Translations under genes and position numbers: made by a program
From: an uncultured virus (IMG/VR IMGVR_UViG_3300032093_000120)
Lineage: Duplodnaviria; Heunggongvirae; Uroviricota; Caudoviricetes
Virus record (IMG/VR): IMGVR_UViG_3300032093_000120
Length of the DNA stretch: 64,000 nucleotides
Strand: one strand, 5' to 3'
Notes under the pieces: model-generated
Seen by the model: only the letters and a program-made list of their open reading frames with translations
What the model was told of the DNA's origin: nothing
Database searches by the model: none
In this document: positions 1 through 64,000 of the stretch, in pieces
How positions within the stretch are numbered: position 1 is the first letter of the stretch
How the letters are laid out: the number at the start of each line of letters is the position of its first letter

Positions 1-497
1 GACGGTGGCTCCTGCCAATACGTCTTCAATCATCGTAGCGGTCACTGGTGTACTGCAAGACCCATCAACCTATTCTGTATCAGGCACAACCCTGACCTTC
101 TCAGCCGCGCCTCCAAGCGGTACAAGCAACATCAGCGTCAGATACCTTGGCATCCCAGCCAGCGGAGTAACGACTACAGCCTACAGAACAGTAACGAACT
201 TCACAGCGACAGCGGGGCAGACATCATTCAGTGTGCCTTCATATACCGTTGGCTACATTGATGTGTACAGAAACGGGGTACGCCTTGTATCTACAGACTA
301 CACAGCCACTACAGGAACGACAGTAGTTCTAGCCAACGCCTGCACGGTAGGTGACGCAGTAGTCACAGAGAGCTTCCTTGTCAGTTCGGTGTTGAATGCT
401 ATTCCTGCTACTGCGGGTAGCGTGTCGGATAGTTATATTGTGAGCATGGCGGGTTCTAAGTTGACTGGAACGCAGGTAATTCCAAAGGCTACGTTGC
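1..497. repeat. Terminal overlap, copy 1 (matches 63504-64000)
   Basis: Direct comparison: ungapped match with 17 substitutions. Confidence 0.95.
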
Positions 498-922
498 CTA
501 CGGGGTCTGTGTTGCAAGTGGTGCAGGGAATTTTATCGGGCGGTGCTTCTACAACGTCTAGCACACCGGTAGCTACAGGTTTAACTGTTACTATCACACC
601 AACTTTTGCAACAAGTAAAATTTTAGTATCCGTTATAGCTAATGGGGTACAAAAAAATTCTGGGAATACTAATAATGGAGTAATTCTTAATGTTTATAAA
701 AACGGTTCAAATCTTCAAAAAATTGGCGAGTACATAGGCTACACAAATACAAGCACAGTCAATGATATTGGCACGGCTGGGATTGATTATCTTGATTCAC
801 CAGCAACAACTTCCGCCACTACTTATGCGTTATTTTTCTCTTCAAATGTAAGTGGGCAAGGCATAAATCTTAATGCTGGCGCAGATTATTCTACTATTAC
901 GCTCATGGAGATTGCGGCATGA
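1..922 (+). CDS. Tail fibre / receptor-binding protein (5' end is at 63418 via the terminal overlap)
   Basis: T/S/G-rich ORF with 'GQTSFSV..Y.VGYIDVYRNGVRL' modules and a C-terminal 'GSVLQVVQ...STITLMEIAA' domain; followed by a small chaperone-like gene. Confidence 0.75.
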   Translation, partial: TVAPANTSSIIVAVTGVLQDPSTYSVSGTTLTFSAAPPSGTSNISVRYLGIPASGVTTTAYRTVTNFTATAGQTSFSVPSYTVGYIDVYRNGVRLVSTDYTATTGTTVVLANACTVGDAVVTESFLVSSVLNAIPATAGSVSDSYIVSMAGSKLTGTQVIPKATLPTGSVLQVVQGILSGGASTTSSTPVATGLTVTITPTFATSKILVSVIANGVQKNSGNTNNGVILNVYKNGSNLQKIGEYIGYTNTSTVNDIGTAGIDYLDSPATTSATTYALFFSSNVSGQGINLNAGADYSTITLMEIAA

Positions 923-1191
923 ACAAGTATCAAGCAATATACGCAACGCATACTAATGTGGTTACTATCCGTGGTGACGATGCTTTTGATGCCCAAGGCA
1001 ACCCCGTTACCTATGACGAAACAGCAGTTCAAGCCTATATAGACGCACATTCCTATATAGCCAAAAGACAATCAGAATACCCAACCATTGGTGACCAACT
1101 AGACGCACTATGGAAAGGTGGAGATGCCCAAACAGAAATGCTGGCTAAAGTAATGGCAGTGAAAGCCAAGTATCCCAAGGAGCAAGCATGA
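919..1191 (+). CDS. Tail fibre assembly/chaperone-like small protein
   Basis: 'KRQSEYPTIGDQLDALW...VKAKYPK' motif, typical of genes following tail fibres. Confidence 0.65.
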   Translation: MNKYQAIYATHTNVVTIRGDDAFDAQGNPVTYDETAVQAYIDAHSYIAKRQSEYPTIGDQLDALWKGGDAQTEMLAKVMAVKAKYPKEQA

Positions 1192-2261
1192 CACTAGCAG
1201 TAAACATCGCACAGAGTGGCTCAAACAACGTAACCTTCCGCAACCGCATCATCAATGGCGCTATGGTTATAAATCAGCGAAATACCGCTGTAAGCACTTC
1301 TGACACTTATACAGTTGACAGGTGGCAATTTGTGAAAACAAACGGGGCGACTGAATCAGCCGCTCAAAATACAGATGCGCCAGCGGGTTTTACTTATTCA
1401 TTAAGAAACACTATTTCTGTTGGGGATGGAAGTATCACTACTACTGAATTTAGCGGGTTTAAACAACCAATTGAAGGTTATAACGTAGCAGATTTAGGAT
1501 TTGGTACATCTAATGCACAAAATGTTACGGTTTCTTTTTGGGTTCGCTCTAGTGTTACAGGTCAATATACTGGCAATATATCAAATAGTAACTATACAAG
1601 GATGTGTCCTTTTAATTTCACCATTAACACCGCGAACACTTGGGAGTTAAAAACAAACACATTTCCCGGTGATACAACTGGAACTTGGAACACAACTACT
1701 GGTATAGGCATAAACCTTCAAATTTATTCTGCATTGGGTTCTACATACGCAAGCGGAACAGCCAATACATGGGGCAGTTCTGGTTCTAATTTTGGTTGTG
1801 GCTCTCCAGTTAACGGAATTGCTTCTAACGGAAATATTTTTGCTATTGCAGGTGTGCAACTAGAAGCAGGGACAACAGCATCCCCATTTGAGTATCGTCA
1901 GTATGGTACGGAGTTGGCTTTGTGTCAGAGATATTGTTACAAAATTGCAACTTCTGGTGGATATTCAACTTATGCAACTACGGGTATGTTTATAAGTACC
2001 ACTAGAGTAGACTTTCCTATTTTATTTCCTACATATATGAGGGCATCTCCAACAGGAACATATACAGCCGCAAACACATATTTACCATCAAGTGCTGGAA
2101 CAGATTTCACCCCATCTGCTGTTGCATCCGTATCGGGTTCTGCGTGTCCACAAGCAATTACAGTTACCTTTACAGTAAGTGGCGCAACTGCTGGAAGGGC
2201 GGCAACATTAACAGATTTAAGTTCAACAGCATCAAACATGATATTTAGTGCGGAGTTATAA
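1188..2261 (+). CDS. Tail fibre protein with carbohydrate-binding-like domain
   Basis: 'FRNRIINGAM.INQR..DRW', 'GVQLEAGTTASPFEYR.YG.ELALCQRY', C-terminal 'FSAEL'. Confidence 0.75.
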   Translation: MTLAVNIAQSGSNNVTFRNRIINGAMVINQRNTAVSTSDTYTVDRWQFVKTNGATESAAQNTDAPAGFTYSLRNTISVGDGSITTTEFSGFKQPIEGYNVADLGFGTSNAQNVTVSFWVRSSVTGQYTGNISNSNYTRMCPFNFTINTANTWELKTNTFPGDTTGTWNTTTGIGINLQIYSALGSTYASGTANTWGSSGSNFGCGSPVNGIASNGNIFAIAGVQLEAGTTASPFEYRQYGTELALCQRYCYKIATSGGYSTYATTGMFISTTRVDFPILFPTYMRASPTGTYTAANTYLPSSAGTDFTPSAVASVSGSACPQAITVTFTVSGATAGRAATLTDLSSTASNMIFSAEL

Positions 2262-2426
2262 ATGTATAAATTACACCTAAACCAAAGAACAAATCAAGAG
2301 TGTATGGTTCAGCGTTTGTCGGATAACGCTTACATCCCATTTGACCCAGACAACACCGACTACCAAGCCTACCTAAAGTGGATTAGCGAAGGCAACACAC
2401 CAGAACCCGCAGAGGAGAACCAATAA
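2262..2426 (+). CDS. Small tail fibre chaperone-like protein (54 aa, not in ORF track)
   Basis: Hand translation MYKLHL...IPFDPDNTDYQAYLKWISEGNTPEPAEENQ; abuts both neighbours. Confidence 0.7.
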   Translation: MYKLHLNQRTNQECMVQRLSDNAYIPFDPDNTDYQAYLKWISEGNTPEPAEENQ

Positions 2427-3124
2427 TGGCTTTAACACAAGTAGCAGGGGGGCTGATAGCCTCCGGACAAACAATAACAAGCCCAACTCTTGTAACCCCA
2501 GTACTTGGAACTCCTTCATCTGGTACTTTGACTAGTTGTACAGGTCTACCTTTAACTACTGGCGTAACCGGAACTCTCCCCGTTGCTAACGGCGGTACAG
2601 GCTCTACATCAACCACGTTCGTAAACGCGGCAACAAACGTAACAGGTACGCTCCCCGTTGCTAACGGCGGTACTGGAGCCGCAACATTAACTGCAAACAA
2701 CGTACTGCTGGGTAACGGAACAAGTGCACTGGCAACAGTAGCCCCCGGAGCAAACGGAAACATTCTCACTTCTAACGGCACTACTTGGGTTTCGTCTACT
2801 CCAGCAGGTGGCGGTGTTACATCTTTAAATGGACAAACTGGAGCGATTACAAATACATCTTTATATGCCATTGGAAGTTATGTTTTAGGAAGGTCATTAA
2901 CAGATGGTGCTATTGCACAAGACACAACACTTGCTGGTTCAAGTTTATATGTAATGTCTGCTGGTGTTTATTTAATTCCTCCTTCAAGTTGGGGTTCACC
3001 AGATGGAGGCACTTCTTCCACAGCACCAGTTTTGGTTAATACTGGAACATGGAGACTTTTATCACAAGCGGGAAACACAAGTGGTGGTAAAAGAATGTCT
3101 GGTTTATGGGTTCGCATTAGTTAA
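2426..3124 (+). CDS. Tail fibre protein
   Basis: Repeated 'VTGTLPVANGGTG' units, 'GVTSLNGQTG', C-terminal 'GTWRLL...LWVRIS'. Confidence 0.7.
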   Translation: MALTQVAGGLIASGQTITSPTLVTPVLGTPSSGTLTSCTGLPLTTGVTGTLPVANGGTGSTSTTFVNAATNVTGTLPVANGGTGAATLTANNVLLGNGTSALATVAPGANGNILTSNGTTWVSSTPAGGGVTSLNGQTGAITNTSLYAIGSYVLGRSLTDGAIAQDTTLAGSSLYVMSAGVYLIPPSSWGSPDGGTSSTAPVLVNTGTWRLLSQAGNTSGGKRMSGLWVRIS

Positions 3125-3136
3125 TAAAGAAAGATT

Positions 3137-3535
3137 ATGAATTATTCAAATGTATCAAGTGTGCAATGGGCAAATGCTGAACATACAGCCATTAATTGCA
3201 TGGTCAATTTTGACGATTTGCGTGAAGAATTAGTACCATTTACCGCAGTAGCACAGGGTGATTATCCGCATTCACATGAAATTTTTGCTCGTTGTGTGGC
3301 TGGCGATTTTGGTACTATTGCAGAATACATTCCGCCCCCACAGCCTACAACGGAACAGTTAGCCGCAATTATTCGTAGTCAGCGGGATAATCTTTTATTG
3401 CAATCCGACTGGACTCAACTACCAGACGTGCCACAGGCTACAAGAGACGCGTGGGCAAGTTATCGCCAAGCATTAAGAGATGTCACCGCTCAGGCGGGTT
3501 TCCCTCAAACAATAACATGGCCCACTGCGCCATAA
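3137..3535 (+). CDS. Phage tail fibre assembly chaperone
   Basis: 'IRSQRDNLLLQSDWTQLPDVP...WASYRQALRDV.AQ.GFP..I.WP..P' signature. Confidence 0.85.
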   Translation: MNYSNVSSVQWANAEHTAINCMVNFDDLREELVPFTAVAQGDYPHSHEIFARCVAGDFGTIAEYIPPPQPTTEQLAAIIRSQRDNLLLQSDWTQLPDVPQATRDAWASYRQALRDVTAQAGFPQTITWPTAP

Positions 3536-3541
3536 AAATAA

Positions 3542-4444
3542 ATGTTCGGTTACGCCGCCTTTGCCCAATCTACCTTTGCTGGTCTTGGCGGGACGGCGTT
3601 CGCCTTATCTATCTCTGAAGACATCGCATTAGCAGACGACAGCGCACAAGCATCGGCGTTTCTAAAGTCTATAACCGAACCCATAACCGTTGACGAAGTT
3701 GAAAATGACGTAGGCGGTAACTTCTTTGGTAGCGTGACGGAAGCAATCTCTCTTGCCGACGCATCTTCTCAAGCCTCAACCTTCCTGCAATCCATAGCAG
3801 AGAACATTACCCTAGCGGACAGCCAAGCAGTTACAGCCCAGTTTGCTGTTGCCCAATCAGAAGACATAACAATCGCAGACAGCCAAGTGGTTTTCACCGC
3901 AGTCTTTAATGACCGCACTGAGCCGTTCACCATAGACGACACGCCAGCGACACAGTTTGCCTACCTTGCCTCGGTCACAGAGCCAATCACTCTAGAAGAC
4001 ACGCCGACTGCAACAGCCCAGTTTGCCTTGGCAATATCCGAAGCCATAACGATAGAAGAGGTTGAAGCCCTCACTGCCCAGTTCGCAGCCAGCGTTACAG
4101 AGAACATCACCCTCGCTGAACTAATCACTATCTTCAGCGTCTTCTTCTTGGATATTACCGAGAACTTTGGCGTAGCGGATGCCCAGACTGTCACCGCTAC
4201 CTTCCTGCAAGACATCACTGAGAACATCACCCTTGCGGATGTGCCGACCATCCAAGCCGCGTTCCAAGCCGCCATTGCCGAGAACATCAATATGGCAGAC
4301 AATACACAGGTAGCGGGCTGGATAAAAATCATCGACGACCAGACAGCAAACTGGGCGTTAATCAGCAACACCGAAAACGCAGGCTGGACAGTGGTTGACA
4401 CCACCGAAAATGCAGGCTGGACAGTAATAAACAACCTTCAATGA
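3542..4444 (+). CDS. Acidic virion protein with ~19-aa tandem repeats
   Basis: Starts MFG..AFAQ..FA; repeats of 'QFA.SITENITLAD'. Confidence 0.6.
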   Translation: MFGYAAFAQSTFAGLGGTAFALSISEDIALADDSAQASAFLKSITEPITVDEVENDVGGNFFGSVTEAISLADASSQASTFLQSIAENITLADSQAVTAQFAVAQSEDITIADSQVVFTAVFNDRTEPFTIDDTPATQFAYLASVTEPITLEDTPTATAQFALAISEAITIEEVEALTAQFAASVTENITLAELITIFSVFFLDITENFGVADAQTVTATFLQDITENITLADVPTIQAAFQAAIAENINMADNTQVAGWIKIIDDQTANWALISNTENAGWTVVDTTENAGWTVINNLQ

Positions 4445-4452
4445 GGTAAACC

Positions 4453-5487
4453 ATGTCAAGTACGTACTCACCCAATCTAAAAATTGAACTGATGGGCAAC
4501 GGTGACCAAGCAGGTAACTGGGGGTCAACAACCAACACCAACCTTGGCACGCTGATTGAACAGGCTATCTCAGGCTATGTAACCCAATCCGTCTCTACTG
4601 GCACGGACACCATAATCACTATCCCAGACGGTGCGACTGGTGTTGCCCGTAACATGTTCATTGAACTAACGGGTACAGGCGGAGCAAGCACTAACTTAAT
4701 AGTGCCGACTAATAAGAAGCTGTACTTCATCTATAACAACACCTCTAGCGGTCAGGTCACAGTAAAAGTTACAGGTCTGACGGGTGTATCCGTGCCCAAC
4801 GGGGCGAAGATGATTCTGGTGTCTAACGGCACAGACATAGTCAACGCCACTAACTACATGGCGTCTTTGACCCTTGGTTCTGCTCTGCCCGTCACTTCTG
4901 GTGGCACAGGGGGTACTACTTCTACAGGTTCTGGCGCGGTTGTTCTGGCTACTAGCCCTACGCTGGTAACTCCTGCTTTGGGAACTCCTACATCTGGAGT
5001 GATGACTAACGTAACTGGAACGGCATCTGGTCTGACTGCTGGTTCTTTGGTGGCTGGTGCGGCGTTCTCAACTCCGTCAATCACTATCCCAAGCGTTATT
5101 GGTGCAATGTTGGAGGCGGCAACCATAACGGCATCTGCTCCCGTATCCAGCACTAACTACGATGTGTCTACCCAGACGGTGCAGTACTACACAAGTAACG
5201 CCACAGTTAACTTCACGCTAAATATCCGTGGTAACGGCTCAACTTCGCTAAACACTTTGATGGCTACAGGCCAAGCCATGACCCTTGCGCTACTAATTAC
5301 AAACGGTTCAACTGCTTACTACCCCAACGTAATTCAGATTGACGGCTCAACAGTAACCCCTAAGTGGCAAAACGCCATAACCCCCACTGCGGGAATTGCT
5401 AATGCAATAAACATCTATGTGTTTACTGTTATTAAAACAGCCAGCGGCGTATACACAGTCCTTGGCTCACAGACTCAGTTTGCATAA
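4453..5487 (+). CDS. Tail/baseplate-associated structural protein
   Basis: 'MSSTYS.NLKIELM..GDQAG.WG.TTNTNLGTLIEQAI' N-terminus; T/S-rich. Confidence 0.6.
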   Translation: MSSTYSPNLKIELMGNGDQAGNWGSTTNTNLGTLIEQAISGYVTQSVSTGTDTIITIPDGATGVARNMFIELTGTGGASTNLIVPTNKKLYFIYNNTSSGQVTVKVTGLTGVSVPNGAKMILVSNGTDIVNATNYMASLTLGSALPVTSGGTGGTTSTGSGAVVLATSPTLVTPALGTPTSGVMTNVTGTASGLTAGSLVAGAAFSTPSITIPSVIGAMLEAATITASAPVSSTNYDVSTQTVQYYTSNATVNFTLNIRGNGSTSLNTLMATGQAMTLALLITNGSTAYYPNVIQIDGSTVTPKWQNAITPTAGIANAINIYVFTVIKTASGVYTVLGSQTQFA

Positions 5488-6251
5488 TGCCAATACTAAC
5501 TAACCTTGGTTCTGCTACCGCCCGTGGCTACGGCTTTGGTGGGGTTGTTGTGTATGCGCTTACTATTTCAAGCAATCAAACCGACTTGAATCTAAGAACG
5601 TATGCGTTAGCAAATGGTTGGACGGCATCAGGCTCACTACTCCAAGTAACGGTTAACGCAGGGGTTTACATCTTGGCAAGCGGGACAGGCACTCCAGCAC
5701 TAACAATCAACGGAACATATCCCGGTGGCGTAGTCCTCATAAACAACGGATACATCATTGGCTATGGCGGTGCGGGCGGTGCTGGTGGTTCTGGTGACCC
5801 TCCCGCTAACAGAGTTGGTTCACCCGGCTCTTCTGGTGGCACAGGTATTTCTGCTTCATCTGCGGTAAGAATTGCAAACAACGGCACTGTTGCTGGCGGT
5901 GGCGGTGGTGCTGGTGGTGGCGGCGGTTCAAACTTTGGTGATTGGTACGGCGGCGGTGGCGGCGGTGGCGGTGCTACTTATGGTGCTGGCGGTGCTGCTG
6001 GGGCTTCAAGTGGTCCGGGTACAGGTACATCAGGTCCGGGAGCCGCAGGTACTTTGAGCGCTGGAGGCGCGGGCGGGCGTAGTAACTATGCTACTGGCGG
6101 TACAGGTGGTGGTTGGGGTGCGTCTGGTGCGGCAGGTAACAATAGCTCACAAGCAAGTGGTGGCGCAGGTGGCGGAGCAGGTAACTACATAGTAGGTAAC
6201 TCCAACGTAACTTGGCTAGTAAACGGCACTCGCTTGGGCGGGGTGTCTTAA
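5487..6251 (+). CDS. Glycine-rich adhesin resembling T-even gp38 receptor-recognising protein
   Basis: 'INNGYIIGYGGAGG', 'IANNGTVAGGGGG', polyglycine runs, C-terminal 'GNYIVGNSNVTW..GTRLG'. Confidence 0.65.
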   Translation: MPILTNLGSATARGYGFGGVVVYALTISSNQTDLNLRTYALANGWTASGSLLQVTVNAGVYILASGTGTPALTINGTYPGGVVLINNGYIIGYGGAGGAGGSGDPPANRVGSPGSSGGTGISASSAVRIANNGTVAGGGGGAGGGGGSNFGDWYGGGGGGGGATYGAGGAAGASSGPGTGTSGPGAAGTLSAGGAGGRSNYATGGTGGGWGASGAAGNNSSQASGGAGGGAGNYIVGNSNVTWLVNGTRLGGVS

Positions 6252-6254
6252 AGT

Positions 6255-6977
6255 GTGGATCCTTTCACTCTTCTCATGGCGGCCCAAACCGCCGTTGGCT
6301 TTATCAAGCAGGGGTGCGCTCTATTGCATGAAGGGCGTATGGAGTTGGAAGGGGCTAAGAAGACGGCAGAACAGGTTATCGGAGATGTCAAAGCAATCAA
6401 GGGCATTTTTGATTGGTTCATTGGGTTGTTTAAGTATACAGTCCGGGAAAATAAGTATACAGAGCCGTCAAAGCCTGTGGCGCAAAAGAAGGCCGCAGCC
6501 AAGCAACAATCCTACGAAGAACTTGAACTCAAACTCATCAGCGAAGTGGGCACACAGTTGGGAGAATTCTTTGATATTCAGCAACAACTTCAGACCTACT
6601 ACCATGAGTTAGAGGAGCAGTCAAAAACTAACTACGACCCAGCCCAGAACACCAGCAAAAAAGCCATAGAGCGTGCGCTAGTTGAGTTGCAGTTAGAGAA
6701 GTTGGGAGAGCAAATCAGGGAGCAGATGACAACATATGCACCCAAAGAGTTGAAAGCAATCTACAGCCGATTCCTAAAGATGTACGCCAAGATTGAGCAA
6801 GAGCAGGAGTGGGCTAGGTCAGAGATGGTTCGTCGGGCTAGGTTGGCAAGGTGGCAGAAAGAGCAAGACGAGATTCGGGTTATTGAAACAACAACTGGAG
6901 TAATTGCCGTGATGTTCATATCGATGTTTTTTGGGTGGCTAATGTGGCAACTACGCGCCTTGTCTGGTGGATTTTGA
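6255..6977 (+). CDS. Coiled-coil membrane protein at the start of the lysis cassette
   Basis: 'MDPFTLLMAA' start, coiled-coil body, C-terminal hydrophobic helix. Confidence 0.55.
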   Translation: MDPFTLLMAAQTAVGFIKQGCALLHEGRMELEGAKKTAEQVIGDVKAIKGIFDWFIGLFKYTVRENKYTEPSKPVAQKKAAAKQQSYEELELKLISEVGTQLGEFFDIQQQLQTYYHELEEQSKTNYDPAQNTSKKAIERALVELQLEKLGEQIREQMTTYAPKELKAIYSRFLKMYAKIEQEQEWARSEMVRRARLARWQKEQDEIRVIETTTGVIAVMFISMFFGWLMWQLRALSGGF

Positions 6978-7111
6978 TAGGAGTCGCTATATGTATAGTC
7001 GTTGCAGCAACCTCAATGGCATACGTAGAAACCCTATATATGCGAGCACAACTCAAACAAGAGATTAAAGAGTTGCGCAAACTGAAACGTGAATTAAAGG
7101 AATCAAAATGA
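6935..7111 (+). CDS. Small TM + coiled-coil protein (58 aa, GTG start, not in ORF track)
   Basis: Hand translation ...LVWWILIGVAICIVVAATSMAYVETLYMRAQLKQEIKELRKLKRELKESK; ends in an ATGA overlap with the next gene. Confidence 0.5.
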   Translation: MANVATTRLVWWILIGVAICIVVAATSMAYVETLYMRAQLKQEIKELRKLKRELKESK

Positions 7112-7614
7112 TGACACTATTCTCAACCCTACTGTCTTTCCTGATGGGCGGGTTACCCAAACTGTTTGACTTCTTCCAAGACCGTGCGGACAAGGCGCAT
7201 GAGATTGCTTTAGCAGCCATGCAGACTGAGCGTGAACTGGCTCTGCGTAAAGCAGGTTTAGAAGCCCAAGAGCGCATTGAGCATATCCAGACAGAGCAGA
7301 TTCAGATTAACGCTGAAGTAACCAACGCACAGACAGCCATGCAAGAGCGCCAAGCCCTGTATGCCCATGACATCGCTATTGGACAAGGTGCCAGCCAGTG
7401 GGTAACTAACGCCCGTGCTATGGTGCGTCCCGCCATAACTTATGGTCTGTTTGTCTTGTTTGGCTTCGTAGAAATCTTTGGCTTCTGGTTCGCCTATCAC
7501 AAGGAAGTGCCATTTGAAGTTGCTCTAGACTTGCTGTGGGACAACGAGACACAAATCATCTGGGCATCCGTGGTGTCTTTCTGGTTTGGCACACAAGCAT
7601 TTGGCAAGAAATGA
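7108..7614 (+). CDS. Putative holin (GTA 3-TM holin-like)
   Basis: 'VRPAITY' and 'SFWFG' motifs, hydrophobic segments, directly upstream of lysozyme. Confidence 0.7.
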   Translation: MMTLFSTLLSFLMGGLPKLFDFFQDRADKAHEIALAAMQTERELALRKAGLEAQERIEHIQTEQIQINAEVTNAQTAMQERQALYAHDIAIGQGASQWVTNARAMVRPAITYGLFVLFGFVEIFGFWFAYHKEVPFEVALDLLWDNETQIIWASVVSFWFGTQAFGKK

Positions 7615-8087
7615 ACCTGTCAGATAAAGCCCTCAAGATGATTAAGCACCATGAAGGGGTGCGTCAGAAGCCTTACCGTTGCCCAGCCAAGCTATGGACG
7701 GTGGGGGTGGGGCATGTCTTGTATCCAGAGCAGGGCAAGTTAAAGATAGAAGACCGCGATGGGTTTGCTCTCAAAGACGCAGACAACCGCACATTCAGCA
7801 TGGAAGAAGTCGATGGAATTCTTAAAGCAGATTTGGCTCGCTTTGAGCGAGGTGTGGTTCAGTTCTGTCCTGTTCCCCTCACTCAAGGTCAGTACGATGC
7901 TCTCATATCTTTTAGTTTTAATGTTGGTCTGGGAACACTACAGCGCTCAACCCTCCGTCAGAAGGTTCTTCGCGGGGATATGGAAGGCGCGGCGGAGGAA
8001 CTCTTGAAGTATTGCAAAGCGGGTGGGAAAATACTCAAAGGGTTAGAGACTCGTCGCAAAGATGAACGCGCCCTGTTCTTAGGATAA
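7611..8087 (+). CDS. Endolysin, GH24 phage lysozyme
   Basis: 'HEGVRQKPYRCPAKLWTVGVGH', 'QYDALISFSFNVG', 'GLETRRKDE'; ATG at 7611 overlaps the holin stop. Confidence 0.92.
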   Translation: MNLSDKALKMIKHHEGVRQKPYRCPAKLWTVGVGHVLYPEQGKLKIEDRDGFALKDADNRTFSMEEVDGILKADLARFERGVVQFCPVPLTQGQYDALISFSFNVGLGTLQRSTLRQKVLRGDMEGAAEELLKYCKAGGKILKGLETRRKDERALFLG

Positions 8088-8090
8088 AAC

Positions 8091-10205
8091 ATGCCATTAC
8101 AAAAACTACAGTTCAGGCCCGGTGTAAACAGAGAGGGCACTACTCTCTCAAACGAGGGTGGCTATTTTGACGGCGACAAAATTCGTTTCCGTTCTGGCTT
8201 TCCTGAAAAGATTGGTGGCTGGCAACGTGACGGCGGTTTAGCCGCTACAACAGAACCCGTGACAACACTTGTGGCTACCAGTGGACTTACAACTGCGGCT
8301 GTGCCACCTAGCGGTGCGTTCTGGGGTGTTGCCAAAGCCATGTGGAATTGGATTAACCTGACAGGCTACAACTTATTGGCGGTTGGCACTAACCTCAAGT
8401 ACTACATTCAGAACTCTAGTGGCGGTTCGTATAACGACGTAACCCCCATTCGCCTAACTAATACAGCGGTAGCCAACGCTTTCACTACGACGGACACCTC
8501 ATCGACTGTGACGGTTAACGATGCTGGACATGGCGCACAGGCAGGAGACTTTGTGAATATTACTAGCGTATCAGGCACTGTTAACGGCATAACCGCTGCT
8601 CAGTTAACTGGAGAGTTCCAAGTCCAGACTGTTACAAGTAACAACACATACACAGTCCTTTCGGGTGGTACGGCAACCTCTACTGGCACATCCGCTGTTA
8701 CTGCAACATTTAACTATCAACTCACTACTGGTAACACAACTTTTACTTACGGTACAGGCTGGGGTGTAGGTGGTTGGGGCGGTGTTACCACAGGGTATCC
8801 AGACACAGGCTGGGGTTCTCCTGCGCCAGCGGGCTTGGGTATTGGTGTGCAGTTGCGTCTATGGAGTCAGTCTAACTACGGTGAAGACTTGGTGTTTAAC
8901 CCCCGTGGCGCTGCTATGTATTACTGGGCTAACAACGCTAACCCAAACATTTACGACCGTGGGCAGATCATTAAAGCAGGCACTGCTGTAGCCACAAAGT
9001 CCGGGTCGTTTACACCTGATGCCACCTGCCCGTCTATTGCTAACTTTGTATTGGTGTCTGACGCTTCACGCTTTACGTTTGCTTTTGGTTGCAATGATCC
9101 AACTGGCGTGTATGCAACGACTGCACAAGACCCTATGCAAGTGCGTTGGTCTGACCAGAATACATTGGTTACATGGTTGCCCCTTGTTACTAACCAAGCA
9201 GGCGGTATCCGTCTAAGCCACGGGTCAGCAATCATCACTGCTATTCAAACTCGTCAAGAGATTTTGGTTCTGACGGATTCAGCCATTTACTCCTTCCAAT
9301 ATCTTGGCGCTCCTTATGTGTGGAACAGCCAGATACTTGGAGACAACATTTCTGTTGCTAGTCCCAACGCAGTATCTACAGTAAACAACGTCACCTACTG
9401 GATGGGTACAGATAAGTTCTATATGTACTCTGGACGGGTGGAAACACTGCCTTGCGCTTTGCGTCAGTACATTTACGGCAACATAAATTTGCAAGAGTCC
9501 TATCAGATTCACTCTGGGACTAACGAAGGCTACAACGAAATCTGGTGGTTCTATCCATCTATTACAGGTACAACCTCTACTGGTGAGAACGGCACAGGAA
9601 CTCCCGGTTCGCCAAACATCTTGATTGACCGCTACGTCATCTATAACCATCTAGAGCGTACTTGGTACTACGGCACTATGAACGGTACGACTGTGCGCCC
9701 CCGCACTGCTTGGTTAGACAGCCCGTTACGTTCCGAGCCTATGGCGGCTATTGGATATACCTCTAGCGGTACTTATACAAATGGTGCGGTGGTGTACCAA
9801 GAAACGGGTGTAGATAACAACGAGACTGGCACTCCAATTGCCATTGATTCTTATGTTCAATCCTCGGACTTTGATATTGGTGACGGTCATAATTTTGGTT
9901 TTGTGTGGAGGCTTATACCTGACATCACATTTGATGGCTCCTCCTCAGCAGCGCCCTCCGTTAATTTCACGGTTCGCCCTCGTCAAAACCCCGGCTCCAA
10001 TTACGGCACCTCAAACAACCCGTCCGTAGAAAGCGCACAGTCTTACGCAAGCACAACGACATACAACGTCCAACAATTTACCCAGCAGGTGTTTGTGCGG
10101 ATACGTGGACGTCAGATGGCGTTTAAGATTTCATCATCAGACCTCGGCACACAGTGGCAATTAGGTGTTCCACGTATTGATGTCAGACCGGACGGTCGTC
10201 GATGA
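8091..10205 (+). CDS. Tail nozzle / stabilisation protein (tubular protein B-like)
   Basis: 704 aa, beta-rich; 'MPLQKLQFRPGVNRE', 'VRWSDQ', C-terminal 'RGRQ...WQLG.PR.DVRPDGRR'; lies before the ejection genes. Confidence 0.6.
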   Translation: MPLQKLQFRPGVNREGTTLSNEGGYFDGDKIRFRSGFPEKIGGWQRDGGLAATTEPVTTLVATSGLTTAAVPPSGAFWGVAKAMWNWINLTGYNLLAVGTNLKYYIQNSSGGSYNDVTPIRLTNTAVANAFTTTDTSSTVTVNDAGHGAQAGDFVNITSVSGTVNGITAAQLTGEFQVQTVTSNNTYTVLSGGTATSTGTSAVTATFNYQLTTGNTTFTYGTGWGVGGWGGVTTGYPDTGWGSPAPAGLGIGVQLRLWSQSNYGEDLVFNPRGAAMYYWANNANPNIYDRGQIIKAGTAVATKSGSFTPDATCPSIANFVLVSDASRFTFAFGCNDPTGVYATTAQDPMQVRWSDQNTLVTWLPLVTNQAGGIRLSHGSAIITAIQTRQEILVLTDSAIYSFQYLGAPYVWNSQILGDNISVASPNAVSTVNNVTYWMGTDKFYMYSGRVETLPCALRQYIYGNINLQESYQIHSGTNEGYNEIWWFYPSITGTTSTGENGTGTPGSPNILIDRYVIYNHLERTWYYGTMNGTTVRPRTAWLDSPLRSEPMAAIGYTSSGTYTNGAVVYQETGVDNNETGTPIAIDSYVQSSDFDIGDGHNFGFVWRLIPDITFDGSSSAAPSVNFTVRPRQNPGSNYGTSNNPSVESAQSYASTTTYNVQQFTQQVFVRIRGRQMAFKISSSDLGTQWQLGVPRIDVRPDGRR

Positions 10206-10864
10206 CACTACCTTTAGAACGCGCCTTTGCGTTAATCCCACCAAATGCGCCGCGCCTACCTGCGGCTCCAGTTGAGTACGACCAGAGATACGTAGATACC
10301 TTAACGGGCATTTTGCGTCAGTACTTCAACACAATTGATAACTTTACGCAGGCATTTTCTTCTGGTACAGGCGGTGCGTTTTTACAGCTTCCTTACGGAG
10401 CGTTTTCCAGCGATCAAGATCAAACAACGACAGCTAATACAGCCACGTTAATGACGCTGAACACAACCGACTTTGCCAACGGTATATCTATTGCCTCATC
10501 TAAGATTACGGTAGCGGTTTCTGGAATCTACAACTTACAGTTCAGCACGCAGTTTCAAAATACGGACAATCAGATTCAAGACATCAGCATTTGGCTAAAA
10601 CAAAACGGCACAGATATTGTTGGGTCAACTGGTTATGTGTCTATCCCCGCCAGAAAGAGTGCGTCAGCGGGCGAGGAGGCGCATGAGATTATTGGGTGGA
10701 ACTACTATGTTAGTTTGACGGCTGGGCAATACATTGAAATTTACTGGTCGGCAACAAATGCGTCTGTAACTATCCAAGCGTATCCCGCTTCCACAGGCCC
10801 GGTCCGTCCATCAACACAGTCTGTGGTAGCCACAATGACATTTGTGTCTGCGCTCTTCCCGTGA
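10202..10864 (+). CDS. Virion structural protein
   Basis: 'PRLP.APVEYDQ' N-terminus and a C1q-like beta-sandwich ('GIYNLQFSTQF'). Confidence 0.5.
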   Translation: MTLPLERAFALIPPNAPRLPAAPVEYDQRYVDTLTGILRQYFNTIDNFTQAFSSGTGGAFLQLPYGAFSSDQDQTTTANTATLMTLNTTDFANGISIASSKITVAVSGIYNLQFSTQFQNTDNQIQDISIWLKQNGTDIVGSTGYVSIPARKSASAGEEAHEIIGWNYYVSLTAGQYIEIYWSATNASVTIQAYPASTGPVRPSTQSVVATMTFVSALFP

Positions 10865-10898
10865 TAAACTCGTTTAAACCACTATTTGCGAGGCAAAA

Positions 10899-12323
10899 AT
10901 GAGCCTACATGATGCTGCCAAACACCTAGCCGCGCACGGACGAGGCGACGATAAAGTCCTTATCCACATGACCAAGGGTGAGGTCAACAGTTTAAACGAC
11001 TTGGCAATGGCTCATGGCGGGCAATTAACTATTAATCCACACACAGGATTGCCTGAAGCAGGCTTCTTGTCAGGCTTGTTGCCCATGATGCTTGGTGCAG
11101 GACTTGCCGCCGCGACAGGTGGATCATCCCTATTGATTGGCGCTGGTATTGGCGGACTACAAGCAGCACGCACTGGAAGTATTAGCAAAGGTTTAATGGC
11201 TGGTCTTGGCGCATTTGGTGGTGCAGGGCTGGCTAGTGGCTTGGCTGCGGCTGGTAATGCAGCGGCTAGTCAAGCAGCATCTGCGGCAAACCCTGCTTTT
11301 ATGGGTCCAATGCCCGGGGCCGCTTCTGGATTAAGCGCTGTACAAGCCGGAGCTACGGGGCTTGGGACTGAAGCAGGACGTAGTGCCGCTTTAAGCGCAA
11401 TGGGTGGCGGAGCAGGCGCAGCAAAACTAGGCGTGATGGCTGCCTCACCAGCATTGGTTGGAGAAACAAAAACACCAACAATGGCTACCCCAGACAAAGA
11501 TATGGGACAGCGCTATAGCTTTACTGGAAACCAACCTCAAGCCACACCCGCGCCAGATGTACCAACATACGACGATATGTTGACAAAACAAGGCAACTTT
11601 GGAGGCCAGCAAAACTATTTTGCCACTCCAACATATACCCCAATTAACCCAACTCAGGCTAAAGACTTGTACCATTTTGCTGATGGTGGTCCGGTTGAGC
11701 AGATGTCTAACCAAGCGGCAATGGGTGCAAACACCATGTACCCAATGGCTAACATGGCAACGTCGTCGTTTGCCACGCCTTATCAGGCTCCTGTGTCCAC
11801 TAATATGCTTGCGCCTACCAGCGATACCCCGGTGGGCATGAACGGTGAGCCTAATATGCAGGGAACCCGTATGGCTGAAGGCGGTTCTGCTGATGAGAGT
11901 TTTCTGTCTGGAATTGCACGTTCATTTGGTGTGCGACCAAAGAAAGAAGATGAAAACCCCGCACTTAAATACGCCTACAACCAAGAACAACAGCAATACC
12001 AACAAATGGCTACGGGAGGTGTCTCCGATGCTCATTACAACCTTGGTGGCTATTCTGACGGTGGTCGCCTCCTTCGCGGTCCCGGTGATGGCGTATCTGA
12101 TTCAATCCCTGCGACCATAGGTCACAAACAACCCGCACGTCTTGCAGACGGAGAGTTCGTCGTTCCCGCCCGTATCGTTTCTGAGTTGGGTAACGGCTCA
12201 ACAGAAGCAGGCGCACGTAAGCTCTACGCCATGATGGATAGGGTGCAGGCCGCACGCAAGAAAACAGTTGGCAAAAACAAGGTAGCGCATAACAGCAGGG
12301 CAGATAAGTATTTACCCGCATGA
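10899..12323 (+). CDS. Internal virion / DNA ejection protein
   Basis: 'GRGDD..LIHM', 'INPHTGLPEA', G/A-rich hydrophobic stretch, 'GPGDGVSDSIPA...ARLADGEFVVPA'. Confidence 0.65.
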   Translation: MSLHDAAKHLAAHGRGDDKVLIHMTKGEVNSLNDLAMAHGGQLTINPHTGLPEAGFLSGLLPMMLGAGLAAATGGSSLLIGAGIGGLQAARTGSISKGLMAGLGAFGGAGLASGLAAAGNAAASQAASAANPAFMGPMPGAASGLSAVQAGATGLGTEAGRSAALSAMGGGAGAAKLGVMAASPALVGETKTPTMATPDKDMGQRYSFTGNQPQATPAPDVPTYDDMLTKQGNFGGQQNYFATPTYTPINPTQAKDLYHFADGGPVEQMSNQAAMGANTMYPMANMATSSFATPYQAPVSTNMLAPTSDTPVGMNGEPNMQGTRMAEGGSADESFLSGIARSFGVRPKKEDENPALKYAYNQEQQQYQQMATGGVSDAHYNLGGYSDGGRLLRGPGDGVSDSIPATIGHKQPARLADGEFVVPARIVSELGNGSTEAGARKLYAMMDRVQAARKKTVGKNKVAHNSRADKYLPA

Positions 12324-12781
12324 GCTACAGCATAACCATTGAGAAGTTCACTGACACGTACTTGGAACTTGAACCCTTGTACCGTCAACACTACTCTGAA
12401 ATGGTTGAGCGTCTTGCAGGTCAAGGTATTGTGTATTCGCCGTACAACCCTAGACTCCATGAGTATGGAGAGGCGTGTAAACGAGGTGATTTGATCACCT
12501 ATGTTTTACGTTTAAACGATAGTGCGTGCGGTTATACAAATGTGTATTTGACTAACGACATGCACAACGGTGATTTGATTTCACAAGAGGACACGCTCTT
12601 TGTGCTTAAGGATCACCGTAATGGCGTTGGTAAAAAACTTGTTCAGTTTGTACTTGAGGACTTGAGGTCCAGAGGTGTCAAACGATTGATGGTGTCGGCA
12701 ATGACCGACTTGCGCGTTGCAAAACTCTGGGGCCGGATGGGCTTTAAAGAGGCTGCAACGCAAATGATCTACGAATTCTAA
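12320..12781 (+). CDS. GNAT-family acetyltransferase-fold protein
   Basis: 'LFVLKDHRNGVGKKLV' (motif A-like) and 'KLWGRMGF' (motif B). Confidence 0.75.
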   Translation: MSYSITIEKFTDTYLELEPLYRQHYSEMVERLAGQGIVYSPYNPRLHEYGEACKRGDLITYVLRLNDSACGYTNVYLTNDMHNGDLISQEDTLFVLKDHRNGVGKKLVQFVLEDLRSRGVKRLMVSAMTDLRVAKLWGRMGFKEAATQMIYEF

Positions 12782-12791
12782 GGAAGACACT

Positions 12792-14870
12792 ATGTGCCAA
12801 TCCCAAGCCCCTACGCAACAGCAGATAGCCAGTACAGAATTACCTGAATGGGCTAAACCGTATGCCAAAGATGTTTTGGCTAAGGGTCAGGCGTTAACTG
12901 ACGTTAACCAGAATCCTTACCAGCAGTACAACGCACCACGCATTGCAGGGTTTTCCCCAATGCAGCAACAGGCTATGCAGAACGCACAAGGCATGTCTGT
13001 CGCACCTCAGGTCGGTGCGGGCACTGCAGGAGCAATAGGTGCGGGACTAGGCGGACTAGATGTTGCCGGTCAAGCCACTACCGGAGGATTCCAGAATCAA
13101 GTCGGTGGGTACATGAACCCGTATCTACAGATGGCACTGGCTCCGCAGTTAGCAGAGGCTAACCGTCAGTACGACATTGGTGCAACTAAACAGCAAAGTG
13201 CCGCCACTCAGGCTGGTGCGTTCGGTGGTTCACGTGAAGCAATCATGGCTGCGGAGAACGAACGCAACCGCAACATGGGGTTACAGAATATTCTTGGTCA
13301 GGGCTATAACCAAGCGTTTGGTCAGGCTCAACAACAATACAACCAAAACCTACAGAATCAACTTCAAGGTTATGGCATGTTGGGTAATGCCGCCAATTCC
13401 CTTGGTCAGTTAGGTCAGACCCAGTACGGTCAGGAGATGGGCATAAACCAATTGCAGGCTCAGTACGGTGGTCAGCAACAGGCCCTACAACAACAGGGTC
13501 TGACACAGGCTTATCAAGATTTCCAGAATCAACAGAACTACCCATACAAACAGTTGGGATTCATGTCAGACATGATCCGTGGCTTACCGCTGGGTCAACA
13601 ATCTACATCTCAGATGTACCAAGCCCCCGGAAGTGTGGCTGGTCAGATCGCCGGCTTAGGCATGGGCGCTTACGGTATGAGCAGAGCATTTGCCGCTGAG
13701 GGTGGCTTAATGGATTCTTACGCCGGTGGTGGAGAGATTGACAGCGCAGGCAACATTGCAGGCATCCTGTCTAAACTCAGCGACCAACAACTCCAGCAAG
13801 CAAAGCAAGCCGCGCTAGGACGCCGTGACGTAGAGCAAGCCAACTTGATTGACCAAGAGATGGCTGAGAGAGCCTCTATGCGCACTGGTGTAAACGCAGC
13901 CCCTGTAAACGCAGATGCTATGGCGTCGGATGAAAACCCAGACAGCATCACAGGCTACGCCACCGGTGGCTCTGCTGTTGAGGCATTAATGAACAGACCC
14001 AAAGAGCCAGAGACACCCGTCGATGAGCAGGCACTAGGTTTACTTGACAAGTTATCTGCTCGCAGCAAACCTGCAATGGACAGTTTAAACGCACAAGTTG
14101 AGAGCATTAAAGGTCGTCCTGAAGAGATTAAAGCGCGTGGGTTGAATGAAGCAATCGCTCAGTATGGTTTTGGTTTTGCACAAAAATCCGCCAAGCCCGG
14201 TGCTAGATTACTTGGTGCCGCCTCTGAGGCATCACCCATCCTTGCTGAGTCCATGATGAACACTAAGAAGTCCATCCAAGCGGCACAGGACAATTACATC
14301 AACCTCAAGATGAATCAGACCAAGTACCAGATTGCTCTAGACAAGGGTGATATGCAAACTGCCGCTACATTGGCTGGTCAGTTGCGTCAAGAGAAACAAA
14401 GCCAGAAGATGCTTGAACTCACAGCCGCGCACTACGCTGATGACTACAAAATCAAGCAGCAGCAAGTTGCCGCAACAAACCGTGCGCAAGGCGCTCCAAT
14501 CATGCAGGTTTATAACGAACTTAAGTCTGATCCTGCCAACAAAAACAAGAGCCGAGAAGAACTCATGGGCTTGGCAAGCAGAGCCGTGAGCGGTGCTCAA
14601 TATGCAGGAGCAGAACAGCGTGGTCTTGCGTCTTACCTCAAAGAGAAAAGTGAGATTGAAAAAGACTTCAAGACACTGCCGCTCCTACCGCCTAACAGCC
14701 CAATGCGTAAGCAAATGGAGGGCGCACGTCAACAGAGACTTGATGATTTAAACAAGATGTATCCCGGAGTTGCAGGCCAAGAAGGCGCTCCGTCTGGTAG
14801 CATCTCATCTGCAGTGCCACAAGGAGGCTCAATGAGCCAAAAAGGGTTTAAACTACTTGGCACGGAGTAG
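12792..14870 (+). CDS. Internal virion / ejection protein (Q-rich)
   Basis: 'LPEWAKPY', 'YMNPY', 'AGAFGGSR', Q/G-rich helical composition. Confidence 0.65.
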   Translation: MCQSQAPTQQQIASTELPEWAKPYAKDVLAKGQALTDVNQNPYQQYNAPRIAGFSPMQQQAMQNAQGMSVAPQVGAGTAGAIGAGLGGLDVAGQATTGGFQNQVGGYMNPYLQMALAPQLAEANRQYDIGATKQQSAATQAGAFGGSREAIMAAENERNRNMGLQNILGQGYNQAFGQAQQQYNQNLQNQLQGYGMLGNAANSLGQLGQTQYGQEMGINQLQAQYGGQQQALQQQGLTQAYQDFQNQQNYPYKQLGFMSDMIRGLPLGQQSTSQMYQAPGSVAGQIAGLGMGAYGMSRAFAAEGGLMDSYAGGGEIDSAGNIAGILSKLSDQQLQQAKQAALGRRDVEQANLIDQEMAERASMRTGVNAAPVNADAMASDENPDSITGYATGGSAVEALMNRPKEPETPVDEQALGLLDKLSARSKPAMDSLNAQVESIKGRPEEIKARGLNEAIAQYGFGFAQKSAKPGARLLGAASEASPILAESMMNTKKSIQAAQDNYINLKMNQTKYQIALDKGDMQTAATLAGQLRQEKQSQKMLELTAAHYADDYKIKQQQVAATNRAQGAPIMQVYNELKSDPANKNKSREELMGLASRAVSGAQYAGAEQRGLASYLKEKSEIEKDFKTLPLLPPNSPMRKQMEGARQQRLDDLNKMYPGVAGQEGAPSGSISSAVPQGGSMSQKGFKLLGTE

Positions 14871-14872
14871 TC

Positions 14873-17800
14873 ATGCCAATTTACAAAATCCAAGCTCCTG
14901 ATGGAAACATCTACAGGATTGAAGGTCCCGCTGGCGCTAACCCAGAAGATTTGTTCCGCACCGTTGCCGAACAAAGACCTATGGCTGCTAAGACAACAGA
15001 GGAGTTGCAGGCAGAGAAGTCCGCACCTACCTCTATTAGTGACCTTGCACGCACCGCAGGCTCCAGCTTTGTTGGGGCAGGTAAATCATTGGTGGACGTA
15101 TTTGGTGCTGGTTCTGATATATCTAGTTACCTTGGCGATGTAGCCCAGAAACTTGAACAAGGTAAAACCCCAGAACGTTTGGCTGAGATGGCTCGCCGTG
15201 CCGAGTTGTCTAAACGTGCTGAGAAAGAAGGTACGTGGGCGCAAATTAAAAGTGGCTTGGCAGGTGTCGCAGAAGCCCCGCTTGAAAGTGTCGTTGGTGG
15301 CGTTTTTTCTTCCGCTCCAACTATTGCCGCAGGTGCCGCCGCCCTAGCCGCTTTACCTGCATCCGCCCCTGCCGCCATAGCCGTAGGTGTTCAACGTGCT
15401 AGTCGGATTTTGATGTCTGCCGCCCAAGGAACTGGTGAGGTCAAGGGTGACATCCATGAGTCAATTAAAAACGCATACAAAGAGAAAAACCCCAACATGC
15501 CGCCCGAAGAGGTGGAGCGTTTGGCAACTGAAGCACAGGCTTACACACTAAAGAACGCACCCCTATTAATTGGTGGTGCGGCATTTGGTGCAATAGATGC
15601 AGTTACAGGATTTGAGAAATCAACATCTCAAGCCCTCAAGAACGCACTTAGCCCTAACAAAACAGCGTTTACCAAAGAAGGCCTTCAGTCCGCTATTGCT
15701 AACCTACCCAAGAAGGCTGTGGAAGCACCGACCTATTTGGGACAAGCAGTTAAGACCGGTATTGGTGAATCTATCCCTGAGGGCTTACAGGGTGGTTACG
15801 GTCAGTTAGCCCAGAACGTGGCTATGTCTCAGGCTGGGTTTGAGACACCGACATTCCAAGGTGTGGCGGGTGCGGCGGCTAGAGATGCGCTAGTAGGTGC
15901 GTTGACCGGAACGGCAATGTCTCCTTTGAGTCATTCTGTTGCTAACGCTGAGTTCCAAGCGGACAAGTACTTACGGGGCGTTCAAGCCCAACAGCAGTTT
16001 GACAAAGAACGTGAAGAGTTTGCTAAGACCCAAGAGCAAACCAAAGAAAACCTTGGTGTAAACAAAACACTGATGCTGGGCTACGAGCCTCCAGCAGAGG
16101 AAGAGAAGTACACCAACCCAGCCGCAACTATTAAGAAGAACGAGTTGATGGCTGACGAGGTTAAGTTTGTAGATACCTACCGCAAACAAAACGGTCTGCC
16201 ACCGCTCAAGTCATATTCCATTGAAGACATAAAAGATGCGATGCCTAATGTTGACCCAGCGGGTGAACAAGGTCGTATTGATTCAATCCTAGCCGCCAAG
16301 TACGGCTACAAGCCTGTGGATGACAACACAGGTAAGCCAGTGAACTACACCGCTGATGACGTCATCTCTGCCGCTGAGGACGAGAAGAACGTTGCTACAG
16401 GCACTAAAGGGTTCAACGATTTCCTAACGCGCACTACAGGTTCTAGTGATTTAAACACTATGACCCAGCCGCAGTTGTTTGCTGCGTACTCTGCGATTAA
16501 ACAGATGCCTGAGTCCACAGAGAAGGTTATCCTTCCAGAGGGCACTGGTGCGTCTAGATTCACAGATAAGCAGTACAAGAAGGCTGTCAGTTGGTTTGGT
16601 CAGACCTTTGAGAGTGTTGACAACAAGCCTTTGTCGCGGGATACCATCATTGGCGACATTCAAGAGGCGACAGGGCTGGAACAGAAGCAAGATGCTGAAG
16701 CCCTTCTAGATACCGCAGTTAAAAACGGCGACTTGGCTGAGACCGAAGAAAGGGTTTTCAGAACCTATGACGCCAACGACAAACTTGTTTCAACGTACCG
16801 GGACAAGGAAAAGGCCGCCGCAGCGGCTAAAAAACAAGGTTTAAACGTTAGAGAAGAAACATTAAGACAGATGATGCCGCCACCAGCGGCAGAGCCAGCT
16901 AAACGCGCTAACCTCCCAGAGGGTTACGCCATGAGCAAGGAGACCATCAAAGAAGGTGAAGTCCCCGTTGGTTTTGACATCTTCCCAGAAGGTAAGGGTA
17001 AGGCTCTCTTTACCGTTCCCACATCAGAGGCGGTACAGGAAAAGATTGACCAACTCATCCCAGCCCGCAAGAAAGAAGCCGCACGCTATCTGTCTTACAT
17101 GGACAGAGACAAGGCTACTTTGCAAAAGGCAAGAGACAGTTTGGTCTCTATGGAAGCACGTGGCGAGGTAGGGTCACAGGCTTATGAACTTGCCAAGACT
17201 AAGTTAGCCAAGCAAGAGAGAGTGCTGGGCAACCGTATTCTCAAGAGCATGGAGCGTATTACGGATTACGAGCAACCGCTCATATCACGTCCGTCTGAGA
17301 AGAAGAAGCAAATCACCCGTGAGAAGATCACGGTAACTAAACAAGGTAAGTTCCTAGGTAGTTTCCCTGATAACGTCAAGGCACAGGAGGCTATCCTTGT
17401 CCAGATGTCGGATCAGGAACTGGCTGACACAGCGTCTGACGGTCGTCTTGGTGCGATTGCTGACCGTGCCGCCAAAGAGATTGAGCGCCGTAAGAGTCCC
17501 ACTGGCATCATGGTCAGACGCACTCCCAAAGCCAAGGAAGAGTTACCACCCCTATCCCCAGAACTCACCGCAGTTGCTGATGAGATTTCTAAGAAGTTAG
17601 TCCCCATTCTTCAGCGCATGGGGTTAGGCGATGTCGGGTTCAAGATTGTTCAGTCTATTAAGAACGGTGGAGAAGGCTCTTACACCAAGAACCTGATTCA
17701 GTTGGCTATTGATGCCGAGAAACCGCTGGAGGTTATGCACCATGAGTCCCTCCACGCACTGAAGGACTTAGGGTTCTTTACACCACAACAATGGTCTACC

Positions 17801-20800
17801 CTAGAGAACCAAGCACAGAAGTCTTGGATCACTAAGTACCTCAAGAACGTACAGGTTGAAGTTGAGATTGATGGCGTGAAGCAGACTATGTCTCGCTATG
17901 ACGCCTATGTGGCGTTGAAGTACACACCAGAAGACATTGTGGAAGAAGCAATTGCTGATGCGTTTGCTGACTTTGCTACCTCCAAGCCGCCGGGCGGAAT
18001 GATCGCTTCCATAATGAAGCGTTTAAACGACCTATTCAAGGCAATCAAGAATGCGTTTAACCGCAGCGGGTTTGAGTCCGCAGAGGACATCTTCACCAAA
18101 GCACAGCGCGGTGAGTTAAAGCCAAGCAATTGGAAGGCTACCCCAGAGGTTAAGGCTCAGGCCGATGCCTATGACCAACAAAACGGCATCCTCCCCTATA
18201 CCTCAGAAGGTCAGATCAAGATTCCGCTAGAAGGCGAAGGTCAGAAGCTGTCCCTCAAGAAGGCTTACAGCGAAAAAGATGTAGCCAGAGAACAGCGTAA
18301 ACAAGAGGCTGGCAAGAAGTTCAAGGTTTTAAAGAATGACCCAATCACTGGATTGCCTTTAAACCAAGACGGCACGGTAACCCTGTACTACCCCACCACA
18401 AATGAGGGCGCACGTGAACTGGCACGCACTAAGAAGTTAGTTGGACATAGCCCAACCGCTAACCGTATCTATCTAACCAATGAGTCTAGTGCGCCAGAAG
18501 TTGCTAAGAATCCAAGCATGATTGAACAGCCATTGGGTGGTGCAAATGTCATGTTGCAAATTGACCCATCTTTCCTTCATCCGTTGGAAGACCATGATAA
18601 AAGCGGTCGTAGGGATTTCTTCATCCCTATTGCTGAAGGTCAGGCATTTGCCAATAAGGCACGTTTAACCAAGCTGTTTACACTGGATGCGCCACGCACA
18701 AAAGGGCTGCATCCTGACCGCACTCTGGCTCAAGTCCAAGACGCCATCACTGACACGGTTGCTAAGTGGAAGAATGCATCTGCACAAGAACGCAGACTGA
18801 TGGCAAGTCAGGCTAAGGCAACGCTGATTGCCCAACACAACGTTACTAGATTGTTTGGTGCTAACTCTAAACTAGAGAAGACCAATATCGGTGACTACGG
18901 TTTGACTTTCAATGGTAAGAAGGTAATGTCTACAGGGCTGGGCTTTGCCTCGGCTCAAAAGATTAATGACCAACAACTTGCTAGTACATGTCCTAAGTCA
19001 GCCATCTGTGAGGCTCTTTGCCTTGGTGAGACATCAGGACAAAACTTGTTATATGGCGGCGAAGGCGAGTTCCGATCTGGCCCGCGCCTATCTCAGTACC
19101 TCAAGACTGAGGCGTTGATTGTTAACCCAGAAGCGTTTACGGTTGCCATGATCAGACAGATTGAGGCGTTCCGTAATGCAGCTAAGGCTGCTGGCAAAGA
19201 AGACGGCGAAGCGGGCTATCAACCTGCTATCCGTTTAAACGTTACATCTGACTTCAAACCTGCCACGTTTGAAGCCATCATTAACATGTTCCCAGATGTG
19301 ATGTTCTATGACTACACCAAGTTAGAGACAAAGCCGATCGCCCCTAACCACCACCTGACCTACAGTTCTACCGGTGCATCTCAAGTTGTTGGAAACAAAG
19401 TCATTTACAACAAAGAGTCCAACTGGGACAACATGGTTAAGAAGTTCCTGTCAAATGGCAAGAACGTGGCTATGGCGTTCACCAGCAGAAATGCTATGCC
19501 TAAGTTTGTTATGGATGAACGTACCGGAAAAACTTTTGAGGTGTGGAATGGTGATGAGTACGATGCTCGCTTCCTTGACCCATCACGTGAAGACGGTGCT
19601 GGATTGATCATTGGTCTAACCAACAAAGACAACACCACCAAACCAGAAGACGCTGCTGAGAAGCACAAAGGGTTCTTCTTGGACTACGACCCCGCACGTG
19701 ACGGCGACACCCTAATCATTCGTAACCAAGACAGTCTGAAGCCGGGTGCGCCAGTAGAGTTTAAACGCAAAGAAAAATTAAGCCTGCGTAGCGCACGGGG
19801 CATGTTTGAGGATGGCTTGATTCAAGAAGTTCCAAACTACAAGGGTAGAGAAAAGGTTATTGAATTACCTATCAAAGACTTCCTAAGACTTGCACAAGAG
19901 GGTGAAGTCAAGGGGAAGCAAAGTGATATTGAAGACCTGTTCAAAGCCGGCACAAAGTTAAATTCACTGCCTTTGTTGATGGCTTACAACAACCAAAAGG
20001 GTGACTTAAAGGTTCAGGGGCATGAGGGACGTCACAGGGCTAGAGCTTTACTTGGTCAAGGGTATGACACCATGCCCGTTAGATTCCTTACGAGCATTCG
20101 CTGGTCTGAACAAAACGACCCAACAAACTTTGATTATGAAAAGAATTGGCCTTCAAAAGTTATCTCTGAGGACAGCGATGACATAAGCATTCCCATGCCT
20201 GTATCCCGTGAGCAATCAATGGAGCCGTACAGCAGTGAGAAGTTAAGCCTACGCAAAGCACCTGATACACCAGCGTTTAAACGGTGGTTTGGCAAAAGCA
20301 AAATAGTCAACCCGGATGGAACGCCTAAGGTGATGTACCACGGAACGTCTAGGGATATAGGTGCGTTCAAGCCTAAACAGGCTGGCGCTATTTTCTTAAC
20401 TGATGATTCCGACTTTGCTGCGCGATTCTCCCAGCGATCAACTGATTTCATGTTGAATGAAATTGCCAAAGGTATAGATTCAAAACCAGACGAAAAGCGT
20501 GCTTTGATTACACGCTTGGTTGATGATGCAGTTGCCAACAAAAAACTGGCAACAAAAGAAAATTCCAACGGGCTGTTTGATACAACTAGAGAAGAGCATA
20601 TTGAAGAGTTTATGAATCGTCCGCTATCCCAATCAATGGGTACGGTCGGTATTGGTAATGCATTGACGCAAGAACTCTCTGATCGCATGCCTTCAGGTCA
20701 AAACATAATGCCTGTTTACGTAAAGGCTGAAAATACTTTTGATTACGAAAATCCTAGGCACATCAAAAAAATCATTGATCATTTCACAGAAATTGACAAT

Positions 20801-23800
20801 GACGATATAACATGGTTAAAAGCCGGAAATTGGGAAACAATTGAATCTGAGGGTGTCCAAGACGCTATTCAGTTTGCTGGGTTTGACAGTTTCTATGTAA
20901 AAGAGCACGGTCGCAAAAACCTTGCTGTTTACGAGCCAACCCAAATTAAGTCCGCTACTGGCAACCAAGGCACATTTGACATCAATGAACCTGATGTTCG
21001 TTTGAGCCTCAAGAAGGTTAACGAGTTATTTGACAAGGCAGAAGACATCCCTGAGTCAGAGGGTGTTGAGATCATCCGTAGCAACTGGATCGGTGGTGTA
21101 TCAGGCATTGGCGAGCGTGACTCAGCCTATGACTTGTACCGTGTAAACGGTGGCAAGAAATACATGAGCGCTGTTCAAGACTTAGTGCGTAAAGAACTTG
21201 GAGATAACTTCAAAGGCTACCGCCTGATGCATACCGACGAGTTGGAAGAGATACAGACTGGTGCTATGGGCAGTCAACTGGCATCCTTCACCTTGCGTCC
21301 TGACATTGCACAATCGTTTGCCAACTTAGCAACGTATAGCAAAGTTCCAAAAGACAAACTAAAAGTTGTTGAAATGGACTTAACTCCTGAGCATGTGTGG
21401 ATGGTTGGTCATCCTGCAGAGCAAGAGTTGGTCATTGATTACGGTCAGGGCTACAACCCATCAGCAGTTACTGAGTACAAAGAGAAACTCAGCCTACGTT
21501 CGCTGATGCCTGACCTGCGCAGCCAGCGCCAGCCGCCAGATTCTAAAGAGTTTAAACAGTGGTTCACTGGTAGTTACTTCACGTCCAACGGCGAGCCATT
21601 GATCATGTACCACGGCACTGCCCGTGACATCACCATATTCAGAGGCAAGCAAGCCAAGGCTATTTTCATTACCACTAATCCTGTGGTGGCTGAGAACTAC
21701 ACAGGCATGGGTGAGGACTACATGCGTGCTGAAGCCTATAAGGCTTTGACCCGTGATGAGAAGGCTGAACTCATTTCTGTTGTGGCTGAACAGGCCGAAC
21801 GTGATGGAACTATTAACAAAGACGAACTCAAAGAGATTCAAAAGAACCTCAAGAAGCGCGTGCCTGATCTCAAGAACCTGCCGTATCAGATTGAGGGCGA
21901 GATCATTGAGAGTTTAAACAACCTACTGCCTACACGCGGCAACATCATGCCCGTGTATGTCAACGCCAAGAATGTGTTTGACTACGCTAATCCTAATGAC
22001 GTGAATTTAGTCATGGACAGGCTTACCAACTACAGCAAGACATTAGGTAAAAAGGAAAACCCTGAGCAGTACTTAGCCGCTGTTAAGGGAATGATCTCCC
22101 GTGGCAACTGGCCTCGCATTGAAAGCCCTGAGGTACAAGAAGCGATCCGTGGTGCGGGCTTTGACGGGTTCTCCGTCCTAGAAGCCGGCACTAAGAATTA
22201 TGCCGTCTACAACCCGACCGCCATCAAGTCTGTTACAGGAAACATTGGAACGTATGGTTTGGGCGAGGTAAGCACTGAACAAGCCGCACAGTTTGGCATG
22301 ACAGCAGAGCAAGCCCGTCAGGCACAGGCAGAAGGTGACATCCGCCTCAGTCTGAAGAAAGTTCCTGTCGGCATCCCAGATAACGTTTGGAATTTACACA
22401 ACAGATATCAGGAAGCACAAGGCAACGTCGCTGAAGGCGAGATGGTCTCCCAGCGCAAGACGGCTGCAACCAAAGCGTTTAAACGCCTAAGTGATGCTGC
22501 AGAAGCGTATACAGGCAACGAACAAGACGCACTCAAGTTAATGCAAGAGATGAATGCCATCAGCGGTATTCGTCAGGCTATGGCTGAGGACGACAAGAGT
22601 GCGTTGGATACATACAAGGTTATGTCTCCCGCCCTGTGGCGTCAGGAAACCCGCGAGAAGTTAAGCCTACGTGCCGCCACTGCACCAGCCATGAATGCCG
22701 CAATTGACAGAACCACCTTTGTAAGGGAGGAAAAAGGTTTTGTTGAAAGGTTGATGGAAGCTATCTCTCCTCAGTCATGGTCTGACTTCCGTGCCAAGGC
22801 TTTGAACCGTTACAACGCTATGAGCGTGGCGGACAAGAAGCGTGCGCAGAAGATGGGTGGAGCCGCCCTCCTTGCTGACCAAAGCGCTGAATCAGCCGCA
22901 CTCATGTCTGATCTGTCAGCGGGTGTGACAGCCTCTGTCCTAGGTGTGCATGACCGTAACGGTGGTGCTCCGGTCTTCCGTAACGGTGTAACCACAGTTG
23001 ATGGAAGCATCAAAGGTCCCGTGGCTATCTTTGCTCCGTTGGCAAGATATGGTGACCCACGCATTTATCAGATGTGGCAGTTCTATGCTGGCGCTAAACG
23101 TGCCCGTAGATACTTCAAGGACGGTAAAGAGCAGAACTACACGCCAAGCGACATGGCCTACGCCGACCAGTTAGGCCAGCAGTACCCTGAGTTTAAACAG
23201 ATATTTGACGAGTGGAATGCATTCAACAACGCACTAGTCCAGTACCAAGTGGACACAGGTGTGCTCAGTAAAGAGCGTGCAGATGAATACCGCAAGTACT
23301 CAGACTACCTACCGTTCTACCGCCAGTTGGAAGACGAGGCAACCCTCGGTCCTAAGGTGTTCCAAAGCATCTCAGGCGTCAAGGGTCCTAAGAAGCTCAA
23401 AGGCTCAGAGGCTCCTATCGCTGACCTGATGGAGACCATCGTCCGTAACGTTCAGTCTGGCATCCAAGCCGGTATGAAGAACACAGCGGCTCAACGTGCT
23501 ATTAAGGTGTTTGAAGACATTGGTGAGGCTGTGCCTACCCACCCAACAGACACCGGACCCTCTACCGTGTATGCCTTGGTCAACGGTGAGAAGAAGGCCT
23601 ACATCGTTGCAGACCATGCGCTATACAACTCTATGCAGAGTTTAAACTTGCCTGAGTTGCCGTTCCTTGGCTTCTTCGCTGGTCCCGCTAACCTCTTGCG
23701 TAACCTAGTTACTAAAGACCCCGGATTCATGTTAGCCAACATGGTGCGTGACTCTATGTCTGCATGGGTAACTAGCGGAGTCAGCATGACCCCCGTAGCC

Positions 23801-25213
23801 TCCGCCGTCAAGAACTTCACTGGTGCGTTGCGTGGCACTGCTCCAGAATACCAAGCCCTGTTAAACGCTGGTATCTTGGGTGGCTATGAGTTCTCACAGA
23901 ACGTGGAAGCAAGCGGTAAGCAACTCAGTAAAGAGTTAGCCAAGTACGGTCCGACCACAACCTTTGGCAAGATCACCAAGCCGTTTACATCCCTGTGGGG
24001 TGCGTTAGAGAAAGGCACTACAGCCTCTGACGCTGCGACCCGTATGGAGGTTTACAAGAATGTATTGGCTGAGACCGGTAATGAGGCGGAAGCCCTGTAC
24101 CGTGCGCTTGAGGTGATGAACTTCAACCGTAAGGGTAACTCAGCGGTCGTCCGCATCCTGACTGCCGCCGTGCCGTTCCTGAATGCACGCATGCAAGGTC
24201 TAGATGTTCTTTACCGTGCGTCATTTGGTCAAATGGCTACGCAAGACGCAAAAGCAATTCAGAAGTCGTTCTTCATTAGGGGGGCAACTATCATGGCTAT
24301 GTCCATGATGTACTGGGCGCTGACCCATGATGAAGAAGATTACATGAAACAGGAACAGGAAACCCGTGACAACTACTGGTTAATACCTAGTCTCGGCATC
24401 AAGATTCCTATTCCGTTTGAGGTGGGCGTTATCTTCAAGGTGATCCCTGAGCGTATCGCTGAGTATGCCTTTGGCAACGACACAGGCAAGGACTTTGCCG
24501 ATGCCATGAAGCGTAACTTCACAAACACCTTTGCGTTTAACCCAATCCCTCAGACCATCCTTCCGTTGGTTGAGGCTAGGACCGACCACTCATTCTTCAC
24601 CGGACGAGCCATCCTTAGTAAGGGACTAGAAGGCGTGGCTCCTGAGTACCAAATAGGACCCAACACCTCGCGCATGGCGCAGTTCTTTGCCAGTTTGACA
24701 AGCGGTATGACGGCACTCCCTGATTTCCTCCGCTCACCAGCAATGATTGATCACATCATCGGTGGCTACACAGGAACGTTTGGCATGTATGCCGTAGACG
24801 CTGTGGATGCGATTGTCAGTGCTAATAGTGATGTACCTAAGGCGTCTAAACGTTTTGAGCAGATGCCCGTACTGCGCAGGTTCTTGCTTGACCCTGAGGC
24901 ACGTGGCAACGTTACGGCGTACTACGACCTCAAGAACGCAACCGACGAGGTGGTCAGGACATCTAACTTCCTTGAACGCACCATGAACTTTGAGAACTTC
25001 GCGGACTACAGCCAAGACACCATAAAGATGTTAGCAAGCGCTGACTTCGTTAAGTCTATGGACAAGGACATGAAGGAGTTAAACGACGTAATCGGCGTCA
25101 TAAGGAACTCCAGCATGAGTTCTGATGAGAAGCGGGATGCCCTGTTGTCCCTCAATCAGGCTCAGAACAACCTGACTGCCAACATTAAGTTGATTAAGAA
25201 ATCACTTGACTGA
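14873..25213 (+). CDS. Giant polyvalent virion protein: zincin peptidase, several ADP-ribosyltransferase domains, GP88-like, ParB-like, C-terminal LPD38-like
   Basis: HESLH at aa 957; two 'FK.WF..S...G.P..MYHGT...MPVYV.A.N.FD...GFD...IKS.TGN.GT' modules; YR/SFT/EQE module; 'RLNVTSD..FYDYTK'; 'EGRHRA'; 'NFNRKG..VPFLNARMQG..KIPIPFEVG'. Confidence 0.8.
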   Translation: MPIYKIQAPDGNIYRIEGPAGANPEDLFRTVAEQRPMAAKTTEELQAEKSAPTSISDLARTAGSSFVGAGKSLVDVFGAGSDISSYLGDVAQKLEQGKTPERLAEMARRAELSKRAEKEGTWAQIKSGLAGVAEAPLESVVGGVFSSAPTIAAGAAALAALPASAPAAIAVGVQRASRILMSAAQGTGEVKGDIHESIKNAYKEKNPNMPPEEVERLATEAQAYTLKNAPLLIGGAAFGAIDAVTGFEKSTSQALKNALSPNKTAFTKEGLQSAIANLPKKAVEAPTYLGQAVKTGIGESIPEGLQGGYGQLAQNVAMSQAGFETPTFQGVAGAAARDALVGALTGTAMSPLSHSVANAEFQADKYLRGVQAQQQFDKEREEFAKTQEQTKENLGVNKTLMLGYEPPAEEEKYTNPAATIKKNELMADEVKFVDTYRKQNGLPPLKSYSIEDIKDAMPNVDPAGEQGRIDSILAAKYGYKPVDDNTGKPVNYTADDVISAAEDEKNVATGTKGFNDFLTRTTGSSDLNTMTQPQLFAAYSAIKQMPESTEKVILPEGTGASRFTDKQYKKAVSWFGQTFESVDNKPLSRDTIIGDIQEATGLEQKQDAEALLDTAVKNGDLAETEERVFRTYDANDKLVSTYRDKEKAAAAAKKQGLNVREETLRQMMPPPAAEPAKRANLPEGYAMSKETIKEGEVPVGFDIFPEGKGKALFTVPTSEAVQEKIDQLIPARKKEAARYLSYMDRDKATLQKARDSLVSMEARGEVGSQAYELAKTKLAKQERVLGNRILKSMERITDYEQPLISRPSEKKKQITREKITVTKQGKFLGSFPDNVKAQEAILVQMSDQELADTASDGRLGAIADRAAKEIERRKSPTGIMVRRTPKAKEELPPLSPELTAVADEISKKLVPILQRMGLGDVGFKIVQSIKNGGEGSYTKNLIQLAIDAEKPLEVMHHESLHALKDLGFFTPQQWSTLENQAQKSWITKYLKNVQVEVEIDGVKQTMSRYDAYVALKYTPEDIVEEAIADAFADFATSKPPGGMIASIMKRLNDLFKAIKNAFNRSGFESAEDIFTKAQRGELKPSNWKATPEVKAQADAYDQQNGILPYTSEGQIKIPLEGEGQKLSLKKAYSEKDVAREQRKQEAGKKFKVLKNDPITGLPLNQDGTVTLYYPTTNEGARELARTKKLVGHSPTANRIYLTNESSAPEVAKNPSMIEQPLGGANVMLQIDPSFLHPLEDHDKSGRRDFFIPIAEGQAFANKARLTKLFTLDAPRTKGLHPDRTLAQVQDAITDTVAKWKNASAQERRLMASQAKATLIAQHNVTRLFGANSKLEKTNIGDYGLTFNGKKVMSTGLGFASAQKINDQQLASTCPKSAICEALCLGETSGQNLLYGGEGEFRSGPRLSQYLKTEALIVNPEAFTVAMIRQIEAFRNAAKAAGKEDGEAGYQPAIRLNVTSDFKPATFEAIINMFPDVMFYDYTKLETKPIAPNHHLTYSSTGASQVVGNKVIYNKESNWDNMVKKFLSNGKNVAMAFTSRNAMPKFVMDERTGKTFEVWNGDEYDARFLDPSREDGAGLIIGLTNKDNTTKPEDAAEKHKGFFLDYDPARDGDTLIIRNQDSLKPGAPVEFKRKEKLSLRSARGMFEDGLIQEVPNYKGREKVIELPIKDFLRLAQEGEVKGKQSDIEDLFKAGTKLNSLPLLMAYNNQKGDLKVQGHEGRHRARALLGQGYDTMPVRFLTSIRWSEQNDPTNFDYEKNWPSKVISEDSDDISIPMPVSREQSMEPYSSEKLSLRKAPDTPAFKRWFGKSKIVNPDGTPKVMYHGTSRDIGAFKPKQAGAIFLTDDSDFAARFSQRSTDFMLNEIAKGIDSKPDEKRALITRLVDDAVANKKLATKENSNGLFDTTREEHIEEFMNRPLSQSMGTVGIGNALTQELSDRMPSGQNIMPVYVKAENTFDYENPRHIKKIIDHFTEIDNDDITWLKAGNWETIESEGVQDAIQFAGFDSFYVKEHGRKNLAVYEPTQIKSATGNQGTFDINEPDVRLSLKKVNELFDKAEDIPESEGVEIIRSNWIGGVSGIGERDSAYDLYRVNGGKKYMSAVQDLVRKELGDNFKGYRLMHTDELEEIQTGAMGSQLASFTLRPDIAQSFANLATYSKVPKDKLKVVEMDLTPEHVWMVGHPAEQELVIDYGQGYNPSAVTEYKEKLSLRSLMPDLRSQRQPPDSKEFKQWFTGSYFTSNGEPLIMYHGTARDITIFRGKQAKAIFITTNPVVAENYTGMGEDYMRAEAYKALTRDEKAELISVVAEQAERDGTINKDELKEIQKNLKKRVPDLKNLPYQIEGEIIESLNNLLPTRGNIMPVYVNAKNVFDYANPNDVNLVMDRLTNYSKTLGKKENPEQYLAAVKGMISRGNWPRIESPEVQEAIRGAGFDGFSVLEAGTKNYAVYNPTAIKSVTGNIGTYGLGEVSTEQAAQFGMTAEQARQAQAEGDIRLSLKKVPVGIPDNVWNLHNRYQEAQGNVAEGEMVSQRKTAATKAFKRLSDAAEAYTGNEQDALKLMQEMNAISGIRQAMAEDDKSALDTYKVMSPALWRQETREKLSLRAATAPAMNAAIDRTTFVREEKGFVERLMEAISPQSWSDFRAKALNRYNAMSVADKKRAQKMGGAALLADQSAESAALMSDLSAGVTASVLGVHDRNGGAPVFRNGVTTVDGSIKGPVAIFAPLARYGDPRIYQMWQFYAGAKRARRYFKDGKEQNYTPSDMAYADQLGQQYPEFKQIFDEWNAFNNALVQYQVDTGVLSKERADEYRKYSDYLPFYRQLEDEATLGPKVFQSISGVKGPKKLKGSEAPIADLMETIVRNVQSGIQAGMKNTAAQRAIKVFEDIGEAVPTHPTDTGPSTVYALVNGEKKAYIVADHALYNSMQSLNLPELPFLGFFAGPANLLRNLVTKDPGFMLANMVRDSMSAWVTSGVSMTPVASAVKNFTGALRGTAPEYQALLNAGILGGYEFSQNVEASGKQLSKELAKYGPTTTFGKITKPFTSLWGALEKGTTASDAATRMEVYKNVLAETGNEAEALYRALEVMNFNRKGNSAVVRILTAAVPFLNARMQGLDVLYRASFGQMATQDAKAIQKSFFIRGATIMAMSMMYWALTHDEEDYMKQEQETRDNYWLIPSLGIKIPIPFEVGVIFKVIPERIAEYAFGNDTGKDFADAMKRNFTNTFAFNPIPQTILPLVEARTDHSFFTGRAILSKGLEGVAPEYQIGPNTSRMAQFFASLTSGMTALPDFLRSPAMIDHIIGGYTGTFGMYAVDAVDAIVSANSDVPKASKRFEQMPVLRRFLLDPEARGNVTAYYDLKNATDEVVRTSNFLERTMNFENFADYSQDTIKMLASADFVKSMDKDMKELNDVIGVIRNSSMSSDEKRDALLSLNQAQNNLTANIKLIKKSLD

Positions 25214-25489
25214 TAGGTGATCCATCTCAAAGAGCCAGCCTACCGTCCTTCGGTGGGCTTCCTCCCATGCGTTTAAACGCTCCTGTTTAGACATCTTGTT
25301 ACCTTGGTCTATTGCCGCGTGGCAGGTATAACAAAGGGCGGCTATACGGTAGTCAGGGGCTTTGATGCCCCTTCCCTTTCCGTCACGTAATTGGTTAGAG
25401 TGCGCGGCTACTACAGTGCCGTCTTGCCTTGAACATATCTGACAGGGTGACTCTCTGACGATCTCTAAGAGTTTCTTATTCCGGTACAT
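25202..25489 (-). CDS. YbcO/DUF1364-like HNH-type nuclease
   Basis: 'PCQIC...VVAAHSN...GKGRGIKA.D...AALCYTCH..ID'. Confidence 0.75.
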   Translation of the reverse strand: MYRNKKLLEIVRESPCQICSRQDGTVVAAHSNQLRDGKGRGIKAPDYRIAALCYTCHAAIDQGNKMSKQERLNAWEEAHRRTVGWLFEMDHLSVK

Positions 25490-25635
25490 GTATAAGTGTA
25501 TGGATTAAAGCGCTATTCCAAGCCGCACGCCAGACTTCGTATGACCAGCCGCCGTCGTCCTCAAAGGCAAGCGAGCCTATAAAGTCACAATATGCCTGTT
25601 TACACGCTGAGTCCAGCAGCGGCAGCGTCACGTTG

Positions 25636-26028
25636 TCATTCGGGTCTTGCATGTTGAGCCTCCGCCTGTTGGACTTTGTACCACTTAATCCTAGACCTCA
25701 TAATCCGTAGATCACGTTCTGCAAGGAATGGAATCTTAGTGTTCTCAGGAGCCGTTTCAGCAAACGCACGGTTCTCCAGATGAAAGATGAACGACCCCGG
25801 ATCAATCCCCACCAAATAAGCATAGCGTTTAAACGGGCTTGTGTCGTCGTAGAAGAACTTTAAACTCTCATACGCATGGGCATTGAAGTTCTTACCGTAG
25901 TGCTTCTCTTGGGATGTTGGGCTAATGGCAATGTCTTTTAGGGACTGTGCAATCACAGACGCCAGCAACCTAGCGCACCGTTTTGTTTGCTCATCCACGC
26001 CATCTTGTGTGCTTGTGAAGTCAACCAT
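25636..26028 (-). CDS. Hypothetical protein
   Basis: ORF in a tightly packed leftward operon. Confidence 0.6.
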   Translation of the reverse strand: MVDFTSTQDGVDEQTKRCARLLASVIAQSLKDIAISPTSQEKHYGKNFNAHAYESLKFFYDDTSPFKRYAYLVGIDPGSFIFHLENRAFAETAPENTKIPFLAERDLRIMRSRIKWYKVQQAEAQHARPE

Positions 26029-26261
26029 TATTCCATCTCCTTTAGTTTTTTCATTGCTTTCCAGAAGTCGCCAGTGACTGGGTCGCCGCCATCGTCTATG
26101 CGTTTACACACATCTGCGGCCTGCTCTACGGCATCTGTTAAAAACACATAGGCCTTAGACCCATGCTCAAACCCCATCTCGTAAGCATTAATCATGGCAG
26201 TGACGGTGTTCTCATCACACCCAACACTGCGTAGTAAGGTGGTCATTTCATTTAGTTTCAT
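26028..26261 (-). CDS. Hypothetical protein
   Basis: ORF coupled to the next gene. Confidence 0.55.
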   Translation of the reverse strand: MKLNEMTTLLRSVGCDENTVTAMINAYEMGFEHGSKAYVFLTDAVEQAADVCKRIDDGGDPVTGDFWKAMKKLKEME

Positions 26262-26351
26262 TGGTCACTGCTCATCATTAGGATTGCCACAATGATTGCG
26301 ACGGCAATAAAGCCACCGAGGAGCAATAGGAAAACAGTCCAAATAATAGAT

Positions 26352-26567
26352 TCAAGCATCTTTAACTCCTAGTTCTTTAAGTTTCTCTTCCAATCTACGA
26401 ATGCGTTGGCGGTTGTACTCAACCACGCTCGTTGCATACTCAAGCGACTTCTCCGCTTGCATCTTAGATAGATACGCATCCCGCATCTCAATGTCAATGA
26501 GTTCTTTCATTGTTCTTGGTCGCAGCATATCTTTGATAAAAGTCACTATGGTTTCTCGTTTAGTCAT
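26352..26567 (-). CDS. Hypothetical coiled-coil protein
   Basis: AAGGAG RBS, helical composition. Confidence 0.55.
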   Translation of the reverse strand: MTKRETIVTFIKDMLRPRTMKELIDIEMRDAYLSKMQAEKSLEYATSVVEYNRQRIRRLEEKLKELGVKDA

Positions 26568-26733
26568 GTGTTCTCCTTGGCGTCATCATCCATTTCTTTA
26601 AGCATGTGACTCAAAGCCATCATCTGTTTGCTTTTCTCCATACGTTGCGCATGGAGCACATCCATTGCTTCGCTCAATGCTCTAGATGCCCCATACAGTT
26701 CAAGAATTTCGTCTTTGATTTCTTGCTTGGTTT

Positions 26734-26949
26734 TCATGTGTTGCGCTCCTTCAATGCTTGTTCAATCGCTTTGGCAAATGCAATTTGTCCGTCAGGCATA
26801 GACCCGCCACGGTGTGTTTTCAAAGTCTCTGTATAAATATCTAGGATTGTTGTTGGGTGCAGTCCAACCCAAGGCTTCTTGTACTCTTGGATGTCATCGT
26901 CATCTTCTACTCTGCGGTGTGGGACTGATATACCTATGTGTCTAGTCAT
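26734..26949 (-). CDS. Small protein with WVGL module
   Basis: 'KKPWVGL...FAKAIEQALKERN'. Confidence 0.55.
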   Translation of the reverse strand: MTRHIGISVPHRRVEDDDDIQEYKKPWVGLHPTTILDIYTETLKTHRGGSMPDGQIAFAKAIEQALKERNT

Positions 26950-27121
26950 GCTTGTTTCCTTTTCCAGTTGTCCCACTTTTCTCCAAACAATTCATCACCC
27001 ATAGCCCACTGCAAGAGCATGGTGTACATGAGGTTACATTCACCGTTAGCTTCATAAGACCGCTCTGCCCAGTACAAAGAATTGTTCTTTGCGCCTTCTA
27101 TGTATTCCTCTCTAGTTTGGC

Positions 27122-27424
27122 TCATGCTTGTCCCCTTTTCCTGATTAAATCAGCAGTTTGATACGGCTCTGCCATTTCTGCCAGCTTCGCACACGCCTCA
27201 CGCTCTTTCTGTACTGCTATTTCTATCGCGGGCTTGAGCATATCTATCGCAGTCTCTTGCAACTTTTGTTGTATCTCTAACATCTCTGTTAACTTGGCAA
27301 TCTGTTCTTCATGTGTCATGCTCTTTTCCTTTCTTGGCAATGGATGCCCCGTTAGTCTGTAGACTTCATCACGCCATATCTGTGCGCGTTGTTTGTTGTA
27401 TTCACAGGTAGGGCAGTCAGCCAT
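27122..27424 (-). CDS. Hypothetical protein
   Basis: Likely start MADCPTC; 'EREACAKL' motif common in small phage proteins. Confidence 0.5.
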   Translation of the reverse strand: MADCPTCEYNKQRAQIWRDEVYRLTGHPLPRKEKSMTHEEQIAKLTEMLEIQQKLQETAIDMLKPAIEIAVQKEREACAKLAEMAEPYQTADLIRKRGQA

Positions 27425-27677
27425 TGTTCTTCTCCTTGAGTTTGGCTTCAATGTCCCTGACCATTTCCAATATGGTGGAGCGCCCAGCCCCACACTGAAA
27501 ATCTTCCCAGTCCCAGTAGCCTTCAACCTCCTCATCCGTCAGCCCAACCCACGCACCTTTTGAGTACAGTGGTATGACTGGTTCTTCCCACTCTTTGGCA
27601 ACCTCTTCAATGATTGTCATCATCATTCCATTACCTTCCTCGGGCGGCAGTTCTTTTAACCATGCTGTCGGCTTCAT
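27417..27677 (-). CDS. Small protein with WVGLTDEE module
   Basis: 'WVGLTDEE...IEAKLKEKN'. Confidence 0.6.
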   Translation of the reverse strand: MKPTAWLKELPPEEGNGMMMTIIEEVAKEWEEPVIPLYSKGAWVGLTDEEVEGYWDWEDFQCGAGRSTILEMVRDIEAKLKEKNNG

Positions 27678-28024
27678 GCGTTCTTCTCCTTGAGTTTGGC
27701 TTCAATGCCTCTGAAAAATTCACGCCAAAAACTATCGGTCGGGTCTGATGCTTCCATTTTTTCAGCGCAATCTGCAATCTCCTCATCCGTCAGCCCAACC
27801 CATGTGCGCTGTGGTGCTTCATAAAGCAACGCTGCGTGTTTAAATTGCTTATCTGCAATCCAGTTAACTACACCATGATCTGCCCAAGCCACAGGCTCCT
27901 GCTCTGGCTGTGCCAAGGCTTCTTTGATGGCGGTGATGGCTCGTAAAACTTCTTGTCTGTCTTTTGCCAGCGGTGTTGTCGCCACTTGCAACGCCTCAAG
28001 CGCCAGTTCTAATGCTTGTCTCAT
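27674..28024 (-). CDS. Small protein with QEPVAW and WVGLTDEE modules
   Basis: 'QALELALEAL..AITAIKEALAQPEQEPVAW..WVGLTDEE..IEAKLKEKN'. Confidence 0.6.
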   Translation of the reverse strand: MRQALELALEALQVATTPLAKDRQEVLRAITAIKEALAQPEQEPVAWADHGVVNWIADKQFKHAALLYEAPQRTWVGLTDEEIADCAEKMEASDPTDSFWREFFRGIEAKLKEKNA

Positions 28025-28224
28025 TGCTTGCCCTCCAACTTAGCCAGTCGGTCACCCAGCTCGCGTATCAGCACACGGGCAATTGCCAGCTCGTCAGACA
28101 GTCTTAGGTAGTCATCCATTGAGATAGACATAAAAGGCACATGGGGCTTCATGTTTCGGATGTACTCCTGTTTGATGCGGGATTCCATCTCTATGCGGTT
28201 GAACTCTTCGTCTTCTGGTGTCAT
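28021..28224 (-). CDS. Hypothetical protein
   Basis: Likely start MTPEDEEF after AAGGAA. Confidence 0.5.
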   Translation of the reverse strand: MTPEDEEFNRIEMESRIKQEYIRNMKPHVPFMSISMDDYLRLSDELAIARVLIRELGDRLAKLEGKQ

Positions 28225-28448
28225 GCTTGTTTCCTTACAAAAGGTGCAGCCTTGTTGCGAATCCAAAACCCTGCTGCGTTTAAACACATCTTCTTGGCCT
28301 CCATTTCTTCGGTCGTCATGCAACGTCGTTCTTTAGTTCCCACCTTCCCAGTGCGATGCCTGTCAAACGCACTTGTACTGTTGAAGTACTTATGACATGT
28401 GGGGCACTGGTTTCTGTCCCCCGACCTCATGGTTAGTGCTTCAGACAT
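28221..28448 (-). CDS. Zinc-binding protein (CxxC...FDxHR...C)
   Basis: 'CPTCHKYFNSTSAFDRHRTG...RRC'. Confidence 0.65.
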   Translation of the reverse strand: MSEALTMRSGDRNQCPTCHKYFNSTSAFDRHRTGKVGTKERRCMTTEEMEAKKMCLNAAGFWIRNKAAPFVRKQA

Positions 28449-28746
28449 TTTGAACCTCCAGTATCTTGGCTTTCATAAGGTCAAGTTCCATCAACTCAGC
28501 AAAGGAACTCCCTGACGGGAACCTCATTTGTGATGCCTTGTTCTCCTTAATCAACCGGATGCTCTCATCCACACCCGCATTGAACCCCGCCATGTATGGA
28601 TCACCCTCAGCCATCCGCGCACTCAATCCCTCACGTATGACCTGAGACATGGTTATCTTCTTCTTCTTTGCAAACTTCTTCAGCCGGTCTATGTCCTTCT
28701 CCTCAAGATAGGTCATAAACGGCTTCACCTTAAAAGGGGTCATCAT
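28441..28746 (-). CDS. Ribbon-helix-helix DNA-binding protein
   Basis: 'FMTYL...DRLKKFAKKKKITMSQVIREGL'. Confidence 0.65.
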   Translation of the reverse strand: MMTPFKVKPFMTYLEEKDIDRLKKFAKKKKITMSQVIREGLSARMAEGDPYMAGFNAGVDESIRLIKENKASQMRFPSGSSFAELMELDLMKAKILEVQNV

Positions 28747-29122
28747 CGGTGCTCCAGTTCTTATATTCTTTTACTAGATCATCAAAGGCCATCTGCGCCA
28801 TGTGGTTCCCGTGCAACTCTGTTCGGGACGTTACCCCCAAACGCTTACACAGAACTGACGCAACTTCTTCCTCTGAGTTGGTCTCAAGGAAATCTTGAAA
28901 CCTAGGTAACCGGCACAGCATGCCCGCTTGGGACACTCTGTTGCTGTAGGGCGTAGGTGATTCATCGTCTTGTATGCGGACGAGTGCACAACCGTAACGC
29001 GCACCGACAAAGTCCCTAAGTAACTCCTCAGGGATTTCGTCGGGGTGGAGGGACAGGGTAAGGACGTAACCCGTCCTATCCTGTTTCAGTGCTACCTTAC
29101 GTGCCTCAAATTGAAGTGGCAT
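28730..29122 (-). CDS. Hypothetical protein
   Basis: Likely start MPLQFEARKV; operon context. Confidence 0.55.
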   Translation of the reverse strand: MPLQFEARKVALKQDRTGYVLTLSLHPDEIPEELLRDFVGARYGCALVRIQDDESPTPYSNRVSQAGMLCRLPRFQDFLETNSEEEVASVLCKRLGVTSRTELHGNHMAQMAFDDLVKEYKNWSTDDDPF

Positions 29123-29453
29123 GTTGTAACTTTGTTTCAAGATACTCAATGACCCCGCTCATGCGGACTATGTCATCTCTCAAACTGTCGTTCTCTTCTT
29201 CCAGTGCGTTGAGTTGCATAATCAGCCCATCTATAACGTCAGATACTGGACGTTTAAACTCAAAGTCTGGCTTCGCTGCTGGCGTTTTTGCTGGCTTGGC
29301 CTTCTTCGGCTTCTTGACCCCAGCATTACGCATCGTTATATATGTGTAGGTTTGATGAGCGCCACAGGCTTTAGCCACCTCAGGCGCTTTCGCTGTTGGG
29401 TTGTTCTTCACGTACTCAAGAATTGCGTCTTTTTTGCTTGGTTTCTTACTCAT
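29106..29453 (-). CDS. Putative HTH DNA-binding protein with coiled coil
   Basis: 'AILEYVKNNPTAKAPEVAKACG', K/P-rich linker, C-terminal coiled coil. Confidence 0.55.
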   Translation of the reverse strand: MSKKPSKKDAILEYVKNNPTAKAPEVAKACGAHQTYTYITMRNAGVKKPKKAKPAKTPAAKPDFEFKRPVSDVIDGLIMQLNALEEENDSLRDDIVRMSGVIEYLETKLQHATSI

Positions 29454-29462
29454 GTCTACTCC

Positions 29463-29768
29463 TTAAAATGGGATATCGTCATCGGAAATCTCAGCCTTTG
29501 GTGCGGGCTGTGCCACGGGGGTGGGGGTAGCGCCTTGATCCTCAAACTCCTTGCGTTTGACACCTAGTGAGAGGTAGGTCTTACCGCTCTTAGCAACCTT
29601 CTTCCAACCGCTCAACTTAACGATGTGCAGTCCGTCCTCAACTCGGATGTTAGTCATGTCGCTGAGGTTGAGTGCGATCTCTCCGAAATAATCGGGAGAA
29701 GTCTCCTTGCGCTTGCTTTGGGTTGCGTTGAGACTACCTGAGTCGGGGCGGGGTTTAAACTGATCCAT
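29463..29768 (-). CDS. Putative single-stranded DNA-binding protein
   Basis: 'PDYFG...LSGWKK..KSGKTYLSL' and acidic tail DDDIPF; next to the SSAP. Confidence 0.7.
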   Translation of the reverse strand: MDQFKPRPDSGSLNATQSKRKETSPDYFGEIALNLSDMTNIRVEDGLHIVKLSGWKKVAKSGKTYLSLGVKRKEFEDQGATPTPVAQPAPKAEISDDDIPF

Positions 29769-30403
29769 TAGTCTTCCTTCTTAAAATTAGCCTTAGCCTC
29801 TGTAAACCGTGCAAGCACAGTCGTATAGAGGGTCTTATCAAATGCCTTTAACCCCTCAAGTTGGGTATGGTTGGCTTTCCAGTATGACTTCAGTGCGTTT
29901 TCATCCTCACAGATGTCCACAAACTGAATCATTGAGTCCGCAAACAGTTTCATGTTCGCTTCGTTGACCTCAACCTTGGCGGTTGCGGTAGGTGTCTCAA
30001 TTACCTTCACAGGCTCAGGCTCTACGCCAGTTTCAGACGGCAAGTCTTGACCGCCATAGATATACAAGCCAAGTCCATGCATGGCGATTGCCTTGACTAA
30101 GCAACGCATGATGGATGTGTTTACATCAAACGAGTTCGGTGTAGCCACCGGCTTATTCCTGTAGTCCAACACCGGCAACATACAGGTGACGGGCTTATCA
30201 AACATGGTGACGGTTACCCACACCATGAATGTCCCACCTACTGGCATTAAGGGAGAGCCATCAAACATCTCCACCTTAAAGTTAACCTTGGGGTCAGCCT
30301 TTAGTGCCTCTGCCCATGCCCACGCCCAAGACAAATACGTTAGCCCGTTCTTGGACTCCGTATGATCATTGACGTTAATCTTTAGCAAATCAATTGGTGA
30401 CAT
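29768..30403 (-). CDS. Sak3/DUF1071-type single-strand annealing protein
   Basis: 'LTYLSWAWAW', 'LPVLDYRNK', 'NTSIMRCLVKAIA.HGLGLYIY.G.DLP'; ATG 30403 with AAGGAG. Confidence 0.85.
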   Translation of the reverse strand: MSPIDLLKINVNDHTESKNGLTYLSWAWAWAEALKADPKVNFKVEMFDGSPLMPVGGTFMVWVTVTMFDKPVTCMLPVLDYRNKPVATPNSFDVNTSIMRCLVKAIAMHGLGLYIYGGQDLPSETGVEPEPVKVIETPTATAKVEVNEANMKLFADSMIQFVDICEDENALKSYWKANHTQLEGLKAFDKTLYTTVLARFTEAKANFKKED

Positions 30404-31256
30404 TGATTTCTCCTTGGTATTGTTCACACCACTCTGCGACTCCGCAGTAGTTTCCGGTGCACCGCTTGGGTTCACCGAGCCTTGTTTCGACATAGCCCTT
30501 CTCCTTCTCAGCCAGTTCATTGGCTTCTTCAATTGTTTTAAATAGTCGGATCGCAGTCTTGCGTCCTTCGCGCTTTACAGCGTAGATGGTCTCTGATTGC
30601 CATCTGTCTGTGTCTGAACAGGCAGGGAGTTCATCCCCGAAATCTGCCGACACCTTCGCATCTCTGTGTAGGTTTAAACGCTCCCGCACATAGGCCTCAG
30701 TCGTAACTGAGTCCCACATTGGGATGTCCACCATTTCTATTGAGGCTTTTGGGTAGCCTTCTTTTGTCTCATGGCGGTTGAAGTCACGCACCAGTGCGCA
30801 TATCTTTAAGCCAACCACCTTCTTCCTCTTCACTGTCTCCACCAACCACTTATATACGTTGAGTTGCTGTTGCCACTCTTCCTTCTCTTGCATGACTGCC
30901 CACGCTGAGGTGAACTTGTAGTCAATGATTACCACCCCCTCAGGAGTCTCTTGTTGGATGTCAATCGCACCACTGACGGTGACCCCATCCACCTCTTTAT
31001 ATAGACGCTCTTCCATCGTCCACCCATCAGTAACACCCCGCTCCATGACCACGTGCAGTGCTGAACCCAATAGATTCCACAACATATCTGATACATCTTG
31101 TTTGATCTTATCGTTGTACTGTTCTCGCAACCGTTTGATCTTTGGAGGGGACATTATTTCTGTAACGCTGTACTGGGATGCCCCCTTGCTGTAGTACTCC
31201 TTGCTCGCCAGAGTGACCAGTGGCTCTGGTACTCCATGTTTATTTGTTATGATCAT
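30390..31256 (-). CDS. PD-(D/E)xK (Cas4/RecB-like) exonuclease
   Basis: 'GSALH', 'SGAID', 'IIDYKFT', 'QLNVY', C-terminal Cys cluster. Confidence 0.85.
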   Translation of the reverse strand: MIITNKHGVPEPLVTLASKEYYSKGASQYSVTEIMSPPKIKRLREQYNDKIKQDVSDMLWNLLGSALHVVMERGVTDGWTMEERLYKEVDGVTVSGAIDIQQETPEGVVIIDYKFTSAWAVMQEKEEWQQQLNVYKWLVETVKRKKVVGLKICALVRDFNRHETKEGYPKASIEMVDIPMWDSVTTEAYVRERLNLHRDAKVSADFGDELPACSDTDRWQSETIYAVKREGRKTAIRLFKTIEEANELAEKEKGYVETRLGEPKRCTGNYCGVAEWCEQYQGEINVTN

Positions 31257-31270
31257 CGCAACTCCTTTGT

Positions 31271-31711
31271 GTGAAAGTGAATTATAAAATGAATGATAGC
31301 ACTATTGTCAATAGTTTACCATCAATATCTTTATTTATTTTAGGTGAGCCGGCTAGCAAGGCAAACTCTAGACGTGTGGTGAGGTTTGGCAACATGTCCC
31401 GCCTGATCAAATCACAGAAGGCACTTAACTATTCAGAGGAGTTCCGTGCCCAGTGCCCACAGTTGGGACGGTTAATGGACGGTGACCTCAGGGTAACCAT
31501 GCGTATCTATTACGCAACAAGGAGACCTGACTTAGACGAGAGCCTGATCCTTGATCTTATGCAAGGGCTGATCTATGAGAACGACCGTCAGGTAAAGGAA
31601 CGTCACACCTACTGGGGTCTTGACCCAGCTAATCCTAGGGCAGAAATCATTGTTGACCAGTTACCAACAGAGGAAAAAAAACCCCGCAAGAAGCGGGGTA
31701 AGAAGGAGTAG
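31271..31711 (+). CDS. rusA: RusA-like Holliday junction resolvase (true start may be 31289)
   Basis: 'GEPASKANSRR', 'RRPDLD...LDLMQG.IYENDRQV', 'PRAEIIV'. Confidence 0.8.
   Translation: MKVNYKMNDSTIVNSLPSISLFILGEPASKANSRRVVRFGNMSRLIKSQKALNYSEEFRAQCPQLGRLMDGDLRVTMRIYYATRRPDLDESLILDLMQGLIYENDRQVKERHTYWGLDPANPRAEIIVDQLPTEEKKPRKKRGKKE
31281..31311 (-). promoter_or_regulatory. Leftward sigma70-type promoter TTGACA-N19-TATAAT
   Basis: ATTATA 31281-86 and TGTCAA 31306-11 on the + strand, upstream of the recombination operon. Confidence 0.55.
31674..31699 (-). terminator. Intrinsic terminator (leftward)
   Basis: A7 run followed by ACCCCGC-AAGAA-GCGGGGT. Confidence 0.5.
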
Positions 31712-31865
31712 ACAAATACAAAAAGCTGTTGCCAGCGGGTGTAGTGTAAATCATTTGGACAGGATGGGCGGGTTTATGCGGGAATTGTGGTGATGCGGTG
31801 ATGTGACGACGATTACCAGAAAACTCCCGAAATCAAGTCCTTCATGTCCTACATGTCCTAAAAGA

Positions 31866-32008
31866 CCCGTTTAAACGCACAAATATAACCAGCAGCGGCT
31901 CACCGGGTGACCCTTACCCCCGTTTAAACGCATAAATTCACACCCCGGAGGTAAAAGCGGCAATAAGTACTTGGCACGGGTATCACAGGTATCACCCGTT
32001 TAAACGCA
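31866..32008. repeat. Three direct copies of CCCGTTTAAACGCA
   Basis: Copies at 31866, 31919 and 31995. Confidence 0.9.
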
Positions 32009-32069
32009 TAGCAGGAAGATAACAATAAGTCGTTCATAACTTGACTTATAAAAAATATTTTGATACCGC

Positions 32070-32100
32070 TTGACACAACTTGAAATAATGTGTCTATAAT
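32070..32100 (+). promoter_or_regulatory. Rightward sigma70-type promoter TTGACA-N19-TATAAT
   Basis: TTGACA 32070-75, TATAAT 32095-100. Confidence 0.6.
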
Positions 32101-32107
32101 CAAAACC

Positions 32108-32205
32108 GTTGTCGTAGTGGACAGCAAATGGAAAGCCGTTTACTCATGCATCTGCTCCTGTTAAAGGGAGTCCACTACCGGATGCAGTAGTAAGCGGCTT
32201 TTTTT
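32108..32205 (+). ncRNA. Structured leader RNA with terminator and possible pseudoknot
   Basis: Stems 32132-44/32189-201 and 32147-52/32181-86 followed by a U-run; 32114-22 is complementary to 32170-78. Confidence 0.55.
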
Positions 32206-32491
32206 ATTGTCCCCACACAACCGTACTCCGCACGTTAGTAAGACTTCATCCTGAGGGCGCGGAAGAAAAGGGTACACGGTACGTCTATGACTAGGGGGCA
32301 GTTCCCGAACAATCCGTGCGACTGGTCTAATCATCAAGTCGGGGGCATACGGTTAAAAACCGTAGCATGATGATCCTGTTTAACAGGGGTGAAACACCTT
32401 CTCCTTCTTACTTCACGCTGTGGGGTAGGGGGGTCTTTGGGTGAAACAATGTGAATAGCCCCGCCAAGGGGCAATGACGAAGGAGTGACGC

Positions 32492-32722
32492 ATGTACGGT
32501 TATTACAGGTCAGGCAAGAAGATAAACGGTATCAGGGAAATCATCATTGTCCACATACTCAAGGACGGTCAAAATGCTTACTGCGAGGTTCCCAAAAGGT
32601 TAACCCCAAGTGAATTTACCCTCGGCAAACACATCTGCGGTGGGTGTAAGACTCTGAAGAAGAAGATAGAAAAAGAACAAAGAAAGAAAGAGATGGCGGA
32701 ATACACCGCCTCAATGTTTTAA
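32492..32722 (+). CDS. Small Cys/His protein
   Basis: AAGGAG RBS; H..C...CGGC. Confidence 0.55.
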   Translation: MYGYYRSGKKINGIREIIIVHILKDGQNAYCEVPKRLTPSEFTLGKHICGGCKTLKKKIEKEQRKKEMAEYTASMF

Positions 32723-32736
32723 CTAAGGAGTGACAA

Positions 32737-33054
32737 ATGGAAGATTACAGTGACAGCATGGATGACGGGGCGTTCCCCGACATTAACAATGAAGAACCGC
32801 AGAGTTCGTTTAACACAGATGATTTCAAGATACTGCCCAAGCCGGTGTCCATGATCATCAATGACCTGAGTATGGAGAGTGTGTACATATCGCACTTCCT
32901 AGAGTCCGGCGGGGTCATCAAAGAGATGCTCCCACCCAAGTGGACTAAGAGTTATTTTGTTGCCTACAGGCAGAGCAAGATAAAAGGCTACGGTGACACA
33001 CCGTTACAAGCCATAACCATGTGGTCACTTAAGACAAGTATTAGCGAGGTCTGA
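32737..33054 (+). CDS. Hypothetical protein
   Basis: AAGGAG RBS; 'GDTPLQAI' motif. Confidence 0.55.
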   Translation: MEDYSDSMDDGAFPDINNEEPQSSFNTDDFKILPKPVSMIINDLSMESVYISHFLESGGVIKEMLPPKWTKSYFVAYRQSKIKGYGDTPLQAITMWSLKTSISEV

Positions 33055-33056
33055 CC

Positions 33057-33521
33057 GTGAGCAACCAAGAGAACTTTAAGCGGTTCGTTGAGCATCTAGA
33101 CGCAAGCCATGCGGGCGTTTGGACGGTGGCTAACTGGTTAAGCAGTCGGGGTAATACGGTAACCATCCCGCCCACCACGGTGGCTAAGTCTTATGAGGAC
33201 AGGCTAAACCATGTTGACGGGGGTGACCTATTCATCCAACAACGCATTGAGGTAAAGGTGCGTAACCTTGACTTCACATCTAGGGATGACTTCCCATACA
33301 AGGACGGCATGTTGGTATGCGCCAAGCATTCCTATGACAACGCCTCTCCTAAACCCTATGCATACGTTTATCTTAATAAGGCAATGACCCATGTTGCCTT
33401 GATAATGGCTACGACATCCAAGCACTGGACGGTCAAAGATGTTAAGGATTCAAGGTACGTTGAGTCCAACCAACTCACGTATGAATGCCCGCTTGAGTGG
33501 GTAATTTTTTCTAAGATGTAA
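33057..33521 (+). CDS. Putative PD-(D/E)xK-fold protein
   Basis: 'DGGDLF...RIEVK' motif. Confidence 0.5.
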   Translation: MSNQENFKRFVEHLDASHAGVWTVANWLSSRGNTVTIPPTTVAKSYEDRLNHVDGGDLFIQQRIEVKVRNLDFTSRDDFPYKDGMLVCAKHSYDNASPKPYAYVYLNKAMTHVALIMATTSKHWTVKDVKDSRYVESNQLTYECPLEWVIFSKM

Positions 33522-33530
33522 GGAACTATC

Positions 33531-33773
33531 ATGCCCCGTGATTACCGTAAAGAATATGACAACTACCAAGGAAAGCCTGAGCAACTGAAGAATCGGGCTG
33601 AACGAAACAAGGCACGTGCCGACCTAGTGAAGAAAGGTGTAAACGTTGCCGGCAAGGATGTAGCGCACGTCAAGGCCTTGTCCAAAGGCGGAAGCAACAA
33701 GACCGGAGTGCGTGTTGAGCCGGCCTCCAAGAACCGATCATTTAAACGCAAGTCTGACGGGAGCATGAAATGA
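33531..33773 (+). CDS. Small HNH endonuclease-like protein
   Basis: 'RDYRKEY..RNKAR..GKDVAH.KALSKGGSN..RV..ASKNRS'. Confidence 0.7.
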   Translation: MPRDYRKEYDNYQGKPEQLKNRAERNKARADLVKKGVNVAGKDVAHVKALSKGGSNKTGVRVEPASKNRSFKRKSDGSMK

Positions 33774-34024
33774 CCCGACAAGACATAGCAGACATGTACG
33801 GTGATGAACTGCTGTTCATTGACCCTGAGAAGTTTGACAAGTGCATCATCGGTGTTGCCACTCGCTGTGGCATGCCGTGCTCCGTGGTCTATGACAAAGA
33901 TGAACTCATCAAGGTTTACATGGACGAAGGCATGAATGAAGAAGAGGCACTTGAATTCATATCGTTTAACGTTGAAGGTGCGTACGTTGGAGAAACGACC
34001 CCGCTAATCATGGAGCGGATATGA
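33770..34024 (+). CDS. Conserved phage hypothetical protein
   Basis: 'FDKCIIGV...VVYD...M.EEEALEF..FNVEGAYVGETTP'. Confidence 0.65.
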   Translation: MTRQDIADMYGDELLFIDPEKFDKCIIGVATRCGMPCSVVYDKDELIKVYMDEGMNEEEALEFISFNVEGAYVGETTPLIMERI

Positions 34025-35703
34025 ACCTAGACCATGTAGATTTCAACGAACACGCACGCATCGCCTGTCCCGAATGCTCGGACGATAGGAAGAAGTCCAA
34101 CTCAAAAGACATGACCCTGACCCGTAAACCAAACGGGGCAATCATGTACCACTGCCACCATTGCCTCACAAGCGGGCTTTTAAAACCTCAAAACGCACAA
34201 CCTAGGGAGAATAAATTGTCCGCTGTACCCAACGTAGCAATCACAAATAATAAATTGCAGGAACATCACTACGCGTGGTTGTTTAAACGAGGTATATCCC
34301 AGCAGACCGCAGACAAAATGAAATTGTTCGCTGCCGATAAGTTTTTTAGCAAACTCGGCAAGACATCTGAAGCCATCGGTTTCCCCTACTACAGGAATGG
34401 CGCACTCGTAGCAGTTAAGTACCGCTCGTTCCCTGAGAAAGACTTCACCCAAGACTCAGGCGGGGCACATGATTTCTTTGGCATCGACCTAGTTGAGAAG
34501 GGCAAGCCCATCATCATTGTTGAAGGTGAAATAGACGCACTCACAGTTATGGAATGTGGAATAGAGAACGTGGTCTCCGTGCCTAGTGGTGCTCCCATCA
34601 AAGTGGCAGACGGTAAAGTATTGCCAAGCGAAGACAAGAAGTTTGCCTATGTATGGAACGCAAGAGAGATCATTGAGTCAGCACCCTACATCGTATTAGC
34701 CACCGACCAAGACTCAGCGGGTCAAGCACTAGCCGAAGAGTTAGCCCGTCGTATCGGTAAAGACAAGTGCCGTATTGCCAAGTTTGACAAGAAGGATTTA
34801 AATGAGGTTCTACTTGATGACCCCACTCGGCATAGTGTCAGGGAGATCATAGACAAGGCAACACCGTACCCCGTGGCGGGCTTGTCTGATGCGGGCATGT
34901 ACTTTGACCGTTTAAACGACCTCTTCAACAAGGGTACTGGAAAGGGTTTCTCAACAGGTTATACCTCGGTAGATAGCGTTTACACGGTAGCACCTAGCCA
35001 ATTGACAGTCGTCACAGGTTATCCGTCATCAGGCAAATCTAACTTCATCGATCAGGTCATGGTCAACCTAGCCAAGCAGTCGGATTGGAAGTTCGCTGTG
35101 TGCTCCTTTGAGAATCAACCTGAGATTCATATCTCACGCCTCATGGAGATTTACACCAAGAAGCGGTTTTTTGATGGCAAGGATCGGATGTCGGATTGGG
35201 AAAAACAGGATGCGTTTAAATGGGTACAGGATCACTTCCTGTTTATCGATACCAACGGGGAAGAACCTTCAACCTTGGATTCAATCCTAGACCGTGCACG
35301 CATTGCAGTTAAACGTATGGGTGTGCGGGGCATGGTGATTGATCCCTACAACTACATAGAGTTAGACAAGAGTAACTCCACTGAGACCGAAGCCATCAGC
35401 AACATGTTGACCAAGGTTCAAAAGTTCGTCAAAGCCAACGACGTGCATTGTTGGTTCATCGCTCACCCATCTAAGATTAACCGTGCGGGGGTTGAACAGC
35501 CCCGACCTGACGGCATGTCAATCAGCGGATCGATGGCATGGTGGGCGAAGACTGACTGCGGTATCACTGTGCATAGACAGGAGCAGTGCGTTGAAATCGC
35601 TGTGTGGAAATGTAGGCATCGGTGGATTGGGACGCAAGGGGAAACGACCCTTCTCTACAACAAGACGTCAGGCACGTACTCAGAGAACCTAGATCAGTTC
35701 TAG
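34021..35703 (+). CDS. T7 gp4/Twinkle-like primase-helicase
   Basis: N-terminal Zn finger (CPEC..CHHC), TOPRIM 'IVEGEIDAL', 'ATDQD', Walker A 'GYPSSGKS', 'IAHPSK'. Confidence 0.92.
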   Translation: MNLDHVDFNEHARIACPECSDDRKKSNSKDMTLTRKPNGAIMYHCHHCLTSGLLKPQNAQPRENKLSAVPNVAITNNKLQEHHYAWLFKRGISQQTADKMKLFAADKFFSKLGKTSEAIGFPYYRNGALVAVKYRSFPEKDFTQDSGGAHDFFGIDLVEKGKPIIIVEGEIDALTVMECGIENVVSVPSGAPIKVADGKVLPSEDKKFAYVWNAREIIESAPYIVLATDQDSAGQALAEELARRIGKDKCRIAKFDKKDLNEVLLDDPTRHSVREIIDKATPYPVAGLSDAGMYFDRLNDLFNKGTGKGFSTGYTSVDSVYTVAPSQLTVVTGYPSSGKSNFIDQVMVNLAKQSDWKFAVCSFENQPEIHISRLMEIYTKKRFFDGKDRMSDWEKQDAFKWVQDHFLFIDTNGEEPSTLDSILDRARIAVKRMGVRGMVIDPYNYIELDKSNSTETEAISNMLTKVQKFVKANDVHCWFIAHPSKINRAGVEQPRPDGMSISGSMAWWAKTDCGITVHRQEQCVEIAVWKCRHRWIGTQGETTLLYNKTSGTYSENLDQF

Positions 35704-35727
35704 TTAGAAAACTTAAGGAGAGAAAAT

Positions 35728-35750
35728 GGGGACTGGATGTCCCCTTTTTT
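35728..35750 (+). terminator. Intrinsic terminator after primase-helicase
   Basis: GGGGAC-TGGAT-GTCCCC followed by a T run. Confidence 0.75.
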
Positions 35751-35753
35751 ATG

Positions 35754-36007
35754 TACCTGCTGTGCGTTTAAACAGGGGGGGGGGGGGGGTGGGGTGATTC
35801 CTAGCATGCCCCCCGTCATGCTTTTCAAAAGTCCCCTTGGTAAACGTAGTCAAAACCAAGGGGGTTAGAAGTCAGTCACATCACCCACGCTAGACCTCCA
35901 ACTTATACCTGCTGTGCGTTTAAACGGTACTTCTGGCCGCTGCTGGATGCTGTTGGTGCGGCCTATTATGTTTAAACACTCAATCTGGCTTAAACACTCA
36001 ATCTGGC
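35754..36007. repeat. Repeat cluster: 20-bp direct repeat, G15 tract and 18-bp tandem repeat
   Basis: TACCTGCTGTGCGTTTAAAC at 35754 and 35906; G15 at 35775-89; TTAAACACTCAATCTGGC twice at 35972-36007. Confidence 0.9.
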
Positions 36008-36232
36008 ACGGTACACGGCTCGGTGCAATGAATCAAAGCGACCACAAAGTCGGGGTAACCGACCCTTGGTCATCTTGTAAACATTCCAACTGCCGTTGTA
36101 GGAAATGTACTTCTCACCCACGCTGATAAACCGCTCGTCATTTTGTAGATTGACTAGGCTGTCGTATTTGTAAGCGGTCTTTAAAAACATGGGGTCTCTG
36201 TTGGTGATGGTCTTAATCGGATTCACATTCAT
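35990..36232 (-). CDS. Hypothetical protein (last gene of the leftward early operon)
   Basis: ORF track; operon context. Confidence 0.45.
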   Translation of the reverse strand: MNVNPIKTITNRDPMFLKTAYKYDSLVNLQNDERFISVGEKYISYNGSWNVYKMTKGRLPRLCGRFDSLHRAVYRARLSV

Positions 36233-36367
36233 CCTCAGTCAGACTAACACCGATCCTCTTTTGCTCGTCCTCAGGCATGTGCTCAAGAACCAACATCACA
36301 AGATAAGCGGTCTCTGAATCAAATAGGTAATTAACCAGTGCCTCTCGTTCACGGTCAGTAAGATTTG

Positions 36368-36658
36368 TCATTTCGCACTCCACTTCGACAGCACAGCCAG
36401 CGCACCGTTTAAACGCTCTGTGAAGTCATCATCCTCAACACCAAAATTGTGGATGTATGTGTCGGGTGCGTTCTCTTGTGCCAATTTAATCACTCCTTGC
36501 AACGCTGAAATCAACTCAGAATTGTTGCTTGCAATCTTCCACAAGTCATCAGCAAAGTCAATTAAATTTGTACTCAGCAAGAGGTCATGTTTTTTTGCAA
36601 GCGCATCCAACATTTTTTCCACCTCACTCCACGGTTTGTTGTTTAAATCACTGATCAT
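36368..36658 (-). CDS. Hypothetical early protein
   Basis: Likely start MISDLNN after AAGGAGG. Confidence 0.55.
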   Translation of the reverse strand: MISDLNNKPWSEVEKMLDALAKKHDLLLSTNLIDFADDLWKIASNNSELISALQGVIKLAQENAPDTYIHNFGVEDDDFTERLNGALAVLSKWSAK

Positions 36659-36841
36659 TTTGCATCCTCCTTCACACGTATTGCCCAAACAATTCTTATC
36701 CAACCATACAAATTCTGTGCTTCTTTTAAGTCATCAAACGTGTTGTTTCCGTCCTCATCATTGACGTAATCGCCTGTCTCTGAGTTCATTACCATGTAAC
36801 CCGCAGAGGTTTTAATAATTGCAAATGTCATTCTGTGCTCC

Positions 36842-37099
36842 TTAAAGAACTGATAAATATTTACTTAACACCTCAAAGTCTTCTTTAGGTATCTCTGTGC
36901 TACCCGAATCAAATATCAATGAGGAGTCAGACCAATAGCCCTCTTGGTCTTCATCCCAATCATCCTCGTCACCACCACGCCACTCCATAGCCACCCTCTC
37001 TGCGTACTCACTAGGGTTACCCGCAGTGGCAAATAAATACTTTGTGTCGTATTCCAAATCACCATTGCGCTCATGTATTTCGCCAATGTAATATTTCAT
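36842..37099 (-). CDS. Acidic hypothetical early protein
   Basis: AGGAG RBS; ATGA overlap. Confidence 0.6.
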   Translation of the reverse strand: MKYYIGEIHERNGDLEYDTKYLFATAGNPSEYAERVAMEWRGGDEDDWDEDQEGYWSDSSLIFDSGSTEIPKEDFEVLSKYLSVL

Positions 37100-37314
37100 T
37101 TTGTTACTCCTGTAAATTCTTTAACACGGTAGTCGATTACCTCGCCACCACCCTTCGCACGCCCACCATCAATCATGCGTTTAAACATGACTGCTCGCTC
37201 CTCTGCCTCATCTTTGGTGTCATGTATGGACAACAAGTCCCAACGATTAGGCACGGTCTTAAACTTTAATAATCGCTCTAAAACGTATGTCATGGGCAAC
37301 CACCGTTTTCCCAT
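37096..37314 (-). CDS. Hypothetical early protein
   Basis: ORF track; coupled to the next gene. Confidence 0.5.
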   Translation of the reverse strand: MGKRWLPMTYVLERLLKFKTVPNRWDLLSIHDTKDEAEERAVMFKRMIDGGRAKGGGEVIDYRVKEFTGVTK

Positions 37315-37462
37315 TCAATGCGTTCTTGCAATAACTCTTTTGCTAATGACAATGCGTGATCCAACAACTCGCTGAGTTTCTCCTTGTCATCAGCGAATTG
37401 TTTGCACAAATCGATAGCGTCTACTATTTCCTCTTCTTTTAGTTCCATTTCAATACTCCTGT

Positions 37463-37672
37463 TTAAACGTTATCTTCATCGCTATCACCACTCCTCCACT
37501 CCGTAGTCACCCAATACAAATCAACTACGTCACCCACATTTACAACGTCACTAATGGGTATGCGCTTATCTCCCTCCCATGAGTACACCTTGAAATCTTG
37601 TGGCATCTCTTTTAGAACCTCAATAAGTTCTGCGACCGTCAGTGTTGCTTTATTACCTAACATGATTAGCAC
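37463..37672 (-). CDS. Hypothetical early protein
   Basis: 'LTVAELIEVLKEMPQD..V' motif common in small phage proteins. Confidence 0.55.
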   Translation of the reverse strand: MLIMLGNKATLTVAELIEVLKEMPQDFKVYSWEGDKRIPISDVVNVGDVVDLYWVTTEWRSGDSDEDNV

Positions 37673-37875
37673 TCCTTAAAATTAAATGGCAAGTGGGTTT
37701 CGCTCATAACGTCACCCTCAGCGTTATAGACAATGACAATGAACATGTCTTCTTTTTGTTGGACATATACATAGCCGTTCTGCTTAATGACATCGCCACC
37801 GTCATCATGCATATCAAAGTTAACCACCACTGAGTCATCATCCAAGCGATCAGTGTTCATCACTACTGTTTTCAT
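37666..37875 (-). CDS. Hypothetical early protein
   Basis: AAGGAGTAGAT-ATG start. Confidence 0.55.
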   Translation of the reverse strand: MKTVVMNTDRLDDDSVVVNFDMHDDGGDVIKQNGYVYVQQKEDMFIVIVYNAEGDVMSETHLPFNFKEC

Positions 37876-38086
37876 ATCTACTCCTTTAATTAACTACAAA
37901 GTCACGTTGAAATTTTTCTATCAACTGATCGGCTTTACTCGCCAACTCTTCTTTTTGCTCTCTCGTAATAATCACTGTGCCTGATGCAACCCACATCAAC
38001 TCCTTCATTGTGTTAACAATTAGACGTTGCATTTCAGTGCCACTGACAGAATCTAAATTGTTCATATCTACTCCTATGTTTAAACG

Positions 38087-38305
38087 TTAATGCATTTCAT
38101 CGGATTCAGGGTGAAAAAACTTCTCGTAATTCCACGCATACCCGACATGGTCTAAGAACTCCTGACGGTCAAGACGGTTCACAGCATGCAGAACCGCCAA
38201 CTTAATCAGGACAGCACCGACTTGGTCACTACCCAACTCCGCATCGGCAATATGCGTTGCTAATTGTTCAAACAACCGCAACATCTTTTTTTCGTCATCA
38301 TCCAT
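38087..38305 (-). CDS. Hypothetical early protein
   Basis: Likely start MDDDEKK. Confidence 0.5.
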   Translation of the reverse strand: MDDDEKKMLRLFEQLATHIADAELGSDQVGAVLIKLAVLHAVNRLDRQEFLDHVGYAWNYEKFFHPESDEMH

Positions 38306-38400
38306 ACAACCGCCACACATACAAATCAAATACGATCGCCAACACGGCACACGCATAGACAAAATAGATAACCCAAAAACCAATATACGTTTTCATAAAT

Positions 38401-38676
38401 TTACTCATGGCTCATCCTTTGCATTAAAAACTTCATACTCTTACGTGCGTGATCGTCATAACCACGCTTGGCGATATCTTCAAGCACTAGCAACATATCA
38501 GGCGCAAAAGAAATTAACTTTGCGTTGGCACGTTGTGTACCTACTGGCATCGCTCGGCTACTGCAGTCAGCAACTATCATGCTCCCGCCTGTAGGGTCTT
38601 GCGTCCAAACCGTATTGCCCTTTGACCCGACAGTCGATGGGACAAACCAGTGTCCCCCTGCTATGTGTTTAAACAT
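38401..38676 (-). CDS. Hypothetical early protein
   Basis: 'ANAKLISFAPDML..L' motif common in small phage proteins. Confidence 0.55.
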   Translation of the reverse strand: MFKHIAGGHWFVPSTVGSKGNTVWTQDPTGGSMIVADCSSRAMPVGTQRANAKLISFAPDMLLVLEDIAKRGYDDHARKSMKFLMQRMSHE

Positions 38677-38860
38677 GGGTAGACTCCAGCACACGCATGC
38701 CGAAACAGGCGCAAAGATATTGATTGGCGCAGTCTTCATCATCGATGAATTTATATTCCTCTACCAAGTCCCAATCGTTTTCCTCAGCGTTGTACTGGTA
38801 CACCTCCCATGCACCGTTGAGGTCATAGGGGCGTGCCCTGTATTCTTTAATCTTGAACAT
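38669..38860 (-). CDS. Hypothetical early protein
   Basis: AAGGAG RBS. Confidence 0.5.
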   Translation of the reverse strand: MFKIKEYRARPYDLNGAWEVYQYNAEENDWDLVEEYKFIDDEDCANQYLCACFGMRVLESTHV

Positions 38861-38870
38861 GTGATTCTCC

Positions 38871-40502
38871 TTATGCCACTAATTTGATTTTGCTGAATGC
38901 CACTGACCCGATGCTGTGAACATCACGCACGGTCACGTTGTGCTTGTATACGTTGGATACGTTTTGCTGTATGCCCAAGCCTATGGTTGTGATGCCAAGG
39001 TTTTCGCCTGAGTTAACTTGTGCCTTGGTCTCATCGACATTGCCTTCACCATCAGTCAACACAAAGCAAACCTTACGCTGTGCTGAGTGACCGTGCAATA
39101 ACTCATGGGCATAGCGCACTGCAAAGTAATCGTTGGTGCATCCGCCCGAACCAGTGTGACGTAATGCATCGATGGTCTTCTTTGCGTTGTCGCTGAACTT
39201 CTTAGCCACGCCCACTTCATCACCAAATGTCAGCAGTGCTGTATCGACACCCGCTTTGCTGAGTGCATCCAACAGGGATGCGCATGCGTTGATGGCGCAC
39301 TGCATGGGTGAGTTAGGCAAGTCGCTGATGAACATTGACTGTGATACATCCAACACAATCACCACTGCAGAGTCGATACCTTCAACATCTAACCTACGTT
39401 TAAACACACGGTCATTACCCTGTGGCACGGAATGCAAAGCATTGACGTTCAACGCACCCGCCTTGCGCTTAGGTTGGTACTCGCTTGTGCCTGTATTCTC
39501 AAAGAGTTTACGCACCTCATAACGTAACTTAGCACCCACGTTCACGTCAGCCTTGAACTGTGGATTACGGCATGCATGCCCACGCTTGGTGATACCGTTG
39601 GCTTTAGAGTACGTGCCCTGTGCTTGTGTTCCCTCAGGGGCTTTAGACATTGGCTCTACTGGGCGTGCCTTGCAAATGTCACCGTCTTTTTTCACTGGTG
39701 AACATGCCTTGCCTGTGGGCTTAGGACGGTCAGTAGTACCCTCACCCTCACCCTGTGCCTGATCGTCGCTTGTAGACCCCTTCTCGTCGGTCTGAGCACC
39801 ATTGCCTTGCCCCTGTCCCTGACCTTTGCCCTGACCGTCAGGGTTGCCATCCGATGGCTTGTCGCTGTCACCCTTGGGTTGTGGGTTTTTGTTGTCGATG
39901 TTTTGCAGTTGATCAAATACCCACACTGCGATAGCCAATGTGTCGAATGAATTTTGGACAGTGGTAAGACGTGCGCATGCAACGTCAAATATTGGTTGCA
40001 ATCCCTCAGCCAAGGGTAACTTCACGGTTGCGTGCTTGCGTGCATAGACAGCCAACAGGAAGGGGTAGCGTGCGGGGTGATGCCACTTGTCATCCCAACC
40101 AACCAGTGCATCAGTGCTCATGCCATCGATCACGCTAGACAAGAGACCCTCAGCATTACCGACTAGACCCTGTGCAATACATGTGTTCTCAATCCATGCG
40201 TCCTCAATAGCGTTGTGCAATTGATCGATGTACTGGTTGTCACCACGTGCGTTGAAGTCGGTGTACTTACGGTGCAACAACTCATGCAAGATAAATGCAA
40301 CGTACTTGTCAAAGGTCTTGCGATCAATGATGGCGTCATCTGCCACGTTAGCCAACTCAATGTCACCACGTGCATTGATGCGTGCTGTAGTGACCTCAGT
40401 CCATGACACCGTCACTTGTGGCAGTGCCAACTCAGAACATAACTTGTGGCATGCACCGTCAATTGCGATGCGGAATTCATAACCGTTTAAACGTGCTTTC
40501 AT
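38871..40502 (-). CDS. CobT-like protein: N-terminal HExxH domain, low-complexity linker, C-terminal vWA domain
   Basis: 'LHELLH..YT...NAIEDAWIE', G/D/Q linker, MIDAS 'DVSQSM', 'LTDGEG'. Confidence 0.85.
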   Translation of the reverse strand: MKARLNGYEFRIAIDGACHKLCSELALPQVTVSWTEVTTARINARGDIELANVADDAIIDRKTFDKYVAFILHELLHRKYTDFNARGDNQYIDQLHNAIEDAWIENTCIAQGLVGNAEGLLSSVIDGMSTDALVGWDDKWHHPARYPFLLAVYARKHATVKLPLAEGLQPIFDVACARLTTVQNSFDTLAIAVWVFDQLQNIDNKNPQPKGDSDKPSDGNPDGQGKGQGQGQGNGAQTDEKGSTSDDQAQGEGEGTTDRPKPTGKACSPVKKDGDICKARPVEPMSKAPEGTQAQGTYSKANGITKRGHACRNPQFKADVNVGAKLRYEVRKLFENTGTSEYQPKRKAGALNVNALHSVPQGNDRVFKRRLDVEGIDSAVVIVLDVSQSMFISDLPNSPMQCAINACASLLDALSKAGVDTALLTFGDEVGVAKKFSDNAKKTIDALRHTGSGGCTNDYFAVRYAHELLHGHSAQRKVCFVLTDGEGNVDETKAQVNSGENLGITTIGLGIQQNVSNVYKHNVTVRDVHSIGSVAFSKIKLVA

Positions 40503-40512
40503 TGTGTGCTCC

Positions 40513-42006
40513 TTAGATGTTGTTGGAGATTAGGGTTTGATCGATAGTCGCTGTGAAGATGGCATCCAATGCGGTAGCCGACTCGCTAGGCTGACGGTTA
40601 GCCACTGCGGTGTCCCATGCATCACGCACTGACAAAACCTTTAGCGATTTGATAAAGGCGATCACACTGCGGATCGATGGTGCGTCCACTATGTCGGCAG
40701 TCTGTACCTTGGCACGTGCCACACGTATTGACTTGAGCACATGGGTTGCTAGTTCCTTGGTGCACCCAGTGTGGCGCATGACAGCGTCAACCTCAGCGGT
40801 AAGGGGTAGGTATTCCATGCGCACCACTTGCGCAAAGCGATCCATCAATGATGAATTCATATTGCGTGTGCCTGTATAGCGTCCTGACTCGTCACCGTTA
40901 CCGAACGTGTTGTCAGCACCGAACACCAGTACACCATTGGCGCGTGTGTGCACACTGCCACCGTAGGAGACTGCAGAATTTGGCTCTAGAAAACCGTTAA
41001 GGGTAGCCAACTCACCCGCATCAGCGTTAGTCACTTCATCCAACAGGAGCACAGTAGAGGGGTGCGTAAAGCCCATCAGGAAGTCACCTTTGACGAACAC
41101 GGTCTCACCGTTGACAAGACCAGTAGCACCCGCATAGTCTTCACACGTGGTGTACTTGTGGAAGTTGATGCGTTTAAACGCACGTCCTGTGCGGGCGCAG
41201 AACTGACGGACTGACTCGCTCTTGCCTGTGCCCTTCTCACCGCCAAGCCACACGTTGTCACCGTTGATGTCAGCCAACAGGAAGTGGCGCAAGACCTTCT
41301 CAGTCCACACAAAAAACGGATCGATGGCGGGGGCAGAGGGGTCATTCCACATGCGCACCATGACAGGGTTGCCCTTAGGATCACGCACGTCAACACCGAA
41401 CACGTCCGATGCTGACTTGGTCTCAGTGCTATACACCGATGCAAGGTCAGCGACTACAGCCTGTGCCCCGACAGCATCGACAGCCTGTTTAAACGGTGCG
41501 AATGCATCAGCCACAACGGTGTTCACCGCACGTGCAATGGCGTCATCGTCAAGGTTGACAGCCCCGATGCTGTGCTCTGCCTTGTCAAGGCGGGAAAGCA
41601 ATTTGCCCACGGTCTTGTTGATGGCGATCACCGCATCGTTGACCGAACCGATTTTGCCCAGTGCGTCCTGATGCACGTCATTGGCTTTTTGCATTGCGTC
41701 CAAGGCTGTGCTTTCCGCACGTGATGCGACAGCGGACGTGGCTTGCACCGTGGCGGACAGTGCGTTGTCCACAGTGGTAGTTGGGGCAGTGGGGCTGTAA
41801 GGGGTAGCACCCTTAATTAATTGAATGCCCTGATCAGGGTTAGCGTGGTAACTGGCGATCACCCAGTCAGTCAGCGTGTCGATCTCCTGTATAGGAGACA
41901 TGATGGTGTGTGCGTTGATTCCAAGTGCGCTCAATGCCCCCTTGCGGATGGGCATAGGGATGCGGGAGATTTCGGTGCGGATGGTGTTGCGTGTAGATGC
42001 ATTCAT
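40513..42006 (-). CDS. CobS/MoxR-like AAA+ ATPase
   Basis: Walker A 'GEKGTGKS', Walker B 'LLLDE', 'ADNTFGNG..GRY.G', 'SLMDRF'; likely start MNASTRN. Confidence 0.88.
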   Translation of the reverse strand: MNASTRNTIRTEISRIPMPIRKGALSALGINAHTIMSPIQEIDTLTDWVIASYHANPDQGIQLIKGATPYSPTAPTTTVDNALSATVQATSAVASRAESTALDAMQKANDVHQDALGKIGSVNDAVIAINKTVGKLLSRLDKAEHSIGAVNLDDDAIARAVNTVVADAFAPFKQAVDAVGAQAVVADLASVYSTETKSASDVFGVDVRDPKGNPVMVRMWNDPSAPAIDPFFVWTEKVLRHFLLADINGDNVWLGGEKGTGKSESVRQFCARTGRAFKRINFHKYTTCEDYAGATGLVNGETVFVKGDFLMGFTHPSTVLLLDEVTNADAGELATLNGFLEPNSAVSYGGSVHTRANGVLVFGADNTFGNGDESGRYTGTRNMNSSLMDRFAQVVRMEYLPLTAEVDAVMRHTGCTKELATHVLKSIRVARAKVQTADIVDAPSIRSVIAFIKSLKVLSVRDAWDTAVANRQPSESATALDAIFTATIDQTLISNNI

Positions 42007-42020
42007 TTGTATTACTCCAA

Positions 42021-42620
42021 TTAAACTAGGGTCAAGACGTCTTGATCGACAGGGCAAGAGGGCAAACCATAGGACGCCCACTTAGAAGACAGGCGCACGG
42101 TGTAGCCACAGGATGGGCACTCAGCCTTTAGCATGCGTGTGCCTTGTTTTTTCTTACCGTTAGAGAATGCCAACTCAGCGTGGGGGTATGCACCCAGTGA
42201 GTCGATGATTGCCCCGTAGGCTTGATCAAACCCGTTAGCCCCTTGCGTGTAGCCCCATGCATTCTTACGTGTGGGGTTGACAGGCTCTAGGAGCATGGCT
42301 GATGCGATCTTTTGGAAGTTGATGCCGTGATTGAATCCCCCCTTGGCGGTGTGGCACAACTCATGTACCAACACTTCAAATACTTTGCGAGGGTCAGCGA
42401 TGACAGGGGAGATAAGGATTTCGTAATGCTTGTCGGCACTGGCAGTGTCGATCCAACATTCACCAATAGCGTTGTTGCGCTTGGCATGTAGGGGAAAGCC
42501 ACAAGTAAGGCGGACTTTGTCGGGCAGTATTGACCCTGCAATTTCAAATGCGGGGCGCAGTTCGTTGTATGCAACGGTGAGCCACTCTTCACGTGTGGCG
42601 TGGACGGTAGGTAAGGTCAT
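42021..42620 (-). CDS. SprT-like zincin metalloprotease with C-terminal Zn ribbon
   Basis: 'TREEWL', 'IGECW', 'LVHELCH', 'TRMLKAECPSCGYTVR...GLPSCP'. Confidence 0.75.
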   Translation of the reverse strand: MTLPTVHATREEWLTVAYNELRPAFEIAGSILPDKVRLTCGFPLHAKRNNAIGECWIDTASADKHYEILISPVIADPRKVFEVLVHELCHTAKGGFNHGINFQKIASAMLLEPVNPTRKNAWGYTQGANGFDQAYGAIIDSLGAYPHAELAFSNGKKKQGTRMLKAECPSCGYTVRLSSKWASYGLPSCPVDQDVLTLV

Positions 42621-42690
42621 ATGATGATCTCCAAATCAGTAGCAAAATTACTACTGCAAAACCCACAGCGTGGGCTTCACGGTATTAACT

Positions 42691-42933
42691 TCAGACGTCA
42701 TACTCATGGTGAACGATAGCAACCACTTGGCTATCGGTCTTCTGCATGACCGTCACACGTTTGCAGAAGTAACCTCCCGCTTCCTGATAGGTCTCACGGT
42801 AAACCTGAGGTAACAGCCAATCACGTGCTTGCTCAAGGGTGAGGTCATCATCTCTACGGGTTAGTAAAAGATACTGATCATTGCCATCGATACCGTGTTC
42901 TATGTTGCCTATTTTGGTGACTGTAATTTCCAT
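42691..42933 (-). CDS. Hypothetical protein (first gene of the leftward early operon)
   Basis: AAGGAA RBS, downstream of the promoter at 42976-43005. Confidence 0.55.
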   Translation of the reverse strand: MEITVTKIGNIEHGIDGNDQYLLLTRRDDDLTLEQARDWLLPQVYRETYQEAGGYFCKRVTVMQKTDSQVVAIVHHEYDV

Positions 42934-42975
42934 GCTGTCGATTCCTTTTTTTGCCTGACGATGTTGTCAAGTTGG

Positions 42976-43005
42976 ATTGTAATACTGTCTGTCAAACCAT
43001 GACAA
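42976..43005 (-). promoter_or_regulatory. Leftward early promoter TTGTCA-N18-TACAAT
   Basis: ATTGTA 42976-81 and TGACAA 43000-05 on the + strand. Confidence 0.55.
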
Positions 43006-43255
43006 TAGTTACCTGAGTAAACCGTAGGGTTATTAGAATGAGCGATCAGTTAGTGAGCACTAGTGCACTTATATATAGGCATGCCAACTGTGGATGCATG
43101 TGGATATATACAGGCTGGATGTACGTACAGTGGTTGTAATGGGCTGACCGATTTAAAGGGGCTAGAAGGGGCTGAAAGGGGTTTAGGCGGGGTAGGTATA
43201 GGCAAGGAAAATTAGGGGGCTTCCTGACAATGTGTAGGGATTAAGTATTAATAAG

Positions 43256-43318
43256 TTATCCACACTATCCACAATCAGGCTGTTAATAACAGGAAGTTAT
43301 CCACACCCATGTTGATAA
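43256..43318. promoter_or_regulatory. DnaA-box cluster
   Basis: TTATCCACA at 43256 and 43297, CTATCCACA at 43265, reverse TTATCAACA at 43310. Confidence 0.6.
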
Positions 43319-43406
43319 CGTGCTACCATGTACATACGAACAGTGCTGTACGTTTAAACAGCATGTGTTTATTTACATGGGTTATTCCACAGGGAGGGTT
43401 TGTGCT

Positions 43407-44057
43407 ATGGACAAGATGACAAAAGATGACTACATGCGGGCACTGGAAGAAGCCAACGAGCCTGATCAAATTGATAACAATGAAAACCCTGTCTTAAGCG
43501 AAGCGGAACGGTTGGCGCATATGGCAGACGCACCTAAACGTAGAGTAGACGGTGAAGTGATAACAAGTGACAGGATGCGACCAATAACAGCACAGCAACA
43601 AGCATTCGCTGTAGGCATCATCCAAGGGAAGACACTGCGACAGGCATACCGTGACGCATACCCAAATGACACAAGCAGTGACCACGTCATCAGCACCAAT
43701 GCCAACAAACTGTTTAAACACCCTAAGGTACAGGAAGTGCTCAGGGATGCATGGGAGACCATCACCGAAAACCTAGTCGATGACGTGGCGGGGACGAAAC
43801 GATATGTACTCAAACAACTATTGGAACTGAGTAAACAAGCCAAGCAAGAGGGCAGTCAATTAAAAGCATTGGAGTTACTGGGCAAGGCATCAGGACTGTT
43901 TACACACACCGACAGCAAAGCAGAGGTGACGATCAGCAGTGATCAACTCAAGAAGGAACTAGCGGGGCACTTGCGCCTTGTGCGTCAACGTCCTAGTGCA
44001 GTGCAACCGTTAGGAACTATCACCGATGTAAACGCAAAGACGCCTACCGCTGTTTAA
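43407..44057 (+). CDS. Terminase small subunit
   Basis: 'ITAQQQAFA..IIQG.T.RQAYRDAY...ANKLFKHPKV', 'LKALELLGK..GLF'; upstream of terL; GGAGG RBS before ATG 43407. Confidence 0.75.
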   Translation: MDKMTKDDYMRALEEANEPDQIDNNENPVLSEAERLAHMADAPKRRVDGEVITSDRMRPITAQQQAFAVGIIQGKTLRQAYRDAYPNDTSSDHVISTNANKLFKHPKVQEVLRDAWETITENLVDDVAGTKRYVLKQLLELSKQAKQEGSQLKALELLGKASGLFTHTDSKAEVTISSDQLKKELAGHLRLVRQRPSAVQPLGTITDVNAKTPTAV

Positions 44058-44317
44058 ACGTGGCATGTCGCTGACCCACCGTGCCCCGACCCCCCGCGCC
44101 ACGCATTGGGTCCCCCCCTCACGTATACGCTCTAATCCACTCCCACAATTACATGCCCCCTACCCCTGTGAACGTTCTCATCCCTGCCACACCTGCTTCA
44201 CGTGAAACACACCCCCCGGTATGTCGTCAAAACGGAAATGGGTGGGGGTATATATATTTGTTTAAACATAGTTGCGAAGAAGCGCAGCGTATCGCAAAAC
44301 ACATGTGTAAACGGGGG

Positions 44318-44346
44318 TTGCGAACGTTCGCATAATCGTTTAAACT
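44318..44346 (+). promoter_or_regulatory. Promoter TTGCGA-N17-TAAACT with a 14-bp palindrome
   Basis: TGCGAACGTTCGCA (44319-32) overlaps the -35; GTTTAAAC (44338-45) overlaps the -10. Confidence 0.5.
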
Positions 44347-44350
44347 ACAT

Positions 44351-44518
44351 CAACACGCATGGGGATTGGCGATGGTCTAGGCCAGACCGACCACCGCAAG
44401 GAAGAGAGTCAGTCCCCAGCCGTGTTGGTAACCGTACTGAGGGTTAGCGCCTTAGTTCCTTGCTTTGTGCAAATACCAAGGAAGTCAAACACACTGCTTT
44501 ATGTGAGCGGTTACCAAC
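44351..44518 (+). ncRNA. Structured RNA: long hairpin plus cloverleaf-like domain
   Basis: Stems 44351-57/44421-27, 44361-70/44408-17 and 44424-34/44508-18, with three inner hairpins. Confidence 0.6.
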
Positions 44519-44531
44519 TTCAGGATAATCT

Positions 44532-44762
44532 ATGACAGAACGCACTCAATTAGTTTTTGACTTTATAAAGGCTTACATGAAGATTCATGGGATACCGCCT
44601 TCCTACGAGGTTATTGCCAAGGGTCTAGGGTTGAAGTCCAAATCTAACATCCACCGTATTGTTCATAAGTTAAAAGATGAGGGTCTTATTGAGACCAAGC
44701 CCTACAAGTTCCACGCTATTAGGCTTGTGGATAAGTCAGCTAGAGAGATGGCTGCGCTGTGA
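44532..44762 (+). CDS. LexA DNA-binding-domain-only protein
   Basis: 'TERTQLVFDFIKAY...GIPPSYEVIAKGLGLKSKSNIHR.V.KL.DEGLI...AIRLV'; no peptidase domain. Confidence 0.85.
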   Translation: MTERTQLVFDFIKAYMKIHGIPPSYEVIAKGLGLKSKSNIHRIVHKLKDEGLIETKPYKFHAIRLVDKSAREMAAL

Positions 44763-46276
44763 ATCACACGCTCCTTACACAGGAAGAGATTGAAGACTAT
44801 GTTGAGATAGTCGATACCGTGTCAGAGGCGGAGAGAAAGAAGATATTCCGTATCCTTGAGCATGACCGTGTCCACCGGTGCCGGGAATCTTTTATTTACT
44901 TTGTCACCCAGATGTGGCCTGTGTTTATCTCAGGTAAGCATCACCAGATCATGGCAAACGCATTTGAGAGGGTGGCTAGGGGTGAGTTAAAGAGGTTGAT
45001 TATCAACATGCCTCCCCGGCACACAAAGAGTGAGTTTGCTTCTTACCTGTTGCCGGCGTGGTTCTTGGGTAAGTTTCCACATAAGAAGATCATCCAGACA
45101 GCGCACACAGCCGAGTTGGCGGTGGGCTTTGGTCGTAAGGTTAGGAATCTGGTCGGGTCAGAGAACTACGGTAAGGTGTTTGACACCAAACTGTCCTCGG
45201 ATTCAAAGGCTGCCGGTCGCTGGAACACGGAAGTTGGTGGAGATTACTTCGCTATCGGTGTGGGCGGTGCTGTAACGGGTAAGGGTGCTGATCTTTTGAT
45301 CATCGATGACCCGCACTCAGAGCAGGAAGCCAAGCAAGGTAACCCTGCGGTCTATGACAACGTCTATGAGTGGTACACATCTGGCCCTCGTCAGCGTCTA
45401 CAACCGGGCGGGGCGATCATTATTGTGATGACGCGCTGGTCTAAACGGGATTTAACCGGTCAGATCGTCAAGAATTCAGGAAAAGAAGGCGTAGATACGT
45501 GGGAAGTGATCGATTTCCCCGCGATTCTCCCGTCAGGAACACCGTTATGGCCCGGATTTTGGAAGAAAGAGGCACTTGAAGCCCTCCGTGCTGAACTCCC
45601 TGTCTCTAAATGGGAAGCACAGTACCAACAAAACCCAACATCTGAAGAAGGTGCGATCATTAAACGGGATCAATGGCGCATTTGGGAGGCAGACACCCCA
45701 CCTACATGTGAATATCTGATCCAGTCATGGGATACCGCATTTGAAAAGGGTAACCGTGCCGACTATTCAGCCTGTACAACATGGGGTGTGTTTAAACATC
45801 CTAATGAGCACGGAGACTACAGGACAAACATCATCGTTTTGGATGCGTTTAAGAAGCGCATGGAGTTCCCTGAACTCAAACAAAAGGCATTTGAGATGTG
45901 GAAGGAGTGGAATCCGGATAGTCTCATAGTGGAGAAAAAGGCCGCCGGTGCGCCTTTGATCTATGAGATGCGTCAGATGGGAATCCCGCTCCAAGAGTAC
46001 ACACCAAGCAAAGGAAGCGATAAGATAGCGCGTGTAAACGCTATTTCTGACATGTTTTCGTCAGGAATTGTGTGGTGTCCAGACACAAGATGGGCGGATG
46101 AGTTGATGGAAGAACTCGCCGCTTTCCCTAATGGAGACCATGACGACCTTGTTGACTCAACCAGCCAAGCCCTTCTCAGGTTTAGACAAGGTGGTTTCAT
46201 CCGCATTGAATCAGATGAGGAAGATGACCCCGTTTACTTCCGCAGCAGAAGGCAAGAAAGATACTACACCGTTTAA
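44759..46276 (+). CDS. Terminase large subunit
   Basis: 'IINMPPRHTKSE', 'LLIIDDP', 'IVMTRW', 'QSWDTA', 'FPNGDHDDLVDS'. Confidence 0.95.
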   Translation: MNHTLLTQEEIEDYVEIVDTVSEAERKKIFRILEHDRVHRCRESFIYFVTQMWPVFISGKHHQIMANAFERVARGELKRLIINMPPRHTKSEFASYLLPAWFLGKFPHKKIIQTAHTAELAVGFGRKVRNLVGSENYGKVFDTKLSSDSKAAGRWNTEVGGDYFAIGVGGAVTGKGADLLIIDDPHSEQEAKQGNPAVYDNVYEWYTSGPRQRLQPGGAIIIVMTRWSKRDLTGQIVKNSGKEGVDTWEVIDFPAILPSGTPLWPGFWKKEALEALRAELPVSKWEAQYQQNPTSEEGAIIKRDQWRIWEADTPPTCEYLIQSWDTAFEKGNRADYSACTTWGVFKHPNEHGDYRTNIIVLDAFKKRMEFPELKQKAFEMWKEWNPDSLIVEKKAAGAPLIYEMRQMGIPLQEYTPSKGSDKIARVNAISDMFSSGIVWCPDTRWADELMEELAAFPNGDHDDLVDSTSQALLRFRQGGFIRIESDEEDDPVYFRSRRQERYYTV

Positions 46277-46285
46277 GGACAAGAT

Positions 46286-48715
46286 ATGGAAAAAGGTTTA
46301 TACCAAGCCCCACAAGGCATTTCAGAACTCCAGCCAGATTTGGCTATTGAGATTGACAATCCGGACGCTGTCCATATTGAGATAGACGGACTAGAGATTG
46401 ACCTAGAACCCGGTCAAGAAACTGCAGAAGAGTTTGACGCCAACCTAGCCGAGTACCTTGACGAGGGTGAACTCAGCAGTATTGCCGGCGATCTTATTGA
46501 TGATTTCAACAAAGACCAGCGCGACCGCCGTGACTGGATTCAGACCTACGTAGAAGGCTTAAAACTCCTAGGTCTCAAGTATGAAGAACGCACTGAGCCT
46601 TGGCAAGGAGCCTGCGGTGTATTCCACCCCATGCTGACAGAGTCAGTAGTGCGCTTTCAGGCTGAAGGCATCATGGAGACATTCCCTGCCTCCGGCCCCG
46701 TAAAGACATCCATCATTGGTAAAGAGACCAAAGAGCGGGTAGAAGCCTCCCACCGCGTCCAGACCGACATGAACTACCAGTTAACGGAAGTCATGCGTGA
46801 GTACCGCCCTGAACATGAGCGCCTGCTGTGGTCTCTGCCCATCACTGGAAGCGCATTCAAGAAGGTTTACTACGACCCTAACAAGCAGCGCCAAGCCTCT
46901 ATATTCATTCCCGCTGAAGACATCGTCGTACCTTACGGTGCGTCTGACCTAGAGAGCGCCGAACGCATCACCCATGTGATGAGGAAGTCCAAGAATGACA
47001 TCGTAATGCTCCAAGAGGTTGGGTTCTACCGTGATGTAGACCTAGGCGAGCCAAGCGCAGAACTAGATGATATTGAGAAACAAAAGGCTGAAGAAAACGG
47101 TATCTCTGCGATTCAAGATGACCGCTTCCGTCTGCTTGAGATTCATGTCAATTTAGATTTAAAGGGATATGAACACAAGAACAAAGACGGAGAGATGACG
47201 GGCATCGCCCTGCCTTACGTGGTTACCTTGGAAAAGGGTAGCATGGAGGTTCTATCGATCAGAAGGAACTGGCATGAAGATGATGAACTCCACCAAAAGC
47301 GCCAGCACTTTGTCCACTACCAATACATCCCCGGATTTGGTTTCTACGGATACGGACTTATACATCTCATTGGAGGTTACGCTAAGTCCGCTACCATGCT
47401 CATCCGTCAATTGGTTGATGCTGGCACTCTCTCAAATCTGCCCGGAGGACTTAAATCACGGGGGCTTAGGATTAAAGGTGATGACACGCCGATTCAGCCC
47501 GGAGAATTTAGGGACGTAGATGTCCCTTCCGGAAGCATCCGTGACAACATCTTACCGCTTCCATACAAAGAACCAAGTCAGGTTTTATTCGCCCTCTTCC
47601 AAAACATCGTAGAAGAAGGTAAAGCGTTTGCCTCTGCTGGAGATATGAATGTCTCCGACATGAGCGCACAGGCTCCCGTAGGTACGACTCTGGCTCTCCT
47701 AGAGAGAACCCTGAAGGTGATGGGCGCGGTACAAAGCCGCATGCATTTCAGCATGAAGCAGGAGTTCAAACTCCTCAAAGAGATCATCGCTGAAGACGCA
47801 CCGACCGAGTACTCATATCAGCCTGAGTCAGGCGACCGCCATGCTAAACGTAGTGACTATGAGTTGGTGGATGTAATCCCTGTCTCTGATCCTAACGCCG
47901 CAACGATGGCGCAAAAGATTGTGCAGTATCAGGCAGTGCTTCAGTTAGCCCAGTCTGCCCCGCACATCTACAACATGCCTCTCTTACACCGCCAGATGAT
48001 TGAGGTTTTAGGGGTAAAGAACGCCAATAAGTTGGTGCCAATTGAGGACGATGAACTCCCAACAGACCCAATCCAAGAGAATCAAAACGCAATAACGGGC
48101 AAACCGCTCAAAGCGTTTATTGAGCAAAACCACTCTGCGCACATCCAAGTGCACATGGCTGCCATGCAAGACCCCAAGATTGCCCAGATCATTGGTCAAA
48201 ACCCACAGGCACAGGCTATTCAGGCGGCAATGATGGCTCATATTCAAGAGCACGTAGCCTTTGAATACCGTATGCGCATAGAGGAAGAGATGGGAATTCC
48301 GTTGCCAACAGAAGAGCAGAACAAGAAGGTTGATCCGGCATTTGCCAATCAACTCGCTGCAATGGCTTCTGAAGCGGCACAAAAGCTGTTTAAACAGCAT
48401 ACACAGGAAGCCCAGCAGCAGATGGCACAACAACAACTGCAAGACCCTGTTATCCAGATGCAACAACAAGAGTTGCAGATCAAGATGCAGGAACTCCAGT
48501 TGAAACAACAAAAACAGCAGATTGAGGCAGCCGCTAAGGCCGATCAAATCCGCGTAGAGGAATCCCGTATTGAAGCCCAGAAAGAGATTGCCGCTATGCA
48601 AGTAGCCGCCACGGCAGCAGCCAAGCGCGACCAACTAGAGAAGCAGCAACAACTTGAAGGCACAAGGATGGGTATTGAGTTGGCTAAGAGCCGAAATCAA
48701 AGAGGAAATAAATGA
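46286..48715 (+). CDS. Portal protein
   Basis: Follows terL; 'PWQGACGVFHP', 'GSAFKKVYYD', 'GFYGYGLIHLIG', Q-rich C-terminal barrel (P22-like). Confidence 0.88.
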   Translation: MEKGLYQAPQGISELQPDLAIEIDNPDAVHIEIDGLEIDLEPGQETAEEFDANLAEYLDEGELSSIAGDLIDDFNKDQRDRRDWIQTYVEGLKLLGLKYEERTEPWQGACGVFHPMLTESVVRFQAEGIMETFPASGPVKTSIIGKETKERVEASHRVQTDMNYQLTEVMREYRPEHERLLWSLPITGSAFKKVYYDPNKQRQASIFIPAEDIVVPYGASDLESAERITHVMRKSKNDIVMLQEVGFYRDVDLGEPSAELDDIEKQKAEENGISAIQDDRFRLLEIHVNLDLKGYEHKNKDGEMTGIALPYVVTLEKGSMEVLSIRRNWHEDDELHQKRQHFVHYQYIPGFGFYGYGLIHLIGGYAKSATMLIRQLVDAGTLSNLPGGLKSRGLRIKGDDTPIQPGEFRDVDVPSGSIRDNILPLPYKEPSQVLFALFQNIVEEGKAFASAGDMNVSDMSAQAPVGTTLALLERTLKVMGAVQSRMHFSMKQEFKLLKEIIAEDAPTEYSYQPESGDRHAKRSDYELVDVIPVSDPNAATMAQKIVQYQAVLQLAQSAPHIYNMPLLHRQMIEVLGVKNANKLVPIEDDELPTDPIQENQNAITGKPLKAFIEQNHSAHIQVHMAAMQDPKIAQIIGQNPQAQAIQAAMMAHIQEHVAFEYRMRIEEEMGIPLPTEEQNKKVDPAFANQLAAMASEAAQKLFKQHTQEAQQQMAQQQLQDPVIQMQQQELQIKMQELQLKQQKQQIEAAAKADQIRVEESRIEAQKEIAAMQVAATAAAKRDQLEKQQQLEGTRMGIELAKSRNQRGNK

Positions 48716-48912
48716 GCGACGTAATCCGAGCACTTTCCCACATTCAGAAAGAGATAGCCCGCCTGCGTGATGAACAGGCAATGTTTATCTCAACGGGAAG
48801 AGCAGCAGATTACGCGGAATATAAGAACGTCTGCGGGGTAATTCGGGGTCTAAGCCTTGCAGATCAGTCCATCAACGACCTTGTAGAAAGAATGGAGAAA
48901 TCCGATGAGTGA
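48712..48912 (+). CDS. Hypothetical protein
   Basis: 'G.A.DYAEYK..CG.IRGL' type small gene after the portal. Confidence 0.6.
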   Translation: MSDVIRALSHIQKEIARLRDEQAMFISTGRAADYAEYKNVCGVIRGLSLADQSINDLVERMEKSDE

Positions 48913-49315
48913 ATTTGACGTGTCCGCTGTGGACCTGTCCGGCGTCCTTAACAGGACTGCAGAGGAAAAGGCCAAACAGCTACCCGATCCTAAGACATTC
49001 CACCTGCTCTGCGTAGTACCAGAGGCTATGGAGGAATATGCCGATAGTGAGGTAGGTCTAGTCAAAGATTCCAAAACGATGCATTACGAAGAGGTTTTAA
49101 CGCCTGTACTTTTTGTCGTCAAGTTGGGTCCTGATGCCTATACAGACAAGAGCCGTTTCCCTAACGGTCCTTCTTGCAAGGTTGGTGACTTTGTCATCGT
49201 CCGTCCAAATTCAGGCACCCGCCTGAAGATTCATGGTCGCGAATTCCGCATCATCAATGATGACTCGGTTGAGGCAACCGTGGAAGACCCCCGTGGCATT
49301 CAACGCGCTGCATAA
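48905..49315 (+). CDS. GroES-like co-chaperonin
   Basis: 'VVKLGPDAY...CKVGDFV....SGTR..I.G.EFRIINDDSVEA.V'. Confidence 0.8.
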   Translation: MSEFDVSAVDLSGVLNRTAEEKAKQLPDPKTFHLLCVVPEAMEEYADSEVGLVKDSKTMHYEEVLTPVLFVVKLGPDAYTDKSRFPNGPSCKVGDFVIVRPNSGTRLKIHGREFRIINDDSVEATVEDPRGIQRAA

Positions 49316-49324
49316 GGAGCACAC

Positions 49325-50266
49325 ATGGCAACAGAGTACAAAGGCGAGGAATTTACATTCCCTGACGAAGAGAAAGAAACCCCTGTTCAGCAGGAGTTAG
49401 AGATTGATACGGACACCGAAGAGAAACCGCAAGTAAAGGCTGAGTCAGAAGACCCAACCGATGAAGAACTTGCGCAGTACGACGAGACTGTCCGCAATAA
49501 ACTCAAGAAATACACCAACAACTACCACAATGAACGCCGCGCCCGTAAGGCCGCACAGCGTGAACGTGAAGAGGCGGAAGCCTTTGCCAAGAGCGTCTAT
49601 GAGGAAAACAAACGCCTCAAAGACCAATTGGAGTCCGGCAGTAAAGTCTTCATTGAGCAAAACAAATCCACCGCAGAACTGCAGTTGGACAACGCCAAGA
49701 AGAAGTTACAAAAGGCTTTTGAGGACGGTGACGCTGATGCTTTTGCAGAAGCACAGGTAGAGGTAACGAAGGCATCTCTCAGGCTAGACAAGGCCGAGAC
49801 CATGACGCCTATTGTTTCTCAGCCATCAGAGCCGCCCCGCCAACAGTCCAATACAAACCCACGCACTAAACAATGGGTTGAAAACAACTCAGAATGGTTT
49901 GGAGTGGACGAAGAAATGACTATGGCTGCAATGGGACTTGACAAAAAGTTACAAAAGCAGTATGGTTCTGACTACATTGGTTCCGAAGATTATTTCAAAA
50001 CAATCGATAGGACCATTCGCAAACGCTTCCCAGAGCAATTTGGGATAGCCGAGGAAAATGACGAACCTCAAAGAAAGACGTCAACAATGGCAGAAGAGGC
50101 CACTCCTCCGCGCCGCATGAGTTCTGTAGTTGCTCCCGCAACTCGCAGTACTCCACCTTCACGTATCAAACTGGACCCACGTCAGGTATCTCTGGCGAGA
50201 AAACTTGGTGTTACTCCAGAAGAATACGCAAGACATGTATCACTCATTGAAAGGAACGCAGGATGA
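49325..50266 (+). CDS. Putative scaffolding protein
   Basis: Acidic N-terminus, coiled coil, 'W...N.WFG', C-terminal 'ARKLGV..EEYAR'. Confidence 0.7.
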   Translation: MATEYKGEEFTFPDEEKETPVQQELEIDTDTEEKPQVKAESEDPTDEELAQYDETVRNKLKKYTNNYHNERRARKAAQREREEAEAFAKSVYEENKRLKDQLESGSKVFIEQNKSTAELQLDNAKKKLQKAFEDGDADAFAEAQVEVTKASLRLDKAETMTPIVSQPSEPPRQQSNTNPRTKQWVENNSEWFGVDEEMTMAAMGLDKKLQKQYGSDYIGSEDYFKTIDRTIRKRFPEQFGIAEENDEPQRKTSTMAEEATPPRRMSSVVAPATRSTPPSRIKLDPRQVSLARKLGVTPEEYARHVSLIERNAG

Positions 50267-50721
50267 CCGAAGCTCAAACACGTAAACCACGCGAAGCTGG
50301 TAGTCGTACACAACAAATGCGTCGCCCTGAGCGATGGAGTCGCCCGGAAGGTTTGCCTAGCCCTGATGACCGCCCCGGATGGAAACATCGTTGGGTGCGT
50401 GTAAGCATGATGGGTTCTGCAGACGCCAAAAATATTTCTTCTAGTTTCCGCGAAGGTTATGAGCCTTGCAAAGCAGAAGAGTATCCGGAAATGATGATGC
50501 ACGCCGTAGAAGATGGACGCTTTCAAGGCAACATTGAGGTCGGCGGGCTGTTGTTATGCCGCATTCCGGCAGAGTTCTTGGGTCAACGTGCTGAGTATTA
50601 CGAGTCCCAGAACAAAGCAAACATGGAATCAGTGGACAACAGCTTTATGAAAGACAGTCATCCAAACATGAAGAAGTTTTCTGAAAAGACAACTAAAGTC
50701 TCGTTTGGGTCAGGTTATTAA
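50263..50721 (+). CDS. Head morphogenesis hypothetical protein
   Basis: 'GWKHRWVR...REGYEP...IEVGGLLLCRIP'. Confidence 0.6.
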   Translation: MTEAQTRKPREAGSRTQQMRRPERWSRPEGLPSPDDRPGWKHRWVRVSMMGSADAKNISSSFREGYEPCKAEEYPEMMMHAVEDGRFQGNIEVGGLLLCRIPAEFLGQRAEYYESQNKANMESVDNSFMKDSHPNMKKFSEKTTKVSFGSGY

Positions 50722-50741
50722 TTATTTTTAAGGAGTCCTAA

Positions 50742-51575
50742 ATGGCTTACCCCGTTGTTTCGGCCCCATACGGCCTAAAGCCGATCAATCTGATCGGTGG
50801 TCAAGTGTTTGCGGGTTCTACCCGTGAATATGCGATCCCTTATGGATACGCAACTAATATTTTTTATGGCGATTTCGTTGGATTGAGCCGTGGAAATATT
50901 GCGCGTATTGGTGTTAGTACTGGTACTCTTGGTACTCTTACTGGCGTCTTCTTGGGTTGTTCTTACACAAACCCAACCACCAAGCAAAAACAATTTGCTC
51001 AATACTGGCCCGCTTCAACGCTAGCTGGTGATGCAGTTGCTATTGTTTGTGATGATCCTGACACAGTGTTTAAAGCTGTCGTTTGTTCTTCTGGTACTAC
51101 TGTTGCTTCTGGCGCTCGCGCCATGATCGGTCAAAACTTGGCAATGATCAACAACACCACTGGTAACGTGAACACTGGCGACTCGCTCAACTCTTTGTTG
51201 GCTCCCACTAACACGCCAGATACTACCGATGCGTTGCCAATCCGTGTTTTGGGCTTAGTGCCTGACACCGTTGTCACCTTGGGTACTGCCACCTACACCA
51301 GCATCTCTACCGCTACTGTTACCTGCTCCGCTTTGCCTTACGCATTGCCTGTCGGTACAGACGTTGGTTCACTTGCTGCTAATGGTCAGTACATCCCTTC
51401 GGGTTCGTTTGTTGACACAGCAGCCGCTGCTGGTGCAACTTCGTTCATCTTGAACCAAGCCCCGGTTACAGCTTTTGCTGCTAGCTCTACGCTTGTGTTT
51501 GCTCAGTATCCAGAGTTGCTGGTTAAGATCAATTTTGGTCAACACCAGTACTACGCTGCCACTAGCATTGCTTAA
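50742..51575 (+). CDS. Capsid-associated (decoration/cement) protein
   Basis: 'PYGLKP', 'IFYGD', 'GVFLGCSY', 'DDPD.VF'; directly before the MCP. Confidence 0.55.
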   Translation: MAYPVVSAPYGLKPINLIGGQVFAGSTREYAIPYGYATNIFYGDFVGLSRGNIARIGVSTGTLGTLTGVFLGCSYTNPTTKQKQFAQYWPASTLAGDAVAIVCDDPDTVFKAVVCSSGTTVASGARAMIGQNLAMINNTTGNVNTGDSLNSLLAPTNTPDTTDALPIRVLGLVPDTVVTLGTATYTSISTATVTCSALPYALPVGTDVGSLAANGQYIPSGSFVDTAAAAGATSFILNQAPVTAFAASSTLVFAQYPELLVKINFGQHQYYAATSIA

Positions 51576-51588
51576 GGAGTAATTTAAA

Positions 51589-52500
51589 ATGGCTATTTCA
51601 CGCGCACAACTACTTAAAGAACTCCTTCCCGGCTTGAACGCACTGTTCGGCCTAGAGTACGCCCGTTATGGTGAGGAACATAAAGAGATTTATGAAACCG
51701 AAACCTCAGAGCGTTCTTTTGAAGAAGAGACCAAACTGTCTGGCTTCTCTGCCGCACCTGTCAAGAACGAAGGCTCTGCCATCGCTTATGACAATGCTCA
51801 AGAGGCATGGACTACTCGCTATAACCATGAGACCATTGCTTTGGGTTTCTCAATCACTGAAGAAGCGATTGAAGACAACTTGTACGACAGCTTGTCTGCT
51901 CGTTACACCAAAGGTTTGGCCCGTGCTATGGCTTACACCAAGCAAGTCAAGGCTGCTTCAGTTTTGAACAATGGCTTCTCTGCCCAATACGTTGGCGGCG
52001 ACGGTCAACCTTTGTTCTCTGCTAATCACCCCTTGGTTAACGGTGGTGTCAACGGAAACACTCCATCTGTGCAAACCGACCTTAACGAGACTTCTTTAGA
52101 AGCCGCCGTTATTGCTATCGCTGCTTGGACAGACGAGCGTGGCCTCTTGATCGCTGCAAAGCCCAAGAAGTTGATCATCCCACCAGCACTCCAGTTCGTT
52201 GCTACTCGTTTGTTAGAGACCAAACTCCGCGTTGGTACTAACAACAACGACATCAACGCAATTGAGAACAATGGCTCTATCCCTGAAGGCTGGTCTATCA
52301 ACCACTTCTTGACAGATACCAGTGCTTGGTTCTTGACAACTGACGTGCCTAACGGTTTGAAGCACTTCGTTCGTACACCGCTGCAAAACAGCATGGACGG
52401 CGACTTTGATACCGGCAACGTGCGTTACAAGTCACGTGAGCGTTATTCGTTCGGCTGGTCTGATCCTTTAGGTGTTTACGCATCTTCTGGTTCTTACTAA
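51589..52500 (+). CDS. Major capsid protein
   Basis: 'MAISRAQLLKELLPGLNALFG', 'SERSFEEE', 'RERYSFGWSDP'; strong RBS; followed by a terminator. Confidence 0.88.
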   Translation: MAISRAQLLKELLPGLNALFGLEYARYGEEHKEIYETETSERSFEEETKLSGFSAAPVKNEGSAIAYDNAQEAWTTRYNHETIALGFSITEEAIEDNLYDSLSARYTKGLARAMAYTKQVKAASVLNNGFSAQYVGGDGQPLFSANHPLVNGGVNGNTPSVQTDLNETSLEAAVIAIAAWTDERGLLIAAKPKKLIIPPALQFVATRLLETKLRVGTNNNDINAIENNGSIPEGWSINHFLTDTSAWFLTTDVPNGLKHFVRTPLQNSMDGDFDTGNVRYKSRERYSFGWSDPLGVYASSGSY

Positions 52501-52529
52501 AAAAAAGGGGGTCAAAAGCCCCCTTTTTT
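52499..52529 (+). terminator. Bidirectional intrinsic terminator
   Basis: A-run, GGGGG, loop, CCCCC, T6. Confidence 0.8.
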
Positions 52530-52567
52530 GTTGTGTTTAAACGCAACATAGGTTATATTTAAAACAT

Positions 52568-52640
52568 CTGGGTGATCCGCTTTTACCACCACTGCCCCAG
52601 CAGACGATGCAACGATCGGTAAAAGCACTTTTGCATAAGG
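52568..52640 (+). ncRNA. Pseudoknotted 5' leader of the 52651 gene
   Basis: Three interleaved perfect stems (see findings); promoter-like TTGTGT-N17-TATATT at 52531-59. Confidence 0.5.
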
Positions 52641-52650
52641 ACTTTTTGTC

Positions 52651-53370
52651 ATGGCACGTTCCACATTTGAAGGCCCAGTATTAGCTGGCGATAACCGTTT
52701 TGGTCCACTGCGTAACGTAGGTTACATGCAGCTTGTTCAAGACACTAACGTTGTTTTAACAAACACAACAAACGCAACTGCTGGTTACGGCGGTGTTTCT
52801 GGTCAGTTTGTTAACGGCAACGGTATTCCTAACGTAAACGCAACCGTTTACACGCCATCTACGGCATATCCACCAACAGCAGCAACCATCACTGCTGACA
52901 CAGTTTCTACTACCACAGGTACTTTGTATCGCGGTATCGTTATGTATGTGCCTTATGGCTCTACCATCAATGACATCCTCATTGACACCAACGTAGCAAT
53001 CACTTTGAGCGCTGGTACTGCTGGCACTGTAACTGGCAAGATTGGTAATAACTTTGATACAACCACATACGGCAGTATCACTACCATGAACGCTGCAACA
53101 GGCCGCAACACCGTGGCTCAGACTGGTGCTCAATTGTTGTCTTGCCAATCAACCAGTGCAGACGTAACCTACACTCCAGCACAAGGCTCTGGCCCTAACA
53201 GCAACGTCTTGTCTCAAGTTGTTTTGACGATCACCATCCCCTACACAGGCGGTTCAAGCGGTGTGTTGTCTACTATTACAGCAGGCACGTTCAGCATGGC
53301 AGTTCGTTATACACAGCTTGATGGCAACATCGGTACAAGCACAACTTACCCATACGGTAACTTTGACTAA
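52651..53370 (+). CDS. Virion structural protein (possible capsid decoration)
   Basis: 'MARSTFEGPV' start; T/G-rich; follows the MCP. Confidence 0.55.
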   Translation: MARSTFEGPVLAGDNRFGPLRNVGYMQLVQDTNVVLTNTTNATAGYGGVSGQFVNGNGIPNVNATVYTPSTAYPPTAATITADTVSTTTGTLYRGIVMYVPYGSTINDILIDTNVAITLSAGTAGTVTGKIGNNFDTTTYGSITTMNAATGRNTVAQTGAQLLSCQSTSADVTYTPAQGSGPNSNVLSQVVLTITIPYTGGSSGVLSTITAGTFSMAVRYTQLDGNIGTSTTYPYGNFD

Positions 53371-53378
53371 TCAGTCCT

Positions 53379-53401
53379 AGGGGCTTCGGCCCCTTGTTTT
53401 T
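53379..53401 (+). terminator. Intrinsic terminator
   Basis: AGGGGC-TTCG-GCCCCT then TGTTTTT. Confidence 0.75.
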
Positions 53402-53412
53402 AAACAAGGAGA

Positions 53413-53700
53413 TTGATTATGATGCAAACCGACGTTTTAGCGACGCACGTTGAAGCTAGTGGCACTATGGTTACTGGGCGTGTCCGGGTTAAAGGCTATC
53501 AATGCCTGTCCGGTGGCACTGCTGGGGATATTATTTTTACCGATGGCGGCTCTAGCGGCACTATTCGCCTTCAATTTAATGTTCCTGCTAACACAAACAA
53601 CCCATTTGCAAACATTATTCCCGGCGAGGGTATTTTGTTTTACACGGATGTCTACGTAACTTTGCCAACTGGCGCAAAAATTACGGTGTTTTATGGCTAG
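53413..53700 (+). CDS. Small virion protein
   Basis: 'MQTDV...IPGEGILF.T..YV......TVFYG'. Confidence 0.6.
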   Translation: MIMMQTDVLATHVEASGTMVTGRVRVKGYQCLSGGTAGDIIFTDGGSSGTIRLQFNVPANTNNPFANIIPGEGILFYTDVYVTLPTGAKITVFYG

Positions 53701-54004
53701 TCCCGCATGGACACGCAAAGAAGGCAAGAACCCCAACGGCGGCCTGAACGCCAAGGGCCGAGCCTCTGCGAAGAGAGAAGGTCACAACTTGAAACCGCCT
53801 CAACCAGAGGGCGGATCAAGGCGCGACTCTTTCTGCGCCCGCATGAGTGGGATGAAAAAGAAACTGACATCCGCAAAAACAGCGAACGACCCGAACTCTA
53901 GGATTAACAAGAGTCTTAGAGCGTGGAACTGCGCAGATGGTGGATATGTAACAGCAGCCGACGGTGTAGCCCAGAAGGGCAAGACCAAGGGAAGGATGTG
54001 CTAA
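53693..54004 (+). CDS. Small basic protein
   Basis: 'PAWTRKEGKNP.GGLNAKGRAS...RRDSFCARM...SRINKSLRAWNC'. Confidence 0.65.
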   Translation: MASPAWTRKEGKNPNGGLNAKGRASAKREGHNLKPPQPEGGSRRDSFCARMSGMKKKLTSAKTANDPNSRINKSLRAWNCADGGYVTAADGVAQKGKTKGRMC

Positions 54005-54264
54005 TGGAAGCAAGCCTTATTTGGTCGGCAGTTCTATCCGTCGTAATGGGCGGTTTTGGGTTGTTTATTAGAGAAAAACTCAACCAAGTTAAAGACGTAG
54101 GCGAAGACATTAAACGTGTTGAACGCCTTCTAAATATTACACGCGAGGAGGTAGCACGTGATTACGTTACTCAAGCAGAAATTCAACGCATTACAGACCA
54201 CATTGACCAACGTTTCAATCGCCTTGAGGCAAAGATTGACCAGCTTATTCAAGCGGGACGGTGA
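54004..54264 (+). CDS. Small TM + coiled-coil protein
   Basis: Likely start MEASLIW; 'TREEVARDYVT...RLEAKID'. Confidence 0.6.
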   Translation: MEASLIWSAVLSVVMGGFGLFIREKLNQVKDVGEDIKRVERLLNITREEVARDYVTQAEIQRITDHIDQRFNRLEAKIDQLIQAGR

Positions 54265-54821
54265 TGCCAAGTAAGAGCAAAGCACAACACAATCTTATGG
54301 CGATGGTCGCCAATGATCCTGCCGCCTCAAAACGGCTTGGTATCCCTGAATCCGTGGGCAAGGAATTCACTGCCGCAGATAAGGGCAAAAAGTTCAGTAC
54401 GGGAACCCGCGCTGATTCACAAGTAGCAAACCAGCCAAAAACCAATCATGGTAATAAGGCACTGTTTAAACAAGGCGGAACTATGGCAAGCAAGATGAAC
54501 CCCGGATTTATGGCAATGATGGCTAAAAAGAAGGACGCAAAGCCTTCTGCGATGGGTAAGCCAACAATGAAACCCGGCATGAGCACGGCTAAGGACGGCA
54601 TGAAAAAGCCCACCCCTATGGCTAAAACCGGCATGATGGGCATGAATAAAGGCGGAATGAAAAAGATGGCTACTGGTGGTATGACCGGTATGGGCAGCGT
54701 TAAAACTGCAGCCCCAAGCAAAGACGGTGTAGCCTCAAAAGGCAAAACCAAGGGCACTCAGATTGTTATGTCTGGCAGCAAGGGCATGAAGTCTGGCGGT
54801 ATGTCTAAGAAATATTGTTAA
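54261..54821 (+). CDS. K/M/G-rich basic protein
   Basis: 'MPSKSKAQHNLMAMVA...GIP.SVG.EF..AD'; multiple xxxGG motifs. Confidence 0.6.
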   Translation: MMPSKSKAQHNLMAMVANDPAASKRLGIPESVGKEFTAADKGKKFSTGTRADSQVANQPKTNHGNKALFKQGGTMASKMNPGFMAMMAKKKDAKPSAMGKPTMKPGMSTAKDGMKKPTPMAKTGMMGMNKGGMKKMATGGMTGMGSVKTAAPSKDGVASKGKTKGTQIVMSGSKGMKSGGMSKKYC

Positions 54822-54831
54822 GGAGAACACC

Positions 54832-55479
54832 ATGCGTGGAAAAGATTTAGCAGGAATTGCAGCACTTGGAACTCTTGGCTACATGTTAGCCAACAGAAAG
54901 AAGGACGCTGATGTAGATACCAGCAAGGTTTCAGACATGGATTTGACTGGCGGAGCAAGATCGCCCGCTGTGCCAATGGGTGACATGAAAGACACTGAGT
55001 TTGGTGACTTGGCTGGTGCTCAAGATGCGGCTCAAAGCCGTGCAGTGATGGATCAGTTTAACCAGAACGAAAAAGCAAGGACTCCTAGCAAGGGCAGCCT
55101 AAAGACTGTAAAGAACGCAGTCAGAAGCGGCGCTATGGACACAGCAGGCTTTGAAGGTGTTGGATCATCTATGTCCAAAAAGGGCGGATTTGATAACGGC
55201 ATTGCTAGAGAAGCCGAAAGAATGCAAAACCTTCGCAGTGAGTTTGGCAAGAAGAACCGTTCATCTACTGATGACAGCCCATCTTTCCAAGACCGCATGG
55301 CAAGAGAGTATCTTGACAAGAAGAAGGCTGGTGACAGACAGGCCGCAATGGAGCGTGGCAACCTAAAGGGTGGCGGCAAAGTTATCAAAATGGCTAAGGG
55401 TGGTATGACTCGTTCATCTGCATCTAGCCGTGGTGACGGTATTGCTACTAAGGGTAAAACCCGTGGAAAGATGTGCTAA
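54832..55479 (+). CDS. Low-complexity protein with C-terminal DGIAxKGKT motif
   Basis: AAGGAG RBS; ends 'MAKGG...RGDGIATKGKTRGKMC'. Confidence 0.6.
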   Translation: MRGKDLAGIAALGTLGYMLANRKKDADVDTSKVSDMDLTGGARSPAVPMGDMKDTEFGDLAGAQDAAQSRAVMDQFNQNEKARTPSKGSLKTVKNAVRSGAMDTAGFEGVGSSMSKKGGFDNGIAREAERMQNLRSEFGKKNRSSTDDSPSFQDRMAREYLDKKKAGDRQAAMERGNLKGGGKVIKMAKGGMTRSSASSRGDGIATKGKTRGKMC

Positions 55480-55755
55480 ATGATGTCAAGTCGCGGTATG
55501 GGCGCTATTAGCCCTTCCAAGATGCCCAAGGGAACTAAAAAAGCCCGCAGGGATGACACCGACTTTACTCAGTACGCTGAGGGTGGGAAAGTTAACGCTG
55601 CTGGTAATTACACTAAACCAAGTCTGCGCAAGCGGATTGTGTCTCAAGTAAAAGCCGCAGCAACTCAGGGTACAGGTGCAGGACAATGGTCAGCACGTAA
55701 AGCCCAACTTGTAGCAAAGAAGTACAAGGCAGCAGGCGGGGGTTATAGAGATTGA
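55480..55755 (+). CDS. Small basic protein
   Basis: 'YAEGGKV..GNYTKP.LRK..GQWSARKAQ..YK.AGGGY'. Confidence 0.6.
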   Translation: MMSSRGMGAISPSKMPKGTKKARRDDTDFTQYAEGGKVNAAGNYTKPSLRKRIVSQVKAAATQGTGAGQWSARKAQLVAKKYKAAGGGYRD

Positions 55756-55985
55756 AAGCGCCACAGCAATCCCTTAAAAACTGGGGCGACCAGAAATGGC
55801 GTACCAAGTCGGGGAAACCTTCTTCCAAAACGGGAGAGCGTTATTTGCCAGAGGCGGCAATTAAGTCTTTAAGCGCGGCGGAGTATGCGGCAACCACCCG
55901 TGCAAAGCGTGCGGGTAAAGCCAAAGGCAAACAGTTTGTGGCTCAACCCAAAGGTATAGCAAAGAAAACAGCAGGCTTTAGATAA
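55752..55985 (+). CDS. Small basic protein (TTG start)
   Basis: 'QQSLKNW.DQKWRTKSGK..GERYLP...GKQFV.QP'. Confidence 0.6.
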   Translation: MKAPQQSLKNWGDQKWRTKSGKPSSKTGERYLPEAAIKSLSAAEYAATTRAKRAGKAKGKQFVAQPKGIAKKTAGFR

Positions 55986-56929
55986 TGGCAAACACTTCCG
56001 GTTTAACAGCGTTTAACCTTGACCTCACCGAACTGGTTGAGGAAGCGTTTGAACGCGCCGGTAGTGAACTACGCACTGGCTATGACATGCGCACCGCCAG
56101 ACGCAGTTTAAACATCATGTTTGCCGACTGGGCAAACCGTGGCATTAACCTGTGGACAATTGAACAGGGAAGCATCAACCTAGTCCAAGGCCAGAACACC
56201 TACCCACTGCCTAACGACACCATAGACCTGCTGGAGCATGTCATACGCACTGGTGGTAATGAGGCCTCAACACAGGCAGACCTGACGATCACGCGGATCA
56301 GCGTAAGCACTTACGCAACCATCCCTAACAAGATTCAACAGGCCAGACCCATCCAGATTTGGATTCAACGCTATAACGGGCAGACCACACCGGTTGCTTG
56401 TACGCTAACAACCACAATCACAAGTACATCCACAACCATTGTGGTAGACGACGTTACGGGTTTACCCGCAGCAGGCTTTATCAAGATTGATAACGAGATT
56501 ATCAATTACGGGTACATCACTCAAAATACAAACGCTGTATCAGGAACGCTATACAACTGCTTCCGTGGTCAGCAAAACACCATAGCCGCTGCGCACAATG
56601 CGGCAGCAACCGTGTATTGGCAGCAAGTGCCTGCTGTTACCGTCTGGCCTACACCCGACAACGCACAGCAATATACGCTGTACTACTGGCGTCTGCGCAG
56701 AACACAGGACGCAGGCGGTGGCGTAAACATTATGGACGTTCCTTTCCGTTTCATACCCTGTATGGCGGCTGGCTTGTCTTATTACATTGCTGGAAAGGTG
56801 CCAACCGGAATGGAGCGCCTTCCTGTTCTAAAACAACAATATGACGAGGCATGGGAGTTAGCCGCTTATGAAGACCATGAGAAGGCAGCCCTGCGCTTAG
56901 TTCCTAGACAGACCTACATTGGGAGGTAG
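55985..56929 (+). CDS. Head-tail connector / tail tubular protein A-like
   Basis: 'EEAFERAG...GYD.RTARRSLN..FADWANRG.NLWT', 'VWPTPD', 'DVPFRF.PC..AGL.YY'. Confidence 0.6.
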   Translation: MANTSGLTAFNLDLTELVEEAFERAGSELRTGYDMRTARRSLNIMFADWANRGINLWTIEQGSINLVQGQNTYPLPNDTIDLLEHVIRTGGNEASTQADLTITRISVSTYATIPNKIQQARPIQIWIQRYNGQTTPVACTLTTTITSTSTTIVVDDVTGLPAAGFIKIDNEIINYGYITQNTNAVSGTLYNCFRGQQNTIAAAHNAAATVYWQQVPAVTVWPTPDNAQQYTLYYWRLRRTQDAGGGVNIMDVPFRFIPCMAAGLSYYIAGKVPTGMERLPVLKQQYDEAWELAAYEDHEKAALRLVPRQTYIGR

Positions 56930-56931
56930 TC

Positions 56932-57360
56932 TTGGGTAATCGGTTTGCATCCGGCAAGAACGCAATTGCGGAATGTGACCGCTGTGGGTTTCGGTTTAAG
57001 TTGAAGGTGTTGAAGACGGAGATCATCAAGTTAAAGAGATACGACTTGTTGGTATGTCCTCAGTGCTGGGACCCAGACCATCCCCAGTTGCAGTTGGGCA
57101 TGTTTCCTGTGGATGATCCTCAGGCTCTGCGTAACCCCCGACCAGATCGGAGTTACGTAGTATCAGGAACAAGTGGGTTGCAAACGGATGTCAACGGTGG
57201 CACAACACAAAGTGGCACTGGGACAAACGAAGGGGGCAGCAGAATCTTTCAATGGGGCTGGAATCCTGTTGGTGGGGCAAGCAGTTTTGATGCATCTTTA
57301 ACGCCAAATAACTTGGCCTTATCGGTGCAATTGGGTACAGTAACGGTTAGCGTAACTTAG
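56932..57360 (+). CDS. Zn-ribbon-containing hypothetical protein
   Basis: 'CDRCGFR...VCPQCWDPDHPQL...DPQALRNPRPD'. Confidence 0.6.
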   Translation: MGNRFASGKNAIAECDRCGFRFKLKVLKTEIIKLKRYDLLVCPQCWDPDHPQLQLGMFPVDDPQALRNPRPDRSYVVSGTSGLQTDVNGGTTQSGTGTNEGGSRIFQWGWNPVGGASSFDASLTPNNLALSVQLGTVTVSVT

Positions 57361-57369
57361 GAGCTAAAA

Positions 57370-57558
57370 ATGGATAAAGCAGATTTAAAACAAGACAAAA
57401 AAATGATTGCTAGTGCAGTGCATAAGCATGAAAAAAGGTTACATCAAGGCATGGCTCCAACCAAGTTTAAAAACGGTGGAGTAGCCGGCGTGTCTGGAGA
57501 AGCAATGAAAGCGGTAGGCCGCAACATGGCACGTGCAAACAACCAAAGAGGTCGTTAA
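57370..57558 (+). CDS. Small basic protein
   Basis: AGGAG RBS; 'FKNGG' motif. Confidence 0.55.
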   Translation: MDKADLKQDKKMIASAVHKHEKRLHQGMAPTKFKNGGVAGVSGEAMKAVGRNMARANNQRGR

Positions 57559-57559
57559 T

Positions 57560-57838
57560 ATGGCTAAATTTAGTATGAAACAAGGTGGCAAAGAAGTTGG
57601 CCCAGCCAGCGTCTATGCTAAACCACACACCATGTCTGGCAAAGCCTCAGGCTCAGACATTGCGTACAAAAAAGACCCTAACAACATGTCTGCCGAGCAG
57701 TCTACCCCCGGTGGTATGCCGTCTAAGCGAGTGAGTGCTGGCAACCCAGCAAACACCAACACTAAGACTACCGGCATCAAGATGCGTGGTACAGGTGCGG
57801 CGACTAAAGGCGTGATGTCACGCGGACCGATGGCATGA
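57560..57838 (+). CDS. Small basic protein
   Basis: Likely start MAKFSMKQGG; ends 'RGTGAATKG..SRGPMA'. Confidence 0.55.
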   Translation: MAKFSMKQGGKEVGPASVYAKPHTMSGKASGSDIAYKKDPNNMSAEQSTPGGMPSKRVSAGNPANTNTKTTGIKMRGTGAATKGVMSRGPMA

Positions 57839-58539
57839 CCTATACGGAATTAATAACAGCGATTCAAACGTATACAGAAAATACGTTTCCCGCCACCACC
57901 TTGGCGGATAGCACAGTTGTGTCTTCAACGACGCAATTGAATCGCTTTATTACTCAGGCTGAACAGCGTATATACAACTCTGTTCAGTTTCCGTCTTTGC
58001 GCAAGAACGTGACAGGTAGCGTGACTTCCGGCAATAAGTACTTATCTGCCCCCGAAGATTACTTGGCTACCTACTCTCTGGCTGTGATTGATGCCACAGG
58101 AAACTATGAGTACCTGCTAAACAAGGATGTGAACTTCATCCGTCAGGCGTATCCCAATCCAACCACGGACACAGGCCTTCCTAGATACTACGCACTGTTT
58201 GGTCCAACTGTTAACACCAGCACAATTACCAATGAACTCTCTTTCATTGTGGGACCGACGCCTGATGCGTCTTATTCTGTGGAACTGCATTACTACTATT
58301 ACCCCGTGTCAATCACTGTTGCAGCCTCTGGTCAGACTTGGCTGGGCGATAACTTTGACACAGTCCTCTTGTATGGCTCACTTGTTGAAGCGTATACCTA
58401 CATGAAGGGCGAGGCAGACATGATTGGCTTGTACGACACCAAGTACAAGGAAGCACTCGCATTGGCTAAACGCCTTGGAGATGGAATGGAGCGTCAGGAT
58501 GCTTATCGTTCTGGTCAATTTAGGCAGGCGGTGACTTGA
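57835..58539 (+). CDS. Head-tail adaptor-like protein
   Basis: 'MTY.EL..AIQ.YTEN', 'FI.QAE.RI', 'GPTPD..Y.VELHY', 'LLYGSLVEA..YMK'. Confidence 0.65.
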   Translation: MTYTELITAIQTYTENTFPATTLADSTVVSSTTQLNRFITQAEQRIYNSVQFPSLRKNVTGSVTSGNKYLSAPEDYLATYSLAVIDATGNYEYLLNKDVNFIRQAYPNPTTDTGLPRYYALFGPTVNTSTITNELSFIVGPTPDASYSVELHYYYYPVSITVAASGQTWLGDNFDTVLLYGSLVEAYTYMKGEADMIGLYDTKYKEALALAKRLGDGMERQDAYRSGQFRQAVT

Positions 58540-58982
58540 TGGCTTTTACGGGTAACTTCACCACCAATACATTTTTAATTGGACTGCTAGACGGTGCATT
58601 TGATTTTGGTACTGGTACTTCTCAGGTATATAAGATTGCCTTGTACACCAACGCTGCCACGCTAGATGCGACCACCACAGCCTACACAAGCACAGGCGAA
58701 ACCTCTGGCGGTAACTATGCGGCTGGTGGGCAGGTGTTAGCCGTATCTCAAGTTCCAACAATTGGAAACCAAACAGGCGCGGCAACCGCGTATCTGTCTT
58801 TTACAAACGCTGCATGGACAGGTGCAATCACCGCAAGAGGTGCGTTGATTTACTTGGCTAATGGCACAACAAACCCCGCCGTATGCGTGCTGGATTTTGG
58901 CTCAGACAAGTCCAGTGCTAATACATTCACCGTACAATTCCCGGCAGTCACTAACACGTCTGCAATCATCCGCATCTCATAG
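58536..58982 (+). CDS. Tail structural protein
   Basis: 'KIALYT..ATL.A.TTAY', 'ARGALIY', 'VLDFG.DK'. Confidence 0.6.
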   Translation: MMAFTGNFTTNTFLIGLLDGAFDFGTGTSQVYKIALYTNAATLDATTTAYTSTGETSGGNYAAGGQVLAVSQVPTIGNQTGAATAYLSFTNAAWTGAITARGALIYLANGTTNPAVCVLDFGSDKSSANTFTVQFPAVTNTSAIIRIS

Positions 58983-58990
58983 GAGAAACC

Positions 58991-59590
58991 ATGCATAAAG
59001 AACAATCCGGTTTTGGCGATAACGCTGTAGCCACACTGCAAGCAAACGCATCCATCCCTGAGGGAATGGGAGTAGAGGGCTACTATCATGTAGAGTGCCG
59101 TGACGCACAGGGTAACCTCAAGTGGGACGAAGAGTTTCCTAACTTGGTCGTTGCCGTTGGTAAAGAGTTGTTGTTGGACACCTTGCTCCGCACATCTGGT
59201 ACATACACCACTGTTGGCCCGTTCCTTGGTCTGATTAACAATAGCACTACCTTTGCAGCCGCAGACACCATGACTTCTAAGACATGGACTGAGTTGACTA
59301 CCTACACCGTGGGCGGTTCAGCAGTGCGCGGTACAGCAGTATTTGCAGCGGCTAGTTCATCTGGTCTAACTCCATCAAACGTCACTACGTCAACGGCTAC
59401 GGCTATCACCTACACAATGACAGGTTCTGCTACTGTGTATGGATGTTTCTTGGTGACAGGTACTGGCGCAGTCAGCACAATCTCTAGCACTGCGGGTACT
59501 TTGTACTCAGAAGGCAACTTCAGCACTGCCAAGACTGTTACATCTGGCGATACCGTAACTGTTACTTACTCTACTACCGCGACTTCTTAA
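58991..59590 (+). CDS. Tail structural protein
   Basis: 'G.Y.VEC.D..GN.KW....NLVV..G', T-rich. Confidence 0.55.
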   Translation: MHKEQSGFGDNAVATLQANASIPEGMGVEGYYHVECRDAQGNLKWDEEFPNLVVAVGKELLLDTLLRTSGTYTTVGPFLGLINNSTTFAAADTMTSKTWTELTTYTVGGSAVRGTAVFAAASSSGLTPSNVTTSTATAITYTMTGSATVYGCFLVTGTGAVSTISSTAGTLYSEGNFSTAKTVTSGDTVTVTYSTTATS

Positions 59591-59600
59591 GGAGTCTTAA

Positions 59601-60644
59601 ATGGCTCTAGCCCTCAATGACCGGGTACAACAGACTGGCACAGCCAACACCACGGTAAGTTTTACCTTATCTGGCTCTGTCACGGGCTTTCAATCCTTTG
59701 CCGTCGTTGGCAACGGGAATACGACTTACTATTCTTCCTTTGATGCTACGGGCAACTGGGAAGTTGGTATTGGCACGTATTCAACTACTGGCCCTACGCT
59801 CACGCGCACAACCATTCTGGCCTCCAGTAACTCTGGAACAGCGGTCACGTTTAGCGGCACAGTCAATGTCTTTGTAACTTACCCATCTGAGAAATCCGTC
59901 AACCTAGACGCATCTGATAACGTCAGTGCGTTGGGTACAGTGTCTTCTGGTACTTGGCAAGGTACAACTGTAGGCGTGGCTTATGGCGGCACGGGCGTAA
60001 CTGCTTCTAGTGGTGCTAACTCGGTGATGCTGAGAGATGCTAACCAGAACGTATCCATCAACCGTTTAAACCAATCCAACACAGCGACATCAGCGGCGGG
60101 CGGTACAACAGCCCTGACTGCGGCTTCTAGTTACTCACAGACATTGAACGGCACGGGCAACCAGACCTACACAATGCCTGACGCTACCACCCTGACTACA
60201 GGCGTAGCATTTGAGTTCAACAACAATGCAACTGGCACACTGACTCTCCAAGACTATGCGACTGGTGCTATTGGCACGGTTGCCTCTGGTGGTGCGGTTG
60301 AGCTTGTACTGCTATCTAACGGTACGGTTGGCGGAACATGGGACGTACACGGATACATTCCAGAGAACATAACTTGGGGCACTAACGCACTAAACCTTGG
60401 CTCTACGGTCATCACGGGTGGCACTTGGAACGGCGGCACTATTGCTAGTAACTATGGCGGTACAGGGCTTACAAGTTACGCCGCTGGTGACATGCTCTAT
60501 TACACATCTGGCACTGCGCTGTCTAAAGTAGGTATTGGTGCTAACGGATATATTTTGACTTCTAACGGCAGTGCGCCAACGTGGGCAGCAAATGCAAGTG
60601 CTTCAGTTGACCAAGCGTACTACCTAGCTTTTATGATGGGATAA
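59601..60644 (+). CDS. Tail fibre-like protein
   Basis: 'DRV..T', 'WEVG.GTY', 'L.R.T.L.SSN', 'VFVTYP', GGTG repeats. Confidence 0.65.
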   Translation: MALALNDRVQQTGTANTTVSFTLSGSVTGFQSFAVVGNGNTTYYSSFDATGNWEVGIGTYSTTGPTLTRTTILASSNSGTAVTFSGTVNVFVTYPSEKSVNLDASDNVSALGTVSSGTWQGTTVGVAYGGTGVTASSGANSVMLRDANQNVSINRLNQSNTATSAAGGTTALTAASSYSQTLNGTGNQTYTMPDATTLTTGVAFEFNNNATGTLTLQDYATGAIGTVASGGAVELVLLSNGTVGGTWDVHGYIPENITWGTNALNLGSTVITGGTWNGGTIASNYGGTGLTSYAAGDMLYYTSGTALSKVGIGANGYILTSNGSAPTWAANASASVDQAYYLAFMMG

Positions 60645-60647
60645 GAA

Positions 60648-60971
60648 ATGGCTACCTACACCAACGTATCGTATGGAGTAAAGAACATAAGCACTGGCGG
60701 GTCAACCGTCACTACGGTTTCTTCTGGCACATTGGCTGTAGCCAGCCTTGTGGTGTCTAACACTTCTACTTCACCCATCACCTGTGATGTCTACATTACC
60801 CGTTCGGCAGTTAACTACTATGTGGTAGAGACAGCCACTGTAGCGGTTGGCGGGTCACTAGAGGTGATTCAAGGCAACAGGATTATTCTGCAAGCAAGTG
60901 ATGCTTTGGTAGTGGTAGCCAGCGCGTCTTCTTCAGCCGATGCTTGGGTATCAGGATTGACGGTGGTCTAA
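60648..60971 (+). CDS. Small tail structural protein
   Basis: Beta-rich; 'GGSLE...IIL...D.L.V'. Confidence 0.55.
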   Translation: MATYTNVSYGVKNISTGGSTVTTVSSGTLAVASLVVSNTSTSPITCDVYITRSAVNYYVVETATVAVGGSLEVIQGNRIILQASDALVVVASASSSADAWVSGLTVV

Positions 60972-62486
60972 ATGGCATCAATCGGTAATTCCCCCACACA
61001 ACAGGCTTTCACCCCAGCCATTGATTACTTCAGTGGTAACGGTAGTACGACCGCATTCACGCTGTCTCGCCCAGTTGCGTCTGTAGCCCAAGTCCAAGTT
61101 ACGATTGACAACGTAGCCCAGAATCCTAGTTCAGCATACACAGTAAGCAGCAACACCATCACATTTACGTCTGCTCCGTTGAGCGGGACTAATAACATTT
61201 ATGTGTACTACACAAGCCCGATAACTCAGGTCATAGCACCGGGTCAGGGTACGGTGACTTCGGACAGCTTTGGAACAATTACAAACTTCACCACTACAGG
61301 AAACACCGTTCTTGGTGACGCTACTACAGACACATTGACTGTTGGCGTGACAGGGATTGTGAAAGATGCAAGTGGTAATGTGGGGATTGGTACTGCTTCG
61401 CCTACAACCTATGGCGCAACCACAAAATTAGCAGTAGTAAGTAGTAGCACGGCTGGGTCATGGCTTGTTGGCGGTTCTAATGCGGGTGCTTACGCATACT
61501 TTAGTAACAATGCCCAATCTGCTACTACAAACGTATTTCAAATAGGTCAAGGTTGGTCTACTGGCTCTGACAATTTGTGTTTTTTAAATAGCAACGGCGC
61601 AAATCCGTTAATGTTTGCTACCAATGGCTCAGAGCGTATGCGTATCGACTCCTCTGGTAATGTGCTGGTGGGGGCTACAACTCCATATTCTGGTACTGTT
61701 TCAAACCTTACCGCTACTACTGGCGTTGACATTGGTTCAAGCAGTACTGCAACATCTAAGCAGTTGCAATTTATAAGAAACGGAAGTACTGGGACTGCTG
61801 GAAATATTTATGCAACTGCTGGTAGTTTTAGTAACTACTGCGGTGTTGAGTTTGTTATTGAAAACGTAGGCGGCGGTTCACAGGCAGGTTATTTAAAATT
61901 TAATACAACCGCAAGTGCAACTTCAAACGAGCGGATGCGAATTACTTCTGGAGACAACATCCGTATTGGAATGCAAAATTACAATGCACAACCAAGTGCA
62001 TCAAATTACGGGGTTTCTCTTAACAACACCAATGCTGGATGTAACTTTTTTGCTGGGGCTAACGGAGTTCAGACGCATTTAGTATTTGGAAACCTTAATG
62101 GCGTTGTTGGCTCAGTTCAAACCAATGGTTCTAGCACCGCATTTAATACTTCTTCAGACTACCGTTTAAAAGAAGATGTGCAACCCATGACGGGGGCGTT
62201 GGCAAAAGTTGCTCGCCTTAAACCCGTTACTTATAAATGGAAAGCCGATGGCTCAGATGGTGAAGGCTTTATAGCCCATGAGTTAAAAGAAGTTTGCCCA
62301 CACGCAGTCAACGGTGAAAAAGACGAGTTAGATGAAAACGGTGATATCAAACCGCAAGGGATGGATGTTTCGTTTCTAGTAGCAACACTAACAGCGGCTA
62401 TCCAAGAACTAAAAGCAATAAACGACACACAAGCCGAAACAATCAACGCACTAACCGCTCGGATTGAAGCGCTGGAGAACAGATAA
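60972..62486 (+). CDS. Tail fibre/spike with C-terminal intramolecular chaperone (peptidase S74)
   Basis: 'GNVGIGT.SP', 'ERMRIDSSGN', 'TSSDYRLKE', 'GFIAHEL', C-terminal coiled coil. Confidence 0.85.
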   Translation: MASIGNSPTQQAFTPAIDYFSGNGSTTAFTLSRPVASVAQVQVTIDNVAQNPSSAYTVSSNTITFTSAPLSGTNNIYVYYTSPITQVIAPGQGTVTSDSFGTITNFTTTGNTVLGDATTDTLTVGVTGIVKDASGNVGIGTASPTTYGATTKLAVVSSSTAGSWLVGGSNAGAYAYFSNNAQSATTNVFQIGQGWSTGSDNLCFLNSNGANPLMFATNGSERMRIDSSGNVLVGATTPYSGTVSNLTATTGVDIGSSSTATSKQLQFIRNGSTGTAGNIYATAGSFSNYCGVEFVIENVGGGSQAGYLKFNTTASATSNERMRITSGDNIRIGMQNYNAQPSASNYGVSLNNTNAGCNFFAGANGVQTHLVFGNLNGVVGSVQTNGSSTAFNTSSDYRLKEDVQPMTGALAKVARLKPVTYKWKADGSDGEGFIAHELKEVCPHAVNGEKDELDENGDIKPQGMDVSFLVATLTAAIQELKAINDTQAETINALTARIEALENR

Positions 62487-63421
62487 TGCCTATTAGTACG
62501 ATTGGACAAAACGGGTTAAACGCCCCTATCACCCTAACTTCACCCGTAATAAACACGGTTACGTCTGCGGCGGCTACTGCGTTGACGCTTCAATCTGCTG
62601 GCACTACTGCGATTACTGTTGATACTTCACAGAATGTGGGGATTGGTGGAACACCATCAAAGAAACTACAAGTTACAAGTAGTGATGTAACAGATGGAAT
62701 ACGACTGTATTCTTCCGATAGTGGCGGTGAAGGGTTATCTCTTGAATGGATGTCTGGTTATGGGCCAAACAGAATAACAGCGGATATTGAATCTGATGCT
62801 TCTGGTGGTGGCGGTAATTTTGCTATTAGGGTTGCGGATACATCAGCAACATTACAAAACAGACTTCATATAGATAATGCTGGTAATGTTGGAATTGGGC
62901 TTACATCTCCAAGTGCAAAACTTGAAGTAAATGGACAAATTCGTCCTAGTGGTACTACCGCACAAGCAATATATATTTATGGTGCGGCTACAGTTAAGCC
63001 TTATATAACAATTAACGAATTTGGCGTAAGGTCTTGGGATATTGGTGCGGGATATTACTCAACTGGTACTTTTTCAATTCAAAGCGGTCAGGTAAATGGT
63101 GTTTATTTAGGTGCAACTGCAACATCTTGGGCATCAGCATCAGATGAGCGTCTTAAAGACATTATTGAACCTATTGATAATGCACTCACAAAAGTCAATG
63201 GTTTGCGTTCTGTTATTGGTAAATATAAAACAGATGAAGAAGGCGTAAGACGCAGTTTCTTAATTGCTCAAGACATACAAACGCAATTTCCAGAAGCACT
63301 TGAGTCATCAGACCCAGACAAATTAGGCGTTCAATACACCGATGTAATCCCTTTGCTTGTTGCATCCATTAAAGAACTCAAAGCAGAAGTAGACGCATTA
63401 AAAGCAAGGTTGACCCCATGA
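62486..63421 (+). CDS. Tail fibre/spike with C-terminal intramolecular chaperone (peptidase S74)
   Basis: 'GNVGIG..SP..KL.V', 'SDERLKDII', 'LIAQD', 'IPLLVASIKEL'. Confidence 0.85.
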   Translation: MPISTIGQNGLNAPITLTSPVINTVTSAAATALTLQSAGTTAITVDTSQNVGIGGTPSKKLQVTSSDVTDGIRLYSSDSGGEGLSLEWMSGYGPNRITADIESDASGGGGNFAIRVADTSATLQNRLHIDNAGNVGIGLTSPSAKLEVNGQIRPSGTTAQAIYIYGAATVKPYITINEFGVRSWDIGAGYYSTGTFSIQSGQVNGVYLGATATSWASASDERLKDIIEPIDNALTKVNGLRSVIGKYKTDEEGVRRSFLIAQDIQTQFPEALESSDPDKLGVQYTDVIPLLVASIKELKAEVDALKARLTP

Positions 63422-64000
63422 GTTACATAGGCAATAGCCCCATCTCAATAGCTTTCCTTGTAGACACGTTCAGCGGGACAGGCTCACAAACAGCGTTCAC
63501 CATGACGGTGGCTCCTGCCAATACGTCTTCAATCATCGTAGCGGTTACTGGTGTACTGCAAGACCCATCAACCTATTCTGTATCAGGCACAACCCTGACC
63601 TTCTCAGCCGCACCTCCAAGCGGTACAAGCAACATCAGCGTCAGATACCTTGGCATCCCAGCCAGCGGAGTAACGACCACAGCCTACAGAACCGTAACGA
63701 ACTTCACAGCGACAGCGGGACAGACATCATTCAGTGTGCCTTCCTACACCGTTGGCTACATTGATGTGTACAGAAACGGGGTACGCCTTGTATCTACAGA
63801 CTACACAGCCACTACGGGAACGACAGTAGTTCTAAACAACGCCTGCACAGTGGGAGACAGCGTAGTCACAGAGAGCTTCCTTGTCAGTTCGGTGTTGAAT
63901 GCTATTCCTGCTACTGCGGGTAGCGTGTCGGATAGTTATATTGTGAGTATGGCGGGTTCTAAGTTGACTGGAACGCAGGTAATTCCAAAGGCTACGTTGC
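63418..64000 (+). CDS. 5' part of the tail fibre gene that continues at position 1
   Basis: ATG at 63418 (ATGA overlap) reads MSYIGNSP...FTMTVAPANTSS, in frame with ORF 5..922. Confidence 0.8.
   Translation, partial: MSYIGNSPISIAFLVDTFSGTGSQTAFTMTVAPANTSSIIVAVTGVLQDPSTYSVSGTTLTFSAAPPSGTSNISVRYLGIPASGVTTTAYRTVTNFTATAGQTSFSVPSYTVGYIDVYRNGVRLVSTDYTATTGTTVVLNNACTVGDSVVTESFLVSSVLNAIPATAGSVSDSYIVSMAGSKLTGTQVIPKATL
63504..64000. repeat. Terminal overlap, copy 2 (matches 1-497)
   Basis: Direct comparison. Confidence 0.95.

Follow-up and report, generated by a model that had tools for sequence, protein, structure and literature searches.

The repeated word and its surroundings

The window, the whole 64-kb stretch of DNA analysed here, carries between 1457 and 60071 an array of putative binding sites made up of 50 copies of the palindrome GTTTAAAC, 15 of the one-letter variant GTGTAAAC and 6 of ATTTAAAC (either strand). 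The overall GTTTAAAC density is 0.78 per kb, with 1.45 per kb in the early region, 1.0 across the ejection and giant genes and 0.37 in the terminase-head-tail region; the near absence from tail-fibre modules claimed by the initial annotation is borne out by a single copy across ~13.6 kb. Spacing is clumped in the window and three close relatives (CV 1.19-1.45), one stretch of 9.4 kb is site-free, and sites in the window lie no nearer gene starts than chance (8 versus 7.0). Three non-coding sites in a repeated context (31869..32005) precede a promoter-like TTGACA..TATAAT with a 19-nt spacer (32070-32100) ahead of the primase-helicase operon, and three more (35766..35977) occupy the convergent end of this operon and the leftward early operon. 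The window ends share a 497-bp repeat, with 17 mismatches between two tail-fibre genes, and the window is therefore not an exact wrap.

A direct count returned exactly 50 copies of GTTTAAAC, one at each of the 50 positions originally listed under a claim of at least 50, and the runner-up palindromic 8-mer has 5. The expectation of about one copy also holds, at 1.09 and 1.45 under order 0 and order 2 composition models and 3.3 under order 3; orders 5 and 6 give 21.5 and 41.3, values that are circular because 50 of the 76 TTTAAA sit within GTTTAAAC. ORFs contain 37 copies, versus a mean of 3.7 and a maximum of 10 when synonymous codons are shuffled within genes (500 rounds), and the enrichment thus persists under the codon-preserving control proposed earlier. 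Where the protein permits the word it is used in 37 of 53 places, across two frames (xLN, 16/27; xFKx, 21/26), and 11 of the 50 copies are wholly non-coding, though non-coding DNA is 4.8% of the window. The enrichment is real, and selection acts at the DNA level, as had been claimed.

CGTTTAAACG occurs 15 times in the window. The variant GTGTAAAC is itself enriched (15 versus 2.4) and is the chief word in some other phages, so palindromy is not essential. Other palindromes are avoided in the window (AGCT, 49 versus 236; CCATGG, 0 versus 20.6). Conservation around GTTTAAAC drops to background past ~1-2 flanking bases, and a relative at 77% nucleotide identity retains 30 of 34 alignable sites, against a background of 19%. 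Readings of the word as a DnaA box or a GTWWAC-methylation motif were rejected, since its flanks are unlike those of a DnaA box and it does not contain GTWWAC. The 79 window ORFs yielded no methyltransferase, which leaves the modification or nicking mark suggested initially without support.

The SprT-like gene that accompanies the word

The leftward early operon holds, on the minus strand at 42021..42620, a SprT-like gene for a 199-aa protein (PHROG 6361, E 3e-40), whose co-occurrence with the word makes its product the putative reader. The product belongs to a family of unannotated phage proteins comprising 2,971 clusters at 50% identity (E<=0.001). Residues ~5-150 form a SprT/Wss1-like zincin domain with a catalytic-type HELCH motif at 86-90 (H86, E87, H90) and a third histidine, H98; a linker follows, then a zinc ribbon at ~residues 155-199 (42021..42158, minus strand) with the pattern KKQGTR..CxxC..R..W..C. 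All four invariant columns of an 84-sequence alignment (R162, C168, R176 and C189) fall in this ribbon. The PF10263 score, 22.2 bits, is under the gathering cut-off of 25.6, and a domain scan detected no HTH or S24 peptidase domain. The AF2 model has a pLDDT of 91, and its N-terminal domain resembles abylysin 4jiu (Z 7.6), Wss1 5xbn (Z 7.5, rmsd 3.2, 102 aligned) and SPRTN 6mdx (Z 7.2, rmsd 4.1, 100 aligned), all at Z <8. No solved chain matched by sequence at E<0.1, and Foldseek gave no match at E<=0.001. Folded by itself the ribbon reaches a pLDDT of 60; ESM Atlas scores were all <0.9, with one PF17283 lead at 0.77, and no longer fusions of the ribbon were found, which is weak evidence.

Modelling predicts that the protein homodimerises through its protease-fold domain, with an ipSAE of 0.65 in three runs versus 0.01 for the best control, contact agreement of at least 63% and pLDDT of at least 83; 20 of 30 solved homodimers reached the dimer mark used, as did 1 of 23 single chains. 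In protease-dead homologs the predicted interface residues have a conservation of 0.81, a value that counts two positions fixed by the selection pattern, whereas other conserved positions score 0.52 and the catalytic positions 0.17.

Comparison across genomes shows that the word and the SprT-like gene travel together through unrelated phages and integrated elements. We counted 639 words, versus 31 expected, in 120 distinct zinc-ribbon loci chosen by protein alone, of which 117 hold at least one (25 expected); for the reversed control word the count was 47 versus 72. Among 72 loci chosen by the word alone, 45 are enriched and 31 of these hold the gene, whereas none of the 27 non-enriched loci does (Fisher 1.4e-9). 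Eleven of the 14 word-rich loci without the gene were viewed as whole records, of which one has the gene and 10 are fragments 13-35% complete. Homologs occur in 13 of 13 unrelated phages, 9 of which carry the word; these phages were selected by the gene, and the word-chosen loci carry the weight instead. The SprT-like gene is the only window gene common to the window and the unrelated word-bearing phages, and the word is unenriched in four of four terminase relatives that lack it. The word is confined, in three Actinomycete chromosomes, to a 38-48 kb element bearing the gene family (18 copies in 38 kb versus 5 in the remaining 9.1 Mb; 26 in 40 kb versus 4 in 8.2 Mb; 12 in 47.5 kb versus 2 in 6.4 Mb). 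In a fourth host genome it is concentrated on one 28-kb contig, in a fifth it is below its control, and 37 of 67 chromosomal loci have no significant enrichment.

The initial annotation had proposed a genome-wide mark bound by a phage or host protein. The mark does look protein-binding, and the co-occurring gene family it called for is the SprT-like one; the proteins it named as candidates, the mini-LexA (44532), Arc-like (28441), HTH (29106) and giant proteins, are rejected as readers, with no homolog in the 13 SprT-like-gene phages at E<1e-3, and the HTH proteins of the window do not co-occur with the word. On this sequence evidence the 42021-42620 protein very probably binds the word.

Comparison further shows that the word follows the ribbon rather than the protease site. 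All 13 named phages with a QxTR ribbon have 4-43 sites and all eight without it have 0-1, a contrast in which a second set of 8 phages was fetched after the rule had been noticed and the eight QxTR-less phages are two lineages only; four QxTR-less genomes scanned showed no alternative common word. The difference is all-or-none even within one host, Microbacterium foliorum, whose phages Percival and Dismas have 16 and 0 sites. The protease usually matters, since 226 of 250 loci keep an intact HExxH site; the site is lost in the other 24, which include three ribbon-only loci and one sequence with Ns. Parsimony places eight losses, at least six of them forced, with arrays mostly retained. Protease-dead homologs and stand-alone ones keep the ribbon alongside dense arrays, and the three ribbon-only loci (~55 aa) have 15-40 sites each. 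Site density is 1.8 per kb in protease-dead loci versus 0.67, a difference confounded by how the protease-dead loci were found. These patterns suggest that the C-terminal ribbon is the part that reads the word. A by-eye check of the ribbon alignment found no residue code separating GTTTAAAC from GTGTAAAC; a QPTR ribbon accompanies ATTTAAAC in one lineage only, and the sole other proline-bearing ribbon sampled (KAPTR, L070, 6.3 kb) lies with three GTTTAAAC and one ATTTAAAC.

The protein family thereby gains a specific DNA word and a specific candidate reading domain. The literature covered (mostly non-subscription) yielded no report of the word or of its pairing with the gene, and the main text of the cluster AZ preprint (10.1101/2025.05.26.655371) contains none of the terms TAAAC, TTTAC and "operator".

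Predicted promoter overlap and a candidate repressor

A predicted sigma-70-type promoter, read directly from the sequence on the plus strand at 44318..44346 (TTGCGA, 17 nt, TAAACT), precedes the mini-LexA-terminase operon; the GTTTAAAC at 44338 overlaps its predicted -10 box (44341), and a GTGTAAAC at 44305 lies just upstream. This arrangement recurs in relatives: 80 terminase loci were examined, and in 53 of the 55 that hold GAACGTTC a family word follows it by 7-18 nt, on or beside the predicted -10 box. The predicted promoter (42976..43005, minus strand) of the leftward early operon, which holds the putative reader gene, has no overlapping site in the window; the nearest, at 43352, is 386 bp from the start site. 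In 10 named phages, however, the word sits at or just past the predicted -10 box of the SprT-like gene's own promoter, in the protease-dead and stand-alone lineage it lies between the -35 and -10 boxes, and it occurs within 150 bp upstream of the gene in 19 of 91 loci (5.3 expected).

We favour, with a probability of about 0.55, the reading that the word is the operator of the 42021-42620 protein, an autoregulated dimeric repressor with scattered sites; that transcriptional repression is the protein's main job is about as probable. The N-terminal SprT-like domain would dimerise and hold two ribbons, each reading one half-site of an 8-10 bp (pseudo)palindrome. The dimer would repress sigma-70-type promoters under its sites, that of its own gene in many phages and, in the window, the one ahead of mini-LexA and terminase, while dozens of intragenic sites would damp read-through transcription genome-wide. 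Lysogeny or a carrier state could thus be held, or the lytic programme timed, and the protease site would play an accessory part, perhaps serving to switch the repressor off.

The array recalls the stoperators of Cluster A mycobacteriophages (L5, Bxb1, TipsytheTRex), described in PMC6550527 and PMC9283540 as 20-30 or more sites, few of them at promoters, that are 13-14 bp long, asymmetric, oriented with transcription, divergent between subclusters and bound by a monomeric protein with HTH and Stoperator domains. The window likewise has 50 genome-wide sites of one putative binder, some at predicted promoters; unlike stoperators, its word is an 8-bp (pseudo)palindrome, the co-occurring protein is a zinc ribbon plus zincin that models as a dimer, and the word recurs nearly unchanged across several phyla. 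As a palindrome GTTTAAAC has no orientation, and its asymmetric variant is mixed in most genomes. Repressors of the CI/LexA type join an HTH to a serine peptidase dimerisation domain through a flexible linker, with an operator on their own promoter and few operators in all; cleavage of the lambda and P22 repressors is mentioned in PMC9283540. The 42021-42620 protein would share with them a putative DNA-binding part linked to a protease-fold domain predicted to dimerise, and a site lies on the gene's own predicted promoter in other phages (not in the window); the protein differs in combining zincin and zinc ribbon, in the reverse order, and in having dozens of sites. If the repressor reading is true, genome-wide operator arrays would have arisen a second time, from a non-homologous source.

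Cluster AZ phages are temperate and, by the account of 10.1101/2025.05.26.655371, their repressor is not known; the same preprint describes clear plaques for Liebe, which has a frameshift in the SprT-like gene plus three other changes, and turbid plaques for Maureen. PMC7302621 describes EH phages and Zeta1847 as turbid and reports no repressor for them. The family is possibly the missing immunity repressor of these AZ and EH phages and a concrete candidate for that role in cultured phages; the published Liebe/Maureen contrast, a natural mutant pair for the candidate AZ repressor, is the one published contrast that bears on immunity. The scan of 79 window ORFs turned up no integrase, and 22-53 kb of Microdon, a phage with 43 sites, carries no integrase annotation, so lysogeny cannot be the whole story.

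Several observations count against repression. The own-promoter overlap is absent in the window, and its sites are not concentrated at gene starts. The asymmetric variant has no consistent orientation to transcription, unlike stoperators (12/10, 14/6, 25/18, 7/6, 8/7); it is biased in some AZ-like genomes (15/3, 14/6; Emotion 15/2 by strand), where codon constraints could be the source. Sharing one word across phyla would be unusual for an immunity repressor, as such proteins tend to diversify; since the word is nearly the same, cross-repression between unrelated phages is predicted.

Other roles for the protein and the word

The same protein might instead bind the word to protect phage DNA, a role we consider doubtful. 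Dimers every 1-5 kb would cut, or physically obstruct, those host proteins (restriction translocases, silencers, SMC-type defences) that attach to incoming DNA or move along it, and self-repression would merely match protein level to genome copy number. Five unrelated phages have sites spaced more evenly than random (Yang, CV 0.44, and Microdon, 0.53, values reached in 0 of 5000 simulations; R5C, P 0.015; 4A, 0.028; Alexa, 0.04), although this would suit transcription roadblocks too and the window and its three close relatives are clumped, with the 9.4-kb site-free stretch. Protection would also fit sites that cover whole integrated elements, arrays in integrase-less phages, the window's strong avoidance of restriction-type palindromes, and positions that turn over while density stays (2/9, 2/6 and 1/6 kept at ~70% identity). 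Conserved sites on the promoter boxes of other operons and the Liebe phenotype suit repression better. The likeness of the N-terminal domain to Wss1 and SPRTN is a further point for protection, as is ArdC of plasmid R388, a DNA-binding anti-restriction protein that acts without its protease site; PMC7213743 describes an N-terminal domain that binds ssDNA without sequence specificity and a dispensable SprT-like activity. The 42021-42620 product similarly pairs a SprT-like metalloprotease domain with a putative DNA-binding part, but its ribbon is C-terminal and tracks a specific word. With SPRTN/Wss1, PF10263 and the AZ "SprT-like protease" (10.1101/2025.05.26.655371) it shares the HExxH..H motif and a predicted zincin fold; SPRTN is a DNA-structure-specific metalloprotease (PMC7534798), whereas this family tracks a sequence word and has lost the catalytic site repeatedly.

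It is also conceivable, though we hold it unlikely, that across phyla the word is an "address plus enzyme" system: phages and integrated elements would tile their DNA with it and thereby station a dimeric zinc-ribbon protease every 1-5 kb that cuts DNA-acting proteins. In lysogeny the target would be RNA polymerase or a sigma-like activator, and during infection the motors of host defence. Proteolysis would then be directed by sequence along a genome, and steric-only versions would have arisen repeatedly where sites are dense.

Quite improbable is a structural organiser, for which a matS/MatP-like system is the model: the protein would coat or loop the genome from dispersed sites, for episome replication or partition, and transcriptional effects would be secondary. 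The homodimer model, the coverage of whole elements, the absence of a detected DNA polymerase or integrase in the window and a DnaA-box cluster at 43256-43305, conserved in relatives, are consistent with it; against it, the densest arrays go with a stand-alone ribbon lacking the dimerisation domain, operator positions recur, and integration or a polymerase gene of their own is common among the carriers.

A host factor or word bias (HIP-like, methylation, recombination or an uptake signal) that makes the array, with the gene link incidental, is highly improbable: among 81 genomes sampled from the order to which a freshwater betaproteobacterial bin belongs, which may not be the host's order, one has 82 copies in 2.0 Mb where the control word has 24, but the maximum is 0.04 per kb versus 0.78 in the window, most genomes fall below the control, and the same-host contrast between Percival and Dismas largely refutes it. 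The host k-mer bias raised initially was not seen in the genomes covered, and cyanobacterial HIP1, a hyper-abundant, selected, chromosome-wide octamer tied to methyltransferases (PMC4390886, PMC5861425), is a poor analogue; GTTTAAAC is similarly abundant, selected and present both within and between genes, but it marks only the mobile element, also exists in non-palindromic variants and accompanies a phage gene. Within chromosomes, the word outlines the prophages that carry the SprT-like gene.

The array and its selection

The window holds most of a podovirus-like genome (terminase, portal, capsid, primase-helicase, a 3,446-aa polyvalent protein and tail fibres) and exactly 50 copies of the 8-nt palindrome GTTTAAAC, where low-order models expect 1.1-1.5; every copy located in the initial annotation was recovered. 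Its claim that the signal lies at the DNA level survives codon-preserving shuffling, with 37 in-ORF sites versus a mean of 3.7 when synonymous codons are shuffled (at most 10 in any of 500 shuffles); the word occupies 37 of the 53 codon-compatible places in the window. Of 34 alignable sites, a relative at 77% nucleotide identity retains 30, against a background of 19%, and relatives near 70% retain 2/9, 2/6 and 1/6, with sites of their own present instead. The shuffle excess, the codon-place usage and the retention in relatives therefore establish that GTTTAAAC is selected as DNA and that density weighs more than position. We conclude that the array is real and selected, and that its reader is very probably the zinc ribbon of a SprT-like protein encoded at 42021-42620 (minus strand). 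Enrichment extends to related phages, where the annotation had proposed looking: of 80 viral loci with a related terminase, 75 show an excess of GTTTAAAC, GTGTAAAC or ATTTAAAC, the last being the preferred form in one subgroup, and neither the word nor the SprT-like gene occurs in the four cultured phages whose terminases are nearest.

Pairing with the SprT-like gene

We examined 21 named phages out of 164 phage records with a homolog of 42021-42620, the sole one of 88 window ORFs present in all of the first 13. In these 13 we found none of the four readers proposed initially (the mini-LexA at 44532, the RHH/HTH proteins at 28441 and 29106, the giant protein), which removes them as candidates; the suggested search for a co-occurring gene family was positive, with the SprT-like gene as partner. 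The word occurs in nine of the 13 (Microdon 43, Zeta1847 22, Yang 20, R5C 17, 4A 14, Alexa 8, Persinger 4, Mano 4 and ECO1230-10 5, a weak count versus 1.0 expected). In the alignment of the 13, the carriers share K-Q-x-T-R ahead of the C-terminal zinc ribbon, and the other four, which have no array, lack this motif. Eight further phages follow the same division, with 17, 17, 16 and 7 words in motif-bearing Emotion, Maureen, Percival and Arya, and 0, 0, 1 and 1 in motif-less Dismas, BAjuniper, LK3 and FP1; the motif-less phages, 8 in all, come from two lineages only.

Among 160 loci picked by protein, we counted the 120 with distinct ribbons and at least 6 kb, which hold 639 words versus 31 expected (reversed control, 47 versus 72); for loci 8 kb or longer, 41/55 viral and 30/67 chromosomal ones are individually significant. 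Sampling by word pairs gave 76 new loci with flanks among the matches listed (47 further loci were left out), of which 72 were counted after four second loci of the same contig were dropped; among these listed matches, the gene is held by 31/45 enriched versus 0/27 non-enriched loci. Eleven of the 14 gene-less enriched loci were searched as whole records, yielding one with the gene and 10 fragments 13-35% complete, and the gene occurred in 0/9 non-enriched whole records. Our literature search found neither the word nor its pairing with the gene reported.

Alphaproteobacterial elements holding the gene (L292, L293, L295, L298-L300, L305, L309, L314, L316, L325) contain GTTTAAAC only about twice in 20 kb, with one copy about 0.9-1.4 kb upstream, and occur in several copies per genome; they are probably not phages but small integrative elements.

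The protein and its proposed role

The SprT-like family is large, and its four invariant alignment columns all lie in the zinc ribbon. HExxH..H is present in the N-domain, whose fold resembles that of Wss1/SPRTN with middling Z scores. Of 250 loci, 24 lack HExxH. A 54-row tree, in which Ns affect one row, shows 8 changes, at least 6 of them forced; another three of the 24 loci are ribbon-only (approximately 55 aa). Arrays are kept in most HExxH-less loci, among them the densest found, with 40 sites in 15.8 kb; just 1-2 sites occur in two chromosomal loci. Homodimer modelling scored 0.65 in three runs versus 0.01 for the best control, with contacts agreeing in at least 63% and pLDDT of at least 83, a mark reached by 20/30 solved homodimers and 1/23 single chains. 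The modelled interface lies in the N-domain, at a distance from both ribbon and catalytic residues, and its positions are better kept than other conserved positions in protease-dead homologs, two being fixed by the pattern used to select the sequences. We infer that the N-domain would be a dimerisation domain bearing two DNA-reading ribbons. Directly downstream of the gene lies a MoxR-type AAA+ ATPase and VWA pair (38871-42081), kept in four relatives and not in unrelated word carriers.

All promoters discussed here are predictions. The word lies at or just past the -10 box before the gene in Yang, Microdon, Persinger, ECO1230-10, Alexa and Mano, and likewise in Emotion, Maureen, Percival and Arya; in Zeta1847 it is near the gene start, and the distance is 389 bp in R5C and about 630 bp in 4A. 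In the lineage of protease-dead and stand-alone forms it falls between -35 and -10. Sites at most 150 bp upstream occur at 19/91 protein-picked loci (5.3 expected), and no site in the window overlaps the predicted own promoter of 42021-42620.

Repression is the most likely function, and on the likeliest reading the zinc-ribbon protein would be an autoregulated dimeric repressor with a genome-wide site array. According to 10.1101/2025.05.26.655371, phages of cluster AZ are temperate with no known repressor, and the AZ phage Liebe, which forms clear plaques, has a frameshift in the SprT-like gene, although three other changes differ too; PMC7302621 describes turbid plaques and no repressor found for cluster EH phages and Zeta1847. 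The likeness to stoperator arrays (PMC6550527, PMC9283540) would be in the way of working, whereas site length and protein family differ. Counting against a repressor are the integrase, not found in the window nor annotated in Microdon 22-53 kb, the mixed site orientation, the conservation of the word across phyla and the mostly intact protease site. The main rival gives the same protein a guard role, favoured by even site spacing in five unrelated phages and by the ArdC precedent (PMC7213743), but the window's sites are clumped.

Host composition and other window features

The initial annotation allowed that the motif might simply mirror host k-mer bias, which the distribution in the bacterial genomes sampled argues against. 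Three Actinomycete genomes have 18, 26 and 12 sites within 38-48 kb around the gene, presumed prophages, and 5, 4 and 2 in the remainder; 12 lie on a single 28-kb contig of a fourth, and in a fifth the word is below its control. In 81 genomes of the order to which a betaproteobacterial bin belongs, density reaches at most 0.04 per kb and most counts fall under the control word; the set contains one unpublished genome (G051), and the result holds irrespective of it. Bacterial genome G090 has 82 GTTTAAAC versus 24 control words in 2.0 Mb. The array is not HIP1.

Site 44338 sits on the -10 box of the predicted promoter TTGCGA-17-TAAACT before the mini-LexA and terminase genes, an arrangement found in 53/55 relatives having the adjoining GAACGTTC; at loci with a differing -10, the word follows it directly. 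The promoter before the mini-LexA gene also holds the palindrome TGCGAACGTTCGCA (44319-44332 and 44170). GAACGTTC occurs in 55/80 terminase loci, all 55 with a mini-LexA (72 overall). TGCGAACGTTCGCA/GAACGTTC is a candidate mini-LexA operator distinct from GTTTAAAC.

Two exact DnaA boxes (TTATCCACA) lie at 43256-43305 between the leftward early promoter and terS, and relatives have 2-4 boxes in the corresponding position. Since the window yielded no DNA polymerase, they may mark an origin served by host DnaA or act as a growth-state sensor. A non-coding stretch of about 390 bases with inverted repeats (32100-32490) separates a promoter-like element from the primase-helicase operon and is a possible origin or leader RNA. 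Beside a site, about 14 consecutive G and then TGGGG (35775-35796) occur in a non-coding junction that also contains a duplicated 20-mer.

The polyvalent protein (14873-25213; four ART-PolyVal stretches, GP88 and LPD38 domains) sits behind a DNA-ejection gene and is probably injected. Several short words are strongly avoided over the whole window (AGCT, GGCC, CGCG, CCATGG, TCATGA, GGTACC, GGCACC), which suggests that restriction systems are numerous in the host population. A 497-bp repeat with 17 mismatches (1-497 and 63504-64000) lies at the starts of two tail-fibre genes, within a run of fibre modules nearly devoid of GTTTAAAC, and suggests recent module exchange.

Follow-up and report, generated by a model that had tools for sequence, protein, structure and literature searches.

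A recurrent five-residue word fences interchangeable cargo modules in a giant phage polyvalent protein and is a candidate cleavage site for its zincin domain

INTRODUCTION

The processing of polyvalent proteins by an embedded MPTase domain was predicted by Iyer and coauthors, while N4 virion RNA polymerase, ArdC, and TraC1 are described there as MPTase-bearing proteins that are nevertheless packaged or transferred unprocessed (Iyer et al. 2017; PMC5512222). The phage-type polyvalent proteins of that study resemble the one described here in being large late-cluster products with MPTase, ART-PolyVal, ParB-like, and LPD38 domains, while the present work defines a candidate for the site, a cassette slot in a fixed place, and 56 module architectures. 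The portion of that article covered here names no cleavage site or junction motif and has no matches to the term "linker," while its supplementary alignments may show the word reported below. Our literature search for a site motif in such proteins found none, and the covered portions of three other articles (PMC9503650, PMC12002296, PMC9024508) contain nothing on a site.

Several described proteins can be compared with this one. The crAss-like gp65-gp67 are described as zincin-domain virion ejection proteins, which occur as fusions in some phages and are presumed to undergo cleavage, but their cargo is an RNA polymerase and no site is given in the covered portion of that preprint (10.1101/2020.03.07.982082). 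By its description, phi24B gp47 also has an LPD38 tail, and it is a virion protein and a proposed ejection protein (10.64898/2026.04.10.717836). PTXU04_00025 is required for efficient infection (10.1101/2023.09.18.558157), and PTXU04 gp25 shares the LPD38 tail; its HExxxH peptidase lies some 150 aa ahead of this tail. On the other hand, the tail of PTXU04 gp25 is 28% identical to that of our protein, no cargo follows its peptidase, and it contains no clear motif. Eukaryotic RNA virus polyproteins use another class of protease and their cleavage is established, while the units of the giant protein are interchangeable accessory effectors, for which cleavage is only predicted. The analogy with these polyproteins (PMC5512222) lies in the single chain, the embedded protease, and the repeated short site.

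RESULTS

The giant gene lies in the window, which is the whole 64,000-nt stretch of DNA analyzed here, from an uncultured freshwater Caudoviricetes virus (IMG/VR record IMGVR_UViG_3300032093_000120). Portal, terminase, capsid, tail fibres, and the upstream ejection protein are encoded around it (Table 1). The single chain contains GP88, two ART-PolyVal, and LPD38 domains, as well as ART and ParB/Srx folds, which is the composition of a polyvalent protein. RusA is encoded in addition to Sak and the exonuclease, while no integrase or invertase was found among the scanned subset of ORFs. Sak and the exonuclease are candidate recombination machinery, which may serve module swapping. A second HExxH sequence of the giant protein, HEGRH at aa 1717, is located inside the ParB/Srx-like module, and two further HExxH proteins, a SprT-like protein (42021-42620) and a vWA protein (38871-40502), are encoded in the window.

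Table 1. Features of the giant gene and its surroundings in the window
Feature	Coordinates	Strand	Remarks
Upstream gene	12792..14870	+	Matches DNA ejection protein family phrog_4287, E 6e-21
Giant polyvalent protein gene	14873..25213	+	3446 aa; closes late-gene run
N-terminal constant region, aa 1-892	14873..17548	+	Matches no known family; motif avoided
Zincin-type metallopeptidase domain, aa ~893-1090	17549..18142	+	HESLH 17741-17755, EE 17942-17947
Motif 1 KLSLK, aa 1125	18245..18259	+	
Cargo 1, 505 aa	18260..19774	+	Unnamed N-terminal part and GP88
GP88 (PF17338) inside cargo 1	18959..19600	+	E 3.8e-17
Motif 2 KLSLR, aa 1635	19775..19789	+	Start of DNA identity to relative L011
Cargo 2, 150 aa	19790..20239	+	ParB/sulfiredoxin-like fold, Z about 6, weak
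Motif 3 KLSLR, aa 1790	20240..20254	+	17-nt copy 20237-20253
Cargo 3, 248 aa	20255..20998	+	ART-PolyVal (PF18760), E 8.3e-19
Motif 4 RLSLK, aa 2043	20999..21013	+	
Cargo 4, 157 aa	21014..21484	+	C3/VIP2-type ADP-ribosyltransferase fold; Z 7.2, rmsd 3.8, 140 aligned; no match in Pfam search
Motif 5 KLSLR, aa 2205	21485..21499	+	
Cargo 5, 281 aa	21500..22342	+	Another ART-PolyVal, with 37% identity to cargo 3
Motif 6 RLSLK, aa 2491	22343..22357	+	
Cargo 6, 100 aa	22358..22657	+	No convincing family match
Motif 7 KLSLR, aa 2596	22658..22672	+	Conserved pre-tail junction; 17-nt copy 22655-22671
Constant C-terminal tail	22673..25213	+	Contains LPD38
LPD38 (PF18857) in tail	24332..24874	+	E 1e-33
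Sak single-strand annealing protein and PD-(D/E)xK exonuclease	29768..31256	-	Candidate recombination machinery

The word [KR]LSL[KR] occurs seven times in this protein, as compared to 0.019 copies expected, although the expression was picked once the hits were known. It never exceeded two copies in 5000 shuffles of the protein, and K/R-merged 5-mers of any kind occurred at most three times in 300 shuffles. A sequence-only reading had listed these seven linkers with positions that proved exact in both protein and window coordinates, and had placed none in the N-terminal ~1120 or C-terminal ~845 aa, where we also found zero copies; no 4-of-5 near matches were present elsewhere in the protein. 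HESLH (aa 957) and EEAIADAF (aa 1024), which it had reported ahead of the first linker, are indeed there, and so are the 17 nt common to linkers 3 and 7, an identity with a chance probability, given gene-wide codon use, of about 0.001 per pair and 0.006 over the six EKLSLR pairs. Its count of six cargo modules stands as a number of segments, but the first segment (505-510 aa) is longer than its GP88 match.

To describe the word across the family, 195 non-redundant homologues, which share descent and are not independent in the motif and breakpoint counts, were compared. The data showed that the motif is a family-wide feature of the general form [KR]-[FYL]-S-L-[RK], with an almost invariant serine. 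The stretch from the HExxH domain to the LPD38 tail contained 360 copies, while one was found upstream of the cargo region (8.9 expected) and six downstream (10.8 expected). The number of words per protein ranged from 0 to 8, the modules formed 32 clusters, and the distance from HExxH to the first motif was 110-190 aa in 79 of 129 proteins. The flanks of the motif are rich in proline and charged residues (21% hydrophobic, versus 29% within modules). The strict SL-type site was absent from 25 of 144 closer representatives, some homologues fuse domains without any motif between them, and 33 of 565 gaps exceeded 600 aa. Neighboring late proteins were not enriched in the motif (five matches in 145 upstream ORFs, 4.8 expected). 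The word is a conserved site at unit boundaries that is missing inside units, as in a polyprotein.

The comparison of homologues also located the exchange of modules. With the motifs masked, 380 of 787 homology breakpoints were within 10 aa of a motif, as compared to 7.2% by chance, while 407 were farther from any motif. When decoys were masked as well, 389 events were found at 381 motif sites and 51 at 700 decoy sites; the unmasked and decoy runs ruled out a masking artefact behind the breakpoint signal. In the window's protein all nine breakpoints were within 10 aa of a motif, which, together with the modelled ART fold that spans motifs 4 to 5, agrees with the earlier view that the linkers mark domain boundaries. 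As many as 56 module architectures were present among 102 proteins, cargo 1 belongs to a cluster of 39 modules, and the relative L011/L007 has an additional 169-aa module at motif 6, with a motif flanking both ends. Hence, the alignment of homologues, which had been suggested as a check, showed that modules have been added, removed, or replaced at the motif; the motif fences the cargos and marks where modules exchange. Contigs from four of 22 runs over positions 17000-24000 showed no joint at a motif, but as short fragments they carry no weight on this point.

The DNA of the motif was compared with its peptide, since the sequence-only reading had proposed that this DNA could be the crossover point for swapping modules. 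The DNA identity between relatives changes over within the 15 bases of the motif, which places crossovers there as proposed. However, the motif has no DNA-level conservation of its own. In 59 junction pairs the synonymous share among identical residues was 31% in both the motif (87/283) and the flanks (297/962), which indicates that selection acts on the peptide and not on a DNA site, while replacements affected 12 of 295 motif codons and 218 of 1180 flank codons, a difference that arises partly by construction. Copies of the motif have 5-14 of 15 bases in common, and 5-13 in the 20 pairs without the 17-nt identity. There were 20 different spellings among 27 KLSLR sites, although a single 14-nt spelling recurred at four of them, with differing neighbors. 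The serine codon was AGC in 141 of 191 sites and TCN in 22, so both codon families are used. The DNA is conserved no further than peptide and descent explain, and therefore a strict DNA recombination site was rejected. This is different from integron- or shufflon-type cassette systems, which have a conserved DNA site at each junction.

The identification of the upstream domain as a zincin-type peptidase, also proposed earlier, is backed by conservation and a fold model. E1024 was conserved in 194, E1025 in 195, and Y1012 in 192 of the 195 homologues, and the eight of 473 peptidase matches that lacked HExxH were all N-terminally cut records. The model (pLDDT 85) predicts three strands (E30-34, E43-46, E49-53) followed by a helix with HExxH (H59-73) and a later helix with the glutamates (H127-142), which corresponds to the zincin layout of a three-stranded sheet, HExxH helix, and later-helix Glu. 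The best structural matches were zincins, namely PPEP-2 (Z 4.8, rmsd 3.9, 106 aligned), Wss1, and PprI, all of them weak (Z 4.5-4.8, under 5). Foldseek gave zero matches under E 0.001, and neither the PDB sequence search nor NCBIfam gave a significant match to the peptidase. In the model of aa 1625-2220, the ART fold covers model residues 418-588, from motif 4 to motif 5, with a further ART-like match at 180-405 and a ParB/Srx fold at 27-148. Motif 2 is inside a block predicted with good confidence (pLDDT 86), and motif 4 continues into a helix, while the low pLDDT at motifs 3-5 was discounted because most alignment rows did not cover the linkers.

The co-folding of the peptidase with a linker peptide, another suggested check, gave a weak result. 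With the motif-3 linker the score was 0.50 (runs 0.50, 0.58, and 0.01), versus 0.01 for the best control, with contact agreement of at least 5% and partner pLDDT of at least 34. Among solved pairs 116 of 157 attained the mark, as did 2 of 215 mismatched ones, and the score of 0.50 was rated weak because the range up to 0.60 contained only 18 solved pairs and both mismatched ones. The motif type (SL or SR) changed three times on the tree relative to peptidase columns, which with three independent pairs is too few for significance, and its charge coupling to the residue before HExxH had exceptions on both sides, again in only three independent pairs.

Among distant relatives, lineages with the same slot logic are about 25% identical. 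Empty prophages of Halomonadaceae, such as that of Chromohalobacter canadensis, contain a single motif between peptidase and tail, while loaded ones, such as that of Salinicola peritrichatus, have it on either side of four different cargos. Of 48 distant proteins with both peptidase and tail, 36 had no clear motif at the junction, and PTXU04 is among these; five of ten cultured LPD38 phages carry HExxxH.

DISCUSSION

These data suggest that the zincin of the protein itself probably cleaves at the motif, as predicted from sequence, and make the motif the leading candidate for the cut site that has long been predicted in polyvalent proteins. The gene would then encode a cassette polyprotein, with a constant N-terminal region, a zincin domain, variable cargos, and a constant LPD38 tail. 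Judging from the gene context and from the proteomics of phi24B gp47, the protein would be packaged whole and leave the head together with the DNA during ejection. The zincin would cut every motif, either in the head or after entry, to free the ARTs, the ParB-like module, the GP88 module, and the tail. Under the bacterial N-end rule, a cut between the aromatic residue or leucine and the serine would yield stable new N-termini.

It is unlikely, although it would explain one motif per module and avoidance elsewhere equally well, that the motif is recognized but left uncut, as a docking or threading signal for the zincin-fold domain, the tail, or the ejection channel. The domains would then unfold, pass, and refold in turn, and the zincin would target, for example, peptidoglycan or a host protein. 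Such a signal is consistent with the unprocessed transfer of related MPTase proteins (PMC5512222), with the peptidoglycan role proposed for the peptidase of the LPD38 protein in the phi24B preprint (10.64898/2026.04.10.717836), and with the crAss preprint, which allows both roles (10.1101/2020.03.07.982082); motif 2 may also pack against its own domain. However, the near-fixed serine and the flanks rich in proline and charge resemble a protease site, and the lone copy of the presumed ancestral form directly follows the peptidase. Cleavage by another protease, whether the SprT-like or vWA protein in trans or a host enzyme, we regard as quite improbable. Both phage proteins have HExxH, but in distant prophages too the motif keeps company with the cis peptidase and the tail, other late proteins are not enriched in the motif, and no prohead protease was found among the scanned subset of ORFs.

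Least probable, and disfavored here, is a recombination relic, in which short in-frame homology was spread by swapping and the peptide is functionless. The identity switch inside 15 bases, the recurring 14-nt spelling, the prevalence of AGC, and the presence of Sak with an exonuclease are what such a relic could leave, but the many spellings of KLSLR, the serines from both codon families, and the depletion of the word upstream of the cargo region are not, and replacements are rare (partly by construction) even though the synonymous rate equals that of the flanks.

With the motif as the zincin site, the ancestral form may have had the single motif between peptidase and tail. New cargo could enter by recombination, either within the short stretch of homology that the motif offers or at the conserved ends of ART modules; such an event would leave the insert flanked by a motif at each end, and only fenced inserts would be retained by selection. 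It is possible, if somewhat doubtful, that one word does both jobs, as the in-chain zincin cut site and as a recombination landing pad. Any domain fenced by the word would then be packaged, injected, and released, which would make the slot open-ended and the arrangement a widespread phage payload system.

The analysis gives an exact candidate site for a processing that has itself been predicted since 2017, names the predicted catalytic residue, E958, as a target for mutation, and points to cultured bacteria whose prophages carry empty and loaded forms. Cleavage at the motif, if it occurs, would account for phages swapping early effectors within one slot, provide a rule for dividing unannotated giant proteins into domains, and define a new sequence-specific protease. 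The closest cultured phage is distant (best tail identity 30%), and the nearest genome-contig matches are short pieces in mixed bins. The tail had 4133 relatives at E 1e-30 among 50% clusters.

The giant protein carries seven motifs at domain boundaries

The 3446-aa giant protein belongs to the phage-type polyvalent proteins described in PMC5512222. Its gene is located directly after a gene matching a DNA ejection protein, in a window with the tailed-phage genes for portal, terminase, capsid, and tail fibers, and its sequence was found in freshwater or lake metagenome runs (possible source runs excluded). The seven [KR]LSL[KR] words proposed in the sequence-only reading were all found at the positions listed in the table, with no near match elsewhere in the protein, while HESLH and EEAIADAF were confirmed at aa 957 and aa 1024, and the 17-nt identity between motifs 3 and 7 was confirmed in the DNA. 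The chance expectation for the word is 0.019 per protein, and shuffling the giant protein 5000 times gave at most 2 copies. The claim that motifs fall at domain boundaries agrees with a model of aa 1625-2220, in which folds at model residues 27-148, 180-405, and 418-588 fill the intermotif intervals. Motifs 3-5 are in low-confidence stretches of this model, which most alignment rows do not cover, and motif 2 is within a confidently predicted block.

Features of the window, with the segment that follows each motif
Feature	Position (nt)	Strand	Remark
GNAT acetyltransferase	12320-12781		among ejection genes
Upstream ejection protein	12792-14870		
Giant protein ORF	14873-25213	+	
Motif 1	18245		then GP88
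Motif 2	19775		then ParB/Srx-like
Motif 3	20240		then ART-PolyVal
Motif 4	20999		then C3/VIP2-type ART fold
Motif 5	21485		then second ART-PolyVal
Motif 6	22343		then 100-aa unknown
Motif 7	22658		
LPD38 tail			after last intermotif segment of giant protein
MoxR/CobS-type AAA ATPase + vWA protein pair	38871-42081	-	vWA protein with N-terminal HExxH
SprT-like HExxH protein	42021-42620	-	PF10263, E 1.3e-4, below cut-off
GroES-like gene	48905-49315		adjoining portal
Palindrome GTTTAAAC	1457 (first), 60064 (last)		

The motif is confined to the cargo region across the family

The best 120 were taken from 884 tail homologues; 118 of them include the peptidase region, and each of these 118 kept HExxH. 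In close tail homologues a relaxed form of the word, defined after inspection of the matches, occurred 394 times in the variable region versus 14.0 expected, 0 times upstream (13.5 expected), and 3 times downstream (11.1 expected). After distant sets were added, the sequence ahead of the tail measured 900 aa or more in 528 records; of these, 473 matched the peptidase profile, and the 465 with HExxH were reduced to 195 representatives at 80% peptidase identity. These contained 360 words of the SL type in the cargo region, 1 upstream (8.9 expected), and 6 downstream (10.8 expected), while a second clade had [FY]SR[KRNS], with 46 in the cargo region and 1 in each constant region.

Among 48 distant records, which included near-duplicates and one record with a marginal tail match only, 47 had HExxH or the variant HExxxH before the tail. 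A matrix trained on these two close clades gave the tail junction a score of at least 8 in 12 of the 48 and a lower one in 36, whereas 0.6% of random windows reached 8. Six proteins with an HExxxH-type peptidase, from prophages of cultured Halomonadaceae, were hand-picked for the contrast between empty and loaded forms. Two (L198, L218) consist of peptidase, one word, and tail, whereas four (L195, L197, L211, L216) have differing cargos, their identities judged by eye only, in the same slot with a similar word on either side. This contrast suggests a single ancestral junction, duplicated with each insertion. Bryobacterales genomes (L299-L305, L307) contain a domain with ~30% identity to the peptidase in multiple copies, five of these in a single bin.

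Modules are exchanged at the motif

In a breakpoint test on high-identity alignments, run with masked motifs, 380 of the 787 alignment ends were within 10 aa of a motif, versus 7.2% for random positions (116 proteins, with one duplicate and two truncated proteins omitted); without masking it was 282 of 697. When decoys were masked too, 389 events were found at 381 motif sites versus 51 at 700 decoy sites. The proposed gain and loss of modules at the motif is supported. About half of the alignment ends were elsewhere, including many starts 15-60 aa upstream of a motif, which we read as shared ends of ART modules. The 259 motif-bounded modules fell into 32 clusters and made up 56 architectures in 102 proteins. 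Comparison with a relative of 95% tail identity shows DNA identity that starts inside motif 2 and stops inside motif 3, as well as an extra 169-aa module at motif 6, bordered on either side by the word. The motif fences the cargos, and exchange points are located at it. The homologues L008 and L012 lack an inner motif along a 750-aa stretch (aa 1108-1862), in the place of which other homologues show modules of 500 and 417 aa with a motif between them; the stretch is a possible fused cargo.

Constraint on the peptide and the candidate reader of the motif

The seven motif copies have 5-14 of 15 bases in common. In 59 orthologous junction pairs, silent codon differences at identical residues amounted to 87/283 in the motif and 297/962 in the flanks, and codon identity of the motif between genomes was no higher than that of invariant tail columns, with Ser as the exception (0.57 versus 0.43). 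These comparisons show that the constraint acts on the peptide. The 17-nt match of motifs 3 and 7 exceeds codon-usage chance (0.006), and the 27 KLSLR sites show 20 spellings, with a 14-nt one shared by 4 of the sites; therefore, the motif copies descend from one another and crossovers use them. The proposal that the motif DNA may be the crossover point for module swapping was borne out as to location. The descent of the copies would also fit a motif that is a mere recombination relic, which the constraint on the peptide makes quite improbable.

We consider it probable that the whole chain would be packaged and ejected, and that its own zincin would cut it at each motif, while new cargo would enter by short-homology recombination, perhaps via the phage Sak, and be retained if fenced by motifs; we infer the packaging, the cutting, the identity of the cutter, the bond, and the timing. 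In PMC5512222, processing by the metallopeptidase (MPTase) of polyvalent proteins is predicted, and MPTase proteins travelling unprocessed are also listed; neither there, supplementary alignments aside, nor in the non-subscription literature searched is a cleavage site named. The peptidase domain has a zincin layout in the predicted model, and its best structural neighbors are zincins, with weak scores. E1024, E1025, and Y1012 are conserved in 194, 195, and 192 of the 195 representatives. A co-fold of the peptidase and the motif-3 linker lent weak support, with a score of 0.50 versus 0.01 for the best control (unrelated proteins rather than scrambled motifs served as controls); one of three runs gave 0.01, and the result included no contacts. 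For covariation between motif type and peptidase, the 119 classified rows offered just 3 independent pairs, too few to reach significance. An uncut motif serving as a docking or threading signal, for which the unprocessed MPTase proteins offer a precedent, is unlikely, and cutting by another protease somewhat more so. The window encodes two further HExxH proteins, and the lack of motif enrichment in neighboring late proteins (5 matches versus 4.8 expected) speaks against a general head protease. A motif-like word, RASMR, is present at aa 360 of the upstream ejection protein; of the 145 upstream ORFs, 4 show such a word in the corresponding position, overall not above chance.

A palindrome is frequent in the close clade

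The palindrome GTTTAAAC, on which a literature search found nothing relevant, has 50 copies in the whole window versus 3.3 expected. Of 67 close-clade loci, 48 had a density of at least 2 per 10 kb, versus 0 of 57 genome-contig loci.

Follow-up and report, generated by a model that had tools for sequence, protein, structure and literature searches.

The window, i.e., the whole stretch of 64,000 nucleotides that was analysed, derives from an uncultured lake phage and forms a circle of 63,503 bp (63.5 kb), its ends overlapping imperfectly by 497 bp. In the arm considered here, a primase-helicase gene (34,021–35,703, plus strand) converges on a leftward early operon, with a terminator-like hairpin (35,728–35,744; a pattern match only, on both strands) separating the two. 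The operon, on the minus strand, includes 13 small ORFs (35,990–38,860), mostly acidic and lineage-specific, which are candidate host-interaction genes and lack Pfam or NCBIfam matches at E≤0.001; a vWA (CobT-like) protein (38,871–40,502); a MoxR/CobS-like AAA+ ATPase (40,513–42,081; likely start ATG at 42,006); an SprT-like zinc protease (42,021–42,620), recognised by a weak Pfam match below the curated cut-off; and, as its first gene, a small ORF with no family matched (42,691–42,933). A sigma-70-like promoter (42,976–43,005, minus strand), a consensus match only, at 10 of 12 positions, lies about 1.1 kb inside the proposed entry end and is directed away from it. Upstream of terS is a DnaA-box-like cluster (43,253–43,306, no strand assigned); two to five strict boxes occur at this position in the window, as they do in all nine related records containing the stretch. 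The late rightward gene terS (43,320–44,057, plus strand; likely start ATG at 43,407) is followed by a conserved C-rich non-coding element (44,075–44,260, no strand assigned), consisting of a C-run block, an 18-nt core at 44,126, a C/G-run and a TATA-rich motif in that order, in which we place a putative packaging site or genome end, at about 44,090–44,125. This element folds no better than its shuffled versions (z 0.41), a search of the minus strand of the window for a strict G-quadruplex pattern gave no match, and no Rfam family reaches its gathering score in the window. Further rightward, a palindrome (44,319–44,332), seen by eye to be conserved in the alignment, lies in a probable rightward late promoter (44,318–44,346, plus strand), which the promoter scan did not flag. 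A LexA-type HTH gene and terL (44,532–46,276, plus strand) are the first unpurged genes, beyond the block described below.

Between 35,961 and 44,094, a block of 8.1 kb amounting to 12.8% of the circle and defined without regard to strand, a set of seven short words is represented by a single site against 89.3 expected. Our counts agree throughout with those that the first-pass annotation had obtained by scanning the letters: within 35,990–44,060 there is no GGCC (site-free gap 35,960–44,380), CCGG (gap 33,720–44,216), AGCT or GCNGC, and a single CGCG, at 40,941. Its estimate of roughly 30 expected copies of a 4-mer was too high, an order-2 Markov model giving 13–22 for a single word in the block. 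Pooled, these five words occur once against 79.8 expected from their rate in the rest of the genome (P about 2e-33). CCNGG and GGNCC are also absent from the block, CGNCG occurs twice inside and 111 times outside it, and the asymmetric CCAGA/TCTGG once inside and 160 times outside. Retained within 35,990–44,060 are GATC (32), GCGC (25) and GTTTAAAC (12). TCGA shows the opposite trend (24 inside, 17 outside), and it is raised within the block together with ACGT and TGCA.

Codon shuffles that keep the codons and the protein of each gene predict 8–29 sites per block gene, and thus the loss of sites in the block is beyond what composition and codon use account for. The observed/expected ratio (O/E) under these shuffles is 0–0.03 for terS (0 sites against 10.5), SprT (0 against 8.3), MoxR (1 against 29.4), vWA (0 against 20.4) and the small ORFs; 0.07 for the primase-helicase gene, which forms a shoulder of the purge (2 against 27.9); 0.28–0.31 for the middle genes, on both strands; 0.35–0.44 for the gene of a polyvalent protein; and 0.52–0.86 from terL (0.67) to the capsid gene, so that depletion is far from uniform across the genome. 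The tail-fibre arc is also low (0.25–0.36). A GATC-free arc over the tail-fibre genes is, in its own right, among the mosaic signatures of this genome. The bounds first drawn around the purged segment thus hold on the right, where the edge after terS is abrupt, and dissolve on the left, where the purge passes through the primase-helicase gene into the middle genes and fades over about 30 kb. Within the first 30 kb, site density climbs with distance from the edge (Spearman 0.96), indicating that it follows position and not gene class.

The purge extends to the proteins. Ala-Ala, Pro-Gly and Gly-Pro, dipeptides that would force purged sites, are absent from those encoded in the block: Ala-Ala occurs 0 times against 19.9 expected in 2,407 aa, while late proteins have 74 against 72.6 expected. 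Among genomes with orthologous block genes, Ala-Ala is lacking only in the four that purge GCNGC and numbers 6–27 in the other 18; likewise, Pro-Gly is lacking in the 12 that purge CCNGG and numbers 3–8 in the other 10. Selection has, then, stripped sites from the block completely, even via amino-acid changes.

The same place is purged, of lineage-specific word sets, in 12 of 16 relatives. Counting the window, 13 of 17 records show a purge of one or more words over the 7.5 kb to the left of the edge, the sets differing between them, and the remaining four pass no purge test; in a sliding control the peak fell on this 7.5-kb interval in nine of ten genomes. All 13 purging genomes have no sites in terS (over six clades, 0 against 34 expected). 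The pooled change point lies 40 bp left of the 18-nt core (range −100 to +60), i.e., at the conserved C-rich element. The closest relatives have a block nucleotide identity to the window of only about 72–86%. No close nucleotide match to the window was found among 50,697 phage records, and a genome collection yielded two short MAG contigs with no usable host.

Contig ends cluster at this element. In 11 of 120 loci a contig ends within 60 bp of the core, whereas a capsid-gene control gives one of 120 (p=0.005); the other 109 contigs have no end in that range. The near left contig ends, seven in all, are each placed 2–29 bp ahead of the core and are in register with the first site to be retained, at 44,095, and three of seven MoxR-retrieved loci stop at 43,919–44,034. 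Contig breaks at a C/G-run element common to co-occurring relatives are possibly assembly or sequencing artefacts. The assembly overlaps in records G002, G004 and G016 were not accepted as terminal repeats. Depth was followed in four runs, represented by contigs only (as are all 21 runs listed). In run X2 it rises from about 12 to about 22 at 43,211–43,244, and the higher level continues to at least 50.8 kb; runs X1, X10 and X11 have no step, and one X1 contig crosses the element. Depth at 36–43 kb is not raised in any of the four runs, which speaks against a T5-like direct terminal repeat of about 10 kb holding pre-early genes, although, with contigs only, this is a weak test. Terminase class has no diagnostic value here, the best cultured TerL matches being at 47–58% and others at about 30–37%; TerL has no PDB sequence match, terS has only four weak phage matches, and no termini were found for those best cultured matches. 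The earlier suggestion that the genome ends just past terS and enters by that end draws support from the positional and polar purge, its inclusion of terS, its recurrence in relatives and the contig ends, the coincidence of the purge edge with the contig-end cluster being what such an end would produce; the X2 step, which lies at 43.2 kb and not at 44.1 kb, speaks against this placement of the end.

We consider it probable that the end at about 44.1 kb enters first, in a slow or staged manner, that host polymerase reads the leftward operon, and that the arm has been purged of Type II sites. The virion DNA would then have one defined end in the element after terS, which might take the form of a short repeat, of a unit-length terminus at a fixed position, or of a pac cut that starts short series and leaves little redundancy. 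Packaging would proceed rightward from the element; as DNA packaged last generally leaves first, the terS side would lead. The sigma-70 promoter about 1.1 kb in would provide for transcription of the 7-kb operon by the host, in an orientation like that of T7 transcription-assisted entry. During slow or staged entry the arm would be exposed longest, and unprotected, to the Type II enzymes of the host, probably together with some of Type III/IIS, and later DNA would reach a cell already under takeover, which may be why the observed avoidance becomes partial and fades with entry order. Our guess is that the likeliest takeover agents are early products, viz., the small acidic proteins and SprT-MoxR-vWA, and not a methylase.

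A different placement of the end, which we hold to be unlikely, invokes headful packaging from a pac at about 43.24 kb, upstream of terS, with a terminal redundancy of at least 12%. The polarity of entry would be as in our preferred reading, with a dispensable terS-terL-portal-capsid duplicate entering first and the purged arm comprising a buffer near pac and the first DNA that is not redundant. A pac near terS is the textbook arrangement, as in P22 and SPP1; the window encodes a Sak-like annealing protein, an exonuclease and RusA that could circularise redundant ends, and the X2 step, about 1.8-fold at 43.21–43.24 kb, persists for at least 7.5 kb. However, that step is seen in only one of four runs and is explained equally well by a second genotype or by replication that starts at the DnaA boxes (43,256) and proceeds in one direction. 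Further, such a pac predicts neither the sharp post-terS edge in six clades nor contig ends at the element, and moving the pooled edge to 43.24 kb costs 38 units of lnL.

It is quite unlikely that what matters is the time of need, with the whole genome entering fast, the early operon and a DnaA-box origin having to remain uncut until takeover, and cuts elsewhere being repaired by phage recombination genes or covered by injected proteins. While the early promoter, operon and candidate origin are all within the block, and the phage has recombination genes as well as a polyvalent protein of virion type, terS is expressed late and from the opposite strand, yet in 13 of 13 genomes it is no less free of sites than the early genes, middle genes of both strands share an O/E of 0.28, and density rises with distance from the edge as given above. 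Very improbable, and largely refuted, is an origin of the block as a module acquired from a phage that infects a different host, or as a product of codon or compositional bias: the raised TCGA, ACGT and TGCA and the mosaic signature of the GATC-free tail-fibre arc are set against SprT and TerL trees that give the same clades, relatives that still have O/E 0.00–0.17 at about 72–86% block identity, one sharp edge opposite one graded side, and the 8–29 sites per gene that codon- and protein-preserving shuffles expect. Mutational erosion, in which host C5 methylases mark the words and 5mC deamination removes them without nuclease selection, is hardly credible even though the purged palindromes are presumably typical 5mC targets and the retained GATC, GANTC and TCGA typical m6A ones, given that C-to-T neighbours of the purged words are not systematically raised (O/E 0.48–1.34 against 0.41–1.38 for other neighbours), GCGC is retained, and erosion should reach a non-zero equilibrium and, once the DNA has replicated, should affect more than a single arm.

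On our best reading, the block would work like the first-injected regions of T5 and T7, in an unrelated phage group. Its geometry, with a leader of about 1 kb and a 7-kb operon, presumably resembles that of T7. With the first-step-transfer region of T5/BF23 (Tequintavirus; PMC10644984), the block has in common that sites would matter mainly in a leading 8–13% of the genome, together with small, probably early genes and a DnaA-box-like array; bioRxiv 10.1101/866236 places eight DnaA boxes in the T5 injection-stop region. However, the array of the window lies about 0.8 kb from the proposed end, whereas that of T5 is at the far end of its block; the window offers no evidence for a 10-kb terminal repeat; its purge takes in terS and fades gradually; and the rest of its genome also avoids many sites. 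The PHROG matches shown for the 79 ORFs of the window contain neither the T5 pre-early genes A1/A2 nor a siphovirus gene set.

With the T7-like Autographiviridae, the window shares podovirus-type ejection genes and, in all likelihood, early genes that host polymerase transcribes in the direction leading from the entering end, as set out for Murciavirus in PMC12455610, where restriction is decided only by sites in the leading region. In contrast, the window has a divergent gene layout with the proposed end between terS and terL, departs from the T7-type gene order, and purges many 4–5-bp Type II-like words where Murciavirus purges one Type I motif. The 79 window ORFs include no match to a phage RNA polymerase or DNA polymerase, and no Ocr-like match was found. 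Headful packagers are predicted in the same paper to be free of such leading-region bias; hence packaging mode matters here, and the window's family would bear on that expectation. The nearest cultured or annotated TerL relatives are HTVC023P-type pelagiphages, DSL-LC04 and MinM2/Pag-Yong1/Pra-JY27. MinM2 has a primase, a leftward vWA-MoxR operon and a terS-like gene, and then a similar C-rich stretch, though the regions compared from MinM2, DSL-LC04 and HTVC027P reveal no local purge; the passages searched in bioRxiv 10.1101/2019.12.14.876532 give no termini for HTVC023P-type phages. Avoidance of orthodox Type II sites by phages has been viewed at the whole-genome level (PMC6286503); the window shares genome-wide avoidance and adds a sub-genomic polar layer.

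The proposal that later DNA is protected by early products or the injected polyprotein is not positively supported: searches for anti-restriction families and methylases in the window gave nothing, no methylase is among the PHROG matches shown for its 79 ORFs, and PF00145 and PF01555 were found in none of 20 related records, one of which matches 41 kb of the window almost exactly. Pfam searches of 14 early ORFs from the window and 65 from relatives returned only NinX (2) and three sub-cut-off matches, and an atlas search with two small ORFs gave nothing above 0.9. Since the genome outside the block still lacks CCWGG and 17 six-base palindromes, any protection of later DNA would be incomplete.

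The principle is already known from T5 and T7-like phages. Here it is read from sequence in a widespread uncultured family without T5 or T7 machinery; the edge is defined at base level, the gradient is dose-like, and the word sets are specific to lineages and are matched by amino-acid changes. A search of the literature from 2015 on returned no paper on a restriction-site-depleted leading region in an uncultured phage. The purge thereby offers a position at which the genome end and the direction of entry can be tested, about 17 genes as candidate defence blockers, and, in the purged word sets, a way to match phages to hosts through methylomes. A bolder extension, to which we attach a low probability, is that a large freshwater family unrelated to T5 and T7 has its end at the conserved element between terS and terL, enters in stages, perhaps with a pause where host DnaA binds the box array 0.8 kb inside the end, by analogy with the stop signal proposed for T5, and lists in the purged words of each lineage, legible even in its protein dipeptides, the restriction enzymes of its host; if so, the purge edge would map termini and the word set predict hosts without other data.

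The polyvalent protein noted above (14,873–25,213, plus strand; 3,446 aa) follows the gene for a 692-aa ejection protein. The hallmark of such proteins (PMC5512222) is several unrelated effector domains in one large protein encoded among virion genes. A structure model of one ART-like repeat attains a pLDDT of only 51; LPD38, ART-PolyVal and GP88 all score above their cut-offs, and the ORF fits this domain definition.

The local loss of short restriction-type words in the window is real and represents a known principle in a new form. Across the purged block (35,961-44,094), the five words GGCC, CCGG, AGCT, CGCG and GCNGC together occur once against 79.8 expected, and a larger pooled set of seven words also once against 89.3. 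The first-pass annotation had reported few sites here, and a recount reproduced every one of its counts; its expectation of about 30 copies per 4-mer was too high, as an order-2 Markov model gives 13-22 per single word. CCNGG and GGNCC have zero copies in the block, CGNCG has 2 against 111 outside, CCAGA/TCTGG has 1 against 160 outside, and the asymmetric CGAAG, CCAGC, CCTGC and GAGGC are likewise strongly depleted when the window is pooled with the related records G002 and L015. We take these words to be targets of Type II, IIS or III systems. The circle as a whole, and not just the block, contains no CCWGG and lacks 17 six-base palindromes, which indicates that later-entering DNA is not safe from restriction. 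TCGA runs opposite to the purge (24 inside the block versus 17 in the remaining 56 kb).

Assembled as a circle, the window is a phage genome of 63,503 bp whose final 497 bases imperfectly repeat the start; the runs bearing this phage come from metagenomes labeled freshwater, lake and 'fungus'. PHROG and Pfam scans place terS (43,320-44,057) and terL (44,759-46,276) among the rightward late genes, together with those for a LexA-type HTH protein, portal, capsid, tail fibers, lysin, a 692-aa ejection protein and a 3,446-aa polyvalent protein. Sak-like, exonuclease, RusA and primase-helicase genes occupy the middle region (25-35.7 kb), and small ORFs with SprT-like, MoxR and vWA genes form a leftward operon (35,990-42,933); the same scans found no RNA or DNA polymerase in the window. 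The ejection gene and TerL kinship (49-56%) with HTVC023P-type podoviruses suggest a podovirus build.

The purge is not due to composition or codon use. When synonymous codons were shuffled inside each gene, terS (0 sites versus 10.5 expected), SprT (0 versus 8.3), MoxR (1 versus 29.4), vWA (0 versus 20.4), seven small ORFs together (0 versus 22.0) and primase-helicase (2 versus 27.9) all fell far short of expectation. The same shuffles put the observed/expected ratio (O/E) at 0.28-0.31 in middle genes of either strand, at 0.35-0.44 over the length of the polyvalent gene and at 0.52-0.86 in the stretch from terL through the capsid gene. Nor do the C-to-T neighbors of purged words show any special rise, which argues against deamination. 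Selection has extended to the proteins themselves, with orthologs altered so as to permit the purge. Ala-Ala, always encoded as GCNGC, is absent from the block proteins (0 versus 19.9 expected in 2,407 residues) but appears in late proteins 74 times versus 72.6 expected. The block proteins also lack both Pro-Gly and Gly-Pro (0 versus 5.2 expected for each). Among the 22 genomes compared, Ala-Ala is zero only in the four that purge GCNGC, and Pro-Gly is zero in the 12 that purge CCNGG versus 3-8 in the other 10. Such dipeptide loss necessarily follows from the missing DNA word and is hence not independent proof of the purge.

The depletion is also polar. Counted leftwards from the right edge in 3-kb bins, purged words in the window number 0, 3, 9, 14, 18, 23 and 42, with density tracking distance from the edge (Spearman 0.96 for the first ten bins and 0.75 round the whole circle; 0.65-0.98 for ten bins in nine other genomes). 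The late gene terS, on the strand opposite to the early operon, has 0 sites in 13/13 purging genomes examined; across six clades with one genome each it has 0 versus 34 expected. For this count the word sets were chosen manually, and the interval that defined them included terS. The pooled change point falls 40 bp (range -100 to +60) left of an 18-nt conserved core at 44,126, part of a ~190-bp C-rich non-coding element present in 20/20 aligned sequences among the matches listed, and the first retained site right of the block lies at 44,095-44,098. Further right, a conserved palindrome (44,319-44,332) in a probable late promoter, upstream of the LexA-type HTH gene, is a candidate operator.

Relatives were drawn from the best 80 of 384 TerL matches in viral contigs, and 13 of 17 long records, including the window, had at least one of 33 words reduced to ≤15% in the 7.5-kb stretch adjoining the edge on its left. 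The word sets differ by genome: five to six words are purged in the window and G002; CCGG, CCNGG, CGCG, GGCC, GGNCC and CCAGA, and not AGCT and GCNGC, in G009/G014. G004 purges only CCNGG, whereas G003, G005, G006 and G019 purge CGCG, and none of the 33 passes in G007, G008, G012 and G013. Because words had been chosen per genome, the same test was moved round 10 near-complete genomes: it peaked at the edge-abutting position in 9/10, and distant positions never had more than one word passing. The same clades emerge from a tree of SprT, which lies in the block, and one of TerL, which lies beyond it, indicating that the block was inherited together with the late genes. G008, also unpurged and with a polyvalent protein lacking the ART-type motif, is the sole record of 17 rich in CCWGG (92); perhaps, on this single case, its host has few restriction systems. 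The cultured phage MinM2 (TerL identity 47%) shares the early-operon layout and has a C-rich stretch after a terS-like gene (17,929-18,450) resembling the element; the 25.9 kb examined lack GTAC and GANTC throughout and show no local purge.

Taken together, our observations show selection against restriction-type words that is strong, positional, polar, lineage-tuned and has its edge at a conserved element. We propose that this element would be a rightward packaging start and, if so, that the terS side would enter the cell first; a putative sigma-70-like promoter 1.1 kb inside would drive the operon away from the end, entry would be slow enough for restriction exposure to drop with distance from the end, and early products might, at a guess, blunt restriction. 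A pI <5 characterizes 11/14 small early ORFs versus 4/16 small middle ORFs (p=0.009), as expected of DNA mimics; the early ones match no known families, and just one is broadly conserved. None of 20 related records yielded a methylase. The MoxR-vWA pair represents a widespread viral CobS/CobT-like cluster, for which the accessible portion of its description mentions no anti-restriction role (PMC8651126). As far as the available portions of the respective studies describe them, the block would work in the manner of both the T5/BF23 first-step region (PMC10644984) and the region that T7-like Murciaviruses inject early (PMC12455610), although the window phage belongs to neither group. A narrow search of open-access main texts found no paper on such blocks in uncultured phages; the present case adds a purged late gene, a gradient, an edge matching contig ends and a dipeptide read-out across lineages.

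A scan for the core recovered at least 120 loci (79/80 checked being family members), and contig ends lie within 60 bp of it at 11/120 loci listed versus 1/120 for a conserved capsid-gene 18-mer (p=0.005), family membership having been checked only for core loci. Seven left ends fall 2-29 bp before the core (44,097-44,124 in the window), and none of the 79 family loci has one 30-300 bp before it; of seven loci found through MoxR, three stop at 43,919-44,034 and one at 43,570, while the other three continue without a break. Against equating these ends with a genome end, assembly breaks also arise at shared words and C/G runs, and ends from the two sides overlap, as at a graph branch. Among contigs of four runs, depth in X2 rises from ~12 to ~22 at 43,211-43,244 and remains elevated as far as 50.8 kb; no step appears in X1, X10 or X11, and an X1 contig covers 41,155-45,270, across the element. 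This step may mark an origin firing in one direction or a pac site whose redundancy is long, or it may stem from a second genotype; terminase comparison did not settle the packaging mode. The X2 step lies at the left edge of a DnaA-box-like cluster (43,253-43,306) upstream of terS, found in the same place in G001-G009, every record holding the stretch; the cluster is a candidate site for an entry pause or for an origin used by host DnaA.

Injection and a role against host defenses are predicted for polyvalent proteins (PMC5512222, PMC9503650), in the parts of these works available; nothing links the one in the window (14,873-25,213) to the purge. It has two ART-like repeats (41% identical) and, between domains, seven K/R-L-S-L-R/K linker motifs, possible processing sites present in 6/6 relatives checked. 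The tail-fiber arc is poor in sites, and ~12.6 kb over the tail-fiber genes (57,145-64,000 and 1-6,258) lack GATC, with a similar dip in G002, possibly marking a module with a different host history. GTTTAAAC has 50 copies in the window, 15 as CGTTTAAACG, with a higher density across the 30 kb to the left of terS; we found no explanation for this excess, which is common to most relatives. Directly beyond the operon end lies a small patch of retained sites (35,932-35,960), with a like patch in G002. A G-rich insert between 20-bp direct repeats (35,754-35,925) occurs only in the window, G001 and G011 of the 16 records listed; since two positions of its G run are T both in G001 and in contigs from three runs, the window probably carries two base errors there.
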